Shown here: in pieces, positions 1 to 64,000 of the stretch
Position numbering within the stretch: position 1 is the first letter of the stretch
Layout: every line of letters starts with the position of its first letter
Source of the DNA: a virus
Virus record (IMG/VR): IMGVR_UViG_3300010371_000029
Coordinates: 32,001-96,000 of that record
Direction: 5' to 3' (one strand)
Length of the DNA: 64,000 nt
The notes under the pieces: model-generated
What the model was told of the DNA's origin: nothing
Seen by the model: the letters and a program-made list of their open reading frames with translations, nothing else
Databases searched by the model: none
Position numbers and translations under genes: made by a program

Positions 1-2
1 CT

Positions 3-137
3 GTAATGCCTAATGGAACAGCTATGGTCCAACAGGATAATCTTGGACCTGAAGTTCCTTATAACAATACGGTACTTGGAGAAGTTGCGTTGATTGTAGA
101 AGATAGGCTAAATTGGCCCGTTTATTACAGCGCATAA
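3..137 (+). CDS. 3' end of a gene truncated by the window edge (hypothetical, virion module)
   Basis: Open frame from base 3 (VMPNGTAMVQQ...WPVYYSA) to TAA at 135-137. Confidence 0.6.
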   Translation, partial: VMPNGTAMVQQDNLGPEVPYNNTVLGEVALIVEDRLNWPVYYSA

Positions 138-165
138 TTACCTATCTTAACACATTGGAACTAAA

Positions 166-672
166 ATGGCCGACCTTTTTACCATAAGTCCCGATATAAT
201 AGCTACTTACGTGGCTGGGATATCGGCGTTAGTCGAACAATTAGGGAAGAACTGCACACTTGTATACCCGCCAACAAAAATTAGTTGCCCCAACTGCACC
301 TATGACCCTATCTTAAAGAAGTCAAACAATGTATGGAACGGTACAGGTCCCGTTCCATTTTCAGGAGGTATCTGTCCGTATTGTACTGGTATAGGTCTTT
401 CTACTCAAAATGTAACGAAAGTGGTTAAGGGACTTTTACAGTGGAGCCCCAAAGATATAGGGCGGTATGGCAGCAATGTAGAACCGAAAGACATTGTGAA
501 ACTTAAAACCTATGCTACTAACGCCCAAGATATTTTAAACGCGACTGAGGTAATAGTAGACTCAGACCTAATAGGCATTGCTAACCAACGCTGCAAACTC
601 CTAAAAGGTCCCACTTTTATTGGGTTACAATCGTCTAAGTTTGTTGTATTTTATTTCCAGCGAATTAATTAA
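166..672 (+). CDS. putative head-closure/head-tail connector protein with zinc-finger insert
   Basis: CPNC and CPYC pairs; position at the start of the neck/tail gene run. Confidence 0.45.
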   Translation: MADLFTISPDIIATYVAGISALVEQLGKNCTLVYPPTKISCPNCTYDPILKKSNNVWNGTGPVPFSGGICPYCTGIGLSTQNVTKVVKGLLQWSPKDIGRYGSNVEPKDIVKLKTYATNAQDILNATEVIVDSDLIGIANQRCKLLKGPTFIGLQSSKFVVFYFQRIN

Positions 673-680
673 GGGCAAAA

Positions 681-1376
681 ATGCCCACTGTAAATATCAA
701 CGATTTTCCGGCTTTTCAAAAAGCCGTGATAAATGAGTTCGGGTTTAAACTAAAAGATTATTTAGACGTTGCCACTAAAACAATACAAAATGGAATTCGT
801 TCCTTAATTATTACAGAAATACAAAACTCCCATGAATATAAGCTTCTCTTGGATAATAGCTCGTCTGGGCCTGATTTTAGAGCGGATTTTGGTACGAACC
901 GGCTTGGCGGTCCTTTACGCGATATGCTCAACGTATTTGCGAACCAAGTTTCCCTCGAAAGCAAAGCTCGAAAAACACCCCGAGACATCAAAGTTAGATT
1001 AACGTTTAATATTGTAGAGGGCGATTTCGAGAAAGTATGCGAACTTCCTTCTGTTCAATACATATCCGAGCCTTCGGGCTCTGTGATAAATTGGTTAAAA
1101 TGGATTTTAAAGGAAGGGTCTACCGTTATGCGGGGATGGACAATAGACTATGACCTGTCCGCCAGTGCTAAACTTAGGTCTAGAACGGGCCGGGCGATTA
1201 TGAGAAGGTTAGGGCCTAAAAGACAAGAGTTGGGCTATCGCCCCTGGCGTCTGCCGCCCCCATTTTTTGGGGATGATGAAGACTATAATTTCGTTACCCG
1301 CGCCTTGACTAGTGAGCATTTCAAACGGGCCGTTTCTAAACTTATTTCCAAAACTTTAATTGAAACCAGGATATGA
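681..1376 (+). CDS. putative neck/tail-completion protein
   Basis: Basic 231-aa ORF ending in a 'NFVTRAL' helix; position between head-closure and tail-terminator candidates. Confidence 0.35.
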   Translation: MPTVNINDFPAFQKAVINEFGFKLKDYLDVATKTIQNGIRSLIITEIQNSHEYKLLLDNSSSGPDFRADFGTNRLGGPLRDMLNVFANQVSLESKARKTPRDIKVRLTFNIVEGDFEKVCELPSVQYISEPSGSVINWLKWILKEGSTVMRGWTIDYDLSASAKLRSRTGRAIMRRLGPKRQELGYRPWRLPPPFFGDDEDYNFVTRALTSEHFKRAVSKLISKTLIETRI

Positions 1377-2353
1377 GTTCCTCCCCTCAAACGTTCTTAA
1401 AAGGGATTAAAAATATAGGAGGCATCAATCTAGGCGCGGCTCTTGAGCGTTCCTTTATTGAATATTTGAACTGGGGCTTACTTGGGGCGGGTGGTTTCTT
1501 TAATGTGGAACCAAGTCAATCCTCAGCGTGGGGCGGGGACCAATCGAGGCTACGGCTTTCCGGGGACGAACGATATAACGGGACTGTATACGAAGGTTTC
1601 CGAGCCAATTGGGTTTGGGAAAGTGGGGTAAATCTACAAACAGGGGGCAGCCAACCAATACAGGCATCGGGCGTAATAGTTAATGGGGAATTTATAAGCG
1701 TAGATACGCCGGCCTCAGGATTATATTCGCACACTATAGATTATCCCAACGGCCGTGTGATATTCAACTCTCCTTTAACTAACGGTGAAACCGTACAATG
1801 TGCGTTTTCGCATCGCTGGGTACAAGTTGAAACTACGGAACATCCCGGTTTTGAACAATTATTCTATCGGTCCTATAGGGTGGATGACCCCACATTTTTA
1901 CAAACATCCGGTAATTGGGGCGTCCTTCCTGAAGAGAGGGTGCAACTTCCGGCAATTTTCGTGGAACAATTGGGTTCAGAGGAAAGTCAGGGATTACAAC
2001 TAGGGGGCGGCCTTATTATACGTAGAGCTTGTCTCTCATGGGTTTTTGCTGAGAATAAGTTTGACCGGGATAATCTTGTTGACTTAATTAATTATCAAAA
2101 TAGATTAAATGTTGGTGTATTAGACTATAACTTAATGGCGCAGAATGGATATAGTCCCCTTACGGCAATTGGCGGAATTAATGAAGGTGCTCTTACATAT
2201 CCCCAACTTGTTCAGGACGTGGCTAACAGTGGATACTTATATTTGAACGCCTTCATAATTGACTCTAAAATAATGCCTCAAGAAGAAAAAACTAATTATG
2301 CTTTCGTCGGTAAAGTTAGAACGATATTCGAGATATACTCGCCGTGGCTATAG
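1373..2353 (+). CDS. putative tail terminator-like structural protein
   Basis: 'VQLPAIFVE' and 'DRDNLVDLI' segments resemble tail terminator folds; synteny upstream of the tail tube candidate; ATGA overlap. Confidence 0.45.
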   Translation: MSSSPQTFLKGIKNIGGINLGAALERSFIEYLNWGLLGAGGFFNVEPSQSSAWGGDQSRLRLSGDERYNGTVYEGFRANWVWESGVNLQTGGSQPIQASGVIVNGEFISVDTPASGLYSHTIDYPNGRVIFNSPLTNGETVQCAFSHRWVQVETTEHPGFEQLFYRSYRVDDPTFLQTSGNWGVLPEERVQLPAIFVEQLGSEESQGLQLGGGLIIRRACLSWVFAENKFDRDNLVDLINYQNRLNVGVLDYNLMAQNGYSPLTAIGGINEGALTYPQLVQDVANSGYLYLNAFIIDSKIMPQEEKTNYAFVGKVRTIFEIYSPWL

Positions 2354-3138
2354 AAAGAGCAATTTCGGGACAGACAAAAGGAAGTGAAATTTACTTCAAA
2401 GCTGCCACTGAAAAATATGTAAATAAACATTTTGGCAAATTATTTGTTCACGGTATAAGTAAAAATAAGAGATATAATGATAGGCTCTATATCGTTACAT
2501 GTGAGTGTACCCCAAATGAAGAATTTGAAGTGTCAAGTACAAGATTACACGATGAGGGAAGTTGTGGCTGTTTAATGTATGCTGAAAGGTCTAGAAGGAC
2601 TATTTTAAAAGATTATACCGGTAAACAGTTTGGGCCTTTTAAAGTTGTAAAATTGCACAGTTTAAAACCTACGAAATATGAGTGTGTTTGCCCAAAAGGA
2701 CATATATTCTATTTTACTACTAGTACATTAAAAAAGAAAGCTAAGACAAAGTGTTGTTCTGAATGTTGGTGCATGGAAAACGGACGAGCGTGTTCAGTTT
2801 TGCAAAAATGTGTTCAAAATCTAACTGGCGGTGTATTAAACTACAGATTTGGCACACGTTATTTCGATATTTGCTTAGAATCTGAAAAAATAGTCATAGA
2901 AGTAGATTCTTGGTACTGGCACGCTCAAAGATTAGACCAGGACCTTATACGAGATAAGTTTATTTTATCTTCAGGTTGGAAATTTATAAAAATTTGTACC
3001 GGAATGACTATTCCAACCCAAGAAGAAATTAACGAATGTATAGCAGCGGTAAAACAATACGGCTTCGTTACACTTTATCTCGATGGTTGGGGCGAAGGGC
3101 CAACAGCTAATTTAAAAAAACTCAAAAATAAAACTTAG
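2344..3138 (+). CDS. free-standing homing endonuclease-like protein (Cys-rich repeats plus DUF559/PD-(D/E)XK-like nuclease)
   Basis: Two 'FG(K/P)..V...C.C' repeats, SCGC, and C-terminal 'FDICLESEKIVIEVDSWYWH...D..RD' Vsr/DUF559-like motif; AT-rich insertion in the structural operon. Confidence 0.65.
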   Translation: MAIERAISGQTKGSEIYFKAATEKYVNKHFGKLFVHGISKNKRYNDRLYIVTCECTPNEEFEVSSTRLHDEGSCGCLMYAERSRRTILKDYTGKQFGPFKVVKLHSLKPTKYECVCPKGHIFYFTTSTLKKKAKTKCCSECWCMENGRACSVLQKCVQNLTGGVLNYRFGTRYFDICLESEKIVIEVDSWYWHAQRLDQDLIRDKFILSSGWKFIKICTGMTIPTQEEINECIAAVKQYGFVTLYLDGWGEGPTANLKKLKNKT

Positions 3139-3194
3139 TGGTGCATGGGAGAAACCCTAAACAATGGGATTTTATCACTCGATTGCACCAAGAA

Positions 3195-3201
3195 GTGTAT
3201 T
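3195..3201 (+). promoter_or_regulatory. candidate late promoter motif GTGTATT
   Basis: Same motif occurs intergenically at 22860 (+) and as GTGTATA at 39645-39651 (-). Confidence 0.35.
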
Positions 3202-3262
3202 TAATAACGGCAACGGCCTTTCAGGCCCTTACACTCCCAATAATTCAGGGAATATAGGTAAA

Positions 3263-4285
3263 ATGGGTAATCAACGGTTATTCTATGCGTGCGAAGCCAT
3301 AGGTATTGCTCCTCAATCGAGCACCAGTTTTAAGACCGTCCACGGCGTTCAAAGTGTCGGTATTTCCACTCAGTTTAATCTGATTCAGGTTTTTGAACTT
3401 GGTCAGCTTAATCTTTATGACTACCCGGAAAATATTCCGAACATCGAAGTAACGATGGAGCGGGTATTGGATGGTTATCCTCTTGCTTATGACTTAGCCA
3501 CGCATAATGCGCCTTCTCAGAGTTTAGTAGGACGTTCAGCGCAGCAGTGTAATATTGCCATGAGCCTTTTCCCCGATACTAATGGGGCTGCTTCAGGTGA
3601 CGCTCTTTTCCAAGTTACCTGTTCGGGCATGTTTGTGTCGTCTTTAAGCTATAGCCTTTCTGTAGGTGACAATAGTAAAGAAAACATTACCTTTGTGGGT
3701 AATAATAAGTATTGGTCCTCTGGTTTAGCCTGCACTTTTGAGAATCCCTTTACCGGTTCTGATTTCCCTCTTGCTACTGCTGGTGGTTCGGGTGGTACTC
3801 AACGCCGTGAAGATGTTCTCATGGGTAGCTCCTATTGGCCCAAGGGAATGCTCGGCATTTCAACCTCCGGTACTAATGATATGCCGGCCGGCAGCGCTAA
3901 GTTTAACTGTCCTATCCAAAGTGTTAACATTTCGGTCGATTTGGGCCGGGATGACCTATTCCAACTTGGAACTAGAGCCCAGTATTTCCGCTATGTAAAT
4001 TTCCCTGTTGAAGTCACTACGGCTATCGAAGTTCTTTCAAACGAACAGGGCGATTACGTTAATGCTTATGCCACCCCCGTTGGTGGTACTAACGTTACAC
4101 CCGAAAAGATTTATGTTGCCATGAAAGACGGCACCGTATTTGACCTTGGAACGACTAATAAGCTGCAAAGTATTACCTTTGGTGGTGGGGACGTTGGTGG
4201 TGGAAACGCTACTGTAACTTATAATTATAGTAATTTCAACGTATTAACAGTAAGTCAGCCGCCCGAAGTTTTTGGGCAAGATTAA
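3263..4285 (+). CDS. putative major tail (tube) protein
   Basis: Beta-rich, with internally duplicated 'QSV.IS......(V/L)F(E/Q)LG' motifs; followed by a strong terminator; upstream of chaperones and tape measure. ATG at 3263 preferred over 3164. Confidence 0.6.
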   Translation: MGNQRLFYACEAIGIAPQSSTSFKTVHGVQSVGISTQFNLIQVFELGQLNLYDYPENIPNIEVTMERVLDGYPLAYDLATHNAPSQSLVGRSAQQCNIAMSLFPDTNGAASGDALFQVTCSGMFVSSLSYSLSVGDNSKENITFVGNNKYWSSGLACTFENPFTGSDFPLATAGGSGGTQRREDVLMGSSYWPKGMLGISTSGTNDMPAGSAKFNCPIQSVNISVDLGRDDLFQLGTRAQYFRYVNFPVEVTTAIEVLSNEQGDYVNAYATPVGGTNVTPEKIYVAMKDGTVFDLGTTNKLQSITFGGGDVGGGNATVTYNYSNFNVLTVSQPPEVFGQD

Positions 4286-4317
4286 AGTACATAAATATAT
4301 TATTTTTCTTTCTACCT

Positions 4318-4345
4318 ACGGCCCCTTTTGGGGCCGTTTGTATTT
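4318..4345 (+). terminator. intrinsic terminator after major tail protein
   Basis: ACGGCCCC-TTTT-GGGGCCGT perfect stem followed by TTGTATTT. Confidence 0.75.
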
Positions 4346-4362
4346 AAGGAGTGCGCTAGCAC

Positions 4363-5409
4363 ATGGAATATTATGAGCGGGAACAATTAGTTCTAAAACT
4401 GATTAGCGGGACCACCTTTCTAGAAGTGGGCGACCTTCTTGAATTAAAAACCCCTACTAGAGTTCAACGTTTAAGAGCCTCTATTCTTTATCAAGAGGCA
4501 TATACCGAATCTCGTAATAACTTTGTCCTAACTGAAGAAGAGGCTTACGGTGCCCTTATTGATATGGGGGCTTGGTCGGAACAAAAGGAAGTTTTATTAG
4601 AAAAGTTAAAGGAACAATTGGACGAAATGAAGATTACGCTTTTTCAGAGCATTTTTAAAAGCAGTGGGCAAAAAGCTTTAAAAGATGGGATAAAGCTGGC
4701 CAAACAGAATATAGCTTCTCTTGAAGCCGAGAAGAACTTTCTCTCTAACTATACCTGCGAAGGGGCCGGGCGACAGGCGAAGGAGTATTATTTATCGCTT
4801 TGCGAAATCTATAGCGGCAGTAGCCGCTGGATTGACCCGGATTATGCCATTTATAACGGAGTGGACCATTTTGACGAGATTCTAGACGCCCGTTATGATT
4901 TTAGGTACACAGAGGGCAACATTCGTCTATTGGCCCGCACAGAGCCTTTCAGGGCCATTTGGAACAGTTCGGATAGAACAGCCAAGGATTTATTCGGGGC
5001 CTCAGCGGGGGATTTAAGTCAGGAGCAGCAAATGTTGCTTCTTTGGGCCACCACTTATGATAACATTTACAAAAGTCCCGACTGCCCCTTAGATGAAGTG
5101 GTAAATGATGATGACATGTTGGATGGCTGGTTAATATTAGAGAATAGAAAAAATAGCCGCGATAAAGAACTTAAACAAGGAGAGGTTACAGTTTCCGACA
5201 AGATTAAGCGGGCTCAGGAAGTTTATTTGATGGCTGACACGGCCAAAGACGCTAAAAGGGTGTATAGTTTGAATGCGGGGTTAGCTTCTAGTACGATTAA
5301 ATCAAGAATGGATACAATTAAGAGTAAGGGAACGGTTTCGGAAATGGAAATGCCGGATGTTCAGCAGAAGTTAGCTATGGAAATTAATAAGGCCAGTATG
5401 AAAAGGTAA
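4363..5409 (+). CDS. hypothetical protein (possible tail assembly factor)
   Basis: AAGGAG RBS; helical/coiled-coil; located between tail tube and tape measure. Confidence 0.4.
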   Translation: MEYYEREQLVLKLISGTTFLEVGDLLELKTPTRVQRLRASILYQEAYTESRNNFVLTEEEAYGALIDMGAWSEQKEVLLEKLKEQLDEMKITLFQSIFKSSGQKALKDGIKLAKQNIASLEAEKNFLSNYTCEGAGRQAKEYYLSLCEIYSGSSRWIDPDYAIYNGVDHFDEILDARYDFRYTEGNIRLLARTEPFRAIWNSSDRTAKDLFGASAGDLSQEQQMLLLWATTYDNIYKSPDCPLDEVVNDDDMLDGWLILENRKNSRDKELKQGEVTVSDKIKRAQEVYLMADTAKDAKRVYSLNAGLASSTIKSRMDTIKSKGTVSEMEMPDVQQKLAMEINKASMKR

Positions 5410-5417
5410 GGAGATTT

Positions 5418-5762
5418 ATGGACGACGGATTTAATCATTTAAGTCGGTTAAAGAGGGCCAGTGTTGACACGAACAAACAACTTGCTTTAACTAAGAGCCG
5501 CGAGCGGCTAAAAGAGTTGCAACAAAAACGACTTAAAACGACTATGATTGGTGCATTGGATAAGTTTGAGCGATTTTTTGGAGATTTATGGGGACACGGC
5601 AAACATCCCAACGAATTAACCTCTAAAGAGGCAGAGTTTCGTCAAAAATGGGAAATTTGTCGCACCTTGATTTTGGATAATGGAAATGCTCAGGTTCGAG
5701 CTTTGAATAATGAACTAGAATCATTTAAAATTATTTTACAAACGATTAAGGAAAGGGATTAA
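5418..5762 (+). CDS. hypothetical protein
   Basis: TAAGGAG RBS, 114-aa ORF in the operon. Confidence 0.6.
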   Translation: MDDGFNHLSRLKRASVDTNKQLALTKSRERLKELQQKRLKTTMIGALDKFERFFGDLWGHGKHPNELTSKEAEFRQKWEICRTLILDNGNAQVRALNNELESFKIILQTIKERD

Positions 5763-5764
5763 GA

Positions 5765-6571
5765 ATGAAAGAGAATAAGAAAGAGACTTTTAAGGTAAAG
5801 AAGAATGATGCCGAAGTGGTTTTTGCGGTTAATCGACCCACTCCTCGTCAATTAGAGAAGGCCCAACTTCAATATAACATAGCCCTACAAGAAGCTATTA
5901 AGGACAAGGCGCTGCTTCGTGCAACAGTAAACTCGCTTTTGCGAGAACAGGGGCTTTGGAACGATGAAAAGGATAAGAAAGTCAAGGATTTGATTTCTCA
6001 GATTAGAGAGAACGAACGGGCACTTAAAGAGGGGGGAATTAAACTTTCCAAGGGGCGTGAAATTGCTCTGAAAACCCGTAGATTGCGGGAAGAATTAGTA
6101 AATGAAACTTCAGTTAAGAACGATTTGGATGGGGCAACCGCAGAGGCACGGGCGGAAAATCGTCGATTTGATTATCTTCTTACCCAGTGTCTTGTTTACA
6201 ATGATAGCGGTAAGCCCTACTTCGAGAATTTGGAAGCATATACAAACTATGTTGAAGAGGACGAAGTTCCTGTTAAAGGGGCGCGTATCCTCGCGGCGAT
6301 GATTTTTGGTTACGATAAAGATTTAGAAAAGAAGCTTCCTGAAAACAAGTTTCTTCAAACGTATAAATTTGTAGATGAAAATCTGCGATTTATTAATAAA
6401 GACGGTAAGTTAGTTAATGAGGATGGGCAGCTAATAAACGAAGACGGCCGCCTAATTAATGAAGATGGACAATTGATTGATATTAACGGTTCGCCCATTA
6501 ATGAAGATGGGGAATCTTTAGTTGAAAGTAAACCATTTATTGATGATTTGACTGGTCAGCCGGTAGCTTAA
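5765..6571 (+). CDS. putative tail assembly chaperone with C-terminal heptad repeats
   Basis: Directly precedes the tape measure gene; coiled-coil; (I/V)NEDG.L repeats. Confidence 0.45.
   Translation: MKENKKETFKVKKNDAEVVFAVNRPTPRQLEKAQLQYNIALQEAIKDKALLRATVNSLLREQGLWNDEKDKKVKDLISQIRENERALKEGGIKLSKGREIALKTRRLREELVNETSVKNDLDGATAEARAENRRFDYLLTQCLVYNDSGKPYFENLEAYTNYVEEDEVPVKGARILAAMIFGYDKDLEKKLPENKFLQTYKFVDENLRFINKDGKLVNEDGQLINEDGRLINEDGQLIDINGSPINEDGESLVESKPFIDDLTGQPVA
6392..6517 (+). repeat. six tandem 21-nt/7-aa repeats (INKDGKL VNEDGQL INEDGRL INEDGQL IDINGSP INEDGES)
   Basis: Read directly from the translation. Confidence 0.85.
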
Positions 6572-6591
6572 GATAAAATTAAGGTCCAATT

Positions 6592-6632
6592 AGGGGGTCT
6601 GGTGCATTTCTGCGCTAGGCCCCTTTTTATTT
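6592..6632 (+). terminator. intrinsic terminator upstream of the tape measure gene
   Basis: GGGGTCTGGTGCA-TTTC-TGCGCTAGGCCCC stem (with G:U pairs) followed by TTTTTATTT. Confidence 0.75.
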
Positions 6633-6669
6633 ATAACGAGTACGTTCTAAATTTTAAAGAAATAATTGA

Positions 6670-9600
6670 ATGGCTTCAAAATTCGTAATCTCTGCTGAGT
6701 TAAATCTTCAGGGTGTGACCGGGCTTAAAGAAGCACAGACTTCTATTAAGAAAGGTCTAGCCAAAACTGCATTACAAATTGATTCCATTACTGTTAGTCA
6801 AAAAGCTATCAGTCAGGCCCAAAGGGCTATTAATAAGGCTGTTTCCGCTAATTTAAATATTTCTAAAATTCGTTTTGCTAGTACAGCCCTGAATAATCTT
6901 TCTAAACAACTTCAAGGTGCCCTATCTAAACCTATCAATATAGGTTCTATTAATTTAGGTAAAGCTGGATTTGCTAATATAGCACGGCAAATTAATCAGG
7001 GGTTGGCTAATAGGACCATTACAGTTTCTCAATTAGCTGTTTCCAGAAGCGCGGTGAATTCTTTAGCTAGAAGTATCAGTGCGGGCCTAGCTAATGCACG
7101 TTTCACCTTACCTATTTTTAACGTTAGACAAAATGTTGTAAGTTCTATTTTAAGTCAAATAAGAAATCAACTTCGTACTGCGCCGCCAGTAACTTTGAAT
7201 ATTCGGGCAAATGTTTTGGGAACAACTCGGTCTATTTCAGGAAGTGGTGGTGGAAACGCTATTAGACAGATTAGGGCTGATTTAACTGACGCTAATAGTG
7301 CGCTCGCACAGTTTGGTACGCAGGCCGGTTTTACCTTTAAACGGTTCCTTGCTTATAAAGTCACCACTGATATATTCTTTTCTATCTCTCGCTCTATCGG
7401 AGCCGCCACGGAAAAGTTCCTTGAATTTGACCGTGAATTAAGACGCGCCCAACAGGTTACGCAAGAAAGTGAAATTGCTGTACAATCCCTTTCCCAGGCC
7501 GCAAGGGATATAGGTAAAAATTATGGTACTTCATCTTTAGAAATTTTAAAATCGGCGACTACGTTAGCTCAGGCGGGCATCCCATTAAAAGAAGTACAAG
7601 ATATTATCAAGGTTATAGGTAAGACTGACCTTGCACCTACCTTTACTTCGATTAAAAATACTACCGAAGCCGTTATTGCTATTAAAAATCAATTCAAACT
7701 TAGTACAAGTGAAATAGAACGTTCATTAGGGTCTGTGAATAAAGTTGCGGCAGATTTCGCCGTTGAATCAGACGACATTCTTGAAGCGGTTAGACGTGTG
7801 GGTGGTGTTTTCGCCCAAACTAATAATGGAGTGGAAGACGGTGTACGCAATTTTCAACAGTTGATTGCTGTATTTACCGCTGTCCGTCAAACTACCCGTG
7901 AAAGTGCCGAAGCTATTTCTACTGGCTTAAGAAATATTTTTACTCGTTTACAACGGCCTAAAACTTTGGAATATTTGGACGATTTAAATATTAGGTTGAG
8001 AGATGCTAGGGGCGAGTTTATTGGAATTTTTCCAGCACTGGAAAAGCTCAATTCAGCATTCAAACAATTAGAAGCTAAAGGTGATACTTCTACCAAATTC
8101 GCTATTTTAGAGGAAATTGCGGGTTCGCGCAACCTTTCCCGTGCTTTGCCCGCTATTAATCAGGTTGGGACTGCTAGGAGTGCCTATTTCTCTGGTTTAT
8201 TGGGAGAAAACAGTCTTAATGCTGAGAAAGGTATTGCTGGAAAATCTCTTCAAAATCAAGTTAAAAGACTTGGAGAAACATTTTTTGATACTTATACCGA
8301 AATTGCCAACAATGACAGTGTAAAGAAAACCGCCCAATCGTTTATTGATTTATCATCTTCTATCTTAACTCTTACTAAAAATTTGGCGGGTCTTACTCCT
8401 GTTTTAGCATCTTTAGGAGTGGGGTTTGGACTAAAAGCTTTACAGACAACTCTCTTTAATTTCGGTAAGGGATTTTTTGGAGCTTCCCTTCCAAATGGAA
8501 CTAGATTATCTCCAAATGCAAATTCCAAATATACGGCTTCGCCTAGTCAATTGGTTCAGAGAGCTTCTTTGTTTCAAGGAACTCCTAGGATTCAATCAAG
8601 TTATTCAGCTATCTCGAATAATCAACGTTTCTACCGGAATGCAAAAACGTCTGGATTATCTTCTACTATTTTAGGTAATTCTGTTTTACCTGATGGTTCA
8701 ACACCGGAAGCTAAGGCTTTATTAGGAGCACAAACAGGTATTGTAAATGCAAGAAATAGAATTTCTAGTTTACAAACTAGTATTCAATCTTCTACTAATG
8801 CTAATGAAATTTTAACTTTTAAACAATCTTTATTAAAATCTGCAAGAGCTATTTCTGTATTAGAAACAACGGTTTCTCAATTAACACCGGTAGTTGCTCA
8901 ACAGACTAGACTTATTGGTGGTTTTGGTGGGGCTGTAGTGAATGTTGGTCGCGGAACACGTAGGGTTTCAACTTTAGGTCGAATTCCTAGAGGTTTGAGA
9001 AATTTAGGTAGTGCAGCTTTGCGTCATTCGCCTGGAATAGTTAATAGCTTAAGCACGGCCGCTCTACTCGGTACGTCATTTTTGGATACAGAACAAACAC
9101 CTGATTTATCTAATTCTAGTTCTAAAAGAATAAAAGCTTCTTTACAGGGAGCAGGATTTGGTTCGTTTTCTGGTGCTTTTGTTGGAACACAACTTGCCGG
9201 ACCAATTGGAGGAACGGTTGGTGCATTAGGTGGGGCGATTGGCGGATTTATTAGTGCTTTTGATAGGGCGACTAGAGAGATAGAATCTATCAAGATTGAT
9301 AGGTCTTTAAGTGAATTATCTGGTAAATTTTCTACACTAAGAGAAAAATTAGCTGATGTTATTAATCCTTTAGAAAGATTGAAAATAATAGCCGAGACAT
9401 TTGGCGGTAAAGACCCATTAGATGAAGTTTTTAAGGAATTTGATAAAAAAAGAAATCAGAACGAAAAAGAAGCTACGTTCGGACGAGACGTGGTTCGAGG
9501 AATTTTTTCTCCTTATGAAGCAGTCCATCGTTTTTTGGGGGGGAATCCAAGACGATTTGGCGCTGCCGACACGATTAGTGATTTTGTAGGTCTTAGTCCA

Positions 9601-12600
9601 AATCAAGAAAATTTAACTAGAGATACGATATCTGACCCAGCGTTACATAAAAATTTTACCGAAGCTATTCTTAATAAGGCTGAAATAGCTGCTTCGAGCG
9701 GTATAAGTTTTGGGGACTTTTTAAGACAAAATATTGGCGGAAGAAATGTATCCGACGCTATTAATTTATTGGGAAAATCTAATCTACAAGGAACCACCGA
9801 AAAAGAAAAGAACGCAGAGGCGTTGCGTAATAATAAAATTTTACTTTCTGCTACTAAAGAGATTTATGATTTTAAGAAAAGAGAACCTGAAAATGTTGAA
9901 GTCCTTCGTAAGTTTAACGATGCTGCCCAACAGGCTGTGGAAAGATTTGAACAGTTTTCCGACGCTTTAGATAATGCTAAAGACCAAATTGGGCGATTGG
10001 GCGATTCTGTAGATTATGTAACAAAAATAGCTGAAGGTGGGACGGGCACTCCTACGCTTTTAGGTGGGTTGAATAAACTCGCACCTACAGCTACCGGTGC
10101 GGGCCGCGCTGGGTTTGAAAGTGTTTTAAAAGGCATTTCGTCTTTTGGTAATGATGATGAACTTGCCCGTCAATTTATCGAACAACGCAACCTTAAACCT
10201 TTTTTAACTGACGTATTTTCCAGTATAGCTAATAAAACCATTCTTAAAAAGGAGGATTATGGAGATGTAGGTATTTCTGATGAAGATAGAAAAAGATTAA
10301 ATATTCCTGTTCCAAATTATGAAAGTAGAATTCAAAGTAGATTTTTAAAACGAGTTGATGAACAAGGTTTTAGTGGTTCTACAAAGTTAGCACTTCAAAA
10401 GTCTTTCGAGGAACTTGGACAACGTGAAGGCGGAATTGAACATTTTATTACTAAGGCTTATGAAACTAAGGCTTTGCCCGAATTAGTAAAGGATTTTACA
10501 AGATTTAATGATGATTTAGAAAATTATTTCCATGATAAGGGACAGGCGATACTTAGCTCGCGCCAGATTATATTAAATGCTAAGGCTTCCGCCGATGAAT
10601 TAACATTTAAAAATGCGGCTAGTTTAGATAAGATTGCAAATATTGGGGAATTTTCACTAACTCGAAAGCTTCGCTTTAAATCTCCTTCTGAAGTCGGAAA
10701 TGCTCTTCGGGCATTCTCCGACAATCAATTTAATGTTCGCCAACAGCGGCTTGGTGGGGCTATAGGTCTCAATGCTGGGGCTTTGAGTACACAGGCTCTT
10801 GCGGCGCAGCGCGAGGCCATTAGCCTTCGTGAAAAGTTGAGGGACTTTGAACACACCGCTTCAAATGAGGATGAATTCAATAGATTGTCAGATTCATTTT
10901 TGTTGGCACAACGAAAGGCGGCCAACCTTAGAGAGGCCCTAGAGGGTCTTACAGACTCGCAGGCTCGCCTAGCAGGCGTGAGTAAGCAGTTGGCCGAGGT
11001 TGAGAGTGAACGAGCCCAAAAGGCCGCTCTTGCCGAACACCTCCTTACTGGAGGTCCCGATGCTCAGGCTCAATTCAGGCTTGGTCAAAATTTAGCCCGG
11101 TTTGTTAATGAAAAAGGTGAATTCCAGGGCGGTATAGTCAATGGTGCCGGCCCAAGAGGAAAGGCAGGATTCGTCTCTGCCCAGTTCGCCCAAGCTAATA
11201 TTCTTTCCAATCCTGACAATGTTAAAGCTCTCGCTAACTATCTGGATTTGACAGGCAAATCCGAAACAAAGACCTCGCTGTTCGCGAGATTGGGAGGCTT
11301 TGATGCATCTAAAGAAAATAAATTAATTAATGAAGCTGAGGAAATAGAGAATTCGGCCAAGACAGCTATTAAGTCTCTTTATGAACTTGGGCAGGCTTCC
11401 ATTGCTAACATTACCGATACGGCTAAAGCTTCTAAGGTTAACTTTGAGTTGGCTACTGCCACCATCTACGCAAAAACTGTAGTCCTTTCAGGAGAGATTG
11501 GGGCTACTCATGCCGCGATGGGTGGCCTTATGAAATCAAGAGGGACTGACACGGTGCCGGCCATGTTGTCTCCTGGGGAGTACATCGTTAATGCTAAAAG
11601 CGCTAGTTCTAACCGGGCTCTCTTAGAGCATGTTAATAAAGCTAGAGGACCTATATATCGGGCAGATGGTGGGCTAGCCTATGCACCGTCAAATTTGGAT
11701 AATATGTCTTATGAACAACTAAAAAAACAAACTGATAGTTTTAAAGCATCAGATTTCGGACCGGACTTAACAAAACTTAGAGATGAAGCTCTTGCAAAGC
11801 AAGCTTATGAAAGACAGCAGAGAATTAATAGTTTAGTTAAAGAAAATCAAGAAGCCCAAATATCTAGATTAAATCAGGGGGCCGCCCAGCAGAGTTATAT
11901 TGATAGTCTTCCTAACTACGGTTCACCTTTAGATAAATTAGTAAACCACCCATTAGACGTAACGGCCGGCTTCTTTCATGGGGGGGCTGACGTTTCTAGG
12001 GCGGTTGTAACTACTCCTTTTAAGGCTTTAAAAGCTATTCCAGGTATAGTTAAAGACCCGGAAGGAACTTATTATGCTACTGAGGCCGCTATTAAGAATT
12101 TACCAAAAGGTATTTCACATACAGCGTTATCTACATTAGATTCTAGCTCTGCTCCGATAGAACTTGGTAGAACTTTAGGGTCAACAGCAGCTTCAAGTCT
12201 ACCTTTACCAGGAATTACCGCTGCCGCTAGTGCTTTGAAATATACTGCTCGCGGAATCAAATTTGGGCAAAATACCTCATCTTTTATTAAAGGGTTAGGT
12301 GTTTTGGGAGACGTTGTTAAAGCTGAACAGGCTGCTCCTTTACACCCATTAGGGACCGTTTCTCATCAAGTGGCTAGTAGAGTTAAAGGAACTAAATCGG
12401 TCGCAGACGCTATAGAAGCAATAGCATTACAAGCTGTAGGTAAAAGGGTGAAACCAAGAGTTAAATTGGGTGACCCAATTCTAGGACGAGTTAGTGAAAA
12501 TACTTTAGGTATAAATCTAACTAGTAATTTAGGGAATGCCGCTAAAGCTGGATATCCATTAAAACCAAAAATTATAGGACAACTTCCCCAATCTGCTCTG

Positions 12601-14121
12601 GGTCCTTTAACTGAGGCAGCTTCTCCAATCAGGTCGCAAGTTTTAGCTTCTCTAGAAAGTGGAGATGTTGCTCTTGCGGAAGCTGTTAGACCCGCTTCGG
12701 CTAAACGTGTTAAAGATATATTAAGTGTTTTACATTCAAGTGCAAAAGCATATAAAACTTATGGAAGTAGGATTAACAAAGGTACTTTTAATACAACCGG
12801 AAAAGTTAGTGGGTTGAAAGCTAGTGGTTTAACGAAGGTAGCAGAATCTAGATTAAAACAGATGGTGGATACCACAAATGCAATTGGAGCTTCTCATAAA
12901 CAGGAAATAAATACTCAAGGAATTTCATTTCAAAATCTTGATATTTTTGGGAAGGCTCATCCCATTCAATTAGTTAGAGAAGGTTTACTGGCAGATTATG
13001 GGTCTCGCGTTTTATCACATGAGACGGGACATTCTTTATTAAGTATAGTAGCACAAGAATTAAGACAGGGGGGTCTGTCTTATTCAAAACTTAAAAACCA
13101 TCCTTTAAAACATAGTCCAATTATTCGTGCGGCTAGATTATTGAACCGATATGGTCTTAGTGGTGGAACAGACCCAATTAAAGGTTCACAATTTACAGCT
13201 ATTCATGAAATTTTTGCTATATTAAACGAATTCAGACCTAACGAATTAAAGTATCTAAATCCAGATGGAACAAATCTTTCCCGTTCAGACAGAATATTAA
13301 AACTTTTAACTAATCCTGGTTATGCGTCAAAACTTGACCCCAAAACAAAGATATTTATTGCTAAGTTCGCCAGTTCTTTAGAAGCGGCCGGCTATGCTAC
13401 GGGCGGTCATGTAAGGGGAGCTTCGGATACGGTGCCCGCTTGGCTTACTCCAGGTGAATTTGTAGTTAAAAAGGGTGTTGCCCAAAGAAATAAAGCTCTT
13501 TTAGAGAGCATGAATAATGGATATGAAAGCGGAGGAGAAGTAGAACCAAAATTTAGAATCCATCATCCTCATAAGCCCTTAAAATCTAAATTTACTGGAA
13601 CAAAACAAAATGAATTAGAAAATTATATTAAGCAACGTCGTCAATTTATTGATAAACAAAACGGGGAAAATGCTGCTGGACAATTATATGCCGCCGAACA
13701 ACAAAGAAGACGACAAGAATATCAAGCACGCCAAACAAATGCAAGAGCTAATTTTTTCCAGCGTGGATTTGGGTTGACAGGAAATCGTTTTGGTTCTATA
13801 AATAGAGAGCAGATAGACCAAGAATTAATTCGTCGCGGCCACAATCCTGATAACGCTAGAGTTAGTCCAGAAAATTCGGCGTTTCTTAAAGTTTTCATAG
13901 AGCGCAGTGGCGAGGCAGCAAAGAAATTTGAGGAAGCATTTAAAAATATTCCGCGCGAAATTACAATGAAGGTTAATGACGTTAATGTTAATCTGGGCGG
14001 CTTAGATATGTTGAAACTTCTTAGTAAAGAAGCAACAGACCAAATTGCCCAAAAGGTATATGAAAAACTTAAACATCTTCCAAATTCGGAAAAGGCTAGG
14101 ATTTTTAAAGGATTAGCATGA
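6670..14121 (+). CDS. tail tape measure protein with C-terminal accessory domains
   Basis: 2483 aa; TP901-like core ('EFDRELRR...LAQAG...VAADFAVES...STGLRNIFTRL'); glycine-zipper segment; two 'DTVPA.L(S/T)PGE(Y/F)' motifs; HETGH motif. Confidence 0.9.
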   Translation: MASKFVISAELNLQGVTGLKEAQTSIKKGLAKTALQIDSITVSQKAISQAQRAINKAVSANLNISKIRFASTALNNLSKQLQGALSKPINIGSINLGKAGFANIARQINQGLANRTITVSQLAVSRSAVNSLARSISAGLANARFTLPIFNVRQNVVSSILSQIRNQLRTAPPVTLNIRANVLGTTRSISGSGGGNAIRQIRADLTDANSALAQFGTQAGFTFKRFLAYKVTTDIFFSISRSIGAATEKFLEFDRELRRAQQVTQESEIAVQSLSQAARDIGKNYGTSSLEILKSATTLAQAGIPLKEVQDIIKVIGKTDLAPTFTSIKNTTEAVIAIKNQFKLSTSEIERSLGSVNKVAADFAVESDDILEAVRRVGGVFAQTNNGVEDGVRNFQQLIAVFTAVRQTTRESAEAISTGLRNIFTRLQRPKTLEYLDDLNIRLRDARGEFIGIFPALEKLNSAFKQLEAKGDTSTKFAILEEIAGSRNLSRALPAINQVGTARSAYFSGLLGENSLNAEKGIAGKSLQNQVKRLGETFFDTYTEIANNDSVKKTAQSFIDLSSSILTLTKNLAGLTPVLASLGVGFGLKALQTTLFNFGKGFFGASLPNGTRLSPNANSKYTASPSQLVQRASLFQGTPRIQSSYSAISNNQRFYRNAKTSGLSSTILGNSVLPDGSTPEAKALLGAQTGIVNARNRISSLQTSIQSSTNANEILTFKQSLLKSARAISVLETTVSQLTPVVAQQTRLIGGFGGAVVNVGRGTRRVSTLGRIPRGLRNLGSAALRHSPGIVNSLSTAALLGTSFLDTEQTPDLSNSSSKRIKASLQGAGFGSFSGAFVGTQLAGPIGGTVGALGGAIGGFISAFDRATREIESIKIDRSLSELSGKFSTLREKLADVINPLERLKIIAETFGGKDPLDEVFKEFDKKRNQNEKEATFGRDVVRGIFSPYEAVHRFLGGNPRRFGAADTISDFVGLSPNQENLTRDTISDPALHKNFTEAILNKAEIAASSGISFGDFLRQNIGGRNVSDAINLLGKSNLQGTTEKEKNAEALRNNKILLSATKEIYDFKKREPENVEVLRKFNDAAQQAVERFEQFSDALDNAKDQIGRLGDSVDYVTKIAEGGTGTPTLLGGLNKLAPTATGAGRAGFESVLKGISSFGNDDELARQFIEQRNLKPFLTDVFSSIANKTILKKEDYGDVGISDEDRKRLNIPVPNYESRIQSRFLKRVDEQGFSGSTKLALQKSFEELGQREGGIEHFITKAYETKALPELVKDFTRFNDDLENYFHDKGQAILSSRQIILNAKASADELTFKNAASLDKIANIGEFSLTRKLRFKSPSEVGNALRAFSDNQFNVRQQRLGGAIGLNAGALSTQALAAQREAISLREKLRDFEHTASNEDEFNRLSDSFLLAQRKAANLREALEGLTDSQARLAGVSKQLAEVESERAQKAALAEHLLTGGPDAQAQFRLGQNLARFVNEKGEFQGGIVNGAGPRGKAGFVSAQFAQANILSNPDNVKALANYLDLTGKSETKTSLFARLGGFDASKENKLINEAEEIENSAKTAIKSLYELGQASIANITDTAKASKVNFELATATIYAKTVVLSGEIGATHAAMGGLMKSRGTDTVPAMLSPGEYIVNAKSASSNRALLEHVNKARGPIYRADGGLAYAPSNLDNMSYEQLKKQTDSFKASDFGPDLTKLRDEALAKQAYERQQRINSLVKENQEAQISRLNQGAAQQSYIDSLPNYGSPLDKLVNHPLDVTAGFFHGGADVSRAVVTTPFKALKAIPGIVKDPEGTYYATEAAIKNLPKGISHTALSTLDSSSAPIELGRTLGSTAASSLPLPGITAAASALKYTARGIKFGQNTSSFIKGLGVLGDVVKAEQAAPLHPLGTVSHQVASRVKGTKSVADAIEAIALQAVGKRVKPRVKLGDPILGRVSENTLGINLTSNLGNAAKAGYPLKPKIIGQLPQSALGPLTEAASPIRSQVLASLESGDVALAEAVRPASAKRVKDILSVLHSSAKAYKTYGSRINKGTFNTTGKVSGLKASGLTKVAESRLKQMVDTTNAIGASHKQEINTQGISFQNLDIFGKAHPIQLVREGLLADYGSRVLSHETGHSLLSIVAQELRQGGLSYSKLKNHPLKHSPIIRAARLLNRYGLSGGTDPIKGSQFTAIHEIFAILNEFRPNELKYLNPDGTNLSRSDRILKLLTNPGYASKLDPKTKIFIAKFASSLEAAGYATGGHVRGASDTVPAWLTPGEFVVKKGVAQRNKALLESMNNGYESGGEVEPKFRIHHPHKPLKSKFTGTKQNELENYIKQRRQFIDKQNGENAAGQLYAAEQQRRRQEYQARQTNARANFFQRGFGLTGNRFGSINREQIDQELIRRGHNPDNARVSPENSAFLKVFIERSGEAAKKFEEAFKNIPREITMKVNDVNVNLGGLDMLKLLSKEATDQIAQKVYEKLKHLPNSEKARIFKGLA

Positions 14122-16286
14122 GTTTTCCTCTAATTCGTAGATTTACAATTGGTAGTGGGGTTGGATGCGATTATACCAATCTCCAAAGCTGGTGGGGCGA
14201 TTGGGGTGGCAGGAATCTAATTAACAATAACGAAATTATAATTGCTGATATGGCCCCTCAATTGTTTGTAGCTAGCGGCCACCTTGATATGAATGATGGA
14301 TATTTTTCCACTAACTCTGTGACTGATGCCGGGCATTATTACATGGTCCGGGGACAATATGGGAACTGTTTTGATGGAAATTTCAATGGTTTACCGAATA
14401 CTCCGAATAATAGCACTTTTCCTTATAGTGGGGCTAGCGGTACGATTTTGCGGTTTGATACGGGTATAGCAGGAATACCAGTTTATGGATTAAGCAATGG
14501 TCAATACGCATGGGGCGAAAATGCTTATTTAAACGATTTAGACTTTTTTGGAGTCAGATGTAAAATACCTTATACACGATTTGAAAATTTTACAATTTGT
14601 AATGCTAATTTTAATTATTGGGCCTATCCCACCCTAGGAGCTTCTGGTACAAGTCAATCATTTCTTAATTTACCCAATATTAAATTACACGGCATTGATT
14701 GTATTAATACTAGCGGAGTGATAATTGATTCAGTGGCAGTGGGTGACCTTTCTATATTTGCTTATTGCCCCAATTTTAACTATAACGGAGCTAGTCCGCC
14801 GACCGGATATGTTTCATTACCTTTATATACTAATCCCACTACTATTAGTGCTATAGGAATTCAAACCAACAATTCTGTAGTTAGAAATTGTATGGTTTAT
14901 GACATATATGCCGCCGCTTCTGGCTTTATATCAGGTAGTGGAAGTTTAAACATACAATCCTGTGGAATTTTATCGAGTGGATTTTTTGGAAGTGTTTTAA
15001 ATAATACAGTTGGAAGGTGTCAACTAGATAATTTTGCTTTAACTCCTACTAGTGGTACTTTCACTAATTCTAATCCTTATCCCGCTGCCGCTATAGGGAT
15101 GATGAATCCTACATATAATGATGTAAATTTTAATGACAGTATTTTAGGAACACCTTTCGGATTTTGTTTGAATAATTATGCATTTCAATCTCCTTCTGGT
15201 TACTTATTTTTAAGTAGTAGCTTTCATCCAACTTTAATAGCTAATGCATCTGACCAATTTACACCAGGAGGGCCTGTATTTACTCCTACGTTTATTCCTC
15301 AACAACCTATATCTAATTTATCTTCTTCAATCGCGTTATTAGCTTCGGGCAATCTTAGAGCAAATCCAAGTGGTAAATTAGTTGGTTCAGGTGTAACAGT
15401 TGATACCTTTAATTGGAATTATACTCTTAGTGATTACAATCCTTTTTCATGGTTATTTAGATTTAGTTGGGATTTTGAAGGACAACCTAGGTTATCTAGT
15501 TGGACCATTGGCGCGGACCAGTCATATTTACAAAGTAGCAAAACTGTATATGGAAAAAATACTTTCACGCCCGATGGACTTCCTCTTTATGTAGGACCAC
15601 CAGCTAATACGGAAACAGCTTTTTTACCACTTTATTTACATGAGAATGTAAGCTCTGGCTATATTCCTCTTTATATTTCAACGTTTGATAATTTGCCCCA
15701 CATTTCTGGATTTATGCCTTTGGTTATACCAGGATTGAATCCGGCACCACCTTCCCCTCCAGGACCACAACCTATAAATAATGATATTCCTTTATATTTA
15801 TTTAATGTACAAACGGGAGAATATGGTGAATATGGCACGGGGGACCCACAATATTACTCATTGGGTCTAAATTTAACTCTTTTAGCGTCTAAACAAAGTT
15901 TATCCAATTTAATGAGTTTATATATAGGGGCGGCCACCCCTTCAGAAGTGGGGGATATTTCTTTATTTTTAGAAAACGCTTATTCAGATATTAATGGAAA
16001 TATTACATTATTTATAGAAGGATTAAGTCTCAGCGGTGCGGAAGATTCTTCTGGTATACCATCATTGTCTACTATGCCCCTTTTTATGGAAAGAATCCCC
16101 GGAGATGGAATTCCGTTGTATATATCTGGTAAGGACGTTGAAGATTCAAATGGTCAAATTACGCTCTTTATGGACGCTCTCTACGAAACTATTAGTAATT
16201 TAGACAACGGGGATATATTTACACTTCTTCTTACTTCATTTGATTATTCAAACGCAAACGCAAAACTTTATATTAGAGGATTTTAA
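14118..16286 (+). CDS. virion structural protein (tail/baseplate-associated) with C-terminal PL(Y/F) repeats
   Basis: S/G/N/T-rich; beta-helix-like N half; about 14 repeats of [ILM][PST]L[YF][ILM]; ATGA overlap with tape measure. Confidence 0.55.
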   Translation: MSFPLIRRFTIGSGVGCDYTNLQSWWGDWGGRNLINNNEIIIADMAPQLFVASGHLDMNDGYFSTNSVTDAGHYYMVRGQYGNCFDGNFNGLPNTPNNSTFPYSGASGTILRFDTGIAGIPVYGLSNGQYAWGENAYLNDLDFFGVRCKIPYTRFENFTICNANFNYWAYPTLGASGTSQSFLNLPNIKLHGIDCINTSGVIIDSVAVGDLSIFAYCPNFNYNGASPPTGYVSLPLYTNPTTISAIGIQTNNSVVRNCMVYDIYAAASGFISGSGSLNIQSCGILSSGFFGSVLNNTVGRCQLDNFALTPTSGTFTNSNPYPAAAIGMMNPTYNDVNFNDSILGTPFGFCLNNYAFQSPSGYLFLSSSFHPTLIANASDQFTPGGPVFTPTFIPQQPISNLSSSIALLASGNLRANPSGKLVGSGVTVDTFNWNYTLSDYNPFSWLFRFSWDFEGQPRLSSWTIGADQSYLQSSKTVYGKNTFTPDGLPLYVGPPANTETAFLPLYLHENVSSGYIPLYISTFDNLPHISGFMPLVIPGLNPAPPSPPGPQPINNDIPLYLFNVQTGEYGEYGTGDPQYYSLGLNLTLLASKQSLSNLMSLYIGAATPSEVGDISLFLENAYSDINGNITLFIEGLSLSGAEDSSGIPSLSTMPLFMERIPGDGIPLYISGKDVEDSNGQITLFMDALYETISNLDNGDIFTLLLTSFDYSNANAKLYIRGF

Positions 16287-17701
16287 TGCCCGTTTCATAC
16301 AATAGCAATTTAATGATACCGGCCCCTTTAGTCGATATCAATAAGAGTTATAATAGGACTCAATCTGGCGACCAGAAACTTGGGGCAATTTTTAATATAA
16401 CTATTACCGGTCAATTGGTAGCCTATAAGGGTTCTCCAGATAGTTCTAGAGTATTTTGGAATCAACCGGGCGACCCACCTGATGAAACTGACATTTTTGA
16501 CGATACAACCACATGGATGGGGGCATTAGAGAGAAAACAGGAGGCTCTAAGAGAGCTTTTTGCCGACGACGGGTATTTATTTGAAATTACCCCTTTAGAT
16601 GGTTCGCCCCCCATTTCCTTTTATTCTAGGACCGTTTCATTAGATTTTGCAGCAGGATTGTGGACTTATTTGACCGACTACACCATTGTTTTAGAAGCCA
16701 CACAAATTTTCATTTCTGGTTCTCCCTTAGGGGATGAGGACGATTTTAATCAATTCTTGACCCAAGCTAATGAAAATTGGACAATTGAAATGGCCGAAGA
16801 CAATGAACATATATTTAATGTTTCACACAATATTTCAGCAGTAGGAAGAACCAGTTATGCAAGTGATGGGACAGAAATACCCGGATGGGTCTCTGCTAGT
16901 GGATTCGTCCAATCTAAGTTAGGTTATCAATCAGGAATAGGTAATTCACCCGGCGTATTGAATCTTCCGGCAGTGAGTGGTTATACTCCTTATAACTATT
17001 TCCGTTCTCTCAATATGGACGAATTGGACGGTTCGTATGGAATTAGTGAAACGTGGGTTCTATCTTTAGCCGCCGCGAGGGAGGATTTTGAGGTTCAAAG
17101 CACATTTGACGTTACCACCGGAAGAACCACCGTAAACGTTCAGGGCACAGTAACAGGTTTAAATACGCGAGATGATAATTTTCAACTAACTACTTCAAAG
17201 TATACCGCCGCCGCTACTTATTGGAGTGGGATTCAGGGAGATATTTATGTAAGAGGAAACACATATGCCGGGGTAAGTTTAAATCCACAGGCTTTGAGTC
17301 AAACAGTGGGCGAAAATCCAATTGCGGGCGTTATTTCTTATAATTATGTTTATGATAATAGACCGCCAAATATTACACCCAGTTCACTCATAGAAACTAT
17401 CAACGTTCAGGACAATTTCCAAAACGACGTATTCGCTGCTATCCCTATTATAGGGCGAACAGCCGGGCCGATTTTTCAAAATATGAATACTAAAACCCCC
17501 CGGTCTAGAACGCTTTCAATTGAATTGCACTATCCTTCAGCTAGCGGCGCATGGTCTTTTCAGAATAAACCGGACGTTTCAGCAATAGTTTCAATGGTAA
17601 CCCCCACAGCTACTAACGTGTTTCAATCTGACGGAAATGATAATTGGGACTGGAAAAACGGGATTTATACATATCTTCAAACATGGACCTATGGTAATTA
17701 G
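16286..17701 (+). CDS. putative distal tail/baseplate protein
   Basis: Beta-rich acidic ORF downstream of tape measure; TAATG coupling. Confidence 0.5.
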   Translation: MPVSYNSNLMIPAPLVDINKSYNRTQSGDQKLGAIFNITITGQLVAYKGSPDSSRVFWNQPGDPPDETDIFDDTTTWMGALERKQEALRELFADDGYLFEITPLDGSPPISFYSRTVSLDFAAGLWTYLTDYTIVLEATQIFISGSPLGDEDDFNQFLTQANENWTIEMAEDNEHIFNVSHNISAVGRTSYASDGTEIPGWVSASGFVQSKLGYQSGIGNSPGVLNLPAVSGYTPYNYFRSLNMDELDGSYGISETWVLSLAAAREDFEVQSTFDVTTGRTTVNVQGTVTGLNTRDDNFQLTTSKYTAAATYWSGIQGDIYVRGNTYAGVSLNPQALSQTVGENPIAGVISYNYVYDNRPPNITPSSLIETINVQDNFQNDVFAAIPIIGRTAGPIFQNMNTKTPRSRTLSIELHYPSASGAWSFQNKPDVSAIVSMVTPTATNVFQSDGNDNWDWKNGIYTYLQTWTYGN

Positions 17702-17703
17702 GA

Positions 17704-20700
17704 ATGACAACTCCTTTAACTCAAGCAACATTTCTAGGAGCGAGTGTTGTTAGTTTCAACTCTGAAATAGGGTGGGGGTCTACACCTTCAGTTTTAACTT
17801 TAACTTTAGTAGAGGACCCTGCTCAGAATCAACATTTCACCAAACCTGACCCAGGAACACCGGTTGTTTTCAGTTATGGAAATTTCAGTTTCGGCGGAAT
17901 TATTCAAAAATGGACCGAAATACATAACTTAAGCATGAACCCAGGATATGAGGTAGTGGTGAATGACCCCCGCGAAATACTTGAAGGCGCGCAGGTTATT
18001 CTTAGTGAATACGGCGGCCCAACCGAAGGCGTGCCCAATTTAATTAATGCTTATGGAGCTTACGAGTTTGGTTTTTCAGGTTTGACCGACCAGGGTATAC
18101 CTTGGAATTCTGTTTTACCCGTTTTAGAGGATTCTGTCTTAACTTTGAATGGTTACCAATTTACCGTAGACTACTCCAATCTTCCTAAAGCACCGTTTTA
18201 TTACGTAATGCCGGGTTTAAACGAGAGTGTACTTAGTCTTATTTCTACAGTTTGTTTTGATGGCGGCTGTGACTTTATTGTTAATATGACCCAAAGCCCC
18301 CAAAAGAAGGGTGGCCCCAAAAATGTTATTACCATTGACGTAATCTTTAGGGTAAATCAATCGCCCTCGGCCAATAGTTCTATTCTTAAATATGTTAATG
18401 CTAACACTAATATTCAAAGTTATACCTACGGAAAGGAGTTAAGGAACGAGCCAGTAGCAGCCTTTTTAATGGGCGGACCAATAGCTGAAATTTATCAGAG
18501 TGCTAGCTTGATGCAATTTTGGGGATTTGACGTAAACGGAAATCCAATCACAAATAGTGATGTTATCCCTCTAGACGCTAGACCTTTAAACAATGCTATT
18601 ATAGGCCCTACTTATGTTACTTCTGTAACTGAAATGCGTATTGCGATGGGGAGTCAGAGAGGGTGGGAGGCTTATCTTGCATTAAACAATCCCGACCTTG
18701 CGGCTGCTTTAGGTTTGTATCCAGCTTTAAATTTAGGTCCCCTAGTTAATGAATATGTTTTTGTTGGTAATCAAGCTATAGATAAGGCCGGTAATACTCT
18801 ATCTGCGAGCCAAGTAGTTGCTAGAGTATTTGAAGATACAGCTAATCGCGCGACATTAGCTTCTGAAAGTGATTTTGATACTATCTTTAACCCTATTAGT
18901 GCTCTATATAAATTTATTGTAGGAATAGCTAGAGAGTATTACGGCAGGAAATACTTATGTCAGCTTCCATTTGTTTTGAGTTATATAGACCAGTACAGTC
19001 AACAGGTGGTTTTTAGTAGAAGTCCCGTAGAAGCTGGGTGGATGGAAAGTTTAGGATTTGGACAAACTCCCATCGGTATTAGTAATGAGAATAAATATTT
19101 TTTTCAGGTTCCAGATGGAAGATATGTACCGTTCGTAGTTTATAACACTACAGATAACGTTGACCTTACTAATATTTCCAATCAAAATGCAGTAATTGAT
19201 AATGGTGCAATTTATGTTAAAACTACTGTAGACCCTCAAGTAATAACAGGTGGAACGGGCGGTTTTAATCCATTCGCACTTGCTCCCCAGGTTATGGGCA
19301 ATATTCCTTATGCTGTTGTTACTGTGGATGAACCGGTTTTACATTTAGTTGACGCTATAGGGTTCCCACCTTTATATGGAATGATGAATTGGTTACAGAG
19401 TAATGGGGTGCCTAAACAATTTATTCAAGAAATGTTACGGGCCGCTGCTACTTATCCTATTGCTATTCCCATGCCCAATCTTCCATATACCCCAAGCGCC
19501 GCTGCTATTCCTCTAGATAATAAAACAATTTGTTATGGGCCTTGGAGCGTTTGTCAAAAGGGAGTTCAAGGTAAGGTAGAGGTAGTTAGAGACGAAAATT
19601 TGGTTCCGTGGAATTTTGGAAGTGTGAACTTCATGAATATAGCGGCTCTAGATAAAATCCAAAGATTCGCGACGGGCCAATTAATTATGGAGGCGGGCAG
19701 TGTGGAACAGGCCGGTATTCCGGCGGTTAATATAGGGCAGGCCCTAATTTCAGGAGGACCGACTGTAACTAATATTAGCTGTCAACAAGCAATTGAAGGT
19801 ATAGTAACTGCTTATCAGATGCAAACCTATACCCGACGTTTTGGGGATTTTGGTAAATATGACGTACAACGTTTCATGATTCTTGGCAGATTAAACGCAA
19901 GGTATATTAATTCTATTAGGAACTTCTACGCATTATTTAATAAATTTAACATAACTAGTTTAACCGGAGTTATATCAAAACTTAACCGAATTGCTAATGC
20001 TGGAGCAGCCGCTACCAATCCTTTTGGCGTTATGAATGCAATGGTTGGTCAATATGGTAGTAATAAAGTAGCTAGCGCGTCAATTGAAGGAATGATAGCG
20101 AGATTAAACGCGGACGATGATAATACTTATAAAGGAATCGGCGGTTGTTCTATGGATGGTATTTGGCGCACTTTTTCAACCGACCCAAATGAACAGAATT
20201 TACCGCATTTTGAACAGGCGGCTAGTGGAACTCCTTCTCCTACAGTTTCAGATTTACACCCATTTCCTAGTGGAAATGATATTGAGCGACTAGTATATGG
20301 AAAGACTTATCCGGCCTCTGGTCTTTTAAGTAAAGTTGGTTATGACCAAAACAGTGTTCGTAGTATAGGATTAAGGGGGCCGTTAGTAGTAGCGGGGTGG
20401 GGTTATGATACTAAAAACTTCCCTGTCCCCAATAAAACGCCCGATTCACCAGGAGATGATTTTGCCGATGATTATCTTACCAATCAAAATAATTGGAAGT
20501 GCGGGCCGGTTGATTTAAGATGGGATAATAATAAGAAAACATGGGTGGCACAGGGTGTTACCGTTAAATTCGGAATCCTTCAGGGTGGAATATATGGTTC
20601 GCCGTGGGGGGTAGGAAGTGGTAATTTCTTCGCTTCTGGTCTAGCTAACATATTAAATATTAAGGGAAGTGGCTCAAATACTTATTTCGAGATGGACCCA

Positions 20701-20814
20701 TCAGGTACGTTCACTCCTTATAACGTTTTTGCCTTATCTATTGCTTCAGGAGTAAAATTTGCATCTGTAGAGGTTAATGGATATGATATTATTCTAGTAC
20801 CGGATTGTAACTAG
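17704..20814 (+). CDS. putative baseplate hub/tail tip protein
   Basis: 1036 aa; N-terminal 'FLGASVVSFNSEIGWG...LTLTLVED' hub-like segment; synteny. Confidence 0.5.
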   Translation: MTTPLTQATFLGASVVSFNSEIGWGSTPSVLTLTLVEDPAQNQHFTKPDPGTPVVFSYGNFSFGGIIQKWTEIHNLSMNPGYEVVVNDPREILEGAQVILSEYGGPTEGVPNLINAYGAYEFGFSGLTDQGIPWNSVLPVLEDSVLTLNGYQFTVDYSNLPKAPFYYVMPGLNESVLSLISTVCFDGGCDFIVNMTQSPQKKGGPKNVITIDVIFRVNQSPSANSSILKYVNANTNIQSYTYGKELRNEPVAAFLMGGPIAEIYQSASLMQFWGFDVNGNPITNSDVIPLDARPLNNAIIGPTYVTSVTEMRIAMGSQRGWEAYLALNNPDLAAALGLYPALNLGPLVNEYVFVGNQAIDKAGNTLSASQVVARVFEDTANRATLASESDFDTIFNPISALYKFIVGIAREYYGRKYLCQLPFVLSYIDQYSQQVVFSRSPVEAGWMESLGFGQTPIGISNENKYFFQVPDGRYVPFVVYNTTDNVDLTNISNQNAVIDNGAIYVKTTVDPQVITGGTGGFNPFALAPQVMGNIPYAVVTVDEPVLHLVDAIGFPPLYGMMNWLQSNGVPKQFIQEMLRAAATYPIAIPMPNLPYTPSAAAIPLDNKTICYGPWSVCQKGVQGKVEVVRDENLVPWNFGSVNFMNIAALDKIQRFATGQLIMEAGSVEQAGIPAVNIGQALISGGPTVTNISCQQAIEGIVTAYQMQTYTRRFGDFGKYDVQRFMILGRLNARYINSIRNFYALFNKFNITSLTGVISKLNRIANAGAAATNPFGVMNAMVGQYGSNKVASASIEGMIARLNADDDNTYKGIGGCSMDGIWRTFSTDPNEQNLPHFEQAASGTPSPTVSDLHPFPSGNDIERLVYGKTYPASGLLSKVGYDQNSVRSIGLRGPLVVAGWGYDTKNFPVPNKTPDSPGDDFADDYLTNQNNWKCGPVDLRWDNNKKTWVAQGVTVKFGILQGGIYGSPWGVGSGNFFASGLANILNIKGSGSNTYFEMDPSGTFTPYNVFALSIASGVKFASVEVNGYDIILVPDCN

Positions 20815-20844
20815 GATAAACCTTTTAAAGAAAATCAAATTTTC

Positions 20845-22554
20845 ATGAGCTACGGAAGTAACCACTGCTGTTTAAATTATAGTGATGAATTCCACGATTT
20901 AAATAATCGGTTGGGTTCTTTTGATGTGGGACCTTTAAATGATGGAAGTGGTTACATTAGTAATGTGTGGGTTCAAGTGAGTGGAACGTGGAGTGCGGCT
21001 AGTGGTATTCTAACTGGAACTGGTTCACAAGCTTTCTTAAGGTCAAATAGAACTGCACATGTTTCTTCACTTATAACTAGTAATACTAATGGGATAATTA
21101 ATAACGGGTTTGGTTCTGGCTTATTTACAACATGCTTTGAAGAAAACCCGCAAAAATGGCAAGAAAAGATAGGTTTTAAAGTTTTACCATTTAATTCATA
21201 TATCAGTTTTCAAGGAAAAGCATCTGGTTTATATGAATATCCTTATGACAGTGTAATGGAACCGTTTTATGTTGGGCGAGGAGCAGAGATAATTGTAAAA
21301 TCTGGAATTGGTGGTTTAGTTTGGGGAACGGGACAAGATTTTTTTGAAAATCCAGGGACAAAAGAAGATAATGATTTAACAAAAAGAGGGGCATCGCTTT
21401 TAATTTTAAATAATAATAAACTTCAATTTTATCTTGCTGCCGGTCCAGATAATAGTTTTCCAGCATTTTATCCATGTATGTCTGGAATTCCATTTTTCAA
21501 AGTTAGAGAAGTAACAATACCGCCGTCTGGGAATAACAGAATAAGTTTAAGAACCAGTTATGGTAATGGAAATTTTGGTGCTCGCGGTTTTGGCTGTTAT
21601 TATGATGATGAATTATTAATGACAATAGAACCTAACGCTATGGTTGGGGGTTTTAACCAGAACTCAGGAGCTTTTGATGGTTGGGGAATTTATGCTAGTG
21701 GGACCACTAAATTTTCTAGTTATAAACAGTTTTATACAATACCGGATTATATTCCAAGAGTTTTTGCTTGGCCTAGTGGACAGCCAGGATTTTATTTTCC
21801 AGAAAACGATATTTTGGCCCCTACTGTTGCAAGTGGACAAGTAGACCAAATAATCAATACCCAAGCTAGCGGAAGTTTTATAAATAATTTTTCCGCTTCG
21901 GGTAATCCTACAGATTTAATTTTCCCTAATTTAAGAGCTTGTAAATCACATAGGGGAATTTTTTGGCCCGATACTGATTTTTTCCCAGAAACTTGTGTTA
22001 TAACTATGACTATGAATACTAATGACCCATACTTAAGTTCTTGTGGAACGAAAACCAGTTCTTTAAGTTATAGGTCCGACCCAGAAAACACTGGAGATTT
22101 AGATGGGGTAACTACTCCAACTTCTATTCCACCTATCCAACTTATAGGAGCTACTTATGGAGAGGAAACACAAAATTTCACAGTAAAAGTAGCACCAGGA
22201 ACTACAGTCCCAGGTGTGGATTTAAGAGAATTTAATCCTCCAAATTGTTTTGGGGTGTCAATAAATATTATTTTTAATGAAAGTCTAGTTAATTCTTGTG
22301 GACAACTTTCTTTACCAAGTGGATGGACCTTGGGAAGTGCTACCGGATATGGCAAATTATTTCCAGATTTTTCACAACTTGTGATTTATGGTAATGGTAT
22401 ATTTGGTTTTGGATATTCTGTGATATATTCTAATGAATCTAATCTTTTGGGGCCATTTATAGCTTCCCAAACTTTTGCTTATAGTTATTTAGATACGTCA
22501 AGCGTACCTCATAATTTTACCACTACTTATTCTATAAACGTACAATTCATGTAA
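20845..22554 (+). CDS. putative tail fibre/receptor-binding or lectin-like virion protein
   Basis: S/G/F-rich beta protein after hub candidate; N-terminal Cys pair. Confidence 0.4.
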   Translation: MSYGSNHCCLNYSDEFHDLNNRLGSFDVGPLNDGSGYISNVWVQVSGTWSAASGILTGTGSQAFLRSNRTAHVSSLITSNTNGIINNGFGSGLFTTCFEENPQKWQEKIGFKVLPFNSYISFQGKASGLYEYPYDSVMEPFYVGRGAEIIVKSGIGGLVWGTGQDFFENPGTKEDNDLTKRGASLLILNNNKLQFYLAAGPDNSFPAFYPCMSGIPFFKVREVTIPPSGNNRISLRTSYGNGNFGARGFGCYYDDELLMTIEPNAMVGGFNQNSGAFDGWGIYASGTTKFSSYKQFYTIPDYIPRVFAWPSGQPGFYFPENDILAPTVASGQVDQIINTQASGSFINNFSASGNPTDLIFPNLRACKSHRGIFWPDTDFFPETCVITMTMNTNDPYLSSCGTKTSSLSYRSDPENTGDLDGVTTPTSIPPIQLIGATYGEETQNFTVKVAPGTTVPGVDLREFNPPNCFGVSINIIFNESLVNSCGQLSLPSGWTLGSATGYGKLFPDFSQLVIYGNGIFGFGYSVIYSNESNLLGPFIASQTFAYSYLDTSSVPHNFTTTYSINVQFM

Positions 22555-22856
22555 TGATTGAAACACCTCCCTGTGAACATAGAATTAAATTAGAAGGCAC
22601 CGATAACTATATTTTTTGTGCTAATTCTAATGTAGACGCCAAAGGTGGGATAGTCCCCATTCAAATGTGCGGCATTTGCCCACAACGAACTATACCCTGT
22701 GAAGAACACAGGCAGGTCCCAAAGGACCTAAAATGGGTATCCCGTGGATTTGGAGATACTGTAAAGAAATTTACAGATATGATAGGGATTAGCCCGTGTG
22801 GGGGGTGTCTTAAACGTCAAAGGGAGTGGAACGCTGCTGCTCCCTACAATGAATAA
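22554..22856 (+). CDS. small Cys-rich protein
   Basis: C-terminal 'G(F/L)GDTV......GI.PCGGC..R...N' motif common in phage proteins. Confidence 0.6.
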   Translation: MIETPPCEHRIKLEGTDNYIFCANSNVDAKGGIVPIQMCGICPQRTIPCEEHRQVPKDLKWVSRGFGDTVKKFTDMIGISPCGGCLKRQREWNAAAPYNE

Positions 22857-22859
22857 ATG

Positions 22860-22866
22860 GTGTATT
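22860..22866 (+). promoter_or_regulatory. candidate late promoter motif GTGTATT
   Basis: AT-rich intergenic stretch upstream of GAGGT RBS and gene 22900. Confidence 0.35.
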
Positions 22867-22899
22867 TTAAATTGTGATATTTAATTAACGAGGTAAATT

Positions 22900-23523
22900 A
22901 TGGCTGCTGCGATTAGTTTTTACGGCCGCGAAAGCACGAATATATATAGTATGGCCGGCTCGGGGATTGGTTTCTTCGGGGCGGGCGGATTTGGCACGTC
23001 AGTTGCAGTAGGTGCCTATCAATTAACGAGCTATATTACTAGTGCGGACGGTTCTATTATGGGGCCGGAAATTAATAACGTGGTTTGGACCCACCCGAAT
23101 AGTGGTATAGTCGGACAAGTTGGCCCTTCTCTTCCTCTTACCTATATTCCTAATAACCAAGCCACGCTTAATATTAGGTTCACTTTTGACTCTATTTGTA
23201 AGGTCCAAAACGCCCAATTACGCATTTATGACCGCTTTGATATAGATAACCCGGCTTCTGGAGTTTTAACCCAATGCGCTGAGTTAATCCATCCGAATAG
23301 TTCTCAAATAGCGGGAGGTTCGGGGGATACGGCTTGGAATCAGCCAGCGGGAAATAGTTCGATTATGAACCTAGTTGGAAGCCCCGGAAGCGGAGGATTA
23401 TCTCCTTCTGGACTAAATACTCAAGACACCCAACATGACTGGTATGTAGCTATTAGTGCCAGCCCTGATTCTATAGGCAGTAAAACTCAATATGGCTTAT
23501 ATGTCAGTTTAGAGTATATTTAA
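22900..23523 (+). CDS. putative virion structural protein
   Basis: GAGGT RBS; G/S-rich beta protein. Confidence 0.5.
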   Translation: MAAAISFYGRESTNIYSMAGSGIGFFGAGGFGTSVAVGAYQLTSYITSADGSIMGPEINNVVWTHPNSGIVGQVGPSLPLTYIPNNQATLNIRFTFDSICKVQNAQLRIYDRFDIDNPASGVLTQCAELIHPNSSQIAGGSGDTAWNQPAGNSSIMNLVGSPGSGGLSPSGLNTQDTQHDWYVAISASPDSIGSKTQYGLYVSLEYI

Positions 23524-23526
23524 AAA

Positions 23527-23922
23527 ATGGATAATCTAGATAAACTGCGCGCTTTGTCGCAAGTCCTCGATTTCAATGAAACTTATCCTAATTTGAACCC
23601 TCATAACGATGTTATTCTTGCTATAGATTCTAATGGAAAAATTATTATCGTAAGTCAAGCTATTACAGATTTATTTGGTTGGAAACAAGAAGAGATATTG
23701 GGCAAACATATATCAACTTTAGTACCAGAACCTCATGCTAGTAAGCATGATGAATATATAAGAGAATACATTAAAGAACACAACATTGAAAAAACTTGTA
23801 TAGGAAGGGTTATAAAAGGTAAAAGAAAGGATAATACGTTAATAGACTGTTATTTATCTATCAATCAGGCTAAATCTCTGCGAGACTGCATAATCGTGGG
23901 AATTATTCACCCGCTGGAGTAA
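23527..23922 (+). CDS. stand-alone PAS-domain protein, FixL heme-PAS-like
   Basis: 'ILAIDSNGKIIIVSQA...LFGW...EILGKHISTLVPEPHASKHDEYIREY...IGRVIKGKRKDNT...YLSI' is a PAS S-box that closely parallels FixL. Confidence 0.85.
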   Translation: MDNLDKLRALSQVLDFNETYPNLNPHNDVILAIDSNGKIIIVSQAITDLFGWKQEEILGKHISTLVPEPHASKHDEYIREYIKEHNIEKTCIGRVIKGKRKDNTLIDCYLSINQAKSLRDCIIVGIIHPLE

Positions 23923-23923
23923 C

Positions 23924-24208
23924 GTGATGAACCGAATTTCGGAAGGGTGGTACGAATATCGGAAGCTGGTTTTGAGTGAGTTGCAGAGACTTACGAATGA
24001 AATTAAAGAATTGCGCAAAGCTCTTGATGAAATTAAAGATTTAATAGATGAAAAGAACCAAGAGTGTTTGGACGATATTCAAGAAGTAAAAGATAGATTA
24101 GGGCCATTAGAAGTAAAAAGCGGTCTAAAGACCGCTTTTATCTCTGCCGCCATTGCACTATTCTCTGGCTTGGCCTATGTTATTTATGCTTGGATAGCTA
24201 AGAGCTAA
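23924..24208 (+). CDS. coiled-coil protein with C-terminal transmembrane helix (holin-like)
   Basis: Coiled coil followed by hydrophobic 'AFISAAIALFSGLAYVIYAWI'; last gene of the late arm. Confidence 0.5.
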   Translation: MMNRISEGWYEYRKLVLSELQRLTNEIKELRKALDEIKDLIDEKNQECLDDIQEVKDRLGPLEVKSGLKTAFISAAIALFSGLAYVIYAWIAKS

Positions 24209-24704
24209 CAACCACGCTGTCCCAGCTATAAATCTTAGACATTACGGTTTCCAGTAAGCCCTTTAGTCGAATAGCCTCCCCGAAACTAACGTAAATGATA
24301 GCTTTCTTCAGTGGCGCATCTCCAACCTTCTGACTGACGCTCATTTCATACTTACCCTCGGGGAACTTATCATTCCCGTCTAGGTATTTGAATTGAAGGC
24401 AAACGTTTCCATTAGCGTTCTGATGGTACAAACCGGTCGGGTTTCCGTTCTTTAGACCGCCCGCGTACCCCTTCATTCCCGACAAGCACGCTAGAAGCTC
24501 GCCAATATCATTTTCACCCAATTTCATTACAATACAACTTTCTTTATCCTTCCAGGTAAAAGTTGCGTTTCCATTAGAATCATTTTCGCCCTGCTTAGCA
24601 AAAGTTAAGAAAAGACTCTGCTTATCGGGGACAAATTGAAATGAAGCGGCACTCCCATTACCAGAATTATTAGCGCGGAAAATACGATAATCTTTTAAAT
24701 ACAT
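24198..24704 (-). CDS. putative Whirly/PC4-like ssDNA-binding protein
   Basis: 'LFLTFAKQ...F.WKD...MKLGENDIGELL...LYHQ...SFGEA..L..LL' pattern. Confidence 0.45.
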   Translation of the reverse strand: MYLKDYRIFRANNSGNGSAASFQFVPDKQSLFLTFAKQGENDSNGNATFTWKDKESCIVMKLGENDIGELLACLSGMKGYAGGLKNGNPTGLYHQNANGNVCLQFKYLDGNDKFPEGKYEMSVSQKVGDAPLKKAIIYVSFGEAIRLKGLLETVMSKIYSWDSVVVSS

Positions 24705-24705
24705 A

Positions 24706-25362
24706 TTAGCCCTTTAAAACTTGAGGAATTTGCTTGGGGTCGTTACGAAAACTATTTAATTGCGTCAACATTTTTACACCGTTTTGATAAGTGTCTTTCT
24801 CAATATCGCCTCCGGTGTAATAATTTACGAACTTGTCATAATCTATCTTTACCTTTCCACATAACATTTTGATTGTATTAATCTGATTATCTGTAATAGT
24901 GGGCGTATCTAGGTTCACTTCAGCTTTTTCTTCTGCGGCAATACTTCTTAGGCCGAGAGCTTTTCTATAAGCCCGCCCTTCTGCTCTAGTCTCCGCTATT
25001 GCCGTTGGAAATACCTGAAATGTTTTATCTGTACAATTTCTAGGAGTACAATCCGCCGCCCCAACAAAACAACGAAGTTCACTATCCTCTTGTAAAGTTA
25101 TCTTAAAAATTGCATTTACAGAGTGTTCATCAACATATGAAATTTTAACTTTTTGGTCAATAATAGGACCTAAAAGTAACTGAGTTACTCGTCTAAGCCC
25201 ATCTACTGTAGGCTGTCCATCCACCAATTCTTCTGGTGAAAATTCAGACATGACATAATCATGCCACCCTATTGAGAATGGTGACGGTCTTTCCTTATAA
25301 TTTTCCGGCACTGAATCTTCATTTTCTTTAACATTGTTGAAATCAATTTCTTCTAAACTCAT
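24706..25362 (-). CDS. putative Rad52/Sak-like ssDNA annealing protein
   Basis: 'PTVDGLRRV...F.GAAD...AIAETRAEGRAYRKALG' and C-terminal 'ITDNQINTI' motif. Confidence 0.5.
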   Translation of the reverse strand: MSLEEIDFNNVKENEDSVPENYKERPSPFSIGWHDYVMSEFSPEELVDGQPTVDGLRRVTQLLLGPIIDQKVKISYVDEHSVNAIFKITLQEDSELRCFVGAADCTPRNCTDKTFQVFPTAIAETRAEGRAYRKALGLRSIAAEEKAEVNLDTPTITDNQINTIKMLCGKVKIDYDKFVNYYTGGDIEKDTYQNGVKMLTQLNSFRNDPKQIPQVLKG

Positions 25363-25585
25363 TAATAATCTCCTCTATATCCATGGTTTCATCAATATAT
25401 ATTATATTATAGCCTCTTTCCTTTAAATTATCAATCTTATCTCCTAATTGAATAGCAATTTTTTTATCTGGTATAAGGATATCAATAACGGTCTTAGACC
25501 GGGGAACAAAATTTCTTACGTTTGGTAATGCTACTAGACCCAATTCTCTCAATTTTAAAATAAGGTCTATATTAAATTTCCGCAA
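25343..25585 (-). CDS. short nuclease-like hypothetical protein
   Basis: 'IDILIPDKKIAIQL...LKERGYNII' resembles a truncated DUF559-type nuclease. Confidence 0.35.
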   Translation of the reverse strand: MRKFNIDLILKLRELGLVALPNVRNFVPRSKTVIDILIPDKKIAIQLGDKIDNLKERGYNIIYIDETMDIEEIINEFRRN

Positions 25586-26069
25586 GAAACCTGCCTAGTT
25601 GGAAGTCTGGAATAATCGCATCACACTTAAGGTTATAATTATTTTCCAAGACTTTTTTATGGTCCAAACATCGGGCAATTAAGTAATATTTATGATATAT
25701 CTCTCTGAAGAATTTTTCGTTAATTGGATAATTTTTTTCTTGTTGAGCCCACAATGCGTAGCTATATGTATTATGCCTAAGAAACTCAAGGTCCCACACA
25801 TAAAAGAACTTTTGGGCCTGATTACAAACTCTTTCCATAAAAAGAGCCGTGTCTATGGAAGTAGAAATTAAAGGTCCTATATGGCCGAAACATTCATTAA
25901 GCTGCATTACCGAAAAAAGGGGTTTAATGATACTTAAAAAATGTTGATTACAATAAACAATAACGTCTATGCCCGAATATCTTTCTAAGAAATTATTAAT
26001 ATTCTTACAAAGTAGATAGCTCAATTCACTGTGGCCCAAATTGTCTACTAAGATACCTATTGACTTCAT
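25572..26069 (-). CDS. glycosyltransferase-like fragment/hypothetical
   Basis: 'KFFYVWDLEF' GT-B N-lobe-like segment; lies in the glycosyltransferase cluster. Confidence 0.4.
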   Translation of the reverse strand: MKSIGILVDNLGHSELSYLLCKNINNFLERYSGIDVIVYCNQHFLSIIKPLFSVMQLNECFGHIGPLISTSIDTALFMERVCNQAQKFFYVWDLEFLRHNTYSYALWAQQEKNYPINEKFFREIYHKYYLIARCLDHKKVLENNYNLKCDAIIPDFQLGRFLAEI

Positions 26070-27061
26070 GTAAGTTCCTTTAACATTTTCTCAATCCTGT
26101 TTATATAGGTATGTTCTTTCAAAACAATAGACTGGGCCTTTTGTATATATGGAATACGTTCTTCGGGATTTTTAAGGTAATGGAAAATTTTATCCTCTAG
26201 GTCTTTTACATCATCGAAATATACCACGCTATCCCCGAAAAAGTCAGTGCGGGCCGATTCAATATTCTCGCTTAGGGCGAACCCACCCGATGAAATCACT
26301 TTAAATATACGTTCACTTACGTCAAATCCGAATTCTTTTGAGAGCGGCTCATAAATGCATGGGCAAATTCCGGCGGATTTAAATAAATCTTTTACATTAT
26401 TAGAATCTATCCCGCCCAAATATTGAGAAACTGGCCATAATGAATTTCCATAAATTTTTATATTTAGTTTATAATTTTCGTGACAGAATCTTATTAGATA
26501 ATCCTTCAGATTCCTTGCCTTGTATTCCCAATAACCGCCCACAAATGCTAGGTCGCATATATATTCCTTCTTAACTTCACCTTCTGAATATACTAAAGTG
26601 TCCGCCGCTAGGGGGAGGGATACTACTTTTAGACCCCATTCCGCCCAATATCCCATAGTAATAGGAATCCACCTATCGTGATAATAGGCAAAAACATAAT
26701 GTGGGCGTCCAGTGTGTTTTATTAGACCAGCTACGTTATTCAATTCTTCCTGAGTCGGAATCTGAACAGGCGTAGTTTTGAACTCTTTATTAATCTCCCC
26801 CCAAGTCGAGGCTTGTAGGATTACTTTCAAATTTGGTCTTAGAGCGATAGCTTTATGAATCGCACTATTTATTGCCCACGTTTCCCCAATATATAAATCC
26901 GGTTCAAATCGGTTAAAAACATCAAGAGCGTATTCACGTTTAAGGTCAATGAAACGAAAATCGTGTCCTAAATATGTTGCCGCATTTTTCCAACCTTCCC
27001 TATAAAATCCAGGGGCGGAATTAGCTTTATTGCATAATATCTTCAAAGGCGCTTCCTTCAC
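26066..27061 (-). CDS. glycosyltransferase (CgeB-like, GT-B)
   Basis: 'LPLAAD...DLAFVG...ERIFKVISSGGF.LS...VLKEHTYINR'. Confidence 0.8.
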   Translation of the reverse strand: MKEAPLKILCNKANSAPGFYREGWKNAATYLGHDFRFIDLKREYALDVFNRFEPDLYIGETWAINSAIHKAIALRPNLKVILQASTWGEINKEFKTTPVQIPTQEELNNVAGLIKHTGRPHYVFAYYHDRWIPITMGYWAEWGLKVVSLPLAADTLVYSEGEVKKEYICDLAFVGGYWEYKARNLKDYLIRFCHENYKLNIKIYGNSLWPVSQYLGGIDSNNVKDLFKSAGICPCIYEPLSKEFGFDVSERIFKVISSGGFALSENIESARTDFFGDSVVYFDDVKDLEDKIFHYLKNPEERIPYIQKAQSIVLKEHTYINRIEKMLKELT

Positions 27062-27216
27062 TGTCTAACAAGAAGTGTCTATTAGAATTAACGGTAAAAT
27101 TTGTTCTAAAAAGGTCAATTAATTGTTCGTATGTTATACTACCATCCCAAAGAAGTTTATAATTTTCAGTCATAGGTTCAGGTTTTGGGGCGAGTTATTC
27201 TTAACATTTCATACAT
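27027..27216 (-). pseudogene. frameshifted tenth member of the LL[KR][IL]TR-tag family
   Basis: ATG at 27216 gives MYEMLRITRPKT-stop (27178); removing one base in CCCCAAAA reads on into PEPMTENYKLLWDG...EDIMQ (TAA at 27027). Confidence 0.6.
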
Positions 27217-27937
27217 TAAATATCCCCCGTGCCTTTTCTATATCCTCTAAGGTATCTATGTCCATCACTCGACACCTAGGATTTTTCTTACCTTCTATTT
27301 GGCCGCCCCTCTCTAAAATCATGTTGAAAATTTCAAACAGATATAATTTCTCATTTTCTCTATTAAAACATAATTTCCTAAGGAGACTAAGTTCTTTTCC
27401 GGTAAGAAAGGTTATCTGTGCCCATTTTTCTGCAAAACTATAAGAGAAATTATCAATAAAGTTATTCGCTAATCTAACCCCAATTTCCCTATGATGGTCG
27501 TCAAAACAACCAGAAATATCTATCAGGGCCTTGGAGGTTCCCTCTATATCAATTAATGCGGAGGAATCAAATACAAGGTCCCCAAATATGATTAAGACCT
27601 TATTATTGTTAGTTGTTCTTAATCCGTGGGCTATACTTCGTACTACGTTAGTTTCCTCAAATCTCTCATTCTCTACGGAAACCGCCCTTGATTTTAAAGA
27701 ATTGGCTACTTTGTCCGATTGGAACCCAGTAACAACAACAACTTGGGCAAGAGGATAGTACGAGTTACAATTATCTATTATTCTTTCTAATACTGTTTTT
27801 CCATTAATATCAATCAAGCACTTAGGGCCAAGTGAGCGCATCCTATGGGCCGCACCGGCAGCCGGTATTATTATTGTAAGGTCAGACCCATCATTTTGCG
27901 GTTTAATAGAAGTTACATTTCTTTTATTGGATGACAC
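27209..27937 (-). CDS. NTP transferase (LicC/sugar-phosphate nucleotidyltransferase-like)
   Basis: 'IIIPAAGAAHRMRSLGPKCL', 'FGDLVF', 'DIDTLED'. Confidence 0.85.
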   Translation of the reverse strand: MSSNKRNVTSIKPQNDGSDLTIIIPAAGAAHRMRSLGPKCLIDINGKTVLERIIDNCNSYYPLAQVVVVTGFQSDKVANSLKSRAVSVENERFEETNVVRSIAHGLRTTNNNKVLIIFGDLVFDSSALIDIEGTSKALIDISGCFDDHHREIGVRLANNFIDNFSYSFAEKWAQITFLTGKELSLLRKLCFNRENEKLYLFEIFNMILERGGQIEGKKNPRCRVMDIDTLEDIEKARGIFNV

Positions 27938-28646
27938 CGTTTTGCCGCCCCGCTAATTTTTGGAATACGTAAGCTCGGTTTTTCGCCCAATTTTCATTTG
28001 AAACACTTGAAGTGGAATTTTGTGGATGGGTTGTATGTCTAATTAAACATTCTGGAATATGTTTTAAAAGGTAATGTTCACTCACTCTTAACCAAAGGTC
28101 ATAATCTTCACATGTTCTAAGGTCCGGGTCATATAATCCCGACTTCTCTAAAGCTTCTTTTTTAACTAGAGAATTGTTATTTATGATGCATTCTTGAAGT
28201 AATCGGGTTCTACTATACGGTTCTTTATATTCCCTAATTAATATATTCGTGTCTTCGTGAAAATTTTCATAATCACTATAAACCGCCCCTATAGCTTCAT
28301 CTTCTAAATATTTGACCGATTTACCTACTTTATCTTGAAGATAAATGTCGTCAGCATCTAAAAAACCAAAAATATCCGTAAAACTGCTAGCAAACTCAAT
28401 ACCAATATTTCGGGCAATTGCTGGACCACAAGTAGAGGAAGTATTCTGTAATACAAAAAGACGGCCGGATTCAATATGATTATCGAATTTCTCATTAATA
28501 TATTCAATTGAACCATCTGTAGAATGGTCGTCCACCACAATTACAATCGCTGGATAATTTTGACCCAAAACGCTATTAATCGCATTAGCTATATATTTTT
28601 TATAATTATGATTAGCTATTATTACACTGACAATTCGGGAGGACAT
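27924..28646 (-). CDS. glycosyltransferase family 2
   Basis: 'VSVIIANHN...VVDDHSTD...ARNIG...FLDADD...EDYDLWLR'. Confidence 0.92.
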   Translation of the reverse strand: MSSRIVSVIIANHNYKKYIANAINSVLGQNYPAIVIVVDDHSTDGSIEYINEKFDNHIESGRLFVLQNTSSTCGPAIARNIGIEFASSFTDIFGFLDADDIYLQDKVGKSVKYLEDEAIGAVYSDYENFHEDTNILIREYKEPYSRTRLLQECIINNNSLVKKEALEKSGLYDPDLRTCEDYDLWLRVSEHYLLKHIPECLIRHTTHPQNSTSSVSNENWAKNRAYVFQKLAGRQNGVIQ

Positions 28647-29455
28647 ATTTGGCCCATAGTTCTAGACAGATGTTTTATACCTATTTTATCTAACGTATAT
28701 TTTGTTAAATAGACTATAGGATTTTCGGAATCTTCGTAATCGTCGGTATTTTCGGGCCGTTCTAATTGTAGAAATAGTTCCTTTTGGCAAATAATAGGTT
28801 GAGCAGCTTCATTAGGAAGTACGGTCGAAATTCTGTCTCCCACTTCATTTATTAAAATATCAACGTTTGCAAAAAGATGCTTATCAATTAAATCGCCGGG
28901 CCGGGCAAAGCATAAATACCTAGAACGTAGTTTATCTGTTTTATTATAAATAAAAGTATATGGGTCGGTTTTATCATTTAGTTGAACAAGTTTCCACACA
29001 CACTTCTTCTCTAAATTCGATGTAAGGACTTTAATTATGTTAGTATAATCATCCCTAGAGCCGGGGACGGTGACTATAAATTCTTTAGGGAAAAGAGTAG
29101 AATCCGCGATTGATTCTATCGTATCAACAATAAATTTAAGCGGCTCATCCTCACAAATCAAAACTACCCCAAACGTTATTCTTGCTTCTTCTCTAGCTAC
29201 TTCTCCCAAATCGGTCAAATTTAGTTCTACCTCAGGGTCCTGAATTTCTGCCCATTCGTGAGTCCTATGAAATTGACAAATCCTATCTAATATTTTAACA
29301 AACTCACTATCTTCGTCTTCAAAAGCGGTTACAGTACCCCCATTAGCTTCGAGCAAATCTATCCTATTAAGGTAACAATCAATCTGACGGTCTTTTCCCG
29401 CTACGGAATCATAAACAGCAAAAACACAATTTTTACAACTAGTTTCAATAATCAC
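28622..29455 (-). CDS. hypothetical protein with Cys-rich N-terminus and degenerate GT2-like C-terminus
   Basis: 'CKNCVFA...C...C'; located in the glycosyltransferase cluster. Confidence 0.4.
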   Translation of the reverse strand: MIIETSCKNCVFAVYDSVAGKDRQIDCYLNRIDLLEANGGTVTAFEDEDSEFVKILDRICQFHRTHEWAEIQDPEVELNLTDLGEVAREEARITFGVVLICEDEPLKFIVDTIESIADSTLFPKEFIVTVPGSRDDYTNIIKVLTSNLEKKCVWKLVQLNDKTDPYTFIYNKTDKLRSRYLCFARPGDLIDKHLFANVDILINEVGDRISTVLPNEAAQPIICQKELFLQLERPENTDDYEDSENPIVYLTKYTLDKIGIKHLSRTMGQICPPELSV

Positions 29456-29922
29456 TGCCGAATTCCTTTAACAATCGAATGAAAGAAGTTAGAACGGCGG
29501 TCCACAATATTAAATCCGTTGCGGCGCAAGGAAGTATCAAGCTGGCTAATAGACATGGCAGAGCGCCGGGGCATACTCAGACCGAGAAATAATTTCTTCT
29601 GACCTTCCTCAATTGGTAAGGTGTTATAAGCCACACTTTTACAAATTTCAAAAAAGTCTACCGAACCAAGCACAATTTGACCACCAATTTTTACCTTTGA
29701 ACACCAACGGGCAATAACTTCCTCTACAAGTTGCAGTGGGACAAAGTTAATAGCGTCTAGGGCAATAATTTCTTCACATTCACCATTATCAACCTTCCAA
29801 GTTAGGTCAAAAATATCCCCATATTCTTTATTAGGATTTATCTTTCCTTCTATTTTTATAACGTCTATATTACAGTAGCCTCCTCTCGTATCTTCAGAGT
29901 CTACTAGTAGATTTAATTTCAT
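29452..29922 (-). CDS. SAM-dependent methyltransferase-like protein (degenerate motif I)
   Basis: 'MKLNL...GYCNID...EEIIA...W...KIGG' matches short phage Methyltransf_11-like proteins, but the GxG motif is absent. Confidence 0.5.
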   Translation of the reverse strand: MKLNLLVDSEDTRGGYCNIDVIKIEGKINPNKEYGDIFDLTWKVDNGECEEIIALDAINFVPLQLVEEVIARWCSKVKIGGQIVLGSVDFFEICKSVAYNTLPIEEGQKKLFLGLSMPRRSAMSISQLDTSLRRNGFNIVDRRSNFFHSIVKGIRQ

Positions 29923-30935
29923 GCAGCGCCCTTATAATACATGGTTGAAGTTAATGTAAATACTTTATTCCAGCTTTGAACAAATTTATCCAAAGAAAAC
30001 TTTTCTTCTATAGATTTTCTAGCAGCCACACCTAAACGTAATGCTAATTGTTTATCTCTTCTTAATAATTTAATATATTCAACAGCCTTTTCTGGTTGTT
30101 CTGGTGGGTACATTAGTCCATTAACTTCGTGTTCTAATATCTCTGGAACAGCACAAGTATTTGTACTCACACAAGCACACCCGGCAGACATTGCTTCAAA
30201 AAGTGCCATAGGAACAGGCGAAATTAGACTTGTATTTAAAAATATTAAACTTTCACCATACGTTGTAGCAAGTTCTTCTGTGTTTTTAGCTGGATTTGAA
30301 ATCCCAGGATTAGTACCCAATAAAATACTTTTAATACCATTTCGTAATAATCTTGAATGTATTTCTTTCCATAATGTAAAACCAACTTGCCAATCTCTAG
30401 AGGCCATATCATTACAAACCGCTAATACATGGTCTTGTTTATCTTTTGGTATAAACATTTTATGGTCTATACCATGATGAATAACAAAACAGTTTTCTTT
30501 ATTTTCTGCTAACCAGCCTTTTCTACTACTTTCTGTAATAAAAATATTTATATCCCCGACCATTTTAGAAGCATTTTCAACCTGTTTTTTACTCCAAAAA
30601 GGAGGAGGTTGAAGGTGTTCTAGAGTTATTAATGGACAATGAAAATTGGCCGCTAAACTTGAAGATAATTGAAAATGAGCACCTTTACTTTGGGAAAAAA
30701 TAAAATCAAAATCAATATCAATAGGAATATCATTTGGTAAAATTGTGTGATTTGGAGGGATTGGTGCAAATTTAGTGTTCCATTTTTTAATACCTTCTCC
30801 TTGTACCATATAAAAATTATGACCAGTAAGGTCTAATTGGCTTTGGTATCTTTCATGGGTTGGGAAGGTCAATATGTTATAAGGGCCATTTCCTCTATAA
30901 ACTTGACGGAAAATGCCGGATAGTCTAGTGGGCAT
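29919..30935 (-). CDS. glycosyltransferase family 4 (GT-B)
   Basis: 'IHHGID...FLNTS...PMALFEAMSAGC..V.T...PEILEHEVNG'. Confidence 0.9.
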   Translation of the reverse strand: MPTRLSGIFRQVYRGNGPYNILTFPTHERYQSQLDLTGHNFYMVQGEGIKKWNTKFAPIPPNHTILPNDIPIDIDFDFIFSQSKGAHFQLSSSLAANFHCPLITLEHLQPPPFWSKKQVENASKMVGDINIFITESSRKGWLAENKENCFVIHHGIDHKMFIPKDKQDHVLAVCNDMASRDWQVGFTLWKEIHSRLLRNGIKSILLGTNPGISNPAKNTEELATTYGESLIFLNTSLISPVPMALFEAMSAGCACVSTNTCAVPEILEHEVNGLMYPPEQPEKAVEYIKLLRRDKQLALRLGVAARKSIEEKFSLDKFVQSWNKVFTLTSTMYYKGAA

Positions 30936-31180
30936 TACTTAAAATCATCCTTTTGATTTAACGTAAGGAGACGTTTCATATCTTTTGTAAATCGGGTAAA
31001 ATCTGGGTTCTTACCGAACATAGTTATATGTCCACGGTGAAATTTCCCAAAAATAAATCTTCTTCTGACAAAACAGCGTCTAATTTCCAAAGAATAGTAT
31101 GGGGCGACTTGTAATAATATATTAAGATTTTCTACAGCTTCTTCTTCGGTGCCTACAAAATCTATCTTACATAAACCCAA
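30935..31180 (-). CDS. hypothetical protein
   Basis: Fills the gap between two GT genes; TTG at 31180 is the likely start. Confidence 0.45.
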   Translation of the reverse strand: MGLCKIDFVGTEEEAVENLNILLQVAPYYSLEIRRCFVRRRFIFGKFHRGHITMFGKNPDFTRFTKDMKRLLTLNQKDDFK

Positions 31181-31184
31181 TTGT

Positions 31185-32294
31185 CTAAACCGCAAGAGCG
31201 GCGGCAATAAGCTCACCAACGGGTCTATAATCAAAAGCTTTGGCACGTTCAACAGACGCCTGAGACATTGTATCATATTTTTCCCCATAATCGTAAATTT
31301 CCCGCATAAATGACTTAAGCCATGAAATATCAATTGAATCCCACTCCTCTCTTGCAGTCATTAAGTCGCCGAAAGTATCAATACAACCAAACACCGGCTC
31401 TTTTCTTGCAGGGACCAAAAAGCTGGTTTCTTCAGTCATGTAATCTAAAAACCCTGTTCCTTTAGTAGCAATAGTAGGTTTACCCATAGCCATAGCTTCA
31501 AAAGCTGGGATACACCAAGCCTCCCCATAGGAGGGCATGACAAAACAATCACAGGTTGCGTGCAACCTCAAAATATCGGCGTCTGAAAGACGCTGTGTTA
31601 TTATTACCTCTTTAGCATAACTATCTATGGGTCGCAGCTTAAGACCTTCCTTGACAGAACGACAGAAATTTCGTATAATATCGGCGGATTCTTGCTTTGA
31701 TTTGCCGGGAATGTTTGACTTAATAACTAGGGAAACGGGTTCATGGGGTTCAAAGGTAGAATGAAATGCTTTAAGAAGTGCCCCAAGATTCTTTCGACGA
31801 ACAAATTCTCCAATAAAGTAGAACTTAAAAGTTCCCGCTATTTCTGGGATATGAAACGGTTCATACTTCTTTTGGTATGTGGTTATATCGAAACAATGGG
31901 GGATTACTCTTATTGGTACGTTAACCCCACTATTTTCGGCTACATTAGCACTTTGCCAATTAAACACCCACGCTTCATCTAAAGTATTTAACCGTTCGAC
32001 CCAAGAGGTAGTGACAAAATTACTACTCTCTGAGGCAAACATGCAAATATTTTTAGCTGGACCGGCATAGTAAGAATAATGAGGCAATATATGCTGAATA
32101 ATATGGGTACAGCCCTGTGGACTCTTTTTCTCTAATTCCTCAATACGGGCCGGAACCTCGTACTTGTTAGAATTCAACCTAATGGGCCGGTGAACCACGT
32201 CTAGGCCGATATGGTCCATAGCTAATATATAATTTTGGGCCGCTTTGCCCCATCCGGTTCCGTCGCCGGTTACACCGCAGTATAAGATTTTCAA
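31185..32294 (-). CDS. glycosyltransferase family 4 (GT-B)
   Basis: 'RRKNLGALL...DCFVMPSYGEAWCIPAFEAMAMGKPTI'. Confidence 0.92.
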   Translation of the reverse strand: MKILYCGVTGDGTGWGKAAQNYILAMDHIGLDVVHRPIRLNSNKYEVPARIEELEKKSPQGCTHIIQHILPHYSYYAGPAKNICMFASESSNFVTTSWVERLNTLDEAWVFNWQSANVAENSGVNVPIRVIPHCFDITTYQKKYEPFHIPEIAGTFKFYFIGEFVRRKNLGALLKAFHSTFEPHEPVSLVIKSNIPGKSKQESADIIRNFCRSVKEGLKLRPIDSYAKEVIITQRLSDADILRLHATCDCFVMPSYGEAWCIPAFEAMAMGKPTIATKGTGFLDYMTEETSFLVPARKEPVFGCIDTFGDLMTAREEWDSIDISWLKSFMREIYDYGEKYDTMSQASVERAKAFDYRPVGELIAAALAV

Positions 32295-32536
32295 GGAGCG
32301 GTGCTCCTATACATAATTTCTTTATTAATACTATGTTCTTCTTTTAATAGTTGTTCAAAATCAATTTTAGACGGTTCTGAAAACTTGTATATTAAGTCAC
32401 CCTTTTTAATATAAACCCTACCCTCACCTTTTGACTGAATAACCCCATCAAACGGAATCTCGCAATACTCTTCAGTTGTATATTCAACCTTAACACAACC
32501 ACAAAACAAAATTAGAAAGATTGTACACAATTTCAT
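32291..32536 (-). CDS. putative lipoprotein
   Basis: MK + hydrophobic stretch + 'FCGC' lipobox-like. Confidence 0.5.
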   Translation of the reverse strand: MKLCTIFLILFCGCVKVEYTTEEYCEIPFDGVIQSKGEGRVYIKKGDLIYKFSEPSKIDFEQLLKEEHSINKEIMYRSTAP

Positions 32537-32700
32537 TTAATTGGCTCCGCATAGTGTAAAGTAACATCCTTATGATTGCCATAGATAATCTCGGCGCGGC
32601 TCATATCAAACGAAACCCCCTTCTTTTGAAGATAATCCGCAAATGCCTCTCTCACTTCTTCCAATTTAAGATTAACTTTTTTATGATTAAGTGTTTCCAT
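32533..32700 (-). CDS. small hypothetical protein (55 aa, not in ORF track)
   Basis: METLNHKKVNLKLEEVREAFADYL...AEPIK; overlaps both neighbours. Confidence 0.55.
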   Translation of the reverse strand: METLNHKKVNLKLEEVREAFADYLQKKGVSFDMSRAEIIYGNHKDVTLHYAEPIK

Positions 32701-32968
32701 TTTTCTCTTTACCTATCTTTTCATTGATTTGACGTTCTAACGCTTCCACGTCTGTTTCTTTACGTTTTCCATAAACGGTAAACCCGGCGAAATCTATAAC
32801 TTTGCGGTCAACAATCGGTTCCTCTATTGAAATATCGCTATAAACCCCATCGTAAGTGGCCCGAATGTGTTCTAAATTTTCTATCACATGGTCCAAACTT
32901 CCTAAAAGGTCCGATATCTTAAGCTCTGTAAGTTTCTCTTTAATTTCTAATTTCTTTTTTCTAGCCAT
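32687..32968 (-). CDS. hypothetical protein
   Basis: 93-aa ORF coupled to neighbours. Confidence 0.55.
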   Translation of the reverse strand: MARKKKLEIKEKLTELKISDLLGSLDHVIENLEHIRATYDGVYSDISIEEPIVDRKVIDFAGFTVYGKRKETDVEALERQINEKIGKEKNGNT

Positions 32969-35759
32969 ATATATATTCTAAATCTCGTTTCTCTTTTGTA
33001 GAGCACCGCAGGTTTTCCCAGTGGTTCAAGGCTTGGTTAAGGGACAAACAATAATCTACGACGGTTTGCCGATTAAACGGTTGACCTTTATTAAAACCTT
33101 CTACCCAAGTTCCATAGTTCAAATTTTTAATTAACTGCAAAGTTAAATGGGTATAAACCTTATCCTGAAGTCCCCATATGTTAGCTACGCACCATTGAAC
33201 GAATTGGGCATTATTCAGTCCTGGTGGAACGTTTAAGTTAGGAGTAAAGTTTCGTCGGGGGGAATACCACGTTTCTTTATGGTTCGGCACATCCAAGCTA
33301 TCGAAGTAATCTTCCCATTTTTTAGCCGTTTTATCATAGGTGTAATGTTCCAACGCGCCGGCACGGGAGGCTAGACCCATCTTTGCGCGTTCTTCGGGGG
33401 CTAGATTGAAGAATTGATAAAGCATCTGTACGAATGCTTCATTGTCTGGAAGAGCCCGCATACACCCAGTTTCAGCTTCTTTAAAATAACGTTGCACTGG
33501 AATAGACCACCCATTAACTTTTCTTATTACGTCCGACATTGCTGAATAATTTACTGACATAACGGGTACAGCACATCCAGCGGCCTCTACCTGCGGAATT
33601 CCAAAACCTTCTCCAATGCTATATTGAATATACACATCAAATATATTCATTACTTTTGCGAGAGTTTCCCTGTCTACACCATTATTAACATTTGGCATAT
33701 GAACAGTATTATGCTTACAACGTGGACAAATAGCTTGGGAATCTAGAAAGAATGAAGGAAATACAAATTTACAATTAGTACATGTATAGGTAAAGAGAGT
33801 TTTCGCCCCAACTCCATATTCTTGAATTAATGAACAAAGGTCCCAGCCAACATCGGGGTAACTGGTATGAATATAAAGATAGGTTTTATCAACTAAATCT
33901 TGTCGCCCTAATTCTTTGCAAGTTTGAAGATACTTAGAGAAGCTCTCTATCAGGTCTGGATATAATTTTCTTTTTTGGTTACGCATGACCGTTCCAATAA
34001 TGAAAAGGTCATTCTTAATACCAAATGAGCGACGAAGAGCTTCTTTATCCTGGACCGGTTTAAATATCTCGGTTTCAATCCCAGGCGGGAAAGAACCAAT
34101 TACATTAATATTACCATTACCATCTTTTCTTAATACGTCCGCCCCCCAATCGGTATATGAAGCACATCCATCTAATGTGGAATATGTTTGTAACCATTCG
34201 GTTGCTTGTGGGATAGAATCTACCGTTGGCATCCAAATAAATTTATAGAACGGTCTATATGGAGATTGTGCCCACATACAATCCATCCACCAATCGCGAA
34301 TTGAACAATTATGTACATTTGCATGCTCCAAAACATAACTATTATCTTCTTCAACTTCTATATTATATATTAAACCTTTGTAATCATAATGAAATACCTT
34401 TTCCACAGACGCTAATATTTGATTATTAACGTAATGTGTTTTTCTAGCTCTACGTTTAGATACATAAACTTTCTGAAATCTTTCAAATTCATATTTATTG
34501 CAAACTTTATGTAACTCTTCAGCAGAAGAACCATATCCCTCTACATCAAAAATGTCTCCGTTATTTAATTTGTTTTTTCTGTATTGTATGTTAGTAGGTA
34601 TACCTATACTACCACATAGTAATCTAAAACCGTTTGCAATTTTACGTTTTGCACTACAAAAAGAAACAGTATTATTTTTATAACAACCGTCAGTTCTTAC
34701 TGAACCGCTAATAAAACCACGTTTAACACTTTCATTTGAAATCCAAATTTCTTTGGGAATATTTCCATTACACCAATTTTTTAAGAATTCTGCTAACAAG
34801 CTAGAATTTACATTAACTTGTATAGCAAATCTATCCTTTACTGGATATGCACAACCAACTAAATTTAAATATGATTCAAATAAATTTAAAGCATCTTCTG
34901 CAAATCTTTGTTCTGTGCCATTAAAAGTTATTCCAACTCCTGAATTACTTATATGTCCATCGCCAAATATATAACCCAAAAGTCTAGCAAAATTTTCGTC
35001 TAAAACAATATATTTAAAAATAGGATTACAATTCTTGTTTGGATTAGAACAAATTAAACCATCTTTTTCTATATAATTACTAACATAACTGGAAATATGA
35101 ATAATCTGTTCAAAATCACTTGGTTCATTATTAGGAGGACTTAAACAAATTAAGTCACCCTTTTTTATTTGAGAAATAGGGACAAAAGTTGGTTCGACAG
35201 CATTGTAAATTTTTCTTATACTCTTTTTTTGATTTGTTTGTCGAAGTTTCTTGTGAATTTGTATTGGATGATTACCAGTTAATCTAAGTGAATTTTTACA
35301 TCCATGAAATTTTACTCCGTACATTAATCCTTCAAAATAATTTCTATAAGTAGCGTTTACTCTTCTAAATCTTCCTTTGTGAGTTAAAACAAAATCTCCA
35401 ACTACTATTTCTTCAATTTTTTTATATCCATTTATTGTTAATACCATTTGCCCAGGAGGAGAACATACAACATCTGGCTTAAAGTTTAAACAAGCTTGTT
35501 CAAATTTATGCTTCCCAAATTGATTCTGTATGTCGCTATTGTAAACCTTATTCTCTTCTTCATTTTTGGGAAGAACTCCATAAAATTTCCAAGGTAACAT
35601 ACTAACTCTAGGGTCATTGTCGGAACCATAGGAGCCCAATTCTGCCAACTCGTATTTTCCTGTTTCATAGAGGCGCTTCATTACCTCCATTCCGAAAACA
35701 GAAAAACCTGTATTAAGGAAACTAGCTTCATTAACTAAGAGAATACGCTTTTTATTCAT
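32961..35759 (-). CDS. glycosyltransferase family 4 containing a LAGLIDADG intein
   Basis: 'RNQKRKLYP...EGFGIPQVEAAGC.VPV' GT-B motifs; intein C...VHN/C inside. Confidence 0.9.
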   Translation of the reverse strand: MNKKRILLVNEASFLNTGFSVFGMEVMKRLYETGKYELAELGSYGSDNDPRVSMLPWKFYGVLPKNEEENKVYNSDIQNQFGKHKFEQACLNFKPDVVCSPPGQMVLTINGYKKIEEIVVGDFVLTHKGRFRRVNATYRNYFEGLMYGVKFHGCKNSLRLTGNHPIQIHKKLRQTNQKKSIRKIYNAVEPTFVPISQIKKGDLICLSPPNNEPSDFEQIIHISSYVSNYIEKDGLICSNPNKNCNPIFKYIVLDENFARLLGYIFGDGHISNSGVGITFNGTEQRFAEDALNLFESYLNLVGCAYPVKDRFAIQVNVNSSLLAEFLKNWCNGNIPKEIWISNESVKRGFISGSVRTDGCYKNNTVSFCSAKRKIANGFRLLCGSIGIPTNIQYRKNKLNNGDIFDVEGYGSSAEELHKVCNKYEFERFQKVYVSKRRARKTHYVNNQILASVEKVFHYDYKGLIYNIEVEEDNSYVLEHANVHNCSIRDWWMDCMWAQSPYRPFYKFIWMPTVDSIPQATEWLQTYSTLDGCASYTDWGADVLRKDGNGNINVIGSFPPGIETEIFKPVQDKEALRRSFGIKNDLFIIGTVMRNQKRKLYPDLIESFSKYLQTCKELGRQDLVDKTYLYIHTSYPDVGWDLCSLIQEYGVGAKTLFTYTCTNCKFVFPSFFLDSQAICPRCKHNTVHMPNVNNGVDRETLAKVMNIFDVYIQYSIGEGFGIPQVEAAGCAVPVMSVNYSAMSDVIRKVNGWSIPVQRYFKEAETGCMRALPDNEAFVQMLYQFFNLAPEERAKMGLASRAGALEHYTYDKTAKKWEDYFDSLDVPNHKETWYSPRRNFTPNLNVPPGLNNAQFVQWCVANIWGLQDKVYTHLTLQLIKNLNYGTWVEGFNKGQPFNRQTVVDYCLSLNQALNHWENLRCSTKEKRDLEYIYG
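34308..35465 (-). mobile_element. intein (386 aa) with LAGLIDADG homing endonuclease
   Basis: Starts CSPPGQMVLT, block B 'LTGNHP', 'LLGYIFGDG' and 'SGSVRTDG', ends 'YNIEVEEDNSY...VHN' followed by Cys+1. Confidence 0.92.
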
Positions 35760-36210
35760 AGTAGCGACTTAATTTATTTATCGCGGCTTTAAGGATTTTT
35801 GAAACTTTTTTGCGGCTGAAACCAACATTTTCCGCAATTTCATTAAGGGCACAGCCCTCAGTAAACCGTAATATGATAATTCTGTTTTCAGTCTCACTTA
35901 GAACGCCAATTAGATTTAATGGAGGTTGTTCGACTAAAGTAAATGAACGTTGTACTTCAAATTTCTTTTTTACTTCTTTCTTAAGGGTCCTACCTATACA
36001 AATACTGGCATATGCGGCCCACTCAACCTGCCTATTCGGGTTGAAAGACCTAATCGCCAAAAGTAGCGCGATAGCCCCGACTTGGCACATGTCTTCAAAG
36101 GAACACGATGTTCCACCAAACTTCTTAGCTTGAGTCACGACTAACCCAAAATTCTCCTCCAAAAGTCGTGACTCAAGCCGAAGCTCTTCTTTAGACGGCT
36201 GCCGCTTCAC
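35752..36210 (-). CDS. phage sigma-70-family RNA polymerase sigma factor (regions 2 and 4)
   Basis: 'LVVTQAKKF...FEDMCQVG..ALL.A..SFNP...YA..CI' and 'LSETENRIIILRF...LNEIAENVGFSRKKV'. Confidence 0.85.
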   Translation of the reverse strand: MKRQPSKEELRLESRLLEENFGLVVTQAKKFGGTSCSFEDMCQVGAIALLLAIRSFNPNRQVEWAAYASICIGRTLKKEVKKKFEVQRSFTLVEQPPLNLIGVLSETENRIIILRFTEGCALNEIAENVGFSRKKVSKILKAAINKLSRYYE

Positions 36211-36541
36211 GCTCTACCGTAGGGAGCTTTTGAAACGTTCCTACCCGCAACTTCAGCCGGCTATACTTGACCCCATTCTTCTCCCAGCTTTCCGTCTTAA
36301 ACCGACCCTTAACCATAATCCTATCCCCCTTATTAAACTGTTCGGCAATGGCTTCCGCACCGGAGTCCCACGCCTCACATTCAATAAAAGCCGCCTCATT
36401 CATCCCTTCGCTTGATTTACTATTAATTCTGGTATTAATTACCATACAAAAATCTACAACAGACGTACCGGAAGGCAATTTGCGAAGTTCGGGCGCACGG
36501 ACAATGTTTCCGACACCATAAAAATCATTAACACTCGCCAT
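36191..36541 (-). CDS. ssb: single-stranded DNA-binding protein
   Basis: 'GNIVRAPELR...FIECEAW...KGDRIMVKGR...SWEKNG'; no acidic C-terminal tail. Confidence 0.92.
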   Translation of the reverse strand: MASVNDFYGVGNIVRAPELRKLPSGTSVVDFCMVINTRINSKSSEGMNEAAFIECEAWDSGAEAIAEQFNKGDRIMVKGRFKTESWEKNGVKYSRLKLRVGTFQKLPTVEREAAAV

Positions 36542-36542
36542 A

Positions 36543-37064
36543 TTATTCTCCAGCTACAATTTCTAAGTTATAAAGCATTCCATATCCTACCTCTACCTTT
36601 TCTTTTGCGGCTAATCTCAAAAAATCAGGGGGAAAATTTTCAGATTTTGCTTGTACGAATATATTATTCAATACAGTTTCTTTATTAAAATCTTCCTCTT
36701 CTCGCGGTGGAGACAAGGGTAATCGACCTACTTCCTCGTTTTTATGATTGTAATAAAAAATAAATCGGGGCGAGTAGTTAATTTTTTTACAAAGTTTTTC
36801 AATGTGGCATTGAATTACGGGCCGCACCGAATAAAATGGACAAACTACAAAGGACGGGTCTTCACAAGTTACATCTCCTATAAAAAAGCCAGGGTCACCA
36901 GTAATCTCTAAGTCAGTATGGTCAATCACGGTATAATTAAAGAATGACTCTGAAAACTTATCATTTTTGGGTAATCTAAGACTAATATAATCCGGTTCTT
37001 CTTCTTTTACAATTACCCGATAGTCATGCTTTGTAAGAAGTTCTCTGACCTTCTGGTCAATCAC
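36543..37064 (-). CDS. hypothetical protein
   Basis: GTG start at 37064 overlapping the stop of the dnaE C-terminal gene. Confidence 0.55.
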   Translation of the reverse strand: MIDQKVRELLTKHDYRVIVKEEEPDYISLRLPKNDKFSESFFNYTVIDHTDLEITGDPGFFIGDVTCEDPSFVVCPFYSVRPVIQCHIEKLCKKINYSPRFIFYYNHKNEEVGRLPLSPPREEEDFNKETVLNNIFVQAKSENFPPDFLRLAAKEKVEVGYGMLYNLEIVAGE

Positions 37065-38626
37065 AGTTGAACCACCTTGTTTATTATGAACGAATCTTTC
37101 TTTGAATCTTTGACACCAGCCAATAATACTGTGTTGCCTTCGTACAATAAGTTGCCGAATTCCGAATATTCGTTGCACCATAAAACACAATTTCTATAAG
37201 AGCCGTTAATGTCGCTAATTTCTACAAACCCCATTAACCGCCCCTTATTCTCACCTTTTTTAACCGGATATGTTCTCAATGTATCAATATTACAAGCTAC
37301 TACCAAATTCATCTTACTTGGTGAAGCATCTATATCGGAAACTAAATGTGTGGCTGCGCTTATATCACAGGATTCCACCGCACTTACAGTAACCGGAACC
37401 CCTAATAATTGTTTTTCAGATTGGGCCATCATTAAAGGGTTATCATCAAGGGACATGGGTGGGCATCTTAACGTATTGGCTAAATCCATCAAAATTTTAA
37501 CTCTGTTCTTCGTGGCCGCGCCGCCGCCCTCTTTTTTGGGGGCCGCACACTGTTCTATAAGGTCGGCCAAGTTACTATTTTCTTTTAATTTTGTTTTTAC
37601 GAAACCTACTTCTTTCTCTGTTAAACTATTAAGTTTACTTAACTCAAATTCCATCCTCTTTCGCGATATACCTAAATAATCTAAGGACCCAGATTCTATA
37701 AGTCCTAACGCAATATCAACACTAACATTGTAGAGTAGATTGAACAAAACATCAATCCAGTCTTTAAAATCTCTTAATAATTCTACCAACTTCTCAGTTG
37801 CTCGTCCGCCCATTCCTTTAATGTTTCCGAGCCCAAAGTACACAACCCCGTTGATAACGTCAAAATCCAGATTACCCTTTCTTAGGTCCGGTCCTCTTAC
37901 TTCAATCCCCATACTCTTACAATTATAGACTAATTCGTTAACTTCCTCAAGGGGTCTTTGCTTCTCGCGGGCCATTTTTAACCAAGATTTGGCCCATGGT
38001 AATGGAAAATGTACTTTTATAAAAGCAGAAAAATATGATTCCAGCCCGTAACCGATAGCGTGGGCTTTATTGAATGAATATCGTTGCGATTTCTCAATCC
38101 AAGAGAAAATCTCGGCGGCTATCTCTGGTGAAACAATTTTGGCTTTGGCTGCCCCTTCTATAAAATCCTTCTTACAAGACGCCATTAAATCGGCTAATTT
38201 CTTTCCCATAGCCTTTCTTAAATTATCAGCTTGTACAAGATTAAATCCAGCTAAATCTTGCGCTATTCTCATCGCCTGCTCCTGGTATACCAGGATAGAG
38301 TTCGTGGGTTCAAGAATAGGGCGAAGTGCTTCGTGAATGTAAGAGGGTTGTTCTTCACCCCGTTTAACTTTTACATACTTATCCGCCATACCGCTTTCAA
38401 GACAGCCGGGGCGAAGTATACTTATTAGTGCTGCAAGTTCTTCAAGACACCTAGGACTACTTCGTTTAGCCCAGGTCATTCCAAGAGGCTTTTCTAATTG
38501 AAATACACCTTTTGTATTTCCAACACAGATTAGGTCCCATGTCGCTGGACAATTAAGGTAAACTTTCTTAATATCGAAATGGCCTTCTTCGTAGAAACAG
38601 CCACAATCAAACGATATAAATCTCAT
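37061..38626 (-). CDS. dnaE: DNA polymerase III alpha-like, C-terminal half (fingers, HhH, OB)
   Basis: 'TKGVFQLE', 'RPG', 'LVYQEQAM', 'ADNLRKAMGK', 'YSFNKAHA', 'FGLGNIKGMG', 'EKQLLG'. Confidence 0.92.
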   Translation of the reverse strand: MRFISFDCGCFYEEGHFDIKKVYLNCPATWDLICVGNTKGVFQLEKPLGMTWAKRSSPRCLEELAALISILRPGCLESGMADKYVKVKRGEEQPSYIHEALRPILEPTNSILVYQEQAMRIAQDLAGFNLVQADNLRKAMGKKLADLMASCKKDFIEGAAKAKIVSPEIAAEIFSWIEKSQRYSFNKAHAIGYGLESYFSAFIKVHFPLPWAKSWLKMAREKQRPLEEVNELVYNCKSMGIEVRGPDLRKGNLDFDVINGVVYFGLGNIKGMGGRATEKLVELLRDFKDWIDVLFNLLYNVSVDIALGLIESGSLDYLGISRKRMEFELSKLNSLTEKEVGFVKTKLKENSNLADLIEQCAAPKKEGGGAATKNRVKILMDLANTLRCPPMSLDDNPLMMAQSEKQLLGVPVTVSAVESCDISAATHLVSDIDASPSKMNLVVACNIDTLRTYPVKKGENKGRLMGFVEISDINGSYRNCVLWCNEYSEFGNLLYEGNTVLLAGVKDSKKDSFIINKVVQL

Positions 38627-39602
38627 TAATACAATCTCTATTTACTTTAAATTTTCCTGGCTCTAATTCTTTTGATTCTAAAGAAGACGGTATTTTAGAT
38701 ATATCAATTACATTATTTTCGGCTATTAATTTACAAAAAGCTAAAAAAATATCTTGAGGTAAACACCCCTTAATTCTATTTACTGTTTTATGAAGCCATT
38801 GCACATTTCCCTCCTCATAATCAGAAAAACTACTTATCCTATCTAAAGAAGCAGTTCCATGATATGAATTCTTGTTAAGTCTTCCTTTCCTTTTAGAAAT
38901 TTCTATAGGAAGACCACTAAGAGCACATTTTCTATCTTGTTTTAAAAATAATTCCCAAACATATTCTGGAGTTATTGTAAAAGATAATCCTCTTCTCTTA
39001 GCCATATCTCTAATAATATGCCAGAAGGTAACCCCTATTTCTTCATATCCTCTCCAAGTAATATACTGTTCGTTAACAATATTTAAATCACACCCACAAG
39101 ATGTTAATATTTTATTTTTTAAAGCTATATCCGCTATATCAACATAATTACCACAAACACATTTACAAAGCCAAAACATTTTTGGGTAAACAACACTTCC
39201 ACCATTTTTATCGACAACTGTAAGTTTTCCAAATTGTTGGTTTCTAAAATCAGTATATGGTTCCTTAATTTTTTTACGTTTTTTAATGCCGGCTTTATCT
39301 ATCGCTCGATATATTACTCTCTTACTAAGATTTAAAGCTTTTCCTATTTCTGCTGCTGACATCTTCATATCTACATACATTTCTTGTATTTTTTCTGGAG
39401 ATGCTATTAAAAAAGCTTCATTAAGTTTATTTTTCCTTTGTTCTTGTCGTAAAATATGAATTCCAAATTTTCTTAAATTCCTATGAATAAAACCGTGATT
39501 TCTTCCTATAGAATGAGCTATTTCTTCGACAGTTTTTTCATGAACTAAGTATTGCTCTTTTAACCATTCTTCATTTTTACCTAAATCATCAGAAAAATAC
39601 AT
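38607..39602 (-). CDS. free-standing homing endonuclease (HTH repeats, Cys-rich module, HNH-like C-terminus)
   Basis: 'FGKLTV...WLCKCVCG...SCGC' and 'KQDRKCALSG...ASLDRI...GNVQWLHK..N..K'; AT-rich; own GGAG RBS. Confidence 0.8.
   Translation of the reverse strand: MYFSDDLGKNEEWLKEQYLVHEKTVEEIAHSIGRNHGFIHRNLRKFGIHILRQEQRKNKLNEAFLIASPEKIQEMYVDMKMSAAEIGKALNLSKRVIYRAIDKAGIKKRKKIKEPYTDFRNQQFGKLTVVDKNGGSVVYPKMFWLCKCVCGNYVDIADIALKNKILTSCGCDLNIVNEQYITWRGYEEIGVTFWHIIRDMAKRRGLSFTITPEYVWELFLKQDRKCALSGLPIEISKRKGRLNKNSYHGTASLDRISSFSDYEEGNVQWLHKTVNRIKGCLPQDIFLAFCKLIAENNVIDISKIPSSLESKELEPGKFKVNRDCINEIYIV
38922..38957. repeat. 36-nt near-identical segment shared with the second homing endonuclease (51361-51396)
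   Basis: agcacattt(t/c)ctatcttgttttaaaaataattccca, one mismatch. Confidence 0.85.
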
Positions 39603-39608
39603 TGTTTT

Positions 39609-39651
39609 CTCCTATAGTATAAATCATATTTTGTACTATAAGAGTATACAC
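39609..39651 (-). promoter_or_regulatory. RBS-sequestering hairpin with GTGTATA motif upstream of the homing endonuclease
   Basis: Minus strand: GTGTATA CTCTTATAGTA ... TACTATAGGAG aaaaca ATG; 11-bp stem (one G:U) covers the GGAG. Confidence 0.7.
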
Positions 39652-39661
39652 TTTAAGTAAA

Positions 39662-40294
39662 CTAACTATTAAAATTTATTTTTGGTTGTATTTTACGAGC
39701 GATTGTTAGGAATTTAATTAAAATCTGAGCCGTTATTTTTACATCTACCAACGCATCATGCAAATTACCTATTGATTCTATTTTCATATAATCCTTTAAT
39801 GTGCCAAGTTTTAGATTCGGTACTGCTTTAGAATTTTCAAAGAAATAATTAGCCAAAAACAAAGTGTCATAAGGTATGAAGTAGAATAAAGCGGCCTCTC
39901 CCCTTTCCTTGTTCCAAGGCCCATATTTCTGACACATTTTGTTTATAAATTTACTGTCAAAGTTTACAATATTGTGCCCCGCTGGAATTGGACGGGTCCA
40001 GGCTTGCCCCGGCTTGTAATTAAAACGTTCTACGTATAGGGCGAAGTCTGCCCAAACTGTTTGAGGTAATGGTGCTGTTGAAAGCTTCTCTAATGAATGC
40101 CCGTTTATCTCTAAGGCTTTAGGGTCGGCGGTCTCAGGCGTTAAAGGACGAATTAAAGAATTGAATTCAGAGTTAGGAATAATTGTAAGATTCTTAGAAT
40201 TGATTGCTACTGCGGCGATTTGAACTATTTCGTGTTTTTCATGGTCCAGACCGCTTGTTTCCACATCGTAGCACACGATTGTATTGTAATTCAT
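39662..40294 (-). CDS. DEDDh 3'-5' exonuclease (DnaQ/epsilon-like)
   Basis: 'YDVETSG', 'GHNIVNFD', 'YDT', 'HDALVD'. Confidence 0.92.
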   Translation of the reverse strand: MNYNTIVCYDVETSGLDHEKHEIVQIAAVAINSKNLTIIPNSEFNSLIRPLTPETADPKALEINGHSLEKLSTAPLPQTVWADFALYVERFNYKPGQAWTRPIPAGHNIVNFDSKFINKMCQKYGPWNKERGEAALFYFIPYDTLFLANYFFENSKAVPNLKLGTLKDYMKIESIGNLHDALVDVKITAQILIKFLTIARKIQPKINFNS

Positions 40295-40542
40295 TTTTCC
40301 TCAGGAAATATGTCGATTGGCCCGTTGTATTCATGACATTTATTCTCCCAATGTATTATTGTGTCTTCAATTGTAGCTTGAAAAGAGTTATTAAAATAAT
40401 TTTTTGAACCTATTAAAATTACATCATATTTTACTAATTTTTTCTCCTTATCTATAGAAAGAACACGAAATATATAGAAACTATCTTGGAAATATTTAGG
40501 AAAAGGCCATTTAGACCGTGTGATTTTTAGAAGTCGCTGCAT
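40291..40542 (-). CDS. small protein, LL[KR][IL]TR-tag family
   Basis: Starts MQRLLKITR. Confidence 0.75.
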   Translation of the reverse strand: MQRLLKITRSKWPFPKYFQDSFYIFRVLSIDKEKKLVKYDVILIGSKNYFNNSFQATIEDTIIHWENKCHEYNGPIDIFPEEK

Positions 40543-40833
40543 TTAGAATCTTTCAATTCTAGTATAATTCTTCTGTGCTTCTTTATAACTACTCCCAAAA
40601 ACATCTAAAGGACCGGTATATTCGTTATATTCCTTTCCCCATCTTGCCTCAAATATGTCTATCCTGTCTCTAAAGCCCGAACAGTAATAACCTTTAGCTC
40701 TCCAAGGAGTTCTTTTATACATACCGTCGTAATAAATCATTCCGTCTTTACGGAACAATATTCTAAAGATGAAGTCGCTAGACTCAAAATATGTGGGCAA
40801 CTTAAAACGGGTTATTCGTAGTAGTTGATTCAT
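40543..40833 (-). CDS. small protein, LL[KR][IL]TR-tag family
   Basis: Starts MNQLLRITR. Confidence 0.75.
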   Translation of the reverse strand: MNQLLRITRFKLPTYFESSDFIFRILFRKDGMIYYDGMYKRTPWRAKGYYCSGFRDRIDIFEARWGKEYNEYTGPLDVFGSSYKEAQKNYTRIERF

Positions 40834-41080
40834 CGGGAAAATTTGGTATTTCGTTTGGTGGGCAGTCTTTTATTCCGTAATAACTATTATCATTATATAA
40901 GTTTAAAAAGGTAGATAATCTATCTTCCCAATTTGTAGGACAAGGTTTATTTTCTTTTATATAAAATACATTATAATAAACAACTCCGTCTATTATATCA
41001 TTAATACGATAATAGCATTGGCTACATTTCAAATATTTAGGGAGAATTTGAGTTCTCGTTAATTTAAGTAATGCCTGCAT
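40802..41080 (-). CDS. small protein, LL[KR][IL]TR-tag family
   Basis: Starts MQALLKLTR. Confidence 0.75.
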   Translation of the reverse strand: MQALLKLTRTQILPKYLKCSQCYYRINDIIDGVVYYNVFYIKENKPCPTNWEDRLSTFLNLYNDNSYYGIKDCPPNEIPNFPDESTTTNNPF

Positions 41081-42833
41081 TGACCATCTCGCTCGCCATT
41101 TGAATTTTATCTAAAATAGCAACTCCAAGCACATCAAATTTTACTAAACCCGCCGCCTCGCCGGAGGATAAATCATATCCGCAAATCATTTCGCCCGTTC
41201 GTTCATCCAAAATCATAGGGGCGACTGTATCAAGAGGTTCCGAAGATATGACCAAACCACACGCATGTCGGCTTTTATTAACGAGGGTTCCTTCAAGGGC
41301 TATAGCTTGTTTGAAGTAATCGGCGTATTCCCCGACTATATCATTTCCTTCTAATTGGGCCAATCCCTCAAAATCCTCTGGTTTATGTTCTAAGCACCAC
41401 CGTATAATGGAGGAATCCCCGGTTTCTTCCTCCATTTCTTGCAAGTCGCCCATTATACGTTGTTCGTCTGGGATGCCACGGGTTAAATTATTAATCTCCT
41501 CGAATGATAAGGCACCATAAGCGCGAATTACCGCTTTTAGGGCGGACCTTCCTTGTAATCGTCCGAACGTTACTATTTGTGATACTTTATCCCTACCATA
41601 TTTAGTGCGAATATATTCAATAACGCTGTCGCGTCCAGATACCGGAAAATCAGTATCTATATCGGGGAGTGCAACTCTATCTTTCGTGTTACGCCCCGCG
41701 TTATAGAACCTCTCAAAATATAGACCGTACTCGATAGGGTCGCAACTAGTAATACCTATTAAATAAGCAGTGAGACACCCACTAACACTACCTCTACCCA
41801 CCCCAGGAAGTTGCCCCTGAGATTCGGCATATCGTATGTAATCTTCCACAATTAAGAAATAATCTGCCAGCCCAGCATTCTCAAAAACTTCAAGTTCGTG
41901 CTTAATTCTTTCTACATATTCTCCCTCTTTTTCTACAGATATTATCCCTTTTATTTTATTTCTCCAACCCGCCCGGCATAATTCCCTAAGTTGTTCATTA
42001 GGTTCGGCCACCGGAAATTTGGGCAACAACGTTTTACTAAGAATGGAAAAGGTTTCACAGCGGTCAGCTATTTGGGCCGCGCCGGCTATTTCTTGTTCTG
42101 ATAGAACTTTCCTTACCTCATCTTCTCCCCGGAAATGATTGGTTCCTTTAGGAACCTTATCTATCGTCACACCTAAATCATTAGCAAGTATTACTCGATG
42201 GTTTATATCATCTTCTGGTTCGCAGTATAGACAATTAAACAGTCCCACGGTTTGTAATTTAAGTTCAGAGGCGGTTTCCCGCATTATATCAGCGGTAAGC
42301 TCACAATCGCCGTCTACCCCCAGATAGAACCTGTCCCCAAAAATATCCCGAAATAGATTACTTTCTTTAATTAAATCTTCTTTAAAATCCGATTTTAAAG
42401 CTTGTTTAAGACTCCAGGGGTCCGAACCGTAATACGGTCCATCGAATAGGATAGCTCCTATGGAACTATCTCGGTATCCATTTATACAAATCAACCCTTT
42501 GGAATAGTTAGAAAGAATTTCATGTGTAGCTTGCGGCTCTTTCTTAAAATTCTCAGGTTTATTACTTTGGGATACAATTTTTAATAAATTTTTGAACCCG
42601 GCAAGTGTACTCGCCAATAATAGTACGGTGGGACCTCCCATTAGGGCTTGTTCCAACCCAAAGATTGGCTTAACCCCCTTTTTCTGCGCCGACTGATAGA
42701 ATTCTACCGCCCCTGATAGTGAGTTTAAATCGGTTAGAGCGACAGTTTCGCCCTTTTCAATTAGGGCATCTGGTGGACTTAGACCATAATTCAAACTGTA
42801 GAAAGAATGGTTACGTAGGTTTATAAACTTCAT
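41064..42833 (-). CDS. dnaE: DNA polymerase III alpha-like, N-terminal half (PHP plus palm)
   Basis: 'LRNHSFYSL', 'ALTD', 'GRGSVSG', 'FERFYN', 'PDIDTDF', 'RHACG', 'GLVKFDVLG'; ATG at 42833. Confidence 0.92.
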   Translation of the reverse strand: MKFINLRNHSFYSLNYGLSPPDALIEKGETVALTDLNSLSGAVEFYQSAQKKGVKPIFGLEQALMGGPTVLLLASTLAGFKNLLKIVSQSNKPENFKKEPQATHEILSNYSKGLICINGYRDSSIGAILFDGPYYGSDPWSLKQALKSDFKEDLIKESNLFRDIFGDRFYLGVDGDCELTADIMRETASELKLQTVGLFNCLYCEPEDDINHRVILANDLGVTIDKVPKGTNHFRGEDEVRKVLSEQEIAGAAQIADRCETFSILSKTLLPKFPVAEPNEQLRELCRAGWRNKIKGIISVEKEGEYVERIKHELEVFENAGLADYFLIVEDYIRYAESQGQLPGVGRGSVSGCLTAYLIGITSCDPIEYGLYFERFYNAGRNTKDRVALPDIDTDFPVSGRDSVIEYIRTKYGRDKVSQIVTFGRLQGRSALKAVIRAYGALSFEEINNLTRGIPDEQRIMGDLQEMEEETGDSSIIRWCLEHKPEDFEGLAQLEGNDIVGEYADYFKQAIALEGTLVNKSRHACGLVISSEPLDTVAPMILDERTGEMICGYDLSSGEAAGLVKFDVLGVAILDKIQMASEMVNAGIT

Positions 42834-42916
42834 TTTTGTCCACTTATCATCCAGCACCAAGCCACAGTCGCGCAAATAACGGCTACAGCAGCAAACACAC
42901 ATTCAGGTGTATTCAT
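42830..42916 (-). CDS. 28-aa hydrophobic micro-protein
   Basis: MNTPECVFAAVAVICATVAWCWMISGQK; ATGA overlaps at both ends. Confidence 0.45.
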   Translation of the reverse strand: MNTPECVFAAVAVICATVAWCWMISGQK

Positions 42917-43110
42917 AGATTCTCTATATCCACGATAAGTTGTTTGAACATATTTTTAATATTAGTGAACATATCCGGTATTATATTTTCTATCCCCTGA
43001 ATCTTTTGTTTAATTTTATTCTTAATTTGTAGAATTTTCTTTTTTGCTAGATAGATAGCGCCTCCTCCACCAATTACTATTCCTAGAAAAAAAGCGAGTA
43101 TCGCTAACAT
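42913..43110 (-). CDS. small membrane-anchored protein
   Basis: N-terminal hydrophobic helix followed by a basic stretch. Confidence 0.6.
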   Translation of the reverse strand: MLAILAFFLGIVIGGGGAIYLAKKKILQIKNKIKQKIQGIENIIPDMFTNIKNMFKQLIVDIENL

Positions 43111-43586
43111 GCTTTCGCCACCTTTTTGTTAATTACTATAAATCTATCATCAAAGACTTGGTTTAATTCTGGTCCTATATCTTTCCAGTCTAATCCTCCT
43201 AAACCACAACCAAGTCTAGGTAACAAAATTCTGGTCCACTGAAGAACATTGGCCACTCCCACTAATTGACGGGCCATATCTAATATTAAACCGGGCGAAC
43301 TAGGCTTGCGCCAATCGTACTTAGTGGGGAAACCAACGACATAGGGGGAATGCTCTCCTAGTAAATCGGTAAATTTATTAACTAAAATAGTGGGGACTTT
43401 GAGTTTTTGAATAGCCGCGCCCCACACTAGGTCAATATCTTTAATAGCCGTTTTAAAATCTAGGGCTAATCCGGCCCCCATTACTAATCTACCGTCAGAT
43501 TTAACTATTAAATTAATGGGACAGACCAGTGCATTGTTTCTAGAATCCGCCCCTTCAATCCAAATATTACCTTCTTGCTCTAACAT
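43104..43586 (-). CDS. macrodomain protein (DarG/Poa1p-like ADP-ribose hydrolase)
   Basis: 'N......G..VMGAGLA..F', 'FPTKYDWR', 'LPRLGCGLGGLDW'. Confidence 0.85.
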   Translation of the reverse strand: MLEQEGNIWIEGADSRNNALVCPINLIVKSDGRLVMGAGLALDFKTAIKDIDLVWGAAIQKLKVPTILVNKFTDLLGEHSPYVVGFPTKYDWRKPSSPGLILDMARQLVGVANVLQWTRILLPRLGCGLGGLDWKDIGPELNQVFDDRFIVINKKVAKAC

Positions 43587-43603
43587 AATTTTCCTATTTA
43601 GTT

Positions 43604-44149
43604 TTATCTAAACTGCTGTGTCCAAAAACCACTATAGCCACCAACACCAATTCGAGTAAAGTTAGGGTTTAATAGATTAGCCCTATGTCCCGGCGAATTA
43701 TACCACGTCCTCGTGACGTTTTCCGGGTTTGGCTGTCCTTGTGCAATATTTTCTCCAGCCCATCCTCCCGTTCCCCCATGCCTAAAACCGTAAACGTGTC
43801 TCATATTATAACAGTGGCGATTAGCGGTAATCTGTAGGGCTCGGTCTGGAATAAGTGGTCGTAACCCATGCAACGCGCGGTAAAAATTGGCCCATCGAAC
43901 CATTTGAACTTCTTCGTGAGTATAAAAGGACCAACATACTATAGGATTCTTTATTACTCCGCCTTCTTGGTAGTCCCCACTTACATTAACTTGTTCGCCC
44001 CAAAGCTCTTCTAGACTCTTTTGTGGTATATCGAGTTTATACGAACCAACATTATCAACTTTAAGTCGCGGGCCGTCAGTGTCTTTATAAAGTGTTCCAC
44101 TCTGAGAAAACGGTACGGTTAAAGCGATAATTAAAAGCAATACTTGCAT
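43604..44149 (-). CDS. CAP (SCP) domain protein with signal peptide
   Basis: 'N.YR..HGL', 'GENIAQG', 'WYNSPGHRANLL...IGVG...WTQ.F'. Confidence 0.92.
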   Translation of the reverse strand: MQVLLLIIALTVPFSQSGTLYKDTDGPRLKVDNVGSYKLDIPQKSLEELWGEQVNVSGDYQEGGVIKNPIVCWSFYTHEEVQMVRWANFYRALHGLRPLIPDRALQITANRHCYNMRHVYGFRHGGTGGWAGENIAQGQPNPENVTRTWYNSPGHRANLLNPNFTRIGVGGYSGFWTQQFR

Positions 44150-44159
44150 TATTTACTCC

Positions 44160-44423
44160 TTACTTAGATACAGTTTCCTTAACTTCTTCAGCTTTGCTCT
44201 TGTATAGATATTCCGGTATGTCCAGTTCTACAAACTCGGAAAAATCGTCGTGGTCGTAATATTGAGCCGCGCCCAATACTTGAATGTTCTTAAATTTAGT
44301 TCCGTCAAACCAAGCAATATGGGGCGTTCCATCGGCAGGCCCAAGTCCCTTTCCTTCCTTAACATAGACGTAATAGGGGCCTTCGCGAAGAGTCAAACCG
44401 TTTCCAAGGTCAACAGTATTCAT
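44160..44423 (-). CDS. hypothetical protein
   Basis: ATG at 44423 overlaps the upstream stop. Confidence 0.55.
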   Translation of the reverse strand: MNTVDLGNGLTLREGPYYVYVKEGKGLGPADGTPHIAWFDGTKFKNIQVLGAAQYYDHDDFSEFVELDIPEYLYKSKAEEVKETVSK

Positions 44424-44629
44424 ATCCAATAATCTCCACATTCTAAACCTTTAGTAATAACATAAATTGAGTAATCAGTAGTATAAACTGTCCCACTCCA
44501 TTTTGATAATAATCTACATTTAACATAACCTCCTTTAAATTCAATAATCGTAATATAATAATATTGAGATTCAAAATTAAGAGGAATTTCATTCTCGGAT
44601 GGTCTAGTTATCCTTAATAATTCTAACAT
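44420..44629 (-). CDS. small protein, LL[KR][IL]TR-tag family
   Basis: Starts MLELLRITRP. Confidence 0.75.
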   Translation of the reverse strand: MLELLRITRPSENEIPLNFESQYYYITIIEFKGGYVKCRLLSKWSGTVYTTDYSIYVITKGLECGDYWI

Positions 44630-44632
44630 GTT

Positions 44633-45436
44633 CTAGAACTCATAGTTTGCCCATACAGCTTCTAATCGCCTTTGTTTAGTAGAACCGGTAGCTGAATTAT
44701 TCGGCAACTCGAATACTCGTTGAGGCTTACCGTATAGAGCCTCGTAAAGTTCGCTCTGATAACCACTTAGGAGAAATCTCCCTCTAATTTTTCCTAAAAC
44801 GTCCGCAAGGACTTCATGCTCCTCTTTAGTCATTTCATGTCTATAGACCTTACGGGCACCCTTGGCCCTAGTTTCTGGGAGGTAGGGCGGGTCAATATAA
44901 TAAAAAACGTTTTCGGCGTCGTATTTTTGAATAATATCGGTCGCTAAATCGTGTTCGATTTGAATGGTTCTGAACCGTTCTATTACTTTGGGGAGGTTCT
45001 CATCAATACTGGAAAGCCAGCCAGAAACAACGTCGGCCATGCCCGCGCGAGAGCGTTGAAGAGAATAGGACCAGGATTCGCCCATTCCTGAGATTGATTG
45101 TCTAAATTCAACATATGTGCTTACAGCACGTTCAATAGTATTAGATTTTTCAGATTCCTTAGCATCTTCAAAAATTTTTTCCGAATAGAGTGTTAAACTG
45201 AGTTGACGGGTAAATTCCTGAGGTTCACATTTAAGAACTGTGAATAACTCAAACAATCGTTCGTCAATATCATTATAAACTTCGAGTCTAGACGGCTCTT
45301 TGTTTAACAGGACAGAACCCGCCCCACCATAGGGCTCCACGTAAATTTCTGTGGCCCCAATTAGGGGTAGAAGGTGTTTGACCATGTAGTATTTTCCGCC
45401 AAACAGCTTGAATGGCGGCCGTATCCTTGTGCTCAT
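44633..45436 (-). CDS. DNA adenine methyltransferase (Dam/D12 class)
   Basis: 'GGKY', 'YVEPYGGAGSV', 'VYND', 'YIDPPY'. Confidence 0.92.
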   Translation of the reverse strand: MSTRIRPPFKLFGGKYYMVKHLLPLIGATEIYVEPYGGAGSVLLNKEPSRLEVYNDIDERLFELFTVLKCEPQEFTRQLSLTLYSEKIFEDAKESEKSNTIERAVSTYVEFRQSISGMGESWSYSLQRSRAGMADVVSGWLSSIDENLPKVIERFRTIQIEHDLATDIIQKYDAENVFYYIDPPYLPETRAKGARKVYRHEMTKEEHEVLADVLGKIRGRFLLSGYQSELYEALYGKPQRVFELPNNSATGSTKQRRLEAVWANYEF

Positions 45437-45442
45437 ACATAC

Positions 45443-45471
45443 ATAATAGAGCTAGATGGGGACTTTATCAA
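45443..45471 (-). promoter_or_regulatory. sigma-70-type promoter, probably giving a leaderless methyltransferase mRNA
   Basis: TTGATA-17 bp-TATTAT, then 6 nt, then the ATG at 45436; no SD sequence. Confidence 0.7.
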
Positions 45472-45498
45472 GTTGCTTTCAGCAACCTAGAAAGATTT

Positions 45499-46413
45499 TT
45501 AAATCGCGTCTTCGTTACGGGACCGAAAGTATTCCCGAAGCTCGTCTCGAAGCTTAATCTTATTAAGAGTAAGTTGATATAAACCTTGACTATCTTTCTT
45601 TATATCCGTATGTGGATTGAATTGGTTATCCACCAAAATTTGCCAGCGAGTTCTATAGCCCCTCGCAGCTTTTGGGCCATGCCACCGATGTAGAAGAGAG
45701 CCCGGCACATATCCTATATTTTTCTTTAACTCTAAAGCATGTTCCTGCCAAACGTGGAGCGTCTTTTTATACTCTAGAGTACATCCTTTATGATAAGAGG
45801 ATTCCACTTGGCCAATTAAAGCCCGGCTTATATGATGGTCCCCCGCCCCAAGAATTGCCCAATCAATCAGGCCGCCCATAGTTTCCCAGGCCCTTCTAGT
45901 ACAGGCCCAGGCATACCCAGGATGCCAAAAATGACCCCCATAGTAACCAGACGGCATTTCCTTTCTACCATTAACATAACTTGCGGCGAATCCTTGGGCT
46001 TTGCCAATAATCTTGCTATCGCGCGGAGGAGCTAGGTCATAAGCGTCCTCGAACATTTGGACCACATCATAATGTTGTAACTGGTGAAGGGTTTCTTTAA
46101 CCCAATCGTGTCGGGTAAATGAAACGTCAGCATCAATCCAGGCCACATATTTCCAATCGCTCGGGAGTCTAGCGACTCCTAGATTTATCATGTTTTCCTT
46201 GTGCCATAATTCCGTAGAACTAAATAACTGTAAATGCTTAGGATTAGTTCTAACTGTTACTTCATGTGGGCGGTCTCCAAAGGCCATTTCAACTGTATAA
46301 AGGTCCCCACCCGAATTAAGTACATACGGCTCAAATTCCCGATAAAGTTCATATCGAGAACGATAGCGGTTAGTATTAGATATAGCGGTTACTACGTGTA
46401 GAGTTTCATTCAT
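45499..46413 (-). CDS. glycosyltransferase-like protein (GT-A, DxD)
   Basis: 'WHKENMINLG...YVAWIDADV...G.AWA...G.GD...H.WHG'. Confidence 0.65.
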   Translation of the reverse strand: MNETLHVVTAISNTNRYRSRYELYREFEPYVLNSGGDLYTVEMAFGDRPHEVTVRTNPKHLQLFSSTELWHKENMINLGVARLPSDWKYVAWIDADVSFTRHDWVKETLHQLQHYDVVQMFEDAYDLAPPRDSKIIGKAQGFAASYVNGRKEMPSGYYGGHFWHPGYAWACTRRAWETMGGLIDWAILGAGDHHISRALIGQVESSYHKGCTLEYKKTLHVWQEHALELKKNIGYVPGSLLHRWHGPKAARGYRTRWQILVDNQFNPHTDIKKDSQGLYQLTLNKIKLRDELREYFRSRNEDAI

Positions 46414-46798
46414 TAGCGGGCTCGAATTTCTCTTTTAATTCTTTAAATAATTTACGTTCAGCTTTCTTTCTTTTTTCTTCAGCCTTTTCTTGCTTTTTCT
46501 TTTCAGCTTCCGCCCGCTTTTGAATTCTCTCTTGTTTTTTAATTTCTTCTTGTTTCGCTAATTCTATAGCTTCTTTAATACCAACTTTAATTGTTTTTCT
46601 TGACTCGATAGCTAAAACTAATTTTGTATCATACCTATGATTATTTTGTTCTTCAACCCATTTCTTTAAAATATCCAACTCTTCTTTGGTTACTTCTTCA
46701 AATAATGATATTGTATCTTCAGGATAAAAATATTTTATATCCGAATAATCATCACTACCTGTATCCTGTCCATATATTTCTATAAGTTTAGCTCTCAT
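46406..46798 (-). CDS. hypothetical protein with charged coiled-coil C-terminus
   Basis: K/E-rich tail. Confidence 0.55.
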   Translation of the reverse strand: MRAKLIEIYGQDTGSDDYSDIKYFYPEDTISLFEEVTKEELDILKKWVEEQNNHRYDTKLVLAIESRKTIKVGIKEAIELAKQEEIKKQERIQKRAEAEKKKQEKAEEKRKKAERKLFKELKEKFEPANE

Positions 46799-46799
46799 A

Positions 46800-47279
46800 T
46801 CATTCCTTATTACTTAATACACTAGGAAATATATCTTTTATGTTAGTTTCCGCGAAAAATGGAAATTCGCCCGGATAATCTTCCCAGATTCGTAGAATTT
46901 GTTCAATTAAATGTTTTTTAACCCCATGAAGGTTTAATTCAGCTAATTTATCAGGGTTGCGGGACCATAAGCTGTTAGCTTTTAAAACCAAATAAGGAAG
47001 ATTTAATTCTTTAGCAATTTCGACGTATTCATTAACATGGGCCACTGTTTCAAACACGTCGGGAACTATAACTCGTTTGCCTAAAAGGAGATAGTTCTTT
47101 ACTAAGGCTTTTGCCCAATGGTGGGATTCCTTATCAAGACCACCGAAATATTTATATGTACCTCCTATTGACCAAAAGTCATCAATTTCTACTATAACAT
47201 CGGCATAACCGGCAGCTATCATTCCACGAGCAATTGTGGACTTCCCGGCTCCTGGGGGAGACCTTATGATTATAAGCAT
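46800..47279 (-). CDS. P-loop kinase (AAA_33/polynucleotide kinase-like)
   Basis: 'IIRSPPGAGKST', 'DDFW', 'N.HGV'. Confidence 0.85.
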   Translation of the reverse strand: MLIIIRSPPGAGKSTIARGMIAAGYADVIVEIDDFWSIGGTYKYFGGLDKESHHWAKALVKNYLLLGKRVIVPDVFETVAHVNEYVEIAKELNLPYLVLKANSLWSRNPDKLAELNLHGVKKHLIEQILRIWEDYPGEFPFFAETNIKDIFPSVLSNKE

Positions 47280-47788
47280 ACTATAACTTTACCTAATCTA
47301 CTAAAATTATCTCTAAATCTATCTGGCCTATTTCCCCAATATATAAATGCACAAGCCATAGGAGCACCTTTTTTAACTATTTCTCCGTTATAATAAAATT
47401 TAATCCTAGGTGTTCTAATAAAACATATAGCCGCCGCCGAATAAAATATTATTTCCCAATGTTTTGTATTAGTGGCAACTGGTATAAGTGCTATAACTTC
47501 TGAACCTGTATTATTAGCCTCTAAACATTTATTAATCCAATCCTTAATAGTGGTTTTATCTAAATTCCGCCCATATGGGGGGTTAACGAATATGGTCCGC
47601 GCAAAAGACCAATCTTTATTTAAACCATTATTTTCTTTATTAAAATGAAAGGTTGCTGGGACCGTTGAATAGTCGTTTGAGCAAGGGTCCAAGTCTATAT
47701 AACCAAATACATTTAGGATTAATTTTATATATTCTGGAGGAGTATTCCAATCCTTATTTTTAGAGACTGATTCTCTATTAATTGTCAT
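47270..47788 (-). CDS. phage N6-adenine DNA methyltransferase
   Basis: 'WNTP', 'DLDPC', 'FVNPPYG'. Confidence 0.9.
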   Translation of the reverse strand: MTINRESVSKNKDWNTPPEYIKLILNVFGYIDLDPCSNDYSTVPATFHFNKENNGLNKDWSFARTIFVNPPYGRNLDKTTIKDWINKCLEANNTGSEVIALIPVATNTKHWEIIFYSAAAICFIRTPRIKFYYNGEIVKKGAPMACAFIYWGNRPDRFRDNFSRLGKVIVCL

Positions 47789-49565
47789 AAATAAACAGTC
47801 TCTCTATTCCTTCCTTTGACCCCGTATCCTTTGTTAGACTGCTCGTAACTCGCTTCTCCCAAACACACTTAAAGTCGCTAGGAGCCACATATTCGCTCAC
47901 GAATACGTTCGCTTTGCAAGCAACTTTTCTTGTCCATTCCCAAAATTCGTCGGAGTTGAATCCACCTTTATAAGGGGTTGTACCTCTGTAAGGAGGGTCA
48001 CAATTATGAACCAAAATATTGCTAACATTAAACAAATCATCTTTATCTACGTCTAAATCAAAAACTTCTCCTTCATAAGGAATTTCATTTATACCTCTAA
48101 TTCTTGTTAAGATATGGTTATTTATTATCCGACGAGAACTTCTAAATTTAATTGCTGGAACTTCATATCCTAATTTTATTATATCTTCAGATGCAAAATA
48201 AATATCAAAAATTCTTCCCGCTCTTCTTTTTATAGATGGTTTAAGACCACATCTTAGTGCAATAGTATACATTTGTTCAGCTAATTTAGGACTTACTGTG
48301 CTTCCACATAATTTAGCTCTATTCCTTTCATATATTTCTAAACCTCCATCCCCCCTTAACCATCCTTTAAGGATTTCTATTTGATAATTTATTGGAAATG
48401 TCAATATATTATCATTTAGAGCTTTAAAATGTGCTGTACCAGTTATATAATCGTATAAAAATTTGGCGGCAACGGTAGAGTGTAATCTAACTTGAGCAAC
48501 AGATTGCCAAGGCATTTCTTTAACAATAGCTTCTACGCCAAACGCAGTTTTTATACAATGACAAGCATCTGCTACCCATGTATCTAATTCATCCATACAA
48601 AAACTTAGTAATATAGAATTTGGTATTCCATTAGCAAATTGTGAATGCCCCTCCGCTAAATAATAACCAAAAAATCTAAATAATTCACTGCAAATGTTTA
48701 ATATTGGATATTTTTGTATGAAAGGTGAATAATATTCTTTATTAATTTCCAAATCTACAGGATTTTCAATTCCTCCTAACGGAATTAAAACATAATCTCC
48801 TATTTTTAAATCACTAGCTCGGGTTGCTTTTTTCATGCTCCATAAATCTTCATTTGTTCTAAAATCTTGTCTTTTTTCAATATTTCTGCCGGGTATAGAA
48901 ATAATTCTATGTTCTGGAGTAACTTCTATTTTATCTATAAGCCCTTGAATCTTTAATGATAATAAATTCCCTCTATATATTTTAGACATTTTATTTAAAA
49001 CACGTCTACCTCCGTGAAGAACATCATTTATCTGTATGTCTTTAATTTCTTTAAATTTTTCATCAATAGTTTTTATTTTAGCGTTGGGTGGTAAGCAATA
49101 ACAAAGTGACCCTGTGGGAATCGGGAGGGACTTATAATCGTAATTAGTGAAAAATACATCTGTCAAATTGGGCACTTGAGCCATAATATTTCTATAGGCT
49201 TCCGCCCCGTAATTTCGCTTTCCTTGTCCATCACGGGCATATCCGCTCCACCACTTGCCGGAATAGCTTAGATTAAAACCCGTATACCCAATTTCAGCGG
49301 CCGAATAACATTCTTGATTATAATGGATATTATTATATTCTTCTTCACTAACCTCTTCTGGGGGAACCCATCCTCCTTGGAGCGCTTTCCACATTTCAAT
49401 TAAATGAAAATGTTTATCGTTACCAATCCTAGGACCTTTAACCTTATCAATCATATTCGCGCCGCCCACGAATGGCTCGACCCACAACTGGCCTTCTTTT
49501 CTATATGGGTCTATGACCGCAAGAATTTCTTTTGCATGACGAGCTTTGGAACCTTGATACTTCAT
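47778..49565 (-). CDS. DNA adenine methyltransferase (D12 class) containing an intein
   Basis: 'MKYQGSK', 'VEPFVGGAN', and catalytic 'CY/CDPPY' split by the intein. Confidence 0.9.
   Translation of the reverse strand: MKYQGSKARHAKEILAVIDPYRKEGQLWVEPFVGGANMIDKVKGPRIGNDKHFHLIEMWKALQGGWVPPEEVSEEEYNNIHYNQECYSAAEIGYTGFNLSYSGKWWSGYARDGQGKRNYGAEAYRNIMAQVPNLTDVFFTNYDYKSLPIPTGSLCYCLPPNAKIKTIDEKFKEIKDIQINDVLHGGRRVLNKMSKIYRGNLLSLKIQGLIDKIEVTPEHRIISIPGRNIEKRQDFRTNEDLWSMKKATRASDLKIGDYVLIPLGGIENPVDLEINKEYYSPFIQKYPILNICSELFRFFGYYLAEGHSQFANGIPNSILLSFCMDELDTWVADACHCIKTAFGVEAIVKEMPWQSVAQVRLHSTVAAKFLYDYITGTAHFKALNDNILTFPINYQIEILKGWLRGDGGLEIYERNRAKLCGSTVSPKLAEQMYTIALRCGLKPSIKRRAGRIFDIYFASEDIIKLGYEVPAIKFRSSRRIINNHILTRIRGINEIPYEGEVFDLDVDKDDLFNVSNILVHNCDPPYRGTTPYKGGFNSDEFWEWTRKVACKANVFVSEYVAPSDFKCVWEKRVTSSLTKDTGSKEGIERLFIYDN
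48003..49097 (-). mobile_element. intein (365 aa) with LAGLIDADG homing endonuclease
   Basis: Starts CLPPNAKI, 'VTPEHRI', 'FFGYYLAEG', 'KGWLRGDG', ends 'FDLDV...ILVHN' followed by Cys+1. Confidence 0.93.
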
Positions 49566-49759
49566 GGAGAAACATCCATGTCCCGCGAAGAATTCCAAAT
49601 TTCACGCCCGCTTGGATTTTTAATTATCACCATAGCGGTCCAACCATGCTTTTTAAAAACATTTTTAGCGGCGGTTAATGCTTCATCTAGACCAAAATGT
49701 TGACTATCTTCATAATACGTAGCATCCTGAAAGGCAACTATTACTTTAAAACTTCCCAT
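49562..49759 (-). CDS. hypothetical protein
   Basis: Short ORF (MGSFKVIVAF...) coupled to neighbours. Confidence 0.5.
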   Translation of the reverse strand: MGSFKVIVAFQDATYYEDSQHFGLDEALTAAKNVFKKHGWTAMVIIKNPSGREIWNSSRDMDVSP

Positions 49760-50147
49760 TGAAGCCCTCATTAAATAAAATCTGCAAACTCGGCATTAAT
49801 TTTAAATCCTTTGTTATTCTGACCCATTCCCAGGGTTTATGTTTATCGGGCTCTAAATTTTCGGGCTCATCCATTGATTCGCCCAAATATAAAAATACTA
49901 TATAATGATATCTTTTACCTATAACCTCAACATGTCTCAAAAATCTAGTCCGCGTTGTATGCATTCCAGCTTCTTCAAAAAGTTCTCGTTCCGCACAATC
50001 AATAGTTAATTCTCCATCTTCTAATTTACCACCCGGCGTATCATAGGAGCCTTTGAAGGCTCCATTAAGTTTCTTTCCTAAAAGATAGCGAGTTTCTGAC
50101 CCAAATTTTCTACCTATAAGCATAGCGGAAACGATTATTGGTTTCAT
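49746..50147 (-). CDS. Nudix hydrolase
   Basis: 'PGGKLEDGE....CAERELFEEAG' Nudix box; 'NLEPDKH..WEW'. Confidence 0.92.
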   Translation of the reverse strand: MKPIIVSAMLIGRKFGSETRYLLGKKLNGAFKGSYDTPGGKLEDGELTIDCAERELFEEAGMHTTRTRFLRHVEVIGKRYHYIVFLYLGESMDEPENLEPDKHKPWEWVRITKDLKLMPSLQILFNEGFNGKF

Positions 50148-51127
50148 TATGTTCCTGGGGCTTTATATGTGCTAAACGCACCGTTAGAATATTTTTCGGT
50201 GGTTTTTTGTATTCCAATTTGATAGATTTCTTTTTTCATAAATTCACAAATAGTCAAATCTGACCCAGGTTGTTTATTCATTCCATATGCACATAACTTG
50301 TTACACCAGAACCCTTTATTTAACTGTGGGCGGATTGTATTTTTTACTTTTTCAAAGTTTTCTCTAATCATTTCCTTAGTTTTAATAATATCTTCCGGCT
50401 CAAAACAAATAGTAAAAGCCTTACCCAATCTAATATAAAATATACTTATCAAAATTCTTTTATATTCTGGTAGAATTTCGGATAGTGCTAAGTAGTAAAG
50501 TCTCAATTGAATATCTTCATTACGAAAATAATCATAATCTTTTACTTTTTTAGTAGGCCAAACCGTGAGGTATCCCCCGGTTTTATAATCAACAAGGTGG
50601 AGGACCCCCATTTGTGGGGATTCTAGGAAGTCGATTGTTCCCTTTAACCTTAAATTGCCCTTTAGAACTTCATCTTTATATTTAAACTCATAAGCCGCCC
50701 ACCTATCGGATAATTCTATGTCGAACGGCTTTTCAACAGAAACAACGTTTGAAGTTAGTGGATTGAACTCTCCGTCATTAAATTCTATAGCTTTTCTAAC
50801 TAAATCTAGACATTCTTCTTTATCTTCATCGGTCCATTTGAATCTATATCTAGGTTCATAATAATCTATAGCGGCTTTAATTGTTTTTTCGGGCGTTCCA
50901 TCTTTAATTTTCCACTTACTGCCAACCTCATCCTCAAAAAATTTTTCCTTATTTTGTTCTGCTAGTTTACGTAACCCTAGTAGCTGTAAGGACTTATGTA
51001 CCGCCGTGCCCTTTAGGGCCTTAAAATTGTCCCCACTTGACATTCCCAAATTATAGGTAATATAATATTGCTGCTCACAATAGGAAAGGTTATTTAAGCT
51101 ACTAGAGCGAAAATATGTAATAATCAA
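50147..51127 (-). CDS. PD-(D/E)XK (Cas4/RecB-like) exonuclease
   Basis: 'SSS....C', 'GTAVH', 'VEKPF', 'KGTID', 'DYKTG', 'QLRLY', C-terminal Cys cluster. Confidence 0.88.
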   Translation of the reverse strand: MIITYFRSSSLNNLSYCEQQYYITYNLGMSSGDNFKALKGTAVHKSLQLLGLRKLAEQNKEKFFEDEVGSKWKIKDGTPEKTIKAAIDYYEPRYRFKWTDEDKEECLDLVRKAIEFNDGEFNPLTSNVVSVEKPFDIELSDRWAAYEFKYKDEVLKGNLRLKGTIDFLESPQMGVLHLVDYKTGGYLTVWPTKKVKDYDYFRNEDIQLRLYYLALSEILPEYKRILISIFYIRLGKAFTICFEPEDIIKTKEMIRENFEKVKNTIRPQLNKGFWCNKLCAYGMNKQPGSDLTICEFMKKEIYQIGIQKTTEKYSNGAFSTYKAPGT

Positions 51128-51711
51128 CTCGACCACCACGATGAAAATATAGATTGATTACCTCTTATATACCTCGCTCGCGTTTGACACCAAAAATCAA
51201 AAACTTTATCGGAATGTTTTAATTTCATTAAATTTATAGTTTTATGGGTCCATCTAACATTTTCTGGAAAATATCCTTTTGAACTATCAATTCTATCTAA
51301 TGAAGCAGTTCCTTTACTACGTTCTCCTTGTTTTGGGAATTTAATTGGAACTCCAGTTAAAGCACATTTCCTATCTTGTTTTAAAAATAATTCCCATAAA
51401 AACTCTATAGTTAAATTAAATTCTAGATTACTATGTCTAGCTCTAGCTATTATTTTTCCAAATTGGATACCACTTATTTCACCATAGCCTTTTCTTCTTT
51501 TTTTAGCCGCTTTTATTAAATGTTCTGGATTAGAAGTTAATAAACTTGTACCTATACCATATATTTTTAAATCTTTACCAAATTTCTTAAGATAATAACT
51601 AATAACTGTATGACTATTTAAGCTATTTTCCCTGGCAATTTGAGCCATACTTTTACCAAGCTCTACATACTCTTTATACAAAAATTCTTTAGTTAGTTCT
51701 TTTGCGTTCAT
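51124..51711 (-). CDS. free-standing HNH-like homing endonuclease
   Basis: 'KQDRKCALTG...ASLDRIDSSKGY..ENVRW.HK..N.MK'; paralog of 38607-39602. Confidence 0.8.
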   Translation of the reverse strand: MNAKELTKEFLYKEYVELGKSMAQIARENSLNSHTVISYYLKKFGKDLKIYGIGTSLLTSNPEHLIKAAKKRRKGYGEISGIQFGKIIARARHSNLEFNLTIEFLWELFLKQDRKCALTGVPIKFPKQGERSKGTASLDRIDSSKGYFPENVRWTHKTINLMKLKHSDKVFDFWCQTRARYIRGNQSIFSSWWSS

Positions 51712-52496
51712 GTTATATTTACAGGACCAGTAATCCATCCCCACTGTCTTAAAATATCGAACATTACTAACTGCTGAGTTTTTTCGTCCATATTAGAATT
51801 GTCAATTATTGCGTCAAAATTAGACTGGTTAAAATTTTCTTCCAATAAAGCTGTTTCAGATTTATGCTTTGGTTGGCCAATGGAACGAGTTAATTTTATT
51901 ACTTTTCCGCCGATTTTTTTAATACCAAGAACTTCATTATCAAATCTGCAATCTGTTATAACCGCAAATTTATTAGGATAGGTATATATTTCATTCACAA
52001 GGGCATCTACCCAACAATTAGTAGAAATTTTTCTACAAATATCAGTACCAAACGATTGGAGTAATTGTCTTATTGTAATATTATCAGTATTTTTAGATTC
52101 AGGATTTTCTTTTTTATGAATAGTAAAACATTCTTTTGGCAAATTAGACCATGTTATATCAAGAATTGTATTTTTATCTTCATCTGTCCCATTTAATAGC
52201 TTAATTGAAACATTAAAAACTTTAGATATAAATTCTTTTAATGGTTGAGCAAAATTATATATTCTACAAAGCGGCCATATTTTTTCTATATTTAAATCGT
52301 TATATTCCATTGGGTCATATATTTGTTCTTTGTAAGAATCTTCATCTTCTACTGGAACAATAAGTTCTGAGTTTACAACTTTCCAACATGGAATCAAATT
52401 ATTAGCCGACATTGTATATCCAAAAATATGCTTTCCTAAGGTAGTTTTGCCAGATTGGCGTTGACCAGCAATTGCTAAAATTCTAGTTTCAGTCAT
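51708..52496 (-). CDS. deoxynucleoside monophosphate kinase
   Basis: 'AGQRQSGKTT', 'FAQPLK', 'RQLLQSFGTD', 'ITDCRFDNE', 'HKSE'. Confidence 0.88.
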   Translation of the reverse strand: MTETRILAIAGQRQSGKTTLGKHIFGYTMSANNLIPCWKVVNSELIVPVEDEDSYKEQIYDPMEYNDLNIEKIWPLCRIYNFAQPLKEFISKVFNVSIKLLNGTDEDKNTILDITWSNLPKECFTIHKKENPESKNTDNITIRQLLQSFGTDICRKISTNCWVDALVNEIYTYPNKFAVITDCRFDNEVLGIKKIGGKVIKLTRSIGQPKHKSETALLEENFNQSNFDAIIDNSNMDEKTQQLVMFDILRQWGWITGPVNIT

Positions 52497-52511
52497 TTAA
52501 TTCTTTCTTTA

Positions 52512-52730
52512 TTAGAATGTCCATTCATCTACGTCTAATTTAATAGCCAACCAACCGGTAGGGACAATAGCTTTGGTCCCATCTTTAAGGTTCAATCTAT
52601 GGGTGCCACTAGCTGAAACCGCAATTTCCACCACATCGTTAAATATTAATACGCAATCTTTATAAATATACTTCCTTTCACGTTCTGGCGGATTTAACTT
52701 TAAAAATTCGGGAAGTTTCTTTTCTGACAT
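52512..52730 (-). CDS. hypothetical protein
   Basis: AAGGAG RBS before MSEKK; conserved-looking 'VSASGTHRL...GW' motif. Confidence 0.6.
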   Translation of the reverse strand: MSEKKLPEFLKLNPPERERKYIYKDCVLIFNDVVEIAVSASGTHRLNLKDGTKAIVPTGWLAIKLDVDEWTF

Positions 52731-52740
52731 AAATTTCTCC

Positions 52741-53748
52741 TTAATAAACATAATTCGATAATTCTTCTTTAATAACGCTTACTGGCATCGCCCCAATATC
52801 CGGCCCGGTAAAATCTGGTGTCAAAACTCTAAAGGACCTGGACAATTCTTCTTTAATCTTATTAGTAGCATTGAGCCCAGCTTCATCTCTATCCATTAAC
52901 AGGATTACTTCCGTTACCCCTAAGCCCGCTATAAGGGCTCTCTGAGCATCTGAGAGGTCACAGCCCATAATTCCCACTGTAGTATTCAATCCGGCTTCAC
53001 AAGCCCTCAGAACGTTTCCTGAGCCCTCTACGAGGGTAATAGAGCTAGTTCTTTCAATATAGGGCCGCGCCCTCCATAATCCAAATAGATAATTACTCTT
53101 ATTAAACCCAAAAGAATTCTTCCACTTTGAACAGTTAACCTTTTCTTCCGGGGTTTGGGGACATTTCCTACTAGGATGATGGTAAAATGAACAACCTTTA
53201 CACCTTTCCCATAAGGACCGCCCCATATAACCTATAACACCCCTTTCATTAAAGTAAGGCACTATAGCGCGGTGGGTGGTATCCCCGATTCTAAAGTCTT
53301 GAAGTATCTGTGGGGAAAATCCACGATTTATAAAATAACGAGACGGAACGTTATAGTTAAGGGTGAATAATCTCTCAGTAGAGGCCGGCTCCTTGAATAT
53401 ACTTAACCTTTTCTCTAATTTATTCCTTTCTACATTAACCTCCGGTTCTTCAATCAGTTTGCCGCCCAAGAAGTCCAGGGCGAAACGTTCCGCCTCCTTC
53501 TGATTTATCCTCTTAACACCTTGAATTAAACCTAATCCCATTAATGGGAATGACTTATGACAATTCCGAGTAAAACATTTCCAACTAGAATTTTCAAGAA
53601 TACTCCACCCATTAGGGTTATTACCATCATGTATTGGACAACAACCGGCCCATCCCTTTCTAGTGCGATAATATTCAATCCCTAAATGGTCTAATAATTC
53701 TTCAAGTCTGGGAATCAAACTTTTATTTATCTTAAACTGTAAGGTCAT
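52741..53748 (-). CDS. dnaG: DNA primase (CHC2 zinc finger plus TOPRIM)
   Basis: 'CPIH.G.N...WKCFT..C', 'LVEG', 'MDRDEAG'. Confidence 0.85.
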   Translation of the reverse strand: MTLQFKINKSLIPRLEELLDHLGIEYYRTRKGWAGCCPIHDGNNPNGWSILENSSWKCFTRNCHKSFPLMGLGLIQGVKRINQKEAERFALDFLGGKLIEEPEVNVERNKLEKRLSIFKEPASTERLFTLNYNVPSRYFINRGFSPQILQDFRIGDTTHRAIVPYFNERGVIGYMGRSLWERCKGCSFYHHPSRKCPQTPEEKVNCSKWKNSFGFNKSNYLFGLWRARPYIERTSSITLVEGSGNVLRACEAGLNTTVGIMGCDLSDAQRALIAGLGVTEVILLMDRDEAGLNATNKIKEELSRSFRVLTPDFTGPDIGAMPVSVIKEELSNYVY

Positions 53749-55156
53749 TCTCGGTTAAATTTTCAATTAAAATTGGAGGATTTTTCTTAACAGTCTCTCG
53801 ATTTGTACGAATTTCTGTTAATTTAGCTATTTCTCCTTGAAGGTTACAATGTATAAAGTCGGTATCATCAACATCAGGGGCGAACCGACTAAACAGGGGT
53901 TTAATCTTCCTATTACCATTTTGGGGGCCTTCCTCGGCAATCTCCTCAGGGGTTTTCTTTTGCAGGTAAGAAACAGATGAGGCTAACCAAGACAGTCTAT
54001 CAGATGCGGCTATTAACTCTTCCCTATTAAGTTGTGACATACAAAGACATGCTAAATCCAACTCAATCATAGTATCCACAAGGGCGGTAACCATGAAACC
54101 AAGTTTTTGATATTCGGACACATTAGAATTAAGTTTGGAGTCATTCAAAACTTTAATGTAATCAAGAATAACTACTGCTGGTTTGTCTCTAGCGTTCTTA
54201 GCGGCCCACCTACGAATAATTGCTATTACTTCATCCCATTCTCGCCCAGCAATATTAATATAGTCGAGTGGATATGCTTTTATCCTTTTAGCAGACTCGA
54301 CTACCTCACGAGATTTTACTGGGTCTGCTGCAAATTTACCCGTTTCTATGTCATAAATCGTTACCCCACTTTGATTTGCGTAAATTCTATCAAGTTGAAG
54401 CTCATTATTTAACTCGGTATCAAGTAACAAAACGTTTATACCCTGTTCGGCAATACTTAGGGCGGCTTGAGTGGCGAATATGCTTTTCCCCACCTTTGGG
54501 CGGGCACCAACTAGATTGACTGTCTTTTTCCTTAACCCTCCCCCGATATATTTGTCATATCGTTTGAAACCTGTAGATATACCCACATACTCGCGTGGGT
54601 TCTCAGCAAGAAACTTTAGATAGGCTTCGCCATCAAATGTAAGTGAAACTGGAGTATCCTTGGAATCATCCACAATTTTATTAGCTAAACCAAACACCGG
54701 TGTCTCGATTAGAGACATTATTTGGGAGATTGACTCATCCCCTTTAATAGCAAGAATGTCCTTTCTAGCTTCGTCAAGTTCGCCCACTATAAGCCGAGCT
54801 ACTTCAAACCGTTTTACTGTTTTAGCAAACTTTAAAACATTGGCTAAGGAAACTCTAGTATCCAAAACGTTTTTCAAATGTTCAAGGTCTGCCTTCTTCT
54901 CGAAAGCCTTTTCTAGACTCAAACGGGAAATAGTTTGAATTACAAGAGGAGCTTCAATTTGGGCACTTTTGTTCTCCTGAAAGATATGGCCGAATATACG
55001 ATAAATAGCTTGGTTAGTAGGGTCCGAAAAAGAGCGGACCCTTAAAAGCCCGTCGATAAGGCAAAAACTTTCATATCCATGTGTTGCTATACTTCCTAAA
55101 ACTGAGCGTTCTGCTGGGGTATCGCACAGACTCTTAGTCATGTTGAACTTGTTCAA
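53732..55156 (-). CDS. dnaB: replicative DNA helicase
   Basis: 'AERSVLG', 'GISTGF', 'GARPKVGKS', 'ILDYIK', 'SQLNR'. Confidence 0.93.
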   Translation of the reverse strand: MNKFNMTKSLCDTPAERSVLGSIATHGYESFCLIDGLLRVRSFSDPTNQAIYRIFGHIFQENKSAQIEAPLVIQTISRLSLEKAFEKKADLEHLKNVLDTRVSLANVLKFAKTVKRFEVARLIVGELDEARKDILAIKGDESISQIMSLIETPVFGLANKIVDDSKDTPVSLTFDGEAYLKFLAENPREYVGISTGFKRYDKYIGGGLRKKTVNLVGARPKVGKSIFATQAALSIAEQGINVLLLDTELNNELQLDRIYANQSGVTIYDIETGKFAADPVKSREVVESAKRIKAYPLDYINIAGREWDEVIAIIRRWAAKNARDKPAVVILDYIKVLNDSKLNSNVSEYQKLGFMVTALVDTMIELDLACLCMSQLNREELIAASDRLSWLASSVSYLQKKTPEEIAEEGPQNGNRKIKPLFSRFAPDVDDTDFIHCNLQGEIAKLTEIRTNRETVKKNPPILIENLTENDLTV

Positions 55157-55272
55157 CCTACATTTTCGTTAGTTAACCCACTTTGCCCATTATCAACCTT
55201 CATATTATTTTCTTCTAAGACTTCTGCTTCATCTTCTTCTTCATTTTCATCTTTTTCTTTATCGTCTATCAT
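55153..55272 (-). CDS. 39-aa acidic micro-protein
   Basis: MIDDKEKDENEEEDEAEVLEE...; TTGA overlap with the dnaB start. Confidence 0.4.
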   Translation of the reverse strand: MIDDKEKDENEEEDEAEVLEENNMKVDNGQSGLTNENVG

Positions 55273-55594
55273 AATCTAATTTCTTTCTTTGGTAGGTGAA
55301 TTTTATATTTTTCCATAATTTTAATATTGGTTCCAGGGCCAGTTATGAATAATTAGGCCAACGATAGCCGAAACTATAATAATTAAAACTACAAGTTTAA
55401 TATTAATGAGAATACCCCTTTAATTATCCTTTCTAGCATTTTGTAGCAACAAAATTTGGTTCTTCAAAATCTGTTTCAAATAAACACTAAACCTAACATG
55501 TTCCGTTCTGGGGTGTGCGAGTACCGCCGAGTTCTTGATTGCTTTGGTAATTCGTTCTTTGCGGGAAAGTCTAATGTGCATAAATGCACTCCTT

Positions 55595-55822
55595 TTAATG
55601 AATTGTTATACTTATTCCTAACTCTTTTGCGATTGCTAGCAATCGCTGACGCTTCTCTTCTAACTCACAATCCGGCTGACCCGTTTTCTTATCATATTCT
55701 TTAGCTTTTTCATAAATTCTATAGAAATCTTCAATATCAGTACCGGTAACAGTTTTACCCTCTTCTAGTCGTTTCATCCATCCTTCTGAATAGGAATCCA
55801 TTATGAAAGAAACTGCGCACAT
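55595..55822 (-). CDS. hypothetical protein
   Basis: MCAVSFIMD...'AKEYD..TGQPDCE..EK' motif; TAATG coupling. Confidence 0.6.
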   Translation of the reverse strand: MCAVSFIMDSYSEGWMKRLEEGKTVTGTDIEDFYRIYEKAKEYDKKTGQPDCELEEKRQRLLAIAKELGISITIH

Positions 55823-56421
55823 TAGGCTAAACCTCTCCGCGCGCTGGCGCAGCCATTGCAAACATATGTTCCGTCACTTTTAGTAATATGGGCCGGATTA
55901 GTCATAAAATCTCGCCCACAACCTGTACAATTTACCTTAACTTCCTTAAACTCCGGTCTATCCCGCGCTACTGGCTTTTCTTTATAGAGTTTCTTATCCC
56001 GTTCCTTACTGTACCCCCCGCTCTCTTCGCCTTCCTTGGGTCCTAAGGTAACAAACCCAAAATCGCGGGTATACTTCTTGGGGGGATTTCTATTAGGACC
56101 AACAGAAACCTTTATAGAGTCTTCAGGAACAACTTCTTCAATCCCATCTTCTTGGTCATCTTCGGACTCTTGGTCCGAATTTTCTTGTTCTTCGTCATCC
56201 TCTGTAAAGTCTCCAAAACTCCCAGTTTCGTCCTTTCGGGCTAGACTTAGTAAATAAGAACCAGCGCGTTCAAAGATAATTTCATCGGGTACTTCTGCTA
56301 CGACAGCGGACATTTTTACCTTCTTTCCTGTTAAACCTTGATAAGCTTCACAAACCAACTCCCAGTTACATTTCTGAATACCCTCCTTAAGAAGGGTTAT
56401 AGGACTCTTTATTTTTGCCAT
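55822..56421 (-). CDS. acidic protein with C-terminal zinc ribbon
   Basis: D/E-rich linker; 'CTGCG...CNGC'. Confidence 0.6.
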   Translation of the reverse strand: MAKIKSPITLLKEGIQKCNWELVCEAYQGLTGKKVKMSAVVAEVPDEIIFERAGSYLLSLARKDETGSFGDFTEDDEEQENSDQESEDDQEDGIEEVVPEDSIKVSVGPNRNPPKKYTRDFGFVTLGPKEGEESGGYSKERDKKLYKEKPVARDRPEFKEVKVNCTGCGRDFMTNPAHITKSDGTYVCNGCASARRGLA

Positions 56422-56873
56422 CGTTTTGTTTCCTGAAGGGCTAATAGACTTTTAGTCATTGATTCCACCCTAGCCGGCAGATAGGATAGGGCCGCTATAT
56501 GGGCCTGCGCGTCACGTATAGCGTTAAATAACATAACGGCCACAGAATTATCTCTAATTGCTATCATTTTCCGCTCATCAAAGGAATAGGCCGTAATTTC
56601 AACCATCCGGGGGGCTATGATATATTTAAGATACTCGTCGCACTTTTTTATAAGAGCTTCGTGTTTATTTAACTCTTGCTGTAAATAAAGAGAGTATTTA
56701 GATAGTTCAAAAGCATATTCCCCACAACTTTCTGGAGAAAGCCGCCTTAAATCATTAGATTCTAAACCTAGAATCTCATCAATTGATTTACCTATACTTA
56801 CCCTATCTAGACTTAAACCTTTATAATAAGAAAGCAAGGTTTCTCGAAACTTTTGAATTTCCTCAGTTGTCAT
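56409..56873 (-). CDS. putative UvsY-like recombination mediator (coiled coil)
   Basis: Helical ORF near recA. Confidence 0.35.
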   Translation of the reverse strand: MTTEEIQKFRETLLSYYKGLSLDRVSIGKSIDEILGLESNDLRRLSPESCGEYAFELSKYSLYLQQELNKHEALIKKCDEYLKYIIAPRMVEITAYSFDERKMIAIRDNSVAVMLFNAIRDAQAHIAALSYLPARVESMTKSLLALQETKRWQK

Positions 56874-57264
56874 ATGCGGCTCTAATGATTTGTTGCCAGT
56901 TTTCTTCCTGGTCCCAGGGCAAAATTGCTAATTTAATCCCATTAAGTTCGCAAAGTCTTTTCTTTTCAGAATCTCGTTTAAGGGAAGCCCGGAAGCCCCC
57001 CATATTTCCATGAAAACGTTCACAGTACACGAAATGTTGCTGTCCGTGAACTTCAACGCCAAGCCGTTCGGACGGCAAGAAAAAGTCAAGGTAAAGAGAA
57101 GTAGAAGCACCCGGCAAGTGTACTTCTTCAGCCGCTATGCAGAAAGGAAAGAGACGTTTTAGTAACGTCCTGCAAATGATATGTGGGCGGCTTTTTAATC
57201 GTTCAAGGTTTGTTTTAGGAAGGGACAACCGATATTCGCGGCCATCTAAACCTTTAAATTTTAT
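56863..57264 (-). CDS. DUF559/Vsr-like endonuclease, probable ATA start
   Basis: 'LYLDFFLP...EVHGQQH...RD..K...C..NGI.L'; frame extends to ATA at 57264 behind a GAGG RBS. Confidence 0.75.
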   Translation of the reverse strand: MKFKGLDGREYRLSLPKTNLERLKSRPHIICRTLLKRLFPFCIAAEEVHLPGASTSLYLDFFLPSERLGVEVHGQQHFVYCERFHGNMGGFRASLKRDSEKKRLCELNGIKLAILPWDQEENWQQIIRAAYDN

Positions 57265-57481
57265 GAGGGGCCTCTCTATTTAACCATTCTATAAATTTAT
57301 CTAAATACTCCCAACTTTCTGGTTGCCCCTCTGGTACAGAAAAAGATTTATGATGATTATATCCATATACAACATTATCTTTTATTCTAGTTATAGTTAC
57401 AAAATCTACACCTGTTTTAAAAACATATGTACCAATTAAATCAGAATAATTTGGTCTAGTTATTTTGAGTAAATTATACAT
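57254..57481 (-). CDS. small protein, LL[KR][IL]TR-tag family
   Basis: Starts MYNLLKITRP. Confidence 0.75.
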   Translation of the reverse strand: MYNLLKITRPNYSDLIGTYVFKTGVDFVTITRIKDNVVYGYNHHKSFSVPEGQPESWEYLDKFIEWLNREAPHKI

Positions 57482-57702
57482 TAACTAATTTTCCAAATTC
57501 TACCACTTTTTAAAAGTCTGTGAAATTCTTCTAAAGTGGCCGACCTTTTTAAATCTGGACTGTTACTATGAAATCCATAAATTCTTTCATTATCTACGTT
57601 TTGAATAATTAGGTCCACGCCATATAATGCAAGTAGATTTGACCGATAAGTCCCAATAATTGAATCCCTAGGATTCCTAGTTAATTTTAATAAGGCGTTC
57701 AT
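57481..57702 (-). CDS. small protein, LL[KR][IL]TR-tag family
   Basis: Starts MNALLKLTR. Confidence 0.75.
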   Translation of the reverse strand: MNALLKLTRNPRDSIIGTYRSNLLALYGVDLIIQNVDNERIYGFHSNSPDLKRSATLEEFHRLLKSGRIWKIS

Positions 57703-58748
57703 TTAAATAAACTCAACAACTTTCCATAAATTATATCGGTTTCATCCGGGTTTTCTTTAAGATAAATGCGGAACTTTTCTTCGCCCTGAAACTTCTGCTC
57801 AACGCCAGCGGCGTCTTTGTGTTTGAACCATGCCCCACTTAATTCCACCACCCCATATTCTTTGGCACACCCTATAATCTCACTAATCGTATCCACACCT
57901 TCACCGTACCGAATTATCATTTCGGGCTTTTGGAAAGGAGGGCCTAGGGAACAACAGTGAACTTCCCAATGAACCCTTTGACCTATAGGGGCTTCCCCCT
58001 CTTTTTTAGAGATTTTTTCCATATAGGTGGCTTCAAGCTTAGTATCGGCTTGGTAAGCTATGGCAAAGCCTCCCTTCTCTGTTCTAGTTTTCCCCTTACC
58101 TGATGGATTTCCCATCATTTGGGTAATAGCTACTACGAAATTTTTATTTACCGGGAGTATCTGGGCAACTTCCTGGCAAAATTTGCTTAAGAGCGAATTA
58201 ACCTCGGCTCGTCGTCCAGCTTCCCCAAAGTCAGACTTTTCCCCAGTTGACCTAGGTGTGAGCATGGGTATGGAATCTATAATTAATACGCAACCGTGGT
58301 CATTCTTTAAAAAATCCAATCCCATCCCTAAGTAATCTTCGGCATAATAAATTACTGGTTCGCCATTAGGAAATTCTTCAGTGGGGGGGAGCTTGTGGGA
58401 ACGAATTAAGTGAAATTTATCAAAATCAAATCCCGCCCAATCTAAATTCTTCTTAGAAATTCTTCCTTCCACGTCAATGTAATAAATGGTCCGCCCACCA
58501 TATTCGGGCTTTTGGCAATTTGCGGCGAACTTTAGCGCTAAGGTACTTTTGCCCATCTTGGGCATACCGGTTAAAGTAATCCAAGAGCCTTCTTGCGCGC
58601 CTCCATATATTGATATATCAATAGCTGGAGTCATAGGTACAATCATAGGGGGCGATTCCATCACCTTGCGAGGGTCAGTAAAAACGCCGGTCCCATATTT
58701 TTTTAGGATTGACTTATGAGCTTCTTCAGAAAGGGATTTCTGTATCAT
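57699..58748 (-). CDS. recA: RecA/UvsX-like recombinase
   Basis: 'GMPKMGKST', 'YIDVEG', 'IIDSI', 'ITQ', 'GGFAI.Y', 'GAWF'; exact start uncertain. Confidence 0.9.
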   Translation of the reverse strand: MIQKSLSEEAHKSILKKYGTGVFTDPRKVMESPPMIVPMTPAIDISIYGGAQEGSWITLTGMPKMGKSTLALKFAANCQKPEYGGRTIYYIDVEGRISKKNLDWAGFDFDKFHLIRSHKLPPTEEFPNGEPVIYYAEDYLGMGLDFLKNDHGCVLIIDSIPMLTPRSTGEKSDFGEAGRRAEVNSLLSKFCQEVAQILPVNKNFVVAITQMMGNPSGKGKTRTEKGGFAIAYQADTKLEATYMEKISKKEGEAPIGQRVHWEVHCCSLGPPFQKPEMIIRYGEGVDTISEIIGCAKEYGVVELSGAWFKHKDAAGVEQKFQGEEKFRIYLKENPDETDIIYGKLLSLFK

Positions 58749-58986
58749 CTGGAACCGATTTGTTATATAATCTTTTTGGTAATTCAAAATAAGGTCCAAA
58801 TATTTCAGAACTAAAATCTTCTAAACAAAAAAATCTATGTGAACCATCAATAGTTAATAAAACAGTGAAATCTTCAATATTTATATCTTCCACAGTATAA
58901 ATATACTCTTGTCTATAAATAGAATCACCAATTTGGACAGGAAAATCAAGTTTGGGCGGTCTAGTAATTTTTAACAATTCTTTCAT
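58726..58986 (-). CDS. small protein, LL[KR][IL]TR-tag family
   Basis: Starts MKELLKITRP. Confidence 0.75.
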   Translation of the reverse strand: MKELLKITRPPKLDFPVQIGDSIYRQEYIYTVEDINIEDFTVLLTIDGSHRFFCLEDFSSEIFGPYFELPKRLYNKSVPDDTEIPF

Positions 58987-59384
58987 AAATCTAAAGACTT
59001 TTTCCCAAAAGTTGGTCTAGGTGGTTCTACCTGAGGTAAGGAAATTTCTGTAGTTTCAATATTATTTTCTTTACATATTAAATACTTACGTAGTTGTGGA
59101 TTTTTAAGAGAAAACAATTTAACTCGGGCGGTTATACATGATTTAATCCCATTAATTAGGGTCGAAGACTCATATTTTTTTAATAGACGGTCGGCCAAAG
59201 TTTTCTGATAAACAAAAGTTTTAGTCCATTTGGGGCTCTGCCAAAATTTGGTGGGCAACCTTTCATTCCTATGGGCGGCCACACATTCACATACTAATTC
59301 GGCCGCATATTGGGAGGGGGTTACAAAGGTGTCGGGAGAATAACGGGACTTGTATTTAGAAAGTTCAGAACGTTCATTTGCCAT
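58983..59384 (-). CDS. hypothetical protein
   Basis: 133-aa ORF, coupled. Confidence 0.6.
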   Translation of the reverse strand: MANERSELSKYKSRYSPDTFVTPSQYAAELVCECVAAHRNERLPTKFWQSPKWTKTFVYQKTLADRLLKKYESSTLINGIKSCITARVKLFSLKNPQLRKYLICKENNIETTEISLPQVEPPRPTFGKKSLDL

Positions 59385-59593
59385 TAGTTCAACTCAGCTT
59401 CATCTTTTAGTTCATTTTCTCTAAATTTAAGTATTAAATGTCCAATTTCAATTAATAATTCTAAGGGAGCAATTTCAGCCATTGCTTCAATAAATGAACG
59501 TAAGAAAACTTCTCCAAATCTATCCCTATTTTTAGCGTCTTCCAAATATTTTTTAAAATCATTAAGATTTCTTAGAGATTCATAATCTGACAA
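59384..59593 (-). CDS. hypothetical protein
   Basis: 69-aa ORF, coupled. Confidence 0.5.
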   Translation of the reverse strand: MSDYESLRNLNDFKKYLEDAKNRDRFGEVFLRSFIEAMAEIAPLELLIEIGHLILKFRENELKDEAELN

Positions 59594-59990
59594 TTAAGTT
59601 TTCCTTACATTCTTCCATAGACCTTTTAGTGGTCTCTACCACTATTAATTCAGGGACCCGATAAAACTCAATGGAGATTTCATTTCCTTCTAAAGTACCG
59701 ACCCCCCATCTGTGGACCGTATTTATCGGACTAGCTAAGATAGAGTAGGTGAACCAATAGCCCGCTGACGCGGGCAAATTTATAATATGGGACCTAAATT
59801 GGAGTTTAAAAGATTCAATATATAGAGTGTTTAGTTCACAATATTCTTTTAATCTTACCCAAGAATTCCTAGGATTAATACCTGGGATATTATCATTTCT
59901 AAAAACTACCTGTCCATTAGATAGTCTAGCCACCCATCGCAAATCTTCTAAATATGGATTTTTGGCATCTGTACAAATTAATTTACACAT
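59580..59990 (-). CDS. hypothetical protein
   Basis: 136-aa ORF. Confidence 0.6.
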   Translation of the reverse strand: MCKLICTDAKNPYLEDLRWVARLSNGQVVFRNDNIPGINPRNSWVRLKEYCELNTLYIESFKLQFRSHIINLPASAGYWFTYSILASPINTVHRWGVGTLEGNEISIEFYRVPELIVVETTKRSMEECKENLIVRL

Positions 59991-60292
59991 TTAGTGGTGC
60001 AATTCTTAATCCTATCTGTGGGTTCGCCCTGATTTACATGAAGAACCTTACGAGCATCATCAATTTCGGCCGATTTAGCCTCAGTCATTACAACATACCC
60101 TTTACCAGTTTCGGGCTTGGGTTGCTCCGAAACTTTAGGAAGGGTGTCATAAAACGCCCGCACTTGCTTTTGGCTTCGGCTTAATTGGTCCGCCACAGCC
60201 GGAAGCATTCGTTCCAAAGCGTTCCCGTTCAAGTGTGCCAATTCGTTCTGAATCACTTCCTTTTCTTTCTTACTTAATTGTCCGCGCTTCAT
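59978..60292 (-). CDS. hypothetical protein (possible HTH)
   Basis: 'G.LSK.EK..I...VADQLSRS..QV'. Confidence 0.5.
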   Translation of the reverse strand: MKRGQLSKKEKEVIQNELAHLNGNALERMLPAVADQLSRSQKQVRAFYDTLPKVSEQPKPETGKGYVVMTEAKSAEIDDARKVLHVNQGEPTDRIKNCTTKCVN

Positions 60293-60639
60293 TACATTCT
60301 CCTATTTGCTTGGTTATAATAGGCAACATTACCAGTTTTAATAAACGACATATAAAGGTCGAACGTATCCTTATCAACCTTCACATACTCATAATAGCCT
60401 CGCCGACTCGAAACATCAACCGCATTTAAACCTTTGTCATTAACTCCGTTTGGATTGTATAAATTTCCCTTCTGGGAACCCATCGTACTTGCTTTAATAA
60501 AATAATTAGATAGATTACTATATTTTTCTACCTTGCAAAGGGCTTTATCGTCCTTAGATGCTACCACCTGTCCGCCCCAAACGTATTCGAGGATAGTCGT
60601 TGTTTCTTTTAAATCTCCCACCCCAAACGTCTCATTCAT
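60292..60639 (-). CDS. hypothetical protein
   Basis: ATG at 60639 overlaps the upstream stop. Confidence 0.55.
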   Translation of the reverse strand: MNETFGVGDLKETTTILEYVWGGQVVASKDDKALCKVEKYSNLSNYFIKASTMGSQKGNLYNPNGVNDKGLNAVDVSSRRGYYEYVKVDKDTFDLYMSFIKTGNVAYYNQANRRM

Positions 60640-60937
60640 ATATCTTTTCTCCCTTAACTGCCGTAACTTGTATTCTATTCTCAGTAGAGTCAATACTATC
60701 AATAGCCGTAAAGGCCGTGCAACCTAGATGGAACGTCCCCTTAATTATTTTCTCGAAAGAACTATCACCACAGTATGGGCAATTACATTTTGCTATAGTC
60801 TCAACCTTATTTTGCGGGCCAGTTATGAAGAAATCTACAAGTGGACAGCCGCAATTTGAACATTCTAGTATTACGTGCCCCCCATCAGAAATATTTGGGT
60901 TGGGGTCGCGGATACGCTCGTCAGAAGAAAGTTTCAT
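60632..60937 (-). CDS. zinc-ribbon protein
   Basis: 'CSNCG...CPYCG'. Confidence 0.6.
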   Translation of the reverse strand: MKLSSDERIRDPNPNISDGGHVILECSNCGCPLVDFFITGPQNKVETIAKCNCPYCGDSSFEKIIKGTFHLGCTAFTAIDSIDSTENRIQVTAVKGEKIYE

Positions 60938-61215
60938 ATAATATCGCCTTTAAAGACTTCTGGATAAAGTTTATATAACGGTAAACCGTCTTTTTGTAAG
61001 CCAAAATAACAAATATATATACTAATTCTATCACTAACACCTTTTATATTATCATATATTAATGCATCTAATACCTTATTGGTTCTTCTAATATATATAG
61101 CAGAATCTACATAATAATCTATATGAGAATAAGCTTCTAGGAAAACTTGTGTTCCTATTTGAAGAGGTAATCCTAAAAATTTATCTGGACGAGTTATTTT
61201 TAATAACTGTTTCAT
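60934..61215 (-). CDS. small protein, LL[KR][IL]TR-tag family
   Basis: Starts MKQLLKITRP. Confidence 0.75.
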   Translation of the reverse strand: MKQLLKITRPDKFLGLPLQIGTQVFLEAYSHIDYYVDSAIYIRRTNKVLDALIYDNIKGVSDRISIYICYFGLQKDGLPLYKLYPEVFKGDII

Positions 61216-61442
61216 TTTAAATCCTGGCGGGCTCGCCGGCCATCCTTAGGGCCACCAGTCTTCTTTTTAAGGGCATCTAGGGCTTCTCCCGCTAACAACC
61301 GGGCCGACTCTAAACTAAATGTTTCTATGTGAAACTGCTGCATCGGAATAGATTCGACCGAATCCCCATACTCCCCCCCCGGCAGCCCCTTGAATATTTG
61401 GGCGTGAACTTGAATTATAACAAGATGTTTTACGTCTGCCAT
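61212..61442 (-). CDS. hypothetical protein
   Basis: AAGGAG RBS; 76 aa. Confidence 0.55.
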   Translation of the reverse strand: MADVKHLVIIQVHAQIFKGLPGGEYGDSVESIPMQQFHIETFSLESARLLAGEALDALKKKTGGPKDGRRARQDLK

Positions 61443-61458
61443 GTTCTATATTATCTCC

Positions 61459-61737
61459 TTATCCTTTATTTCTTCGTGGGCAGCCGTAAACCAATAAAGC
61501 ACGTATAGCTATAGCCGACACTTTTCTTAATACGTCTCTAGCCTGTAAATCGGAAGGATTATCAGTCCAAGCTTCTTGAGCCCTTCGTGTATAAACCCCC
61601 AAAGTGACTAATTGTCCTTCAACCCCATAATCTTCCTTATCAGCCCGGCCAATTTCAGATAACTTGGAAATATAATCAAGTTCTTCATCAATCGCTGATA
61701 TAACTTCTGGAGTAAGTTTTAGCTCTACATTTTTCAT
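61459..61737 (-). CDS. hypothetical protein (all-alpha NTP pyrophosphatase-like)
   Basis: 'AIDEE..Y...LRKVSAIAIRAL..YG.P.R'. Confidence 0.45.
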   Translation of the reverse strand: MKNVELKLTPEVISAIDEELDYISKLSEIGRADKEDYGVEGQLVTLGVYTRRAQEAWTDNPSDLQARDVLRKVSAIAIRALLVYGCPRRNKG

Positions 61738-62135
61738 ACTATTTTTCCTTCATGGACATATTTTTGTTTCTGCTCCGGGCTCATTCCAGCTATTTTCTTT
61801 AAACGTTTAATCTTTTCTTTACCTAGAGGAGCCTCCTTTTTTAGCCGCCGCATACCGGGCGGCAATTTACTTGACGACTTTTTAATTCGTTTTTCCGCAT
61901 CCTGTCTAATCTTCTCCTCTAAACCATATCGACCCAATTTTTTAGTGTTCTCCTCTGCTAATTTACCCACTGTGGTAGGATTTCCATTAATAATGATGCC
62001 CACCCCCGAGTAAACCCGGAATAAAGTATTTTTACCACAACCGGGGCATTTTTTGAGGGGTTTATAATCCGCAATAGACGAAACTTGTTCCAATTGGTGC
62101 TTACACGCACCACATTCATATTCATATCGAGGAAT
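61734..62135 (-). CDS. FmdB-family zinc-ribbon protein with ATT start
   Basis: (M)PRYEYECGACKH...CPGCG...; TAAGGAG 8 nt upstream of ATT; in-frame TGA two codons upstream. Confidence 0.8.
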   Translation of the reverse strand: MPRYEYECGACKHQLEQVSSIADYKPLKKCPGCGKNTLFRVYSGVGIIINGNPTTVGKLAEENTKKLGRYGLEEKIRQDAEKRIKKSSSKLPPGMRRLKKEAPLGKEKIKRLKKIAGMSPEQKQKYVHEGKIV

Positions 62136-62147
62136 ATATCACACTCC

Positions 62148-62591
62148 TTAAAGAGGCCCACTCCAGGGACCCTGTGGATAATTTCTTATTAATTCGTAAC
62201 GATTTTCTATAAAAACTTCATTTCGGTTCAAAACCTGGCATCTTATACCATTTCGTCTTAGCCACATAGTTAAGTCTAATCTGCCAAAAATTCTAAAACT
62301 ACGGCCCTGATGCCTTGTGGCTAATTTAAGTAAGGCCCACTTCTTAAATATATGGTGGTAATCGCGCAAACGCGAACCACAGTATGTTTGAAGATAATAA
62401 CTATCCTGACTTCCTCTTACAACTTGAACAAAGTTCAAATAACGTTGTCTTATTCTGAAAGAGTTAGTATCAGGGTCATCCTGTAAGGTAAATAGATAAT
62501 CGCCCACATGAATATTAGTTTGGGGATATCTATAGAAATTTGGAAAATCAAGTTCAATGGGTGGTCTAGTAATCCTAAGCAAAGCTTGCAA
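62148..62591 (-). CDS. protein of the LL[KR][IL]TR-tag family (147 aa, TTG start)
   Basis: Starts MQALLRITRPP. Confidence 0.72.
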   Translation of the reverse strand: MQALLRITRPPIELDFPNFYRYPQTNIHVGDYLFTLQDDPDTNSFRIRQRYLNFVQVVRGSQDSYYLQTYCGSRLRDYHHIFKKWALLKLATRHQGRSFRIFGRLDLTMWLRRNGIRCQVLNRNEVFIENRYELIRNYPQGPWSGPL

Positions 62592-63498
62592 TTCGGTTTC
62601 TCCAATATGAAAGAGTGGTCCTAGTTAAATCCCAACGCTGGGAGCGTATATATTCTAATTGTTCCTTTAGAAAGTCAAACGTAATATTGAATAGGTTCGC
62701 TACCCGAACCATAGGTAGGTCCTGAAAGGACCGGGTGACTAGATTGTCTTCCACTATAGGTATAACACCGCGATAAAGGCACTCGGCCGTCCTGTAGCAG
62801 TCGATTCCGTTACCGTTTGGACATAAACAGAAAATATGAGAATCTAATTCTTTAAGATATTCTTCAAAAGGTAGATTTGATTCCGGCCTACAAGTAACCC
62901 AAGTGTGCCGCGCGGCCATATAGAACTTTTTCAGTTGTACACGGGGCACTGTATAATTTTGGTGATTTATATAGAGCCAGGAATCACGTTCTTGTTTTGG
63001 AAAGTTAAGTAGCGTAGCCGCTGTATTTTCAGCTATTCCGAAAGGAATCGTTTCAATCTTAGGGTGTTCCACTAAGGAATTAACCATGAACCACTTTTTA
63101 ACACTTCCGGGGATTTCGGGAAAAGTAGCGAAGGTCCATGACCAACATTTAAGAGAATATCTATCGTTTATATCACAACGTTCTCTATAGCAACGGGCGT
63201 GCTGGTGAAAATCATCATATCCTAGACCACGATAATCCAACATTCCTAACCAACGTTGCATATCCGCCCAAACAGGCTGTTCTTGCTGATAAGCCAACCC
63301 TATATCAGAACTCGCGGACACAATTGTATATTTATTGGGCGGTTCACTCTTTATTAATTCAAAAAACGGTTTAATATGTTCTGCTGGTACGTAACATAAC
63401 GTCTCTTTAGGAAATGGGTTACCAGTTTCCCACATGAGCGGACACAATTTTCTATAAGAGCTACATTCGATTATATCAGCGACGCTTAATTTATCCAT
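62575..63498 (-). CDS. exostosin-like (GT47-type) glycosyltransferase domain protein
   Basis: 'IPFGI', 'FCLCPNGNGIDCYRTAECLYRGVIPIV'. Confidence 0.7.
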   Translation of the reverse strand: MDKLSVADIIECSSYRKLCPLMWETGNPFPKETLCYVPAEHIKPFFELIKSEPPNKYTIVSASSDIGLAYQQEQPVWADMQRWLGMLDYRGLGYDDFHQHARCYRERCDINDRYSLKCWSWTFATFPEIPGSVKKWFMVNSLVEHPKIETIPFGIAENTAATLLNFPKQERDSWLYINHQNYTVPRVQLKKFYMAARHTWVTCRPESNLPFEEYLKELDSHIFCLCPNGNGIDCYRTAECLYRGVIPIVEDNLVTRSFQDLPMVRVANLFNITFDFLKEQLEYIRSQRWDLTRTTLSYWRNRIASFA

Positions 63499-63569
63499 AT
63501 TGTTCCGTTTGGTCCAGGACCTATGTAAATATCAAACTTATCTTTCCTAATGTTAACAACTTTAGTCAT
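63486..63569 (-). pseudogene. 27-aa relic resembling the N-terminus of DUF4326 proteins
   Basis: MTKVVNIRKDKFDIYIG... then early stop. Confidence 0.35.
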
Positions 63570-63786
63570 TTCTGTCTTCAATTAAATTTTCTCTAATAAT
63601 ATCACAATGTAACACACCCAATTCATCAAAATAATTTACCCAATAAGCCCCACTACAACCACTAGTTTCATATCCAATTACCGCTTTTCGCCCCATTATA
63701 GAAACCTTTTGTCCTGATTTAAATTTTGATGGTGTATTATCACAACCAAAAATAAAACAACATACTAATAAGATAAAAATTTTCAT
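63562..63786 (-). CDS. putative lipoprotein
   Basis: MK + hydrophobic stretch + 'IFGC' lipobox-like. Confidence 0.55.
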   Translation of the reverse strand: MKIFILLVCCFIFGCDNTPSKFKSGQKVSIMGRKAVIGYETSGCSGAYWVNYFDELGVLHCDIIRENLIEDRND

Positions 63787-63998
63787 CTATTATCTCCGCT
63801 TCCTTTTAAGACTCCCCTAGCCTTGCGGCTTTCCAATTTTTCAATATTTATTTGAATTATCTCTTCCAGTGTATATCCCAATTCAAAAGCTAGCATAGCC
63901 AAATACCAAGTTACATCGGACAACTCAGCAGCTATAGCTTTTTTGTAATCATCTGTTAAAATATTATTATGGTCACGAATCAATTTCTTAAACTTTTC
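63783..63998 (-). CDS. MazG-like nucleotide pyrophosphohydrolase (3' part, truncated by window)
   Basis: 'EKFKKLIRD...ELSDVTWY...NIEKLESRKARG.L.GSGDNR'. Confidence 0.85.
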   Translation of the reverse strand, partial: EKFKKLIRDHNNILTDDYKKAIAAELSDVTWYLAMLAFELGYTLEEIIQINIEKLESRKARGVLKGSGDNR

Positions 63999-64000
63999 CA

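Follow-up and report, generated by a model that had tools for sequence, protein, structure and literature searches.

The window, a stretch of 64,000 nucleotides from a 130-kb soil phage genome, carries a family of small minus-strand genes whose products begin with the same short peptide (hereafter the tag; Table 1). In a six-frame regular-expression scan of the window, the motif [LM]L[KR][IL]TR matches exactly ten times, with no further match in any frame, and every site lies on the minus strand three codons past a start codon (ATG in nine cases, TTG at 62591). These are the ten sites, spread over seven loci, that an earlier note on this DNA had listed. As tag sites all ten stand; as genes nine are intact, the copy at 27216 being a 12-codon ORF. 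The 48-aa ORF just past this broken copy is probably its former body, because a homopolymer run one base shorter would, judged by eye, fuse the two. The lengths given earlier (69–147 aa) hold for the products of the nine intact genes. The description of starts that overlap or abut the upstream stop is borne out by the coordinates; the range runs from a 32-nt overlap to a 3-nt gap.

Table 1. Tag genes and associated reading frames in the window
Position	Strand	Product	N-terminus	Remarks
27027..27173	-	48 aa		ORF in another frame, just past the broken tag
27178..27216	-	12-codon ORF	MYEMLRITRPKT	Broken tag copy; stop directly after the CCCCAAAA run (C4A4)
40291..40542	-	83 aa	MQRLLKITRS	Sub-family B
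40543..40833	-	96 aa	MNQLLRITRF	Sub-family B; AlphaFold model 1
40802..41080	-	92 aa	MQALLKLTRT	Sub-family B; start overlaps the end of a DNA polymerase III alpha-like ORF
44420..44629	-	69 aa	MLELLRITRP	Borderline body link to sub-family B (hhalign score 15.0)
57254..57481	-	75 aa	MYNLLKITRP	Second tag gene downstream of the 366-aa ORF 57699-58799
57481..57702	-	73 aa	MNALLKLTRN	No body link detected to sub-families A-D
58726..58986	-	86 aa	MKELLKITRP	Body link to sub-family C (hhalign score 21.6)
60934..61215	-	93 aa	MKQLLKITRP	Sub-family C
62148..62591	-	147 aa	(M)QALLRITRP	TTG start; longest member, with an extra C-terminal part

A conserved N-terminal peptide in an expanded family

The earlier note had proposed a scan of the whole genome against shuffled N-termini. 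The strict motif occurs 23 times in the genome, always on the minus strand and always at an ATG, TTG or CTG start codon, whereas 50 shuffles gave a mean of 0.12 matches and a maximum of one. The motif is thus N-terminal without exception, as had been claimed for the window. Looser patterns together with the gene map add five tag copies, bringing the family to 28 genes, and the consensus of the tag is M-x-x-[LIMV]-L-[KR]-[ILV]-T-R-(P). Family members account for 25 of the roughly 180 phage ORFs of at least 60 aa, about one in seven. A distantly related metagenomic phage contig (L003) carries seven more tag genes in which the tag is kept; over its 20 kb it has just one non-family protein in common with this genome. 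The family is a lineage-specific, strongly expanded set of small proteins, with 28 copies here and at least seven in a distant relative.

Across 32 full-length members, Leu5 and Thr8 are invariant and Arg9 is present in 31. Pairwise identity is 75% over residues 4–9 and 15% over the bodies, which diverge as strongly as first thought. The codons of the tag do vary freely (six for Leu5; four for Thr8; AGA, AGG, CGC, CGT and CGG for Arg9), and selection therefore acts at the level of the peptide; a DNA repeat as the source of the tag is rejected on the same grounds. Nine N-terminal residues that stay fixed while the rest drifts, in a distant phage too, point to a strongly selected peptide function.

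The tag is followed by a short proline-rich linker of variable length: proline makes up 20.8% of residues 10–18 and 4.0% of residues further on (p = 5e-21). The N-terminus of the tag appears to be free. An upstream in-frame start that could serve instead of the tag start is absent in 23 of the 28 genes here and in five of the seven in L003, and residue 2 is large in all 32 members. Methionine aminopeptidase leaves the initiator methionine in place when residue 2 is large; the initiator is most likely kept in this family because residue 2 is never small. A sliding-clamp-binding motif was rejected (there is no aromatic end, and glutamine occurs in just 4 of the 32 members), as was a signal peptide, for which the tag is too short and too polar.

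Tagged bodies and their predicted fold

The earlier note took the tag to sit on otherwise unrelated bodies. That view does not hold. With the tag removed, the bodies still form sub-families, in which BLAST pairs reach E = 2e-10, and a body-only HMM recruits nine tag proteins and no other ORF among 653. Between sub-families, 21 of 109 real comparisons reach an hhalign score of at least 15, versus 6 of 218 with composition-matched shuffles (p = 6e-8 for real above shuffled scores) and 0 of 224 between the bodies and 56 other small genes. These links cover most members, and about 10 of the 32 stay unlinked. Most bodies are joined by weak links, though above the controls, and homology holds for a large share of the bodies at the least. 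The bodies are indeed rich in aromatic residues, as had been noted (15.7% in the family versus 10.3%, p = 4e-6).

AlphaFold predicts the same small SH3/KOW-like beta-barrel topology for two members from different sub-families, from shallow inputs of 24–32 paralogous rows (the model used in the barrel comparison has a pLDDT of 73). For model 2, 17 chains align at Z of at least 5, and SH3-like barrels make up most of the 50 highest VIA rows, led by the KOW domain of NusG (2xhc_A; Z 5.8, rmsd 2.2, 53 residues aligned). The best structural match of model 1 reaches Z 4.1. The predicted body fold resembles the NusG C-terminal domain, the Spt5 KOW domain, the RfaH CTD and the UvrD/PcrA Tudor domain. 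Unlike these known barrels, however, the family has Z values below 6 and, at E up to 1, no Pfam match above the family's cut-off, and likeness of fold shows no function. Foldseek found no match to the PDB or BFVD at E up to 0.001, and scores in the ESM Atlas (up to 0.81) are at chance level. None of the nine intact window members has a match in Pfam or PHROGs above the curated cut-off or below E = 0.01. As modelled, the body is a small beta-barrel of the SH3/KOW/Tudor type that is rich in aromatic residues and diverges fast.

In both models the first ten residues have a pLDDT of 59–61, versus about 80–92 in the core (59 for the tag and 86–92 for the core in model 1). On these models the tag sits outside the folded core; it may serve as a shared handle for one partner. 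With so few paralogous rows, low pLDDT is weak evidence that the peptide is free, and the tag could instead be packed against the barrel or a neighbour. A homodimer prediction for the 92-aa member (two chains, alignment A4) scored 0.04, which speaks neither for nor against a dimer.

These predictions bear on a plainer explanation, which we regard as somewhat unlikely: that the family is an ordinary paralogous domain whose N-terminal peptide has no address function and is simply the structural piece under the tightest constraint, for example as a folding nucleus, as an arm for oligomerisation or as a cap over the open barrel. The homology of the bodies and the single topology of the two models are what it would lead one to expect, and residues 4–9 form a short amphipathic helix in model 1. 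Yet the same residues are coil in model 2, and the structural matches of both models start mostly around residue 10–16, past the tag. The invariant positions include the polar residues Thr8 and Arg9, and the bodies contain no co-conserved partner residue, the other common positions being just a glycine and an aromatic. The low pLDDT of the tag and the variable length of the proline-rich linker between it and the first strand also speak against a structural piece. The earlier note had held that its address label would be wrong if the bodies were one paralogous domain and the motif simply its first structural element. We find one paralogous domain of which the motif is not visibly a part, because the bodies are similar without the tag and the motif lies outside the predicted fold. 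Even if the tag were a folding element alone, the family would still illustrate cleanly how early genes can expand in accordion fashion.

Genome context and relatives

All 28 copies lie in the minus-strand non-structural arm, where they are packed stop to start, and none lies on the plus strand with the genes for packaging, virion and tail. Eighteen are found at the head of that arm, within ~11 kb downstream of a consensus sigma-70 promoter; the promoter upstream of the main array matches at 12 of 12 positions and has an extended -10. The contig ends join in frame, and the non-structural arm is therefore continuous. The family is also more AT-rich than its surroundings, as had been observed in the window (GC 0.308 versus 0.380 in 155 other genes; Mann-Whitney p = 2e-8). 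From their position and this one promoter we infer that the members are early proteins made from host-RNA-polymerase transcripts. An RNA run that consists of short contigs alone, and is unable to rank genes, has no depth over 40000-41333 or 44002-44668, which says nothing for or against expression.

Relatives are scarce. Megablast of 8 kb against GenBank phages gave no match, all matches of the phage helicase fall below 27% identity, and IMG/VR scans with two family proteins and the 366-aa ORF returned no relative. A word-indexed protein search recovered four proteins, all from the phage's own genome. Of 22 matches in an exhaustive profile search, 19 are the phage's own proteins and one (P0020) is foreign; the remaining two, long repeat proteins of low complexity, were set aside as bias. 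A degenerate DNA pattern of the tag hits 28 loci in IMG/VR and at least 120 in genome_contigs, with no array among the matches listed; these single loci look like chance. Searches of full-text literature for the tag strings gave nothing related, judging by titles, and a search by keywords for phage families like this one gave nothing relevant by title or start of abstract. We found no Pfam, PHROG, literature or database relative that explains the family.

Possible roles of the tag

We propose, at a little short of an even chance, that this is one expanding early-gene family in which the tethered N-terminal peptide serves as a linear docking or handling motif for a common partner. Such a label fits because the tag is conserved as a peptide, is N-terminal, lies outside the predicted fold, is joined by a linker and is kept in L003. 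On these points the address label suggested in the earlier note survives, though on related bodies and with capsid loading disfavoured. Host-takeover and anti-defence proteins diversify against different or changing targets, and the barrels may have been diversified by tandem duplication, probably against targets of that kind. A single cytoplasmic partner, be it a host factor or a conserved protein of the phage, would recognise the tag on all members. Against shared docking, 28 proteins with one motif would compete for that partner.

The arrangement recalls the oomycete RxLR and Plasmodium PEXEL effectors, large and rapidly diverging families with a short fixed N-terminal motif. As in those parasites, a fixed N-terminal motif stands here on a fast-diverging family of small domains in a parasite genome. 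However, RxLR and PEXEL motifs come after a signal peptide and serve protein export by eukaryotic parasites, and there is no sign of export here.

In one concrete version of the docking reading, a host AAA+ unfoldase or protease would recognise the tag, which would give the members a common timer or hand over barrel-bound cargo. N-terminal recognition signals for ClpX, such as that of lambda O, were reportedly described by Flynn and colleagues in 2003. The polar-hydrophobic-hydrophobic-basic-hydrophobic run of the tag may resemble one class of these signals, in a pattern that is low in information. Set by eye against the consensus of that class, the tag looks like a candidate ClpX-type degron, a short motif at a free N-terminus. 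Passages of one paper describe the lambda O N-terminus as a transferable degron (PMC7804408). Were the tag a docking label, it would offer a short transferable handle with which to find a central host or phage machine of early soil-phage infection, along with a ready set of natural binders on one tiny scaffold.

A more elaborate proposal, to which we give distinctly less credence, is that the family is an adaptor library. Each barrel would grip a different host protein, for example a defence component, and the tag would hand the complexes to a single machine: a host unfoldase or protease that destroys them, or the prohead, from which they are injected. If true, the phage would have a modular system of 'address label plus variable binder' that is not known from phages beyond the three T4 internal proteins.

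Capsid targeting of the T4 type, in which the peptide would load the proteins into the prohead for injection with the DNA, was the analogy offered in the earlier note. In T4, the cleavage motif of the prohead protease ends the targeting peptide and is also present on head and scaffold proteins. The tag ends in T-R-P, without an acidic cleavage-type end, and proline at position 10 is a poor residue after a cleavage site. The gene positions described above are those of non-structural, probably early genes, the motif is found at the N-terminus of no head-arm protein, and L-[KR]-x-T-R has three plus-strand matches, none at an ORF start. Among 20 plus-arm proteins compared with PHROGs and Pfam, a terminase, a virion protein, a tail fibre and HNH nucleases were recognised but no prohead protease, most of the 20 being without a match. 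T4 has three internal proteins, the phage 28 copies, and the bodies here are mostly one paralogous barrel family. What the two systems do have in common is a conserved N-terminal peptide of ~10 aa on small, diversified proteins, the design of T4 IPI-III, which part of one account presents as proteins thought to counter host defences (PMC3012670). Injection would benefit small early-acting anti-defence proteins. T4-style capsid loading is possible but disfavoured, and we consider it very unlikely.

We give marginally less weight still to the idea that a modifying enzyme encoded by the phage recognises the peptide as its sequon, the acceptor being Thr8 or Arg9. On a peptide exposed at the N-terminus, an invariant Thr-Arg pair would suit an acceptor site, and both phages have sugar-nucleotide and glycosyltransferase genes. 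The sole non-family protein common to this genome and L003, 31% identical between the two phages (E = 3e-30), is GT2-like by a weak match to Pfam PF00535 (E = 8e-5 and 2e-3, both below the curated cut-off). This co-occurrence, however, is of a single gene of a very common class, and nothing ties the enzyme to proteins in preference to DNA or surface sugars.

Lastly, it is scarcely credible that the tag is conserved for the sake of the mRNA or of the start of translation (as an A/U-rich 5' coding end free of structure, for example, or as a binding site for a regulator) rather than for the protein: the tag codons are A/T-rich and biased (AAA 18/27, ACT 19/27, AGA 13/27) and many copies have no obvious Shine-Dalgarno sequence, but Arg9 swaps between CGN and AGR, leucine between CTN and TTR, and threonine among all four codons while the residues stay fixed, so that no nucleotide string is constant.

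Tag conservation and gene number

The phage encodes, with good support, one expanding family of small, probably early proteins, predicted to be barrels, that carry a tethered, invariant N-terminal peptide (hereafter called the tag). A six-frame scan of the window for [LM]L[KR][IL]TR recovered all ten tag sites listed in the earlier note, every one on the minus strand, and no further match in any frame. At all ten, a start codon stands exactly three codons ahead of the motif (nine ATG, one TTG). The whole genome, a single-contig virus record of 130,268 bases in which the window spans bases 32001-96000, contains 23 strict matches, compared with a mean of 0.12 and a maximum of 1 in 50 genome shuffles. 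All 23 lie on the minus strand and open with ATG, TTG or CTG. Looser patterns and the gene map added MNQILKITRP, MKSILKLTRP, MYNVLRITRP, MYRLLKATRP and the decayed MREILKITAE. The genome total is therefore 28 copies, 25 of them 69-147 aa long and three shortened (12, 32 and 38 aa). At window position 27216 the copy is cut off by a stop past its twelfth codon, just beyond a C4A4 run; a 48-aa ORF follows in a different frame. Between the upstream stop and the tag methionine, 23 of the 28 copies have no alternative in-frame start, so that the N-terminal position of the tag is forced.

The 32 full-length members comprise 25 from this genome and seven from 20 kb of a distantly related metagenomic phage contig (L003). 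Leu5 and Thr8 are present in all 32 and Arg9 in 31; position 6 is only ever Lys or Arg, and position 7 is Ile, Leu or Val in 31. Codon choice varies freely, as had been claimed, with six codons for Leu5, four for Thr8 and both the AGR and CGN families for Arg9. Methionine aminopeptidase leaves the initiator methionine in place when residue 2 is not small; residue 2 is small in none of the tag proteins, and the tag methionine should therefore be retained. The tag is followed by a proline-rich stretch of variable length (20.8% proline in residues 10-18 versus 4.0% elsewhere in these proteins, p = 5e-21). The compositional claims also hold: the tag genes are AT-rich (GC 30.8%, compared with 38.0% for 155 genes outside the family, p = 2e-8), their bodies (the proteins minus the tag) are rich in aromatic residues (15.7% versus 10.3%, p = 4e-6), and from the coordinates their starts overlap or abut upstream stops.

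Divergent bodies and their predicted fold

The bodies diverge strongly under the fixed tag, with pairwise identities of 15% compared with 75% for residues 4-9. Nevertheless, BLAST and profile comparison indicate that they are related, but very distantly. BLAST with the first ten residues cut gave several collinear pairs (E 2e-10 to 1e-3), and phmmer on the bodies gave small clusters plus many singletons. A body-only HMM seeded with six array members recruited nine tag proteins, one foreign, and then stalled; among 653 ORFs it recruited none besides tag proteins. In hhalign comparisons between sub-families of bodies the absolute scores are low (probabilities of 24% or less). Scores of at least 15 were reached by 21 of 109 real cross-sub-family comparisons versus 6 of 218 composition-matched body shuffles (Mann-Whitney p = 6e-8 for the scores), and by none of 224 control comparisons with 56 small genes of this genome from outside the family (maximum 14.7). 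Nine proteins have a cross-sub-family link beyond the 99th percentile of the shuffles, and about 10 of the 32 full-length members, including the one at window 57481-57702, show no such link.

AlphaFold models of one member each of sub-families B and A, built from alignments of 24 and 32 paralogues, share a topology of short strand, long beta-hairpin, fourth strand and short helix (mean pLDDT ~73). When the sub-family A model was aligned against the PDB, the 50 best chains were mostly SH3-like barrels, led by a NusG KOW domain (Z 5.8, rmsd 2.2, 53 residues aligned) and followed by NdhS, Spt5 KOW, RfaH and Tudor domains. The sub-family B model gave weaker matches of like kind (Z up to 4.1). Foldseek found no match to the models at E up to 0.001, and Pfam and PHROGs found none for the nine intact tag proteins of the window. 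Model confidence falls from ~80-92 in the core to pLDDT 59-61 over the first ten residues of each model. One model shows the tag as a helix, the other as coil, and the fold alignments mostly start past it, at about residue 10-16. We picture the predicted architecture as a constant peptide, flexibly tethered ahead of a drifting barrel.

Genome setting and relatives

All 28 tag copies lie in the minus-strand arm, together with the replication genes; the gene map places none in the plus-strand arm, which holds several HNH endonuclease genes. By eye, the replication genes include pieces of polymerase III alpha as well as SSB-like and primase-like proteins, and a DnaB-like helicase is supported by similarity search. 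The minus arm begins in the divergent gap between the arms, at ~6.9-7.1 kb. The promoter there matches the sigma-70 consensus at 12 of 12 positions, the only such match in the 8 kb scanned; the first 6 kb beyond it contain 13 tag genes, and the 5 kb after that add another five. Gene position and promoter suggest that the tag genes are expressed early by host polymerase. Two untagged genes inside the main array look like a second small paralogous pair.

Joining the contig ends (genome 1 and 130268) gives an uninterrupted minus-strand ORF of ~310 aa, without a terminal repeat. The minus arm is thus continuous from base 1 to base 130,268, and the record probably represents an entire genome that is circular or circularly permuted.

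When a family profile was searched exhaustively against 1.84 billion representative proteins, the hits were 19 of the phage's own proteins and one foreign 90-aa protein; two repeat proteins were set aside as artefacts. The foreign protein comes from the 41-kb metagenome contig of which L003 is a 20-kb part with seven tag genes. Only one non-family protein is common to the phage genome and those 20 kb, a GT2-like protein (31% identity, E = 3e-30). Because the tag is kept where just one other shared protein is detectable, it predates what similarity the two genomes share. In L003 the GT2-like gene adjoins one for an NAD-dependent sugar epimerase/dehydratase, directly after the tag array.

No further carriers were found in GenBank phages or IMG/VR, or in prokaryote genome contigs among the matches listed, and the sequence databases searched contained no homologues beyond these two soil phage genomes. 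None of the papers retrieved describes the family. Small early phage genes that multiply as paralogues are known, and so are diversified small proteins that share an N-terminal label; their combination, a family of this size and so strong a contrast of tag with body are not known.

The phage DNA is present in a soil metagenome, which is probably its source; one rhizosphere RNA library and a second soil metagenome each contain short stretches that are 85-100% similar. Short contigs in the latter cover two tag genes; each differs by ~10 substitutions and there are small insertions and deletions of in-frame size, so close variants of the family circulate elsewhere.

Features of the phage genome (L001), the window and L003
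Feature	Reference	Coordinates	Strand	Remarks
Plus-strand arm	genome	7.1-56.2 kb	+	large terminase (intein- or HNH-laden), virion protein, tail-fibre-like proteins, 2483-aa protein
Sigma-70 promoter	genome	6905-6933	minus	TTGACA, 17 bases, TG-n-TATAAT with extended -10; upstream of 58-aa gene and tag array
Untagged small genes	genome	5641-5829, 6345-6545	minus	open G-[FY]-Y-W-V-[RK], then conserved Trp
Long ORFs with intein-like inserts (by eye)	window	32961-35759, 47778-49598	minus	Cys-led block ending His-Asn-Cys
Polymerase III alpha-like gene (by eye)	window	41064-42902, 37061-38626		two ORFs, other genes between
GT2-like gene	window	45499-46413	minus	counterpart L003 12256-13077
Sigma-factor-like protein (by eye)	window	35752-36210		non-structural region of both phages; L003 15171-15812
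Variant contigs, second soil metagenome	window	40314-40574, 40965-41131		

Possible roles of the tag

Our tentative preference is that the tag serves one common partner as a docking or handling motif. Several observations point this way: the invariant tag positions are polar, the bodies lack residues co-conserved with the tag, the tag is predicted to lie outside the fold, a proline-rich linker joins it to the body, and it is retained across distant phages. The main rival, a purely structural role, seems to us somewhat less likely: the AlphaFold models are shallow, and the tag might act as a short amphipathic helix that closes off the barrel. Loading into the capsid is documented for T4 internal proteins (PMC3012670), and the earlier note had proposed a similar label here. 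The design of the family is indeed alike; however, the position of the tag genes does not fit and the tag has no shared cleavage-type motif, so we consider such loading improbable. A modification sequon is a minor alternative and slightly less probable again, and conservation serving the mRNA level is the least probable of all.

The tag may resemble one class of the ClpX N-terminal signals reported by Flynn et al. 2003. The N-terminus of lambda O is a transferable degron (PMC7804408).
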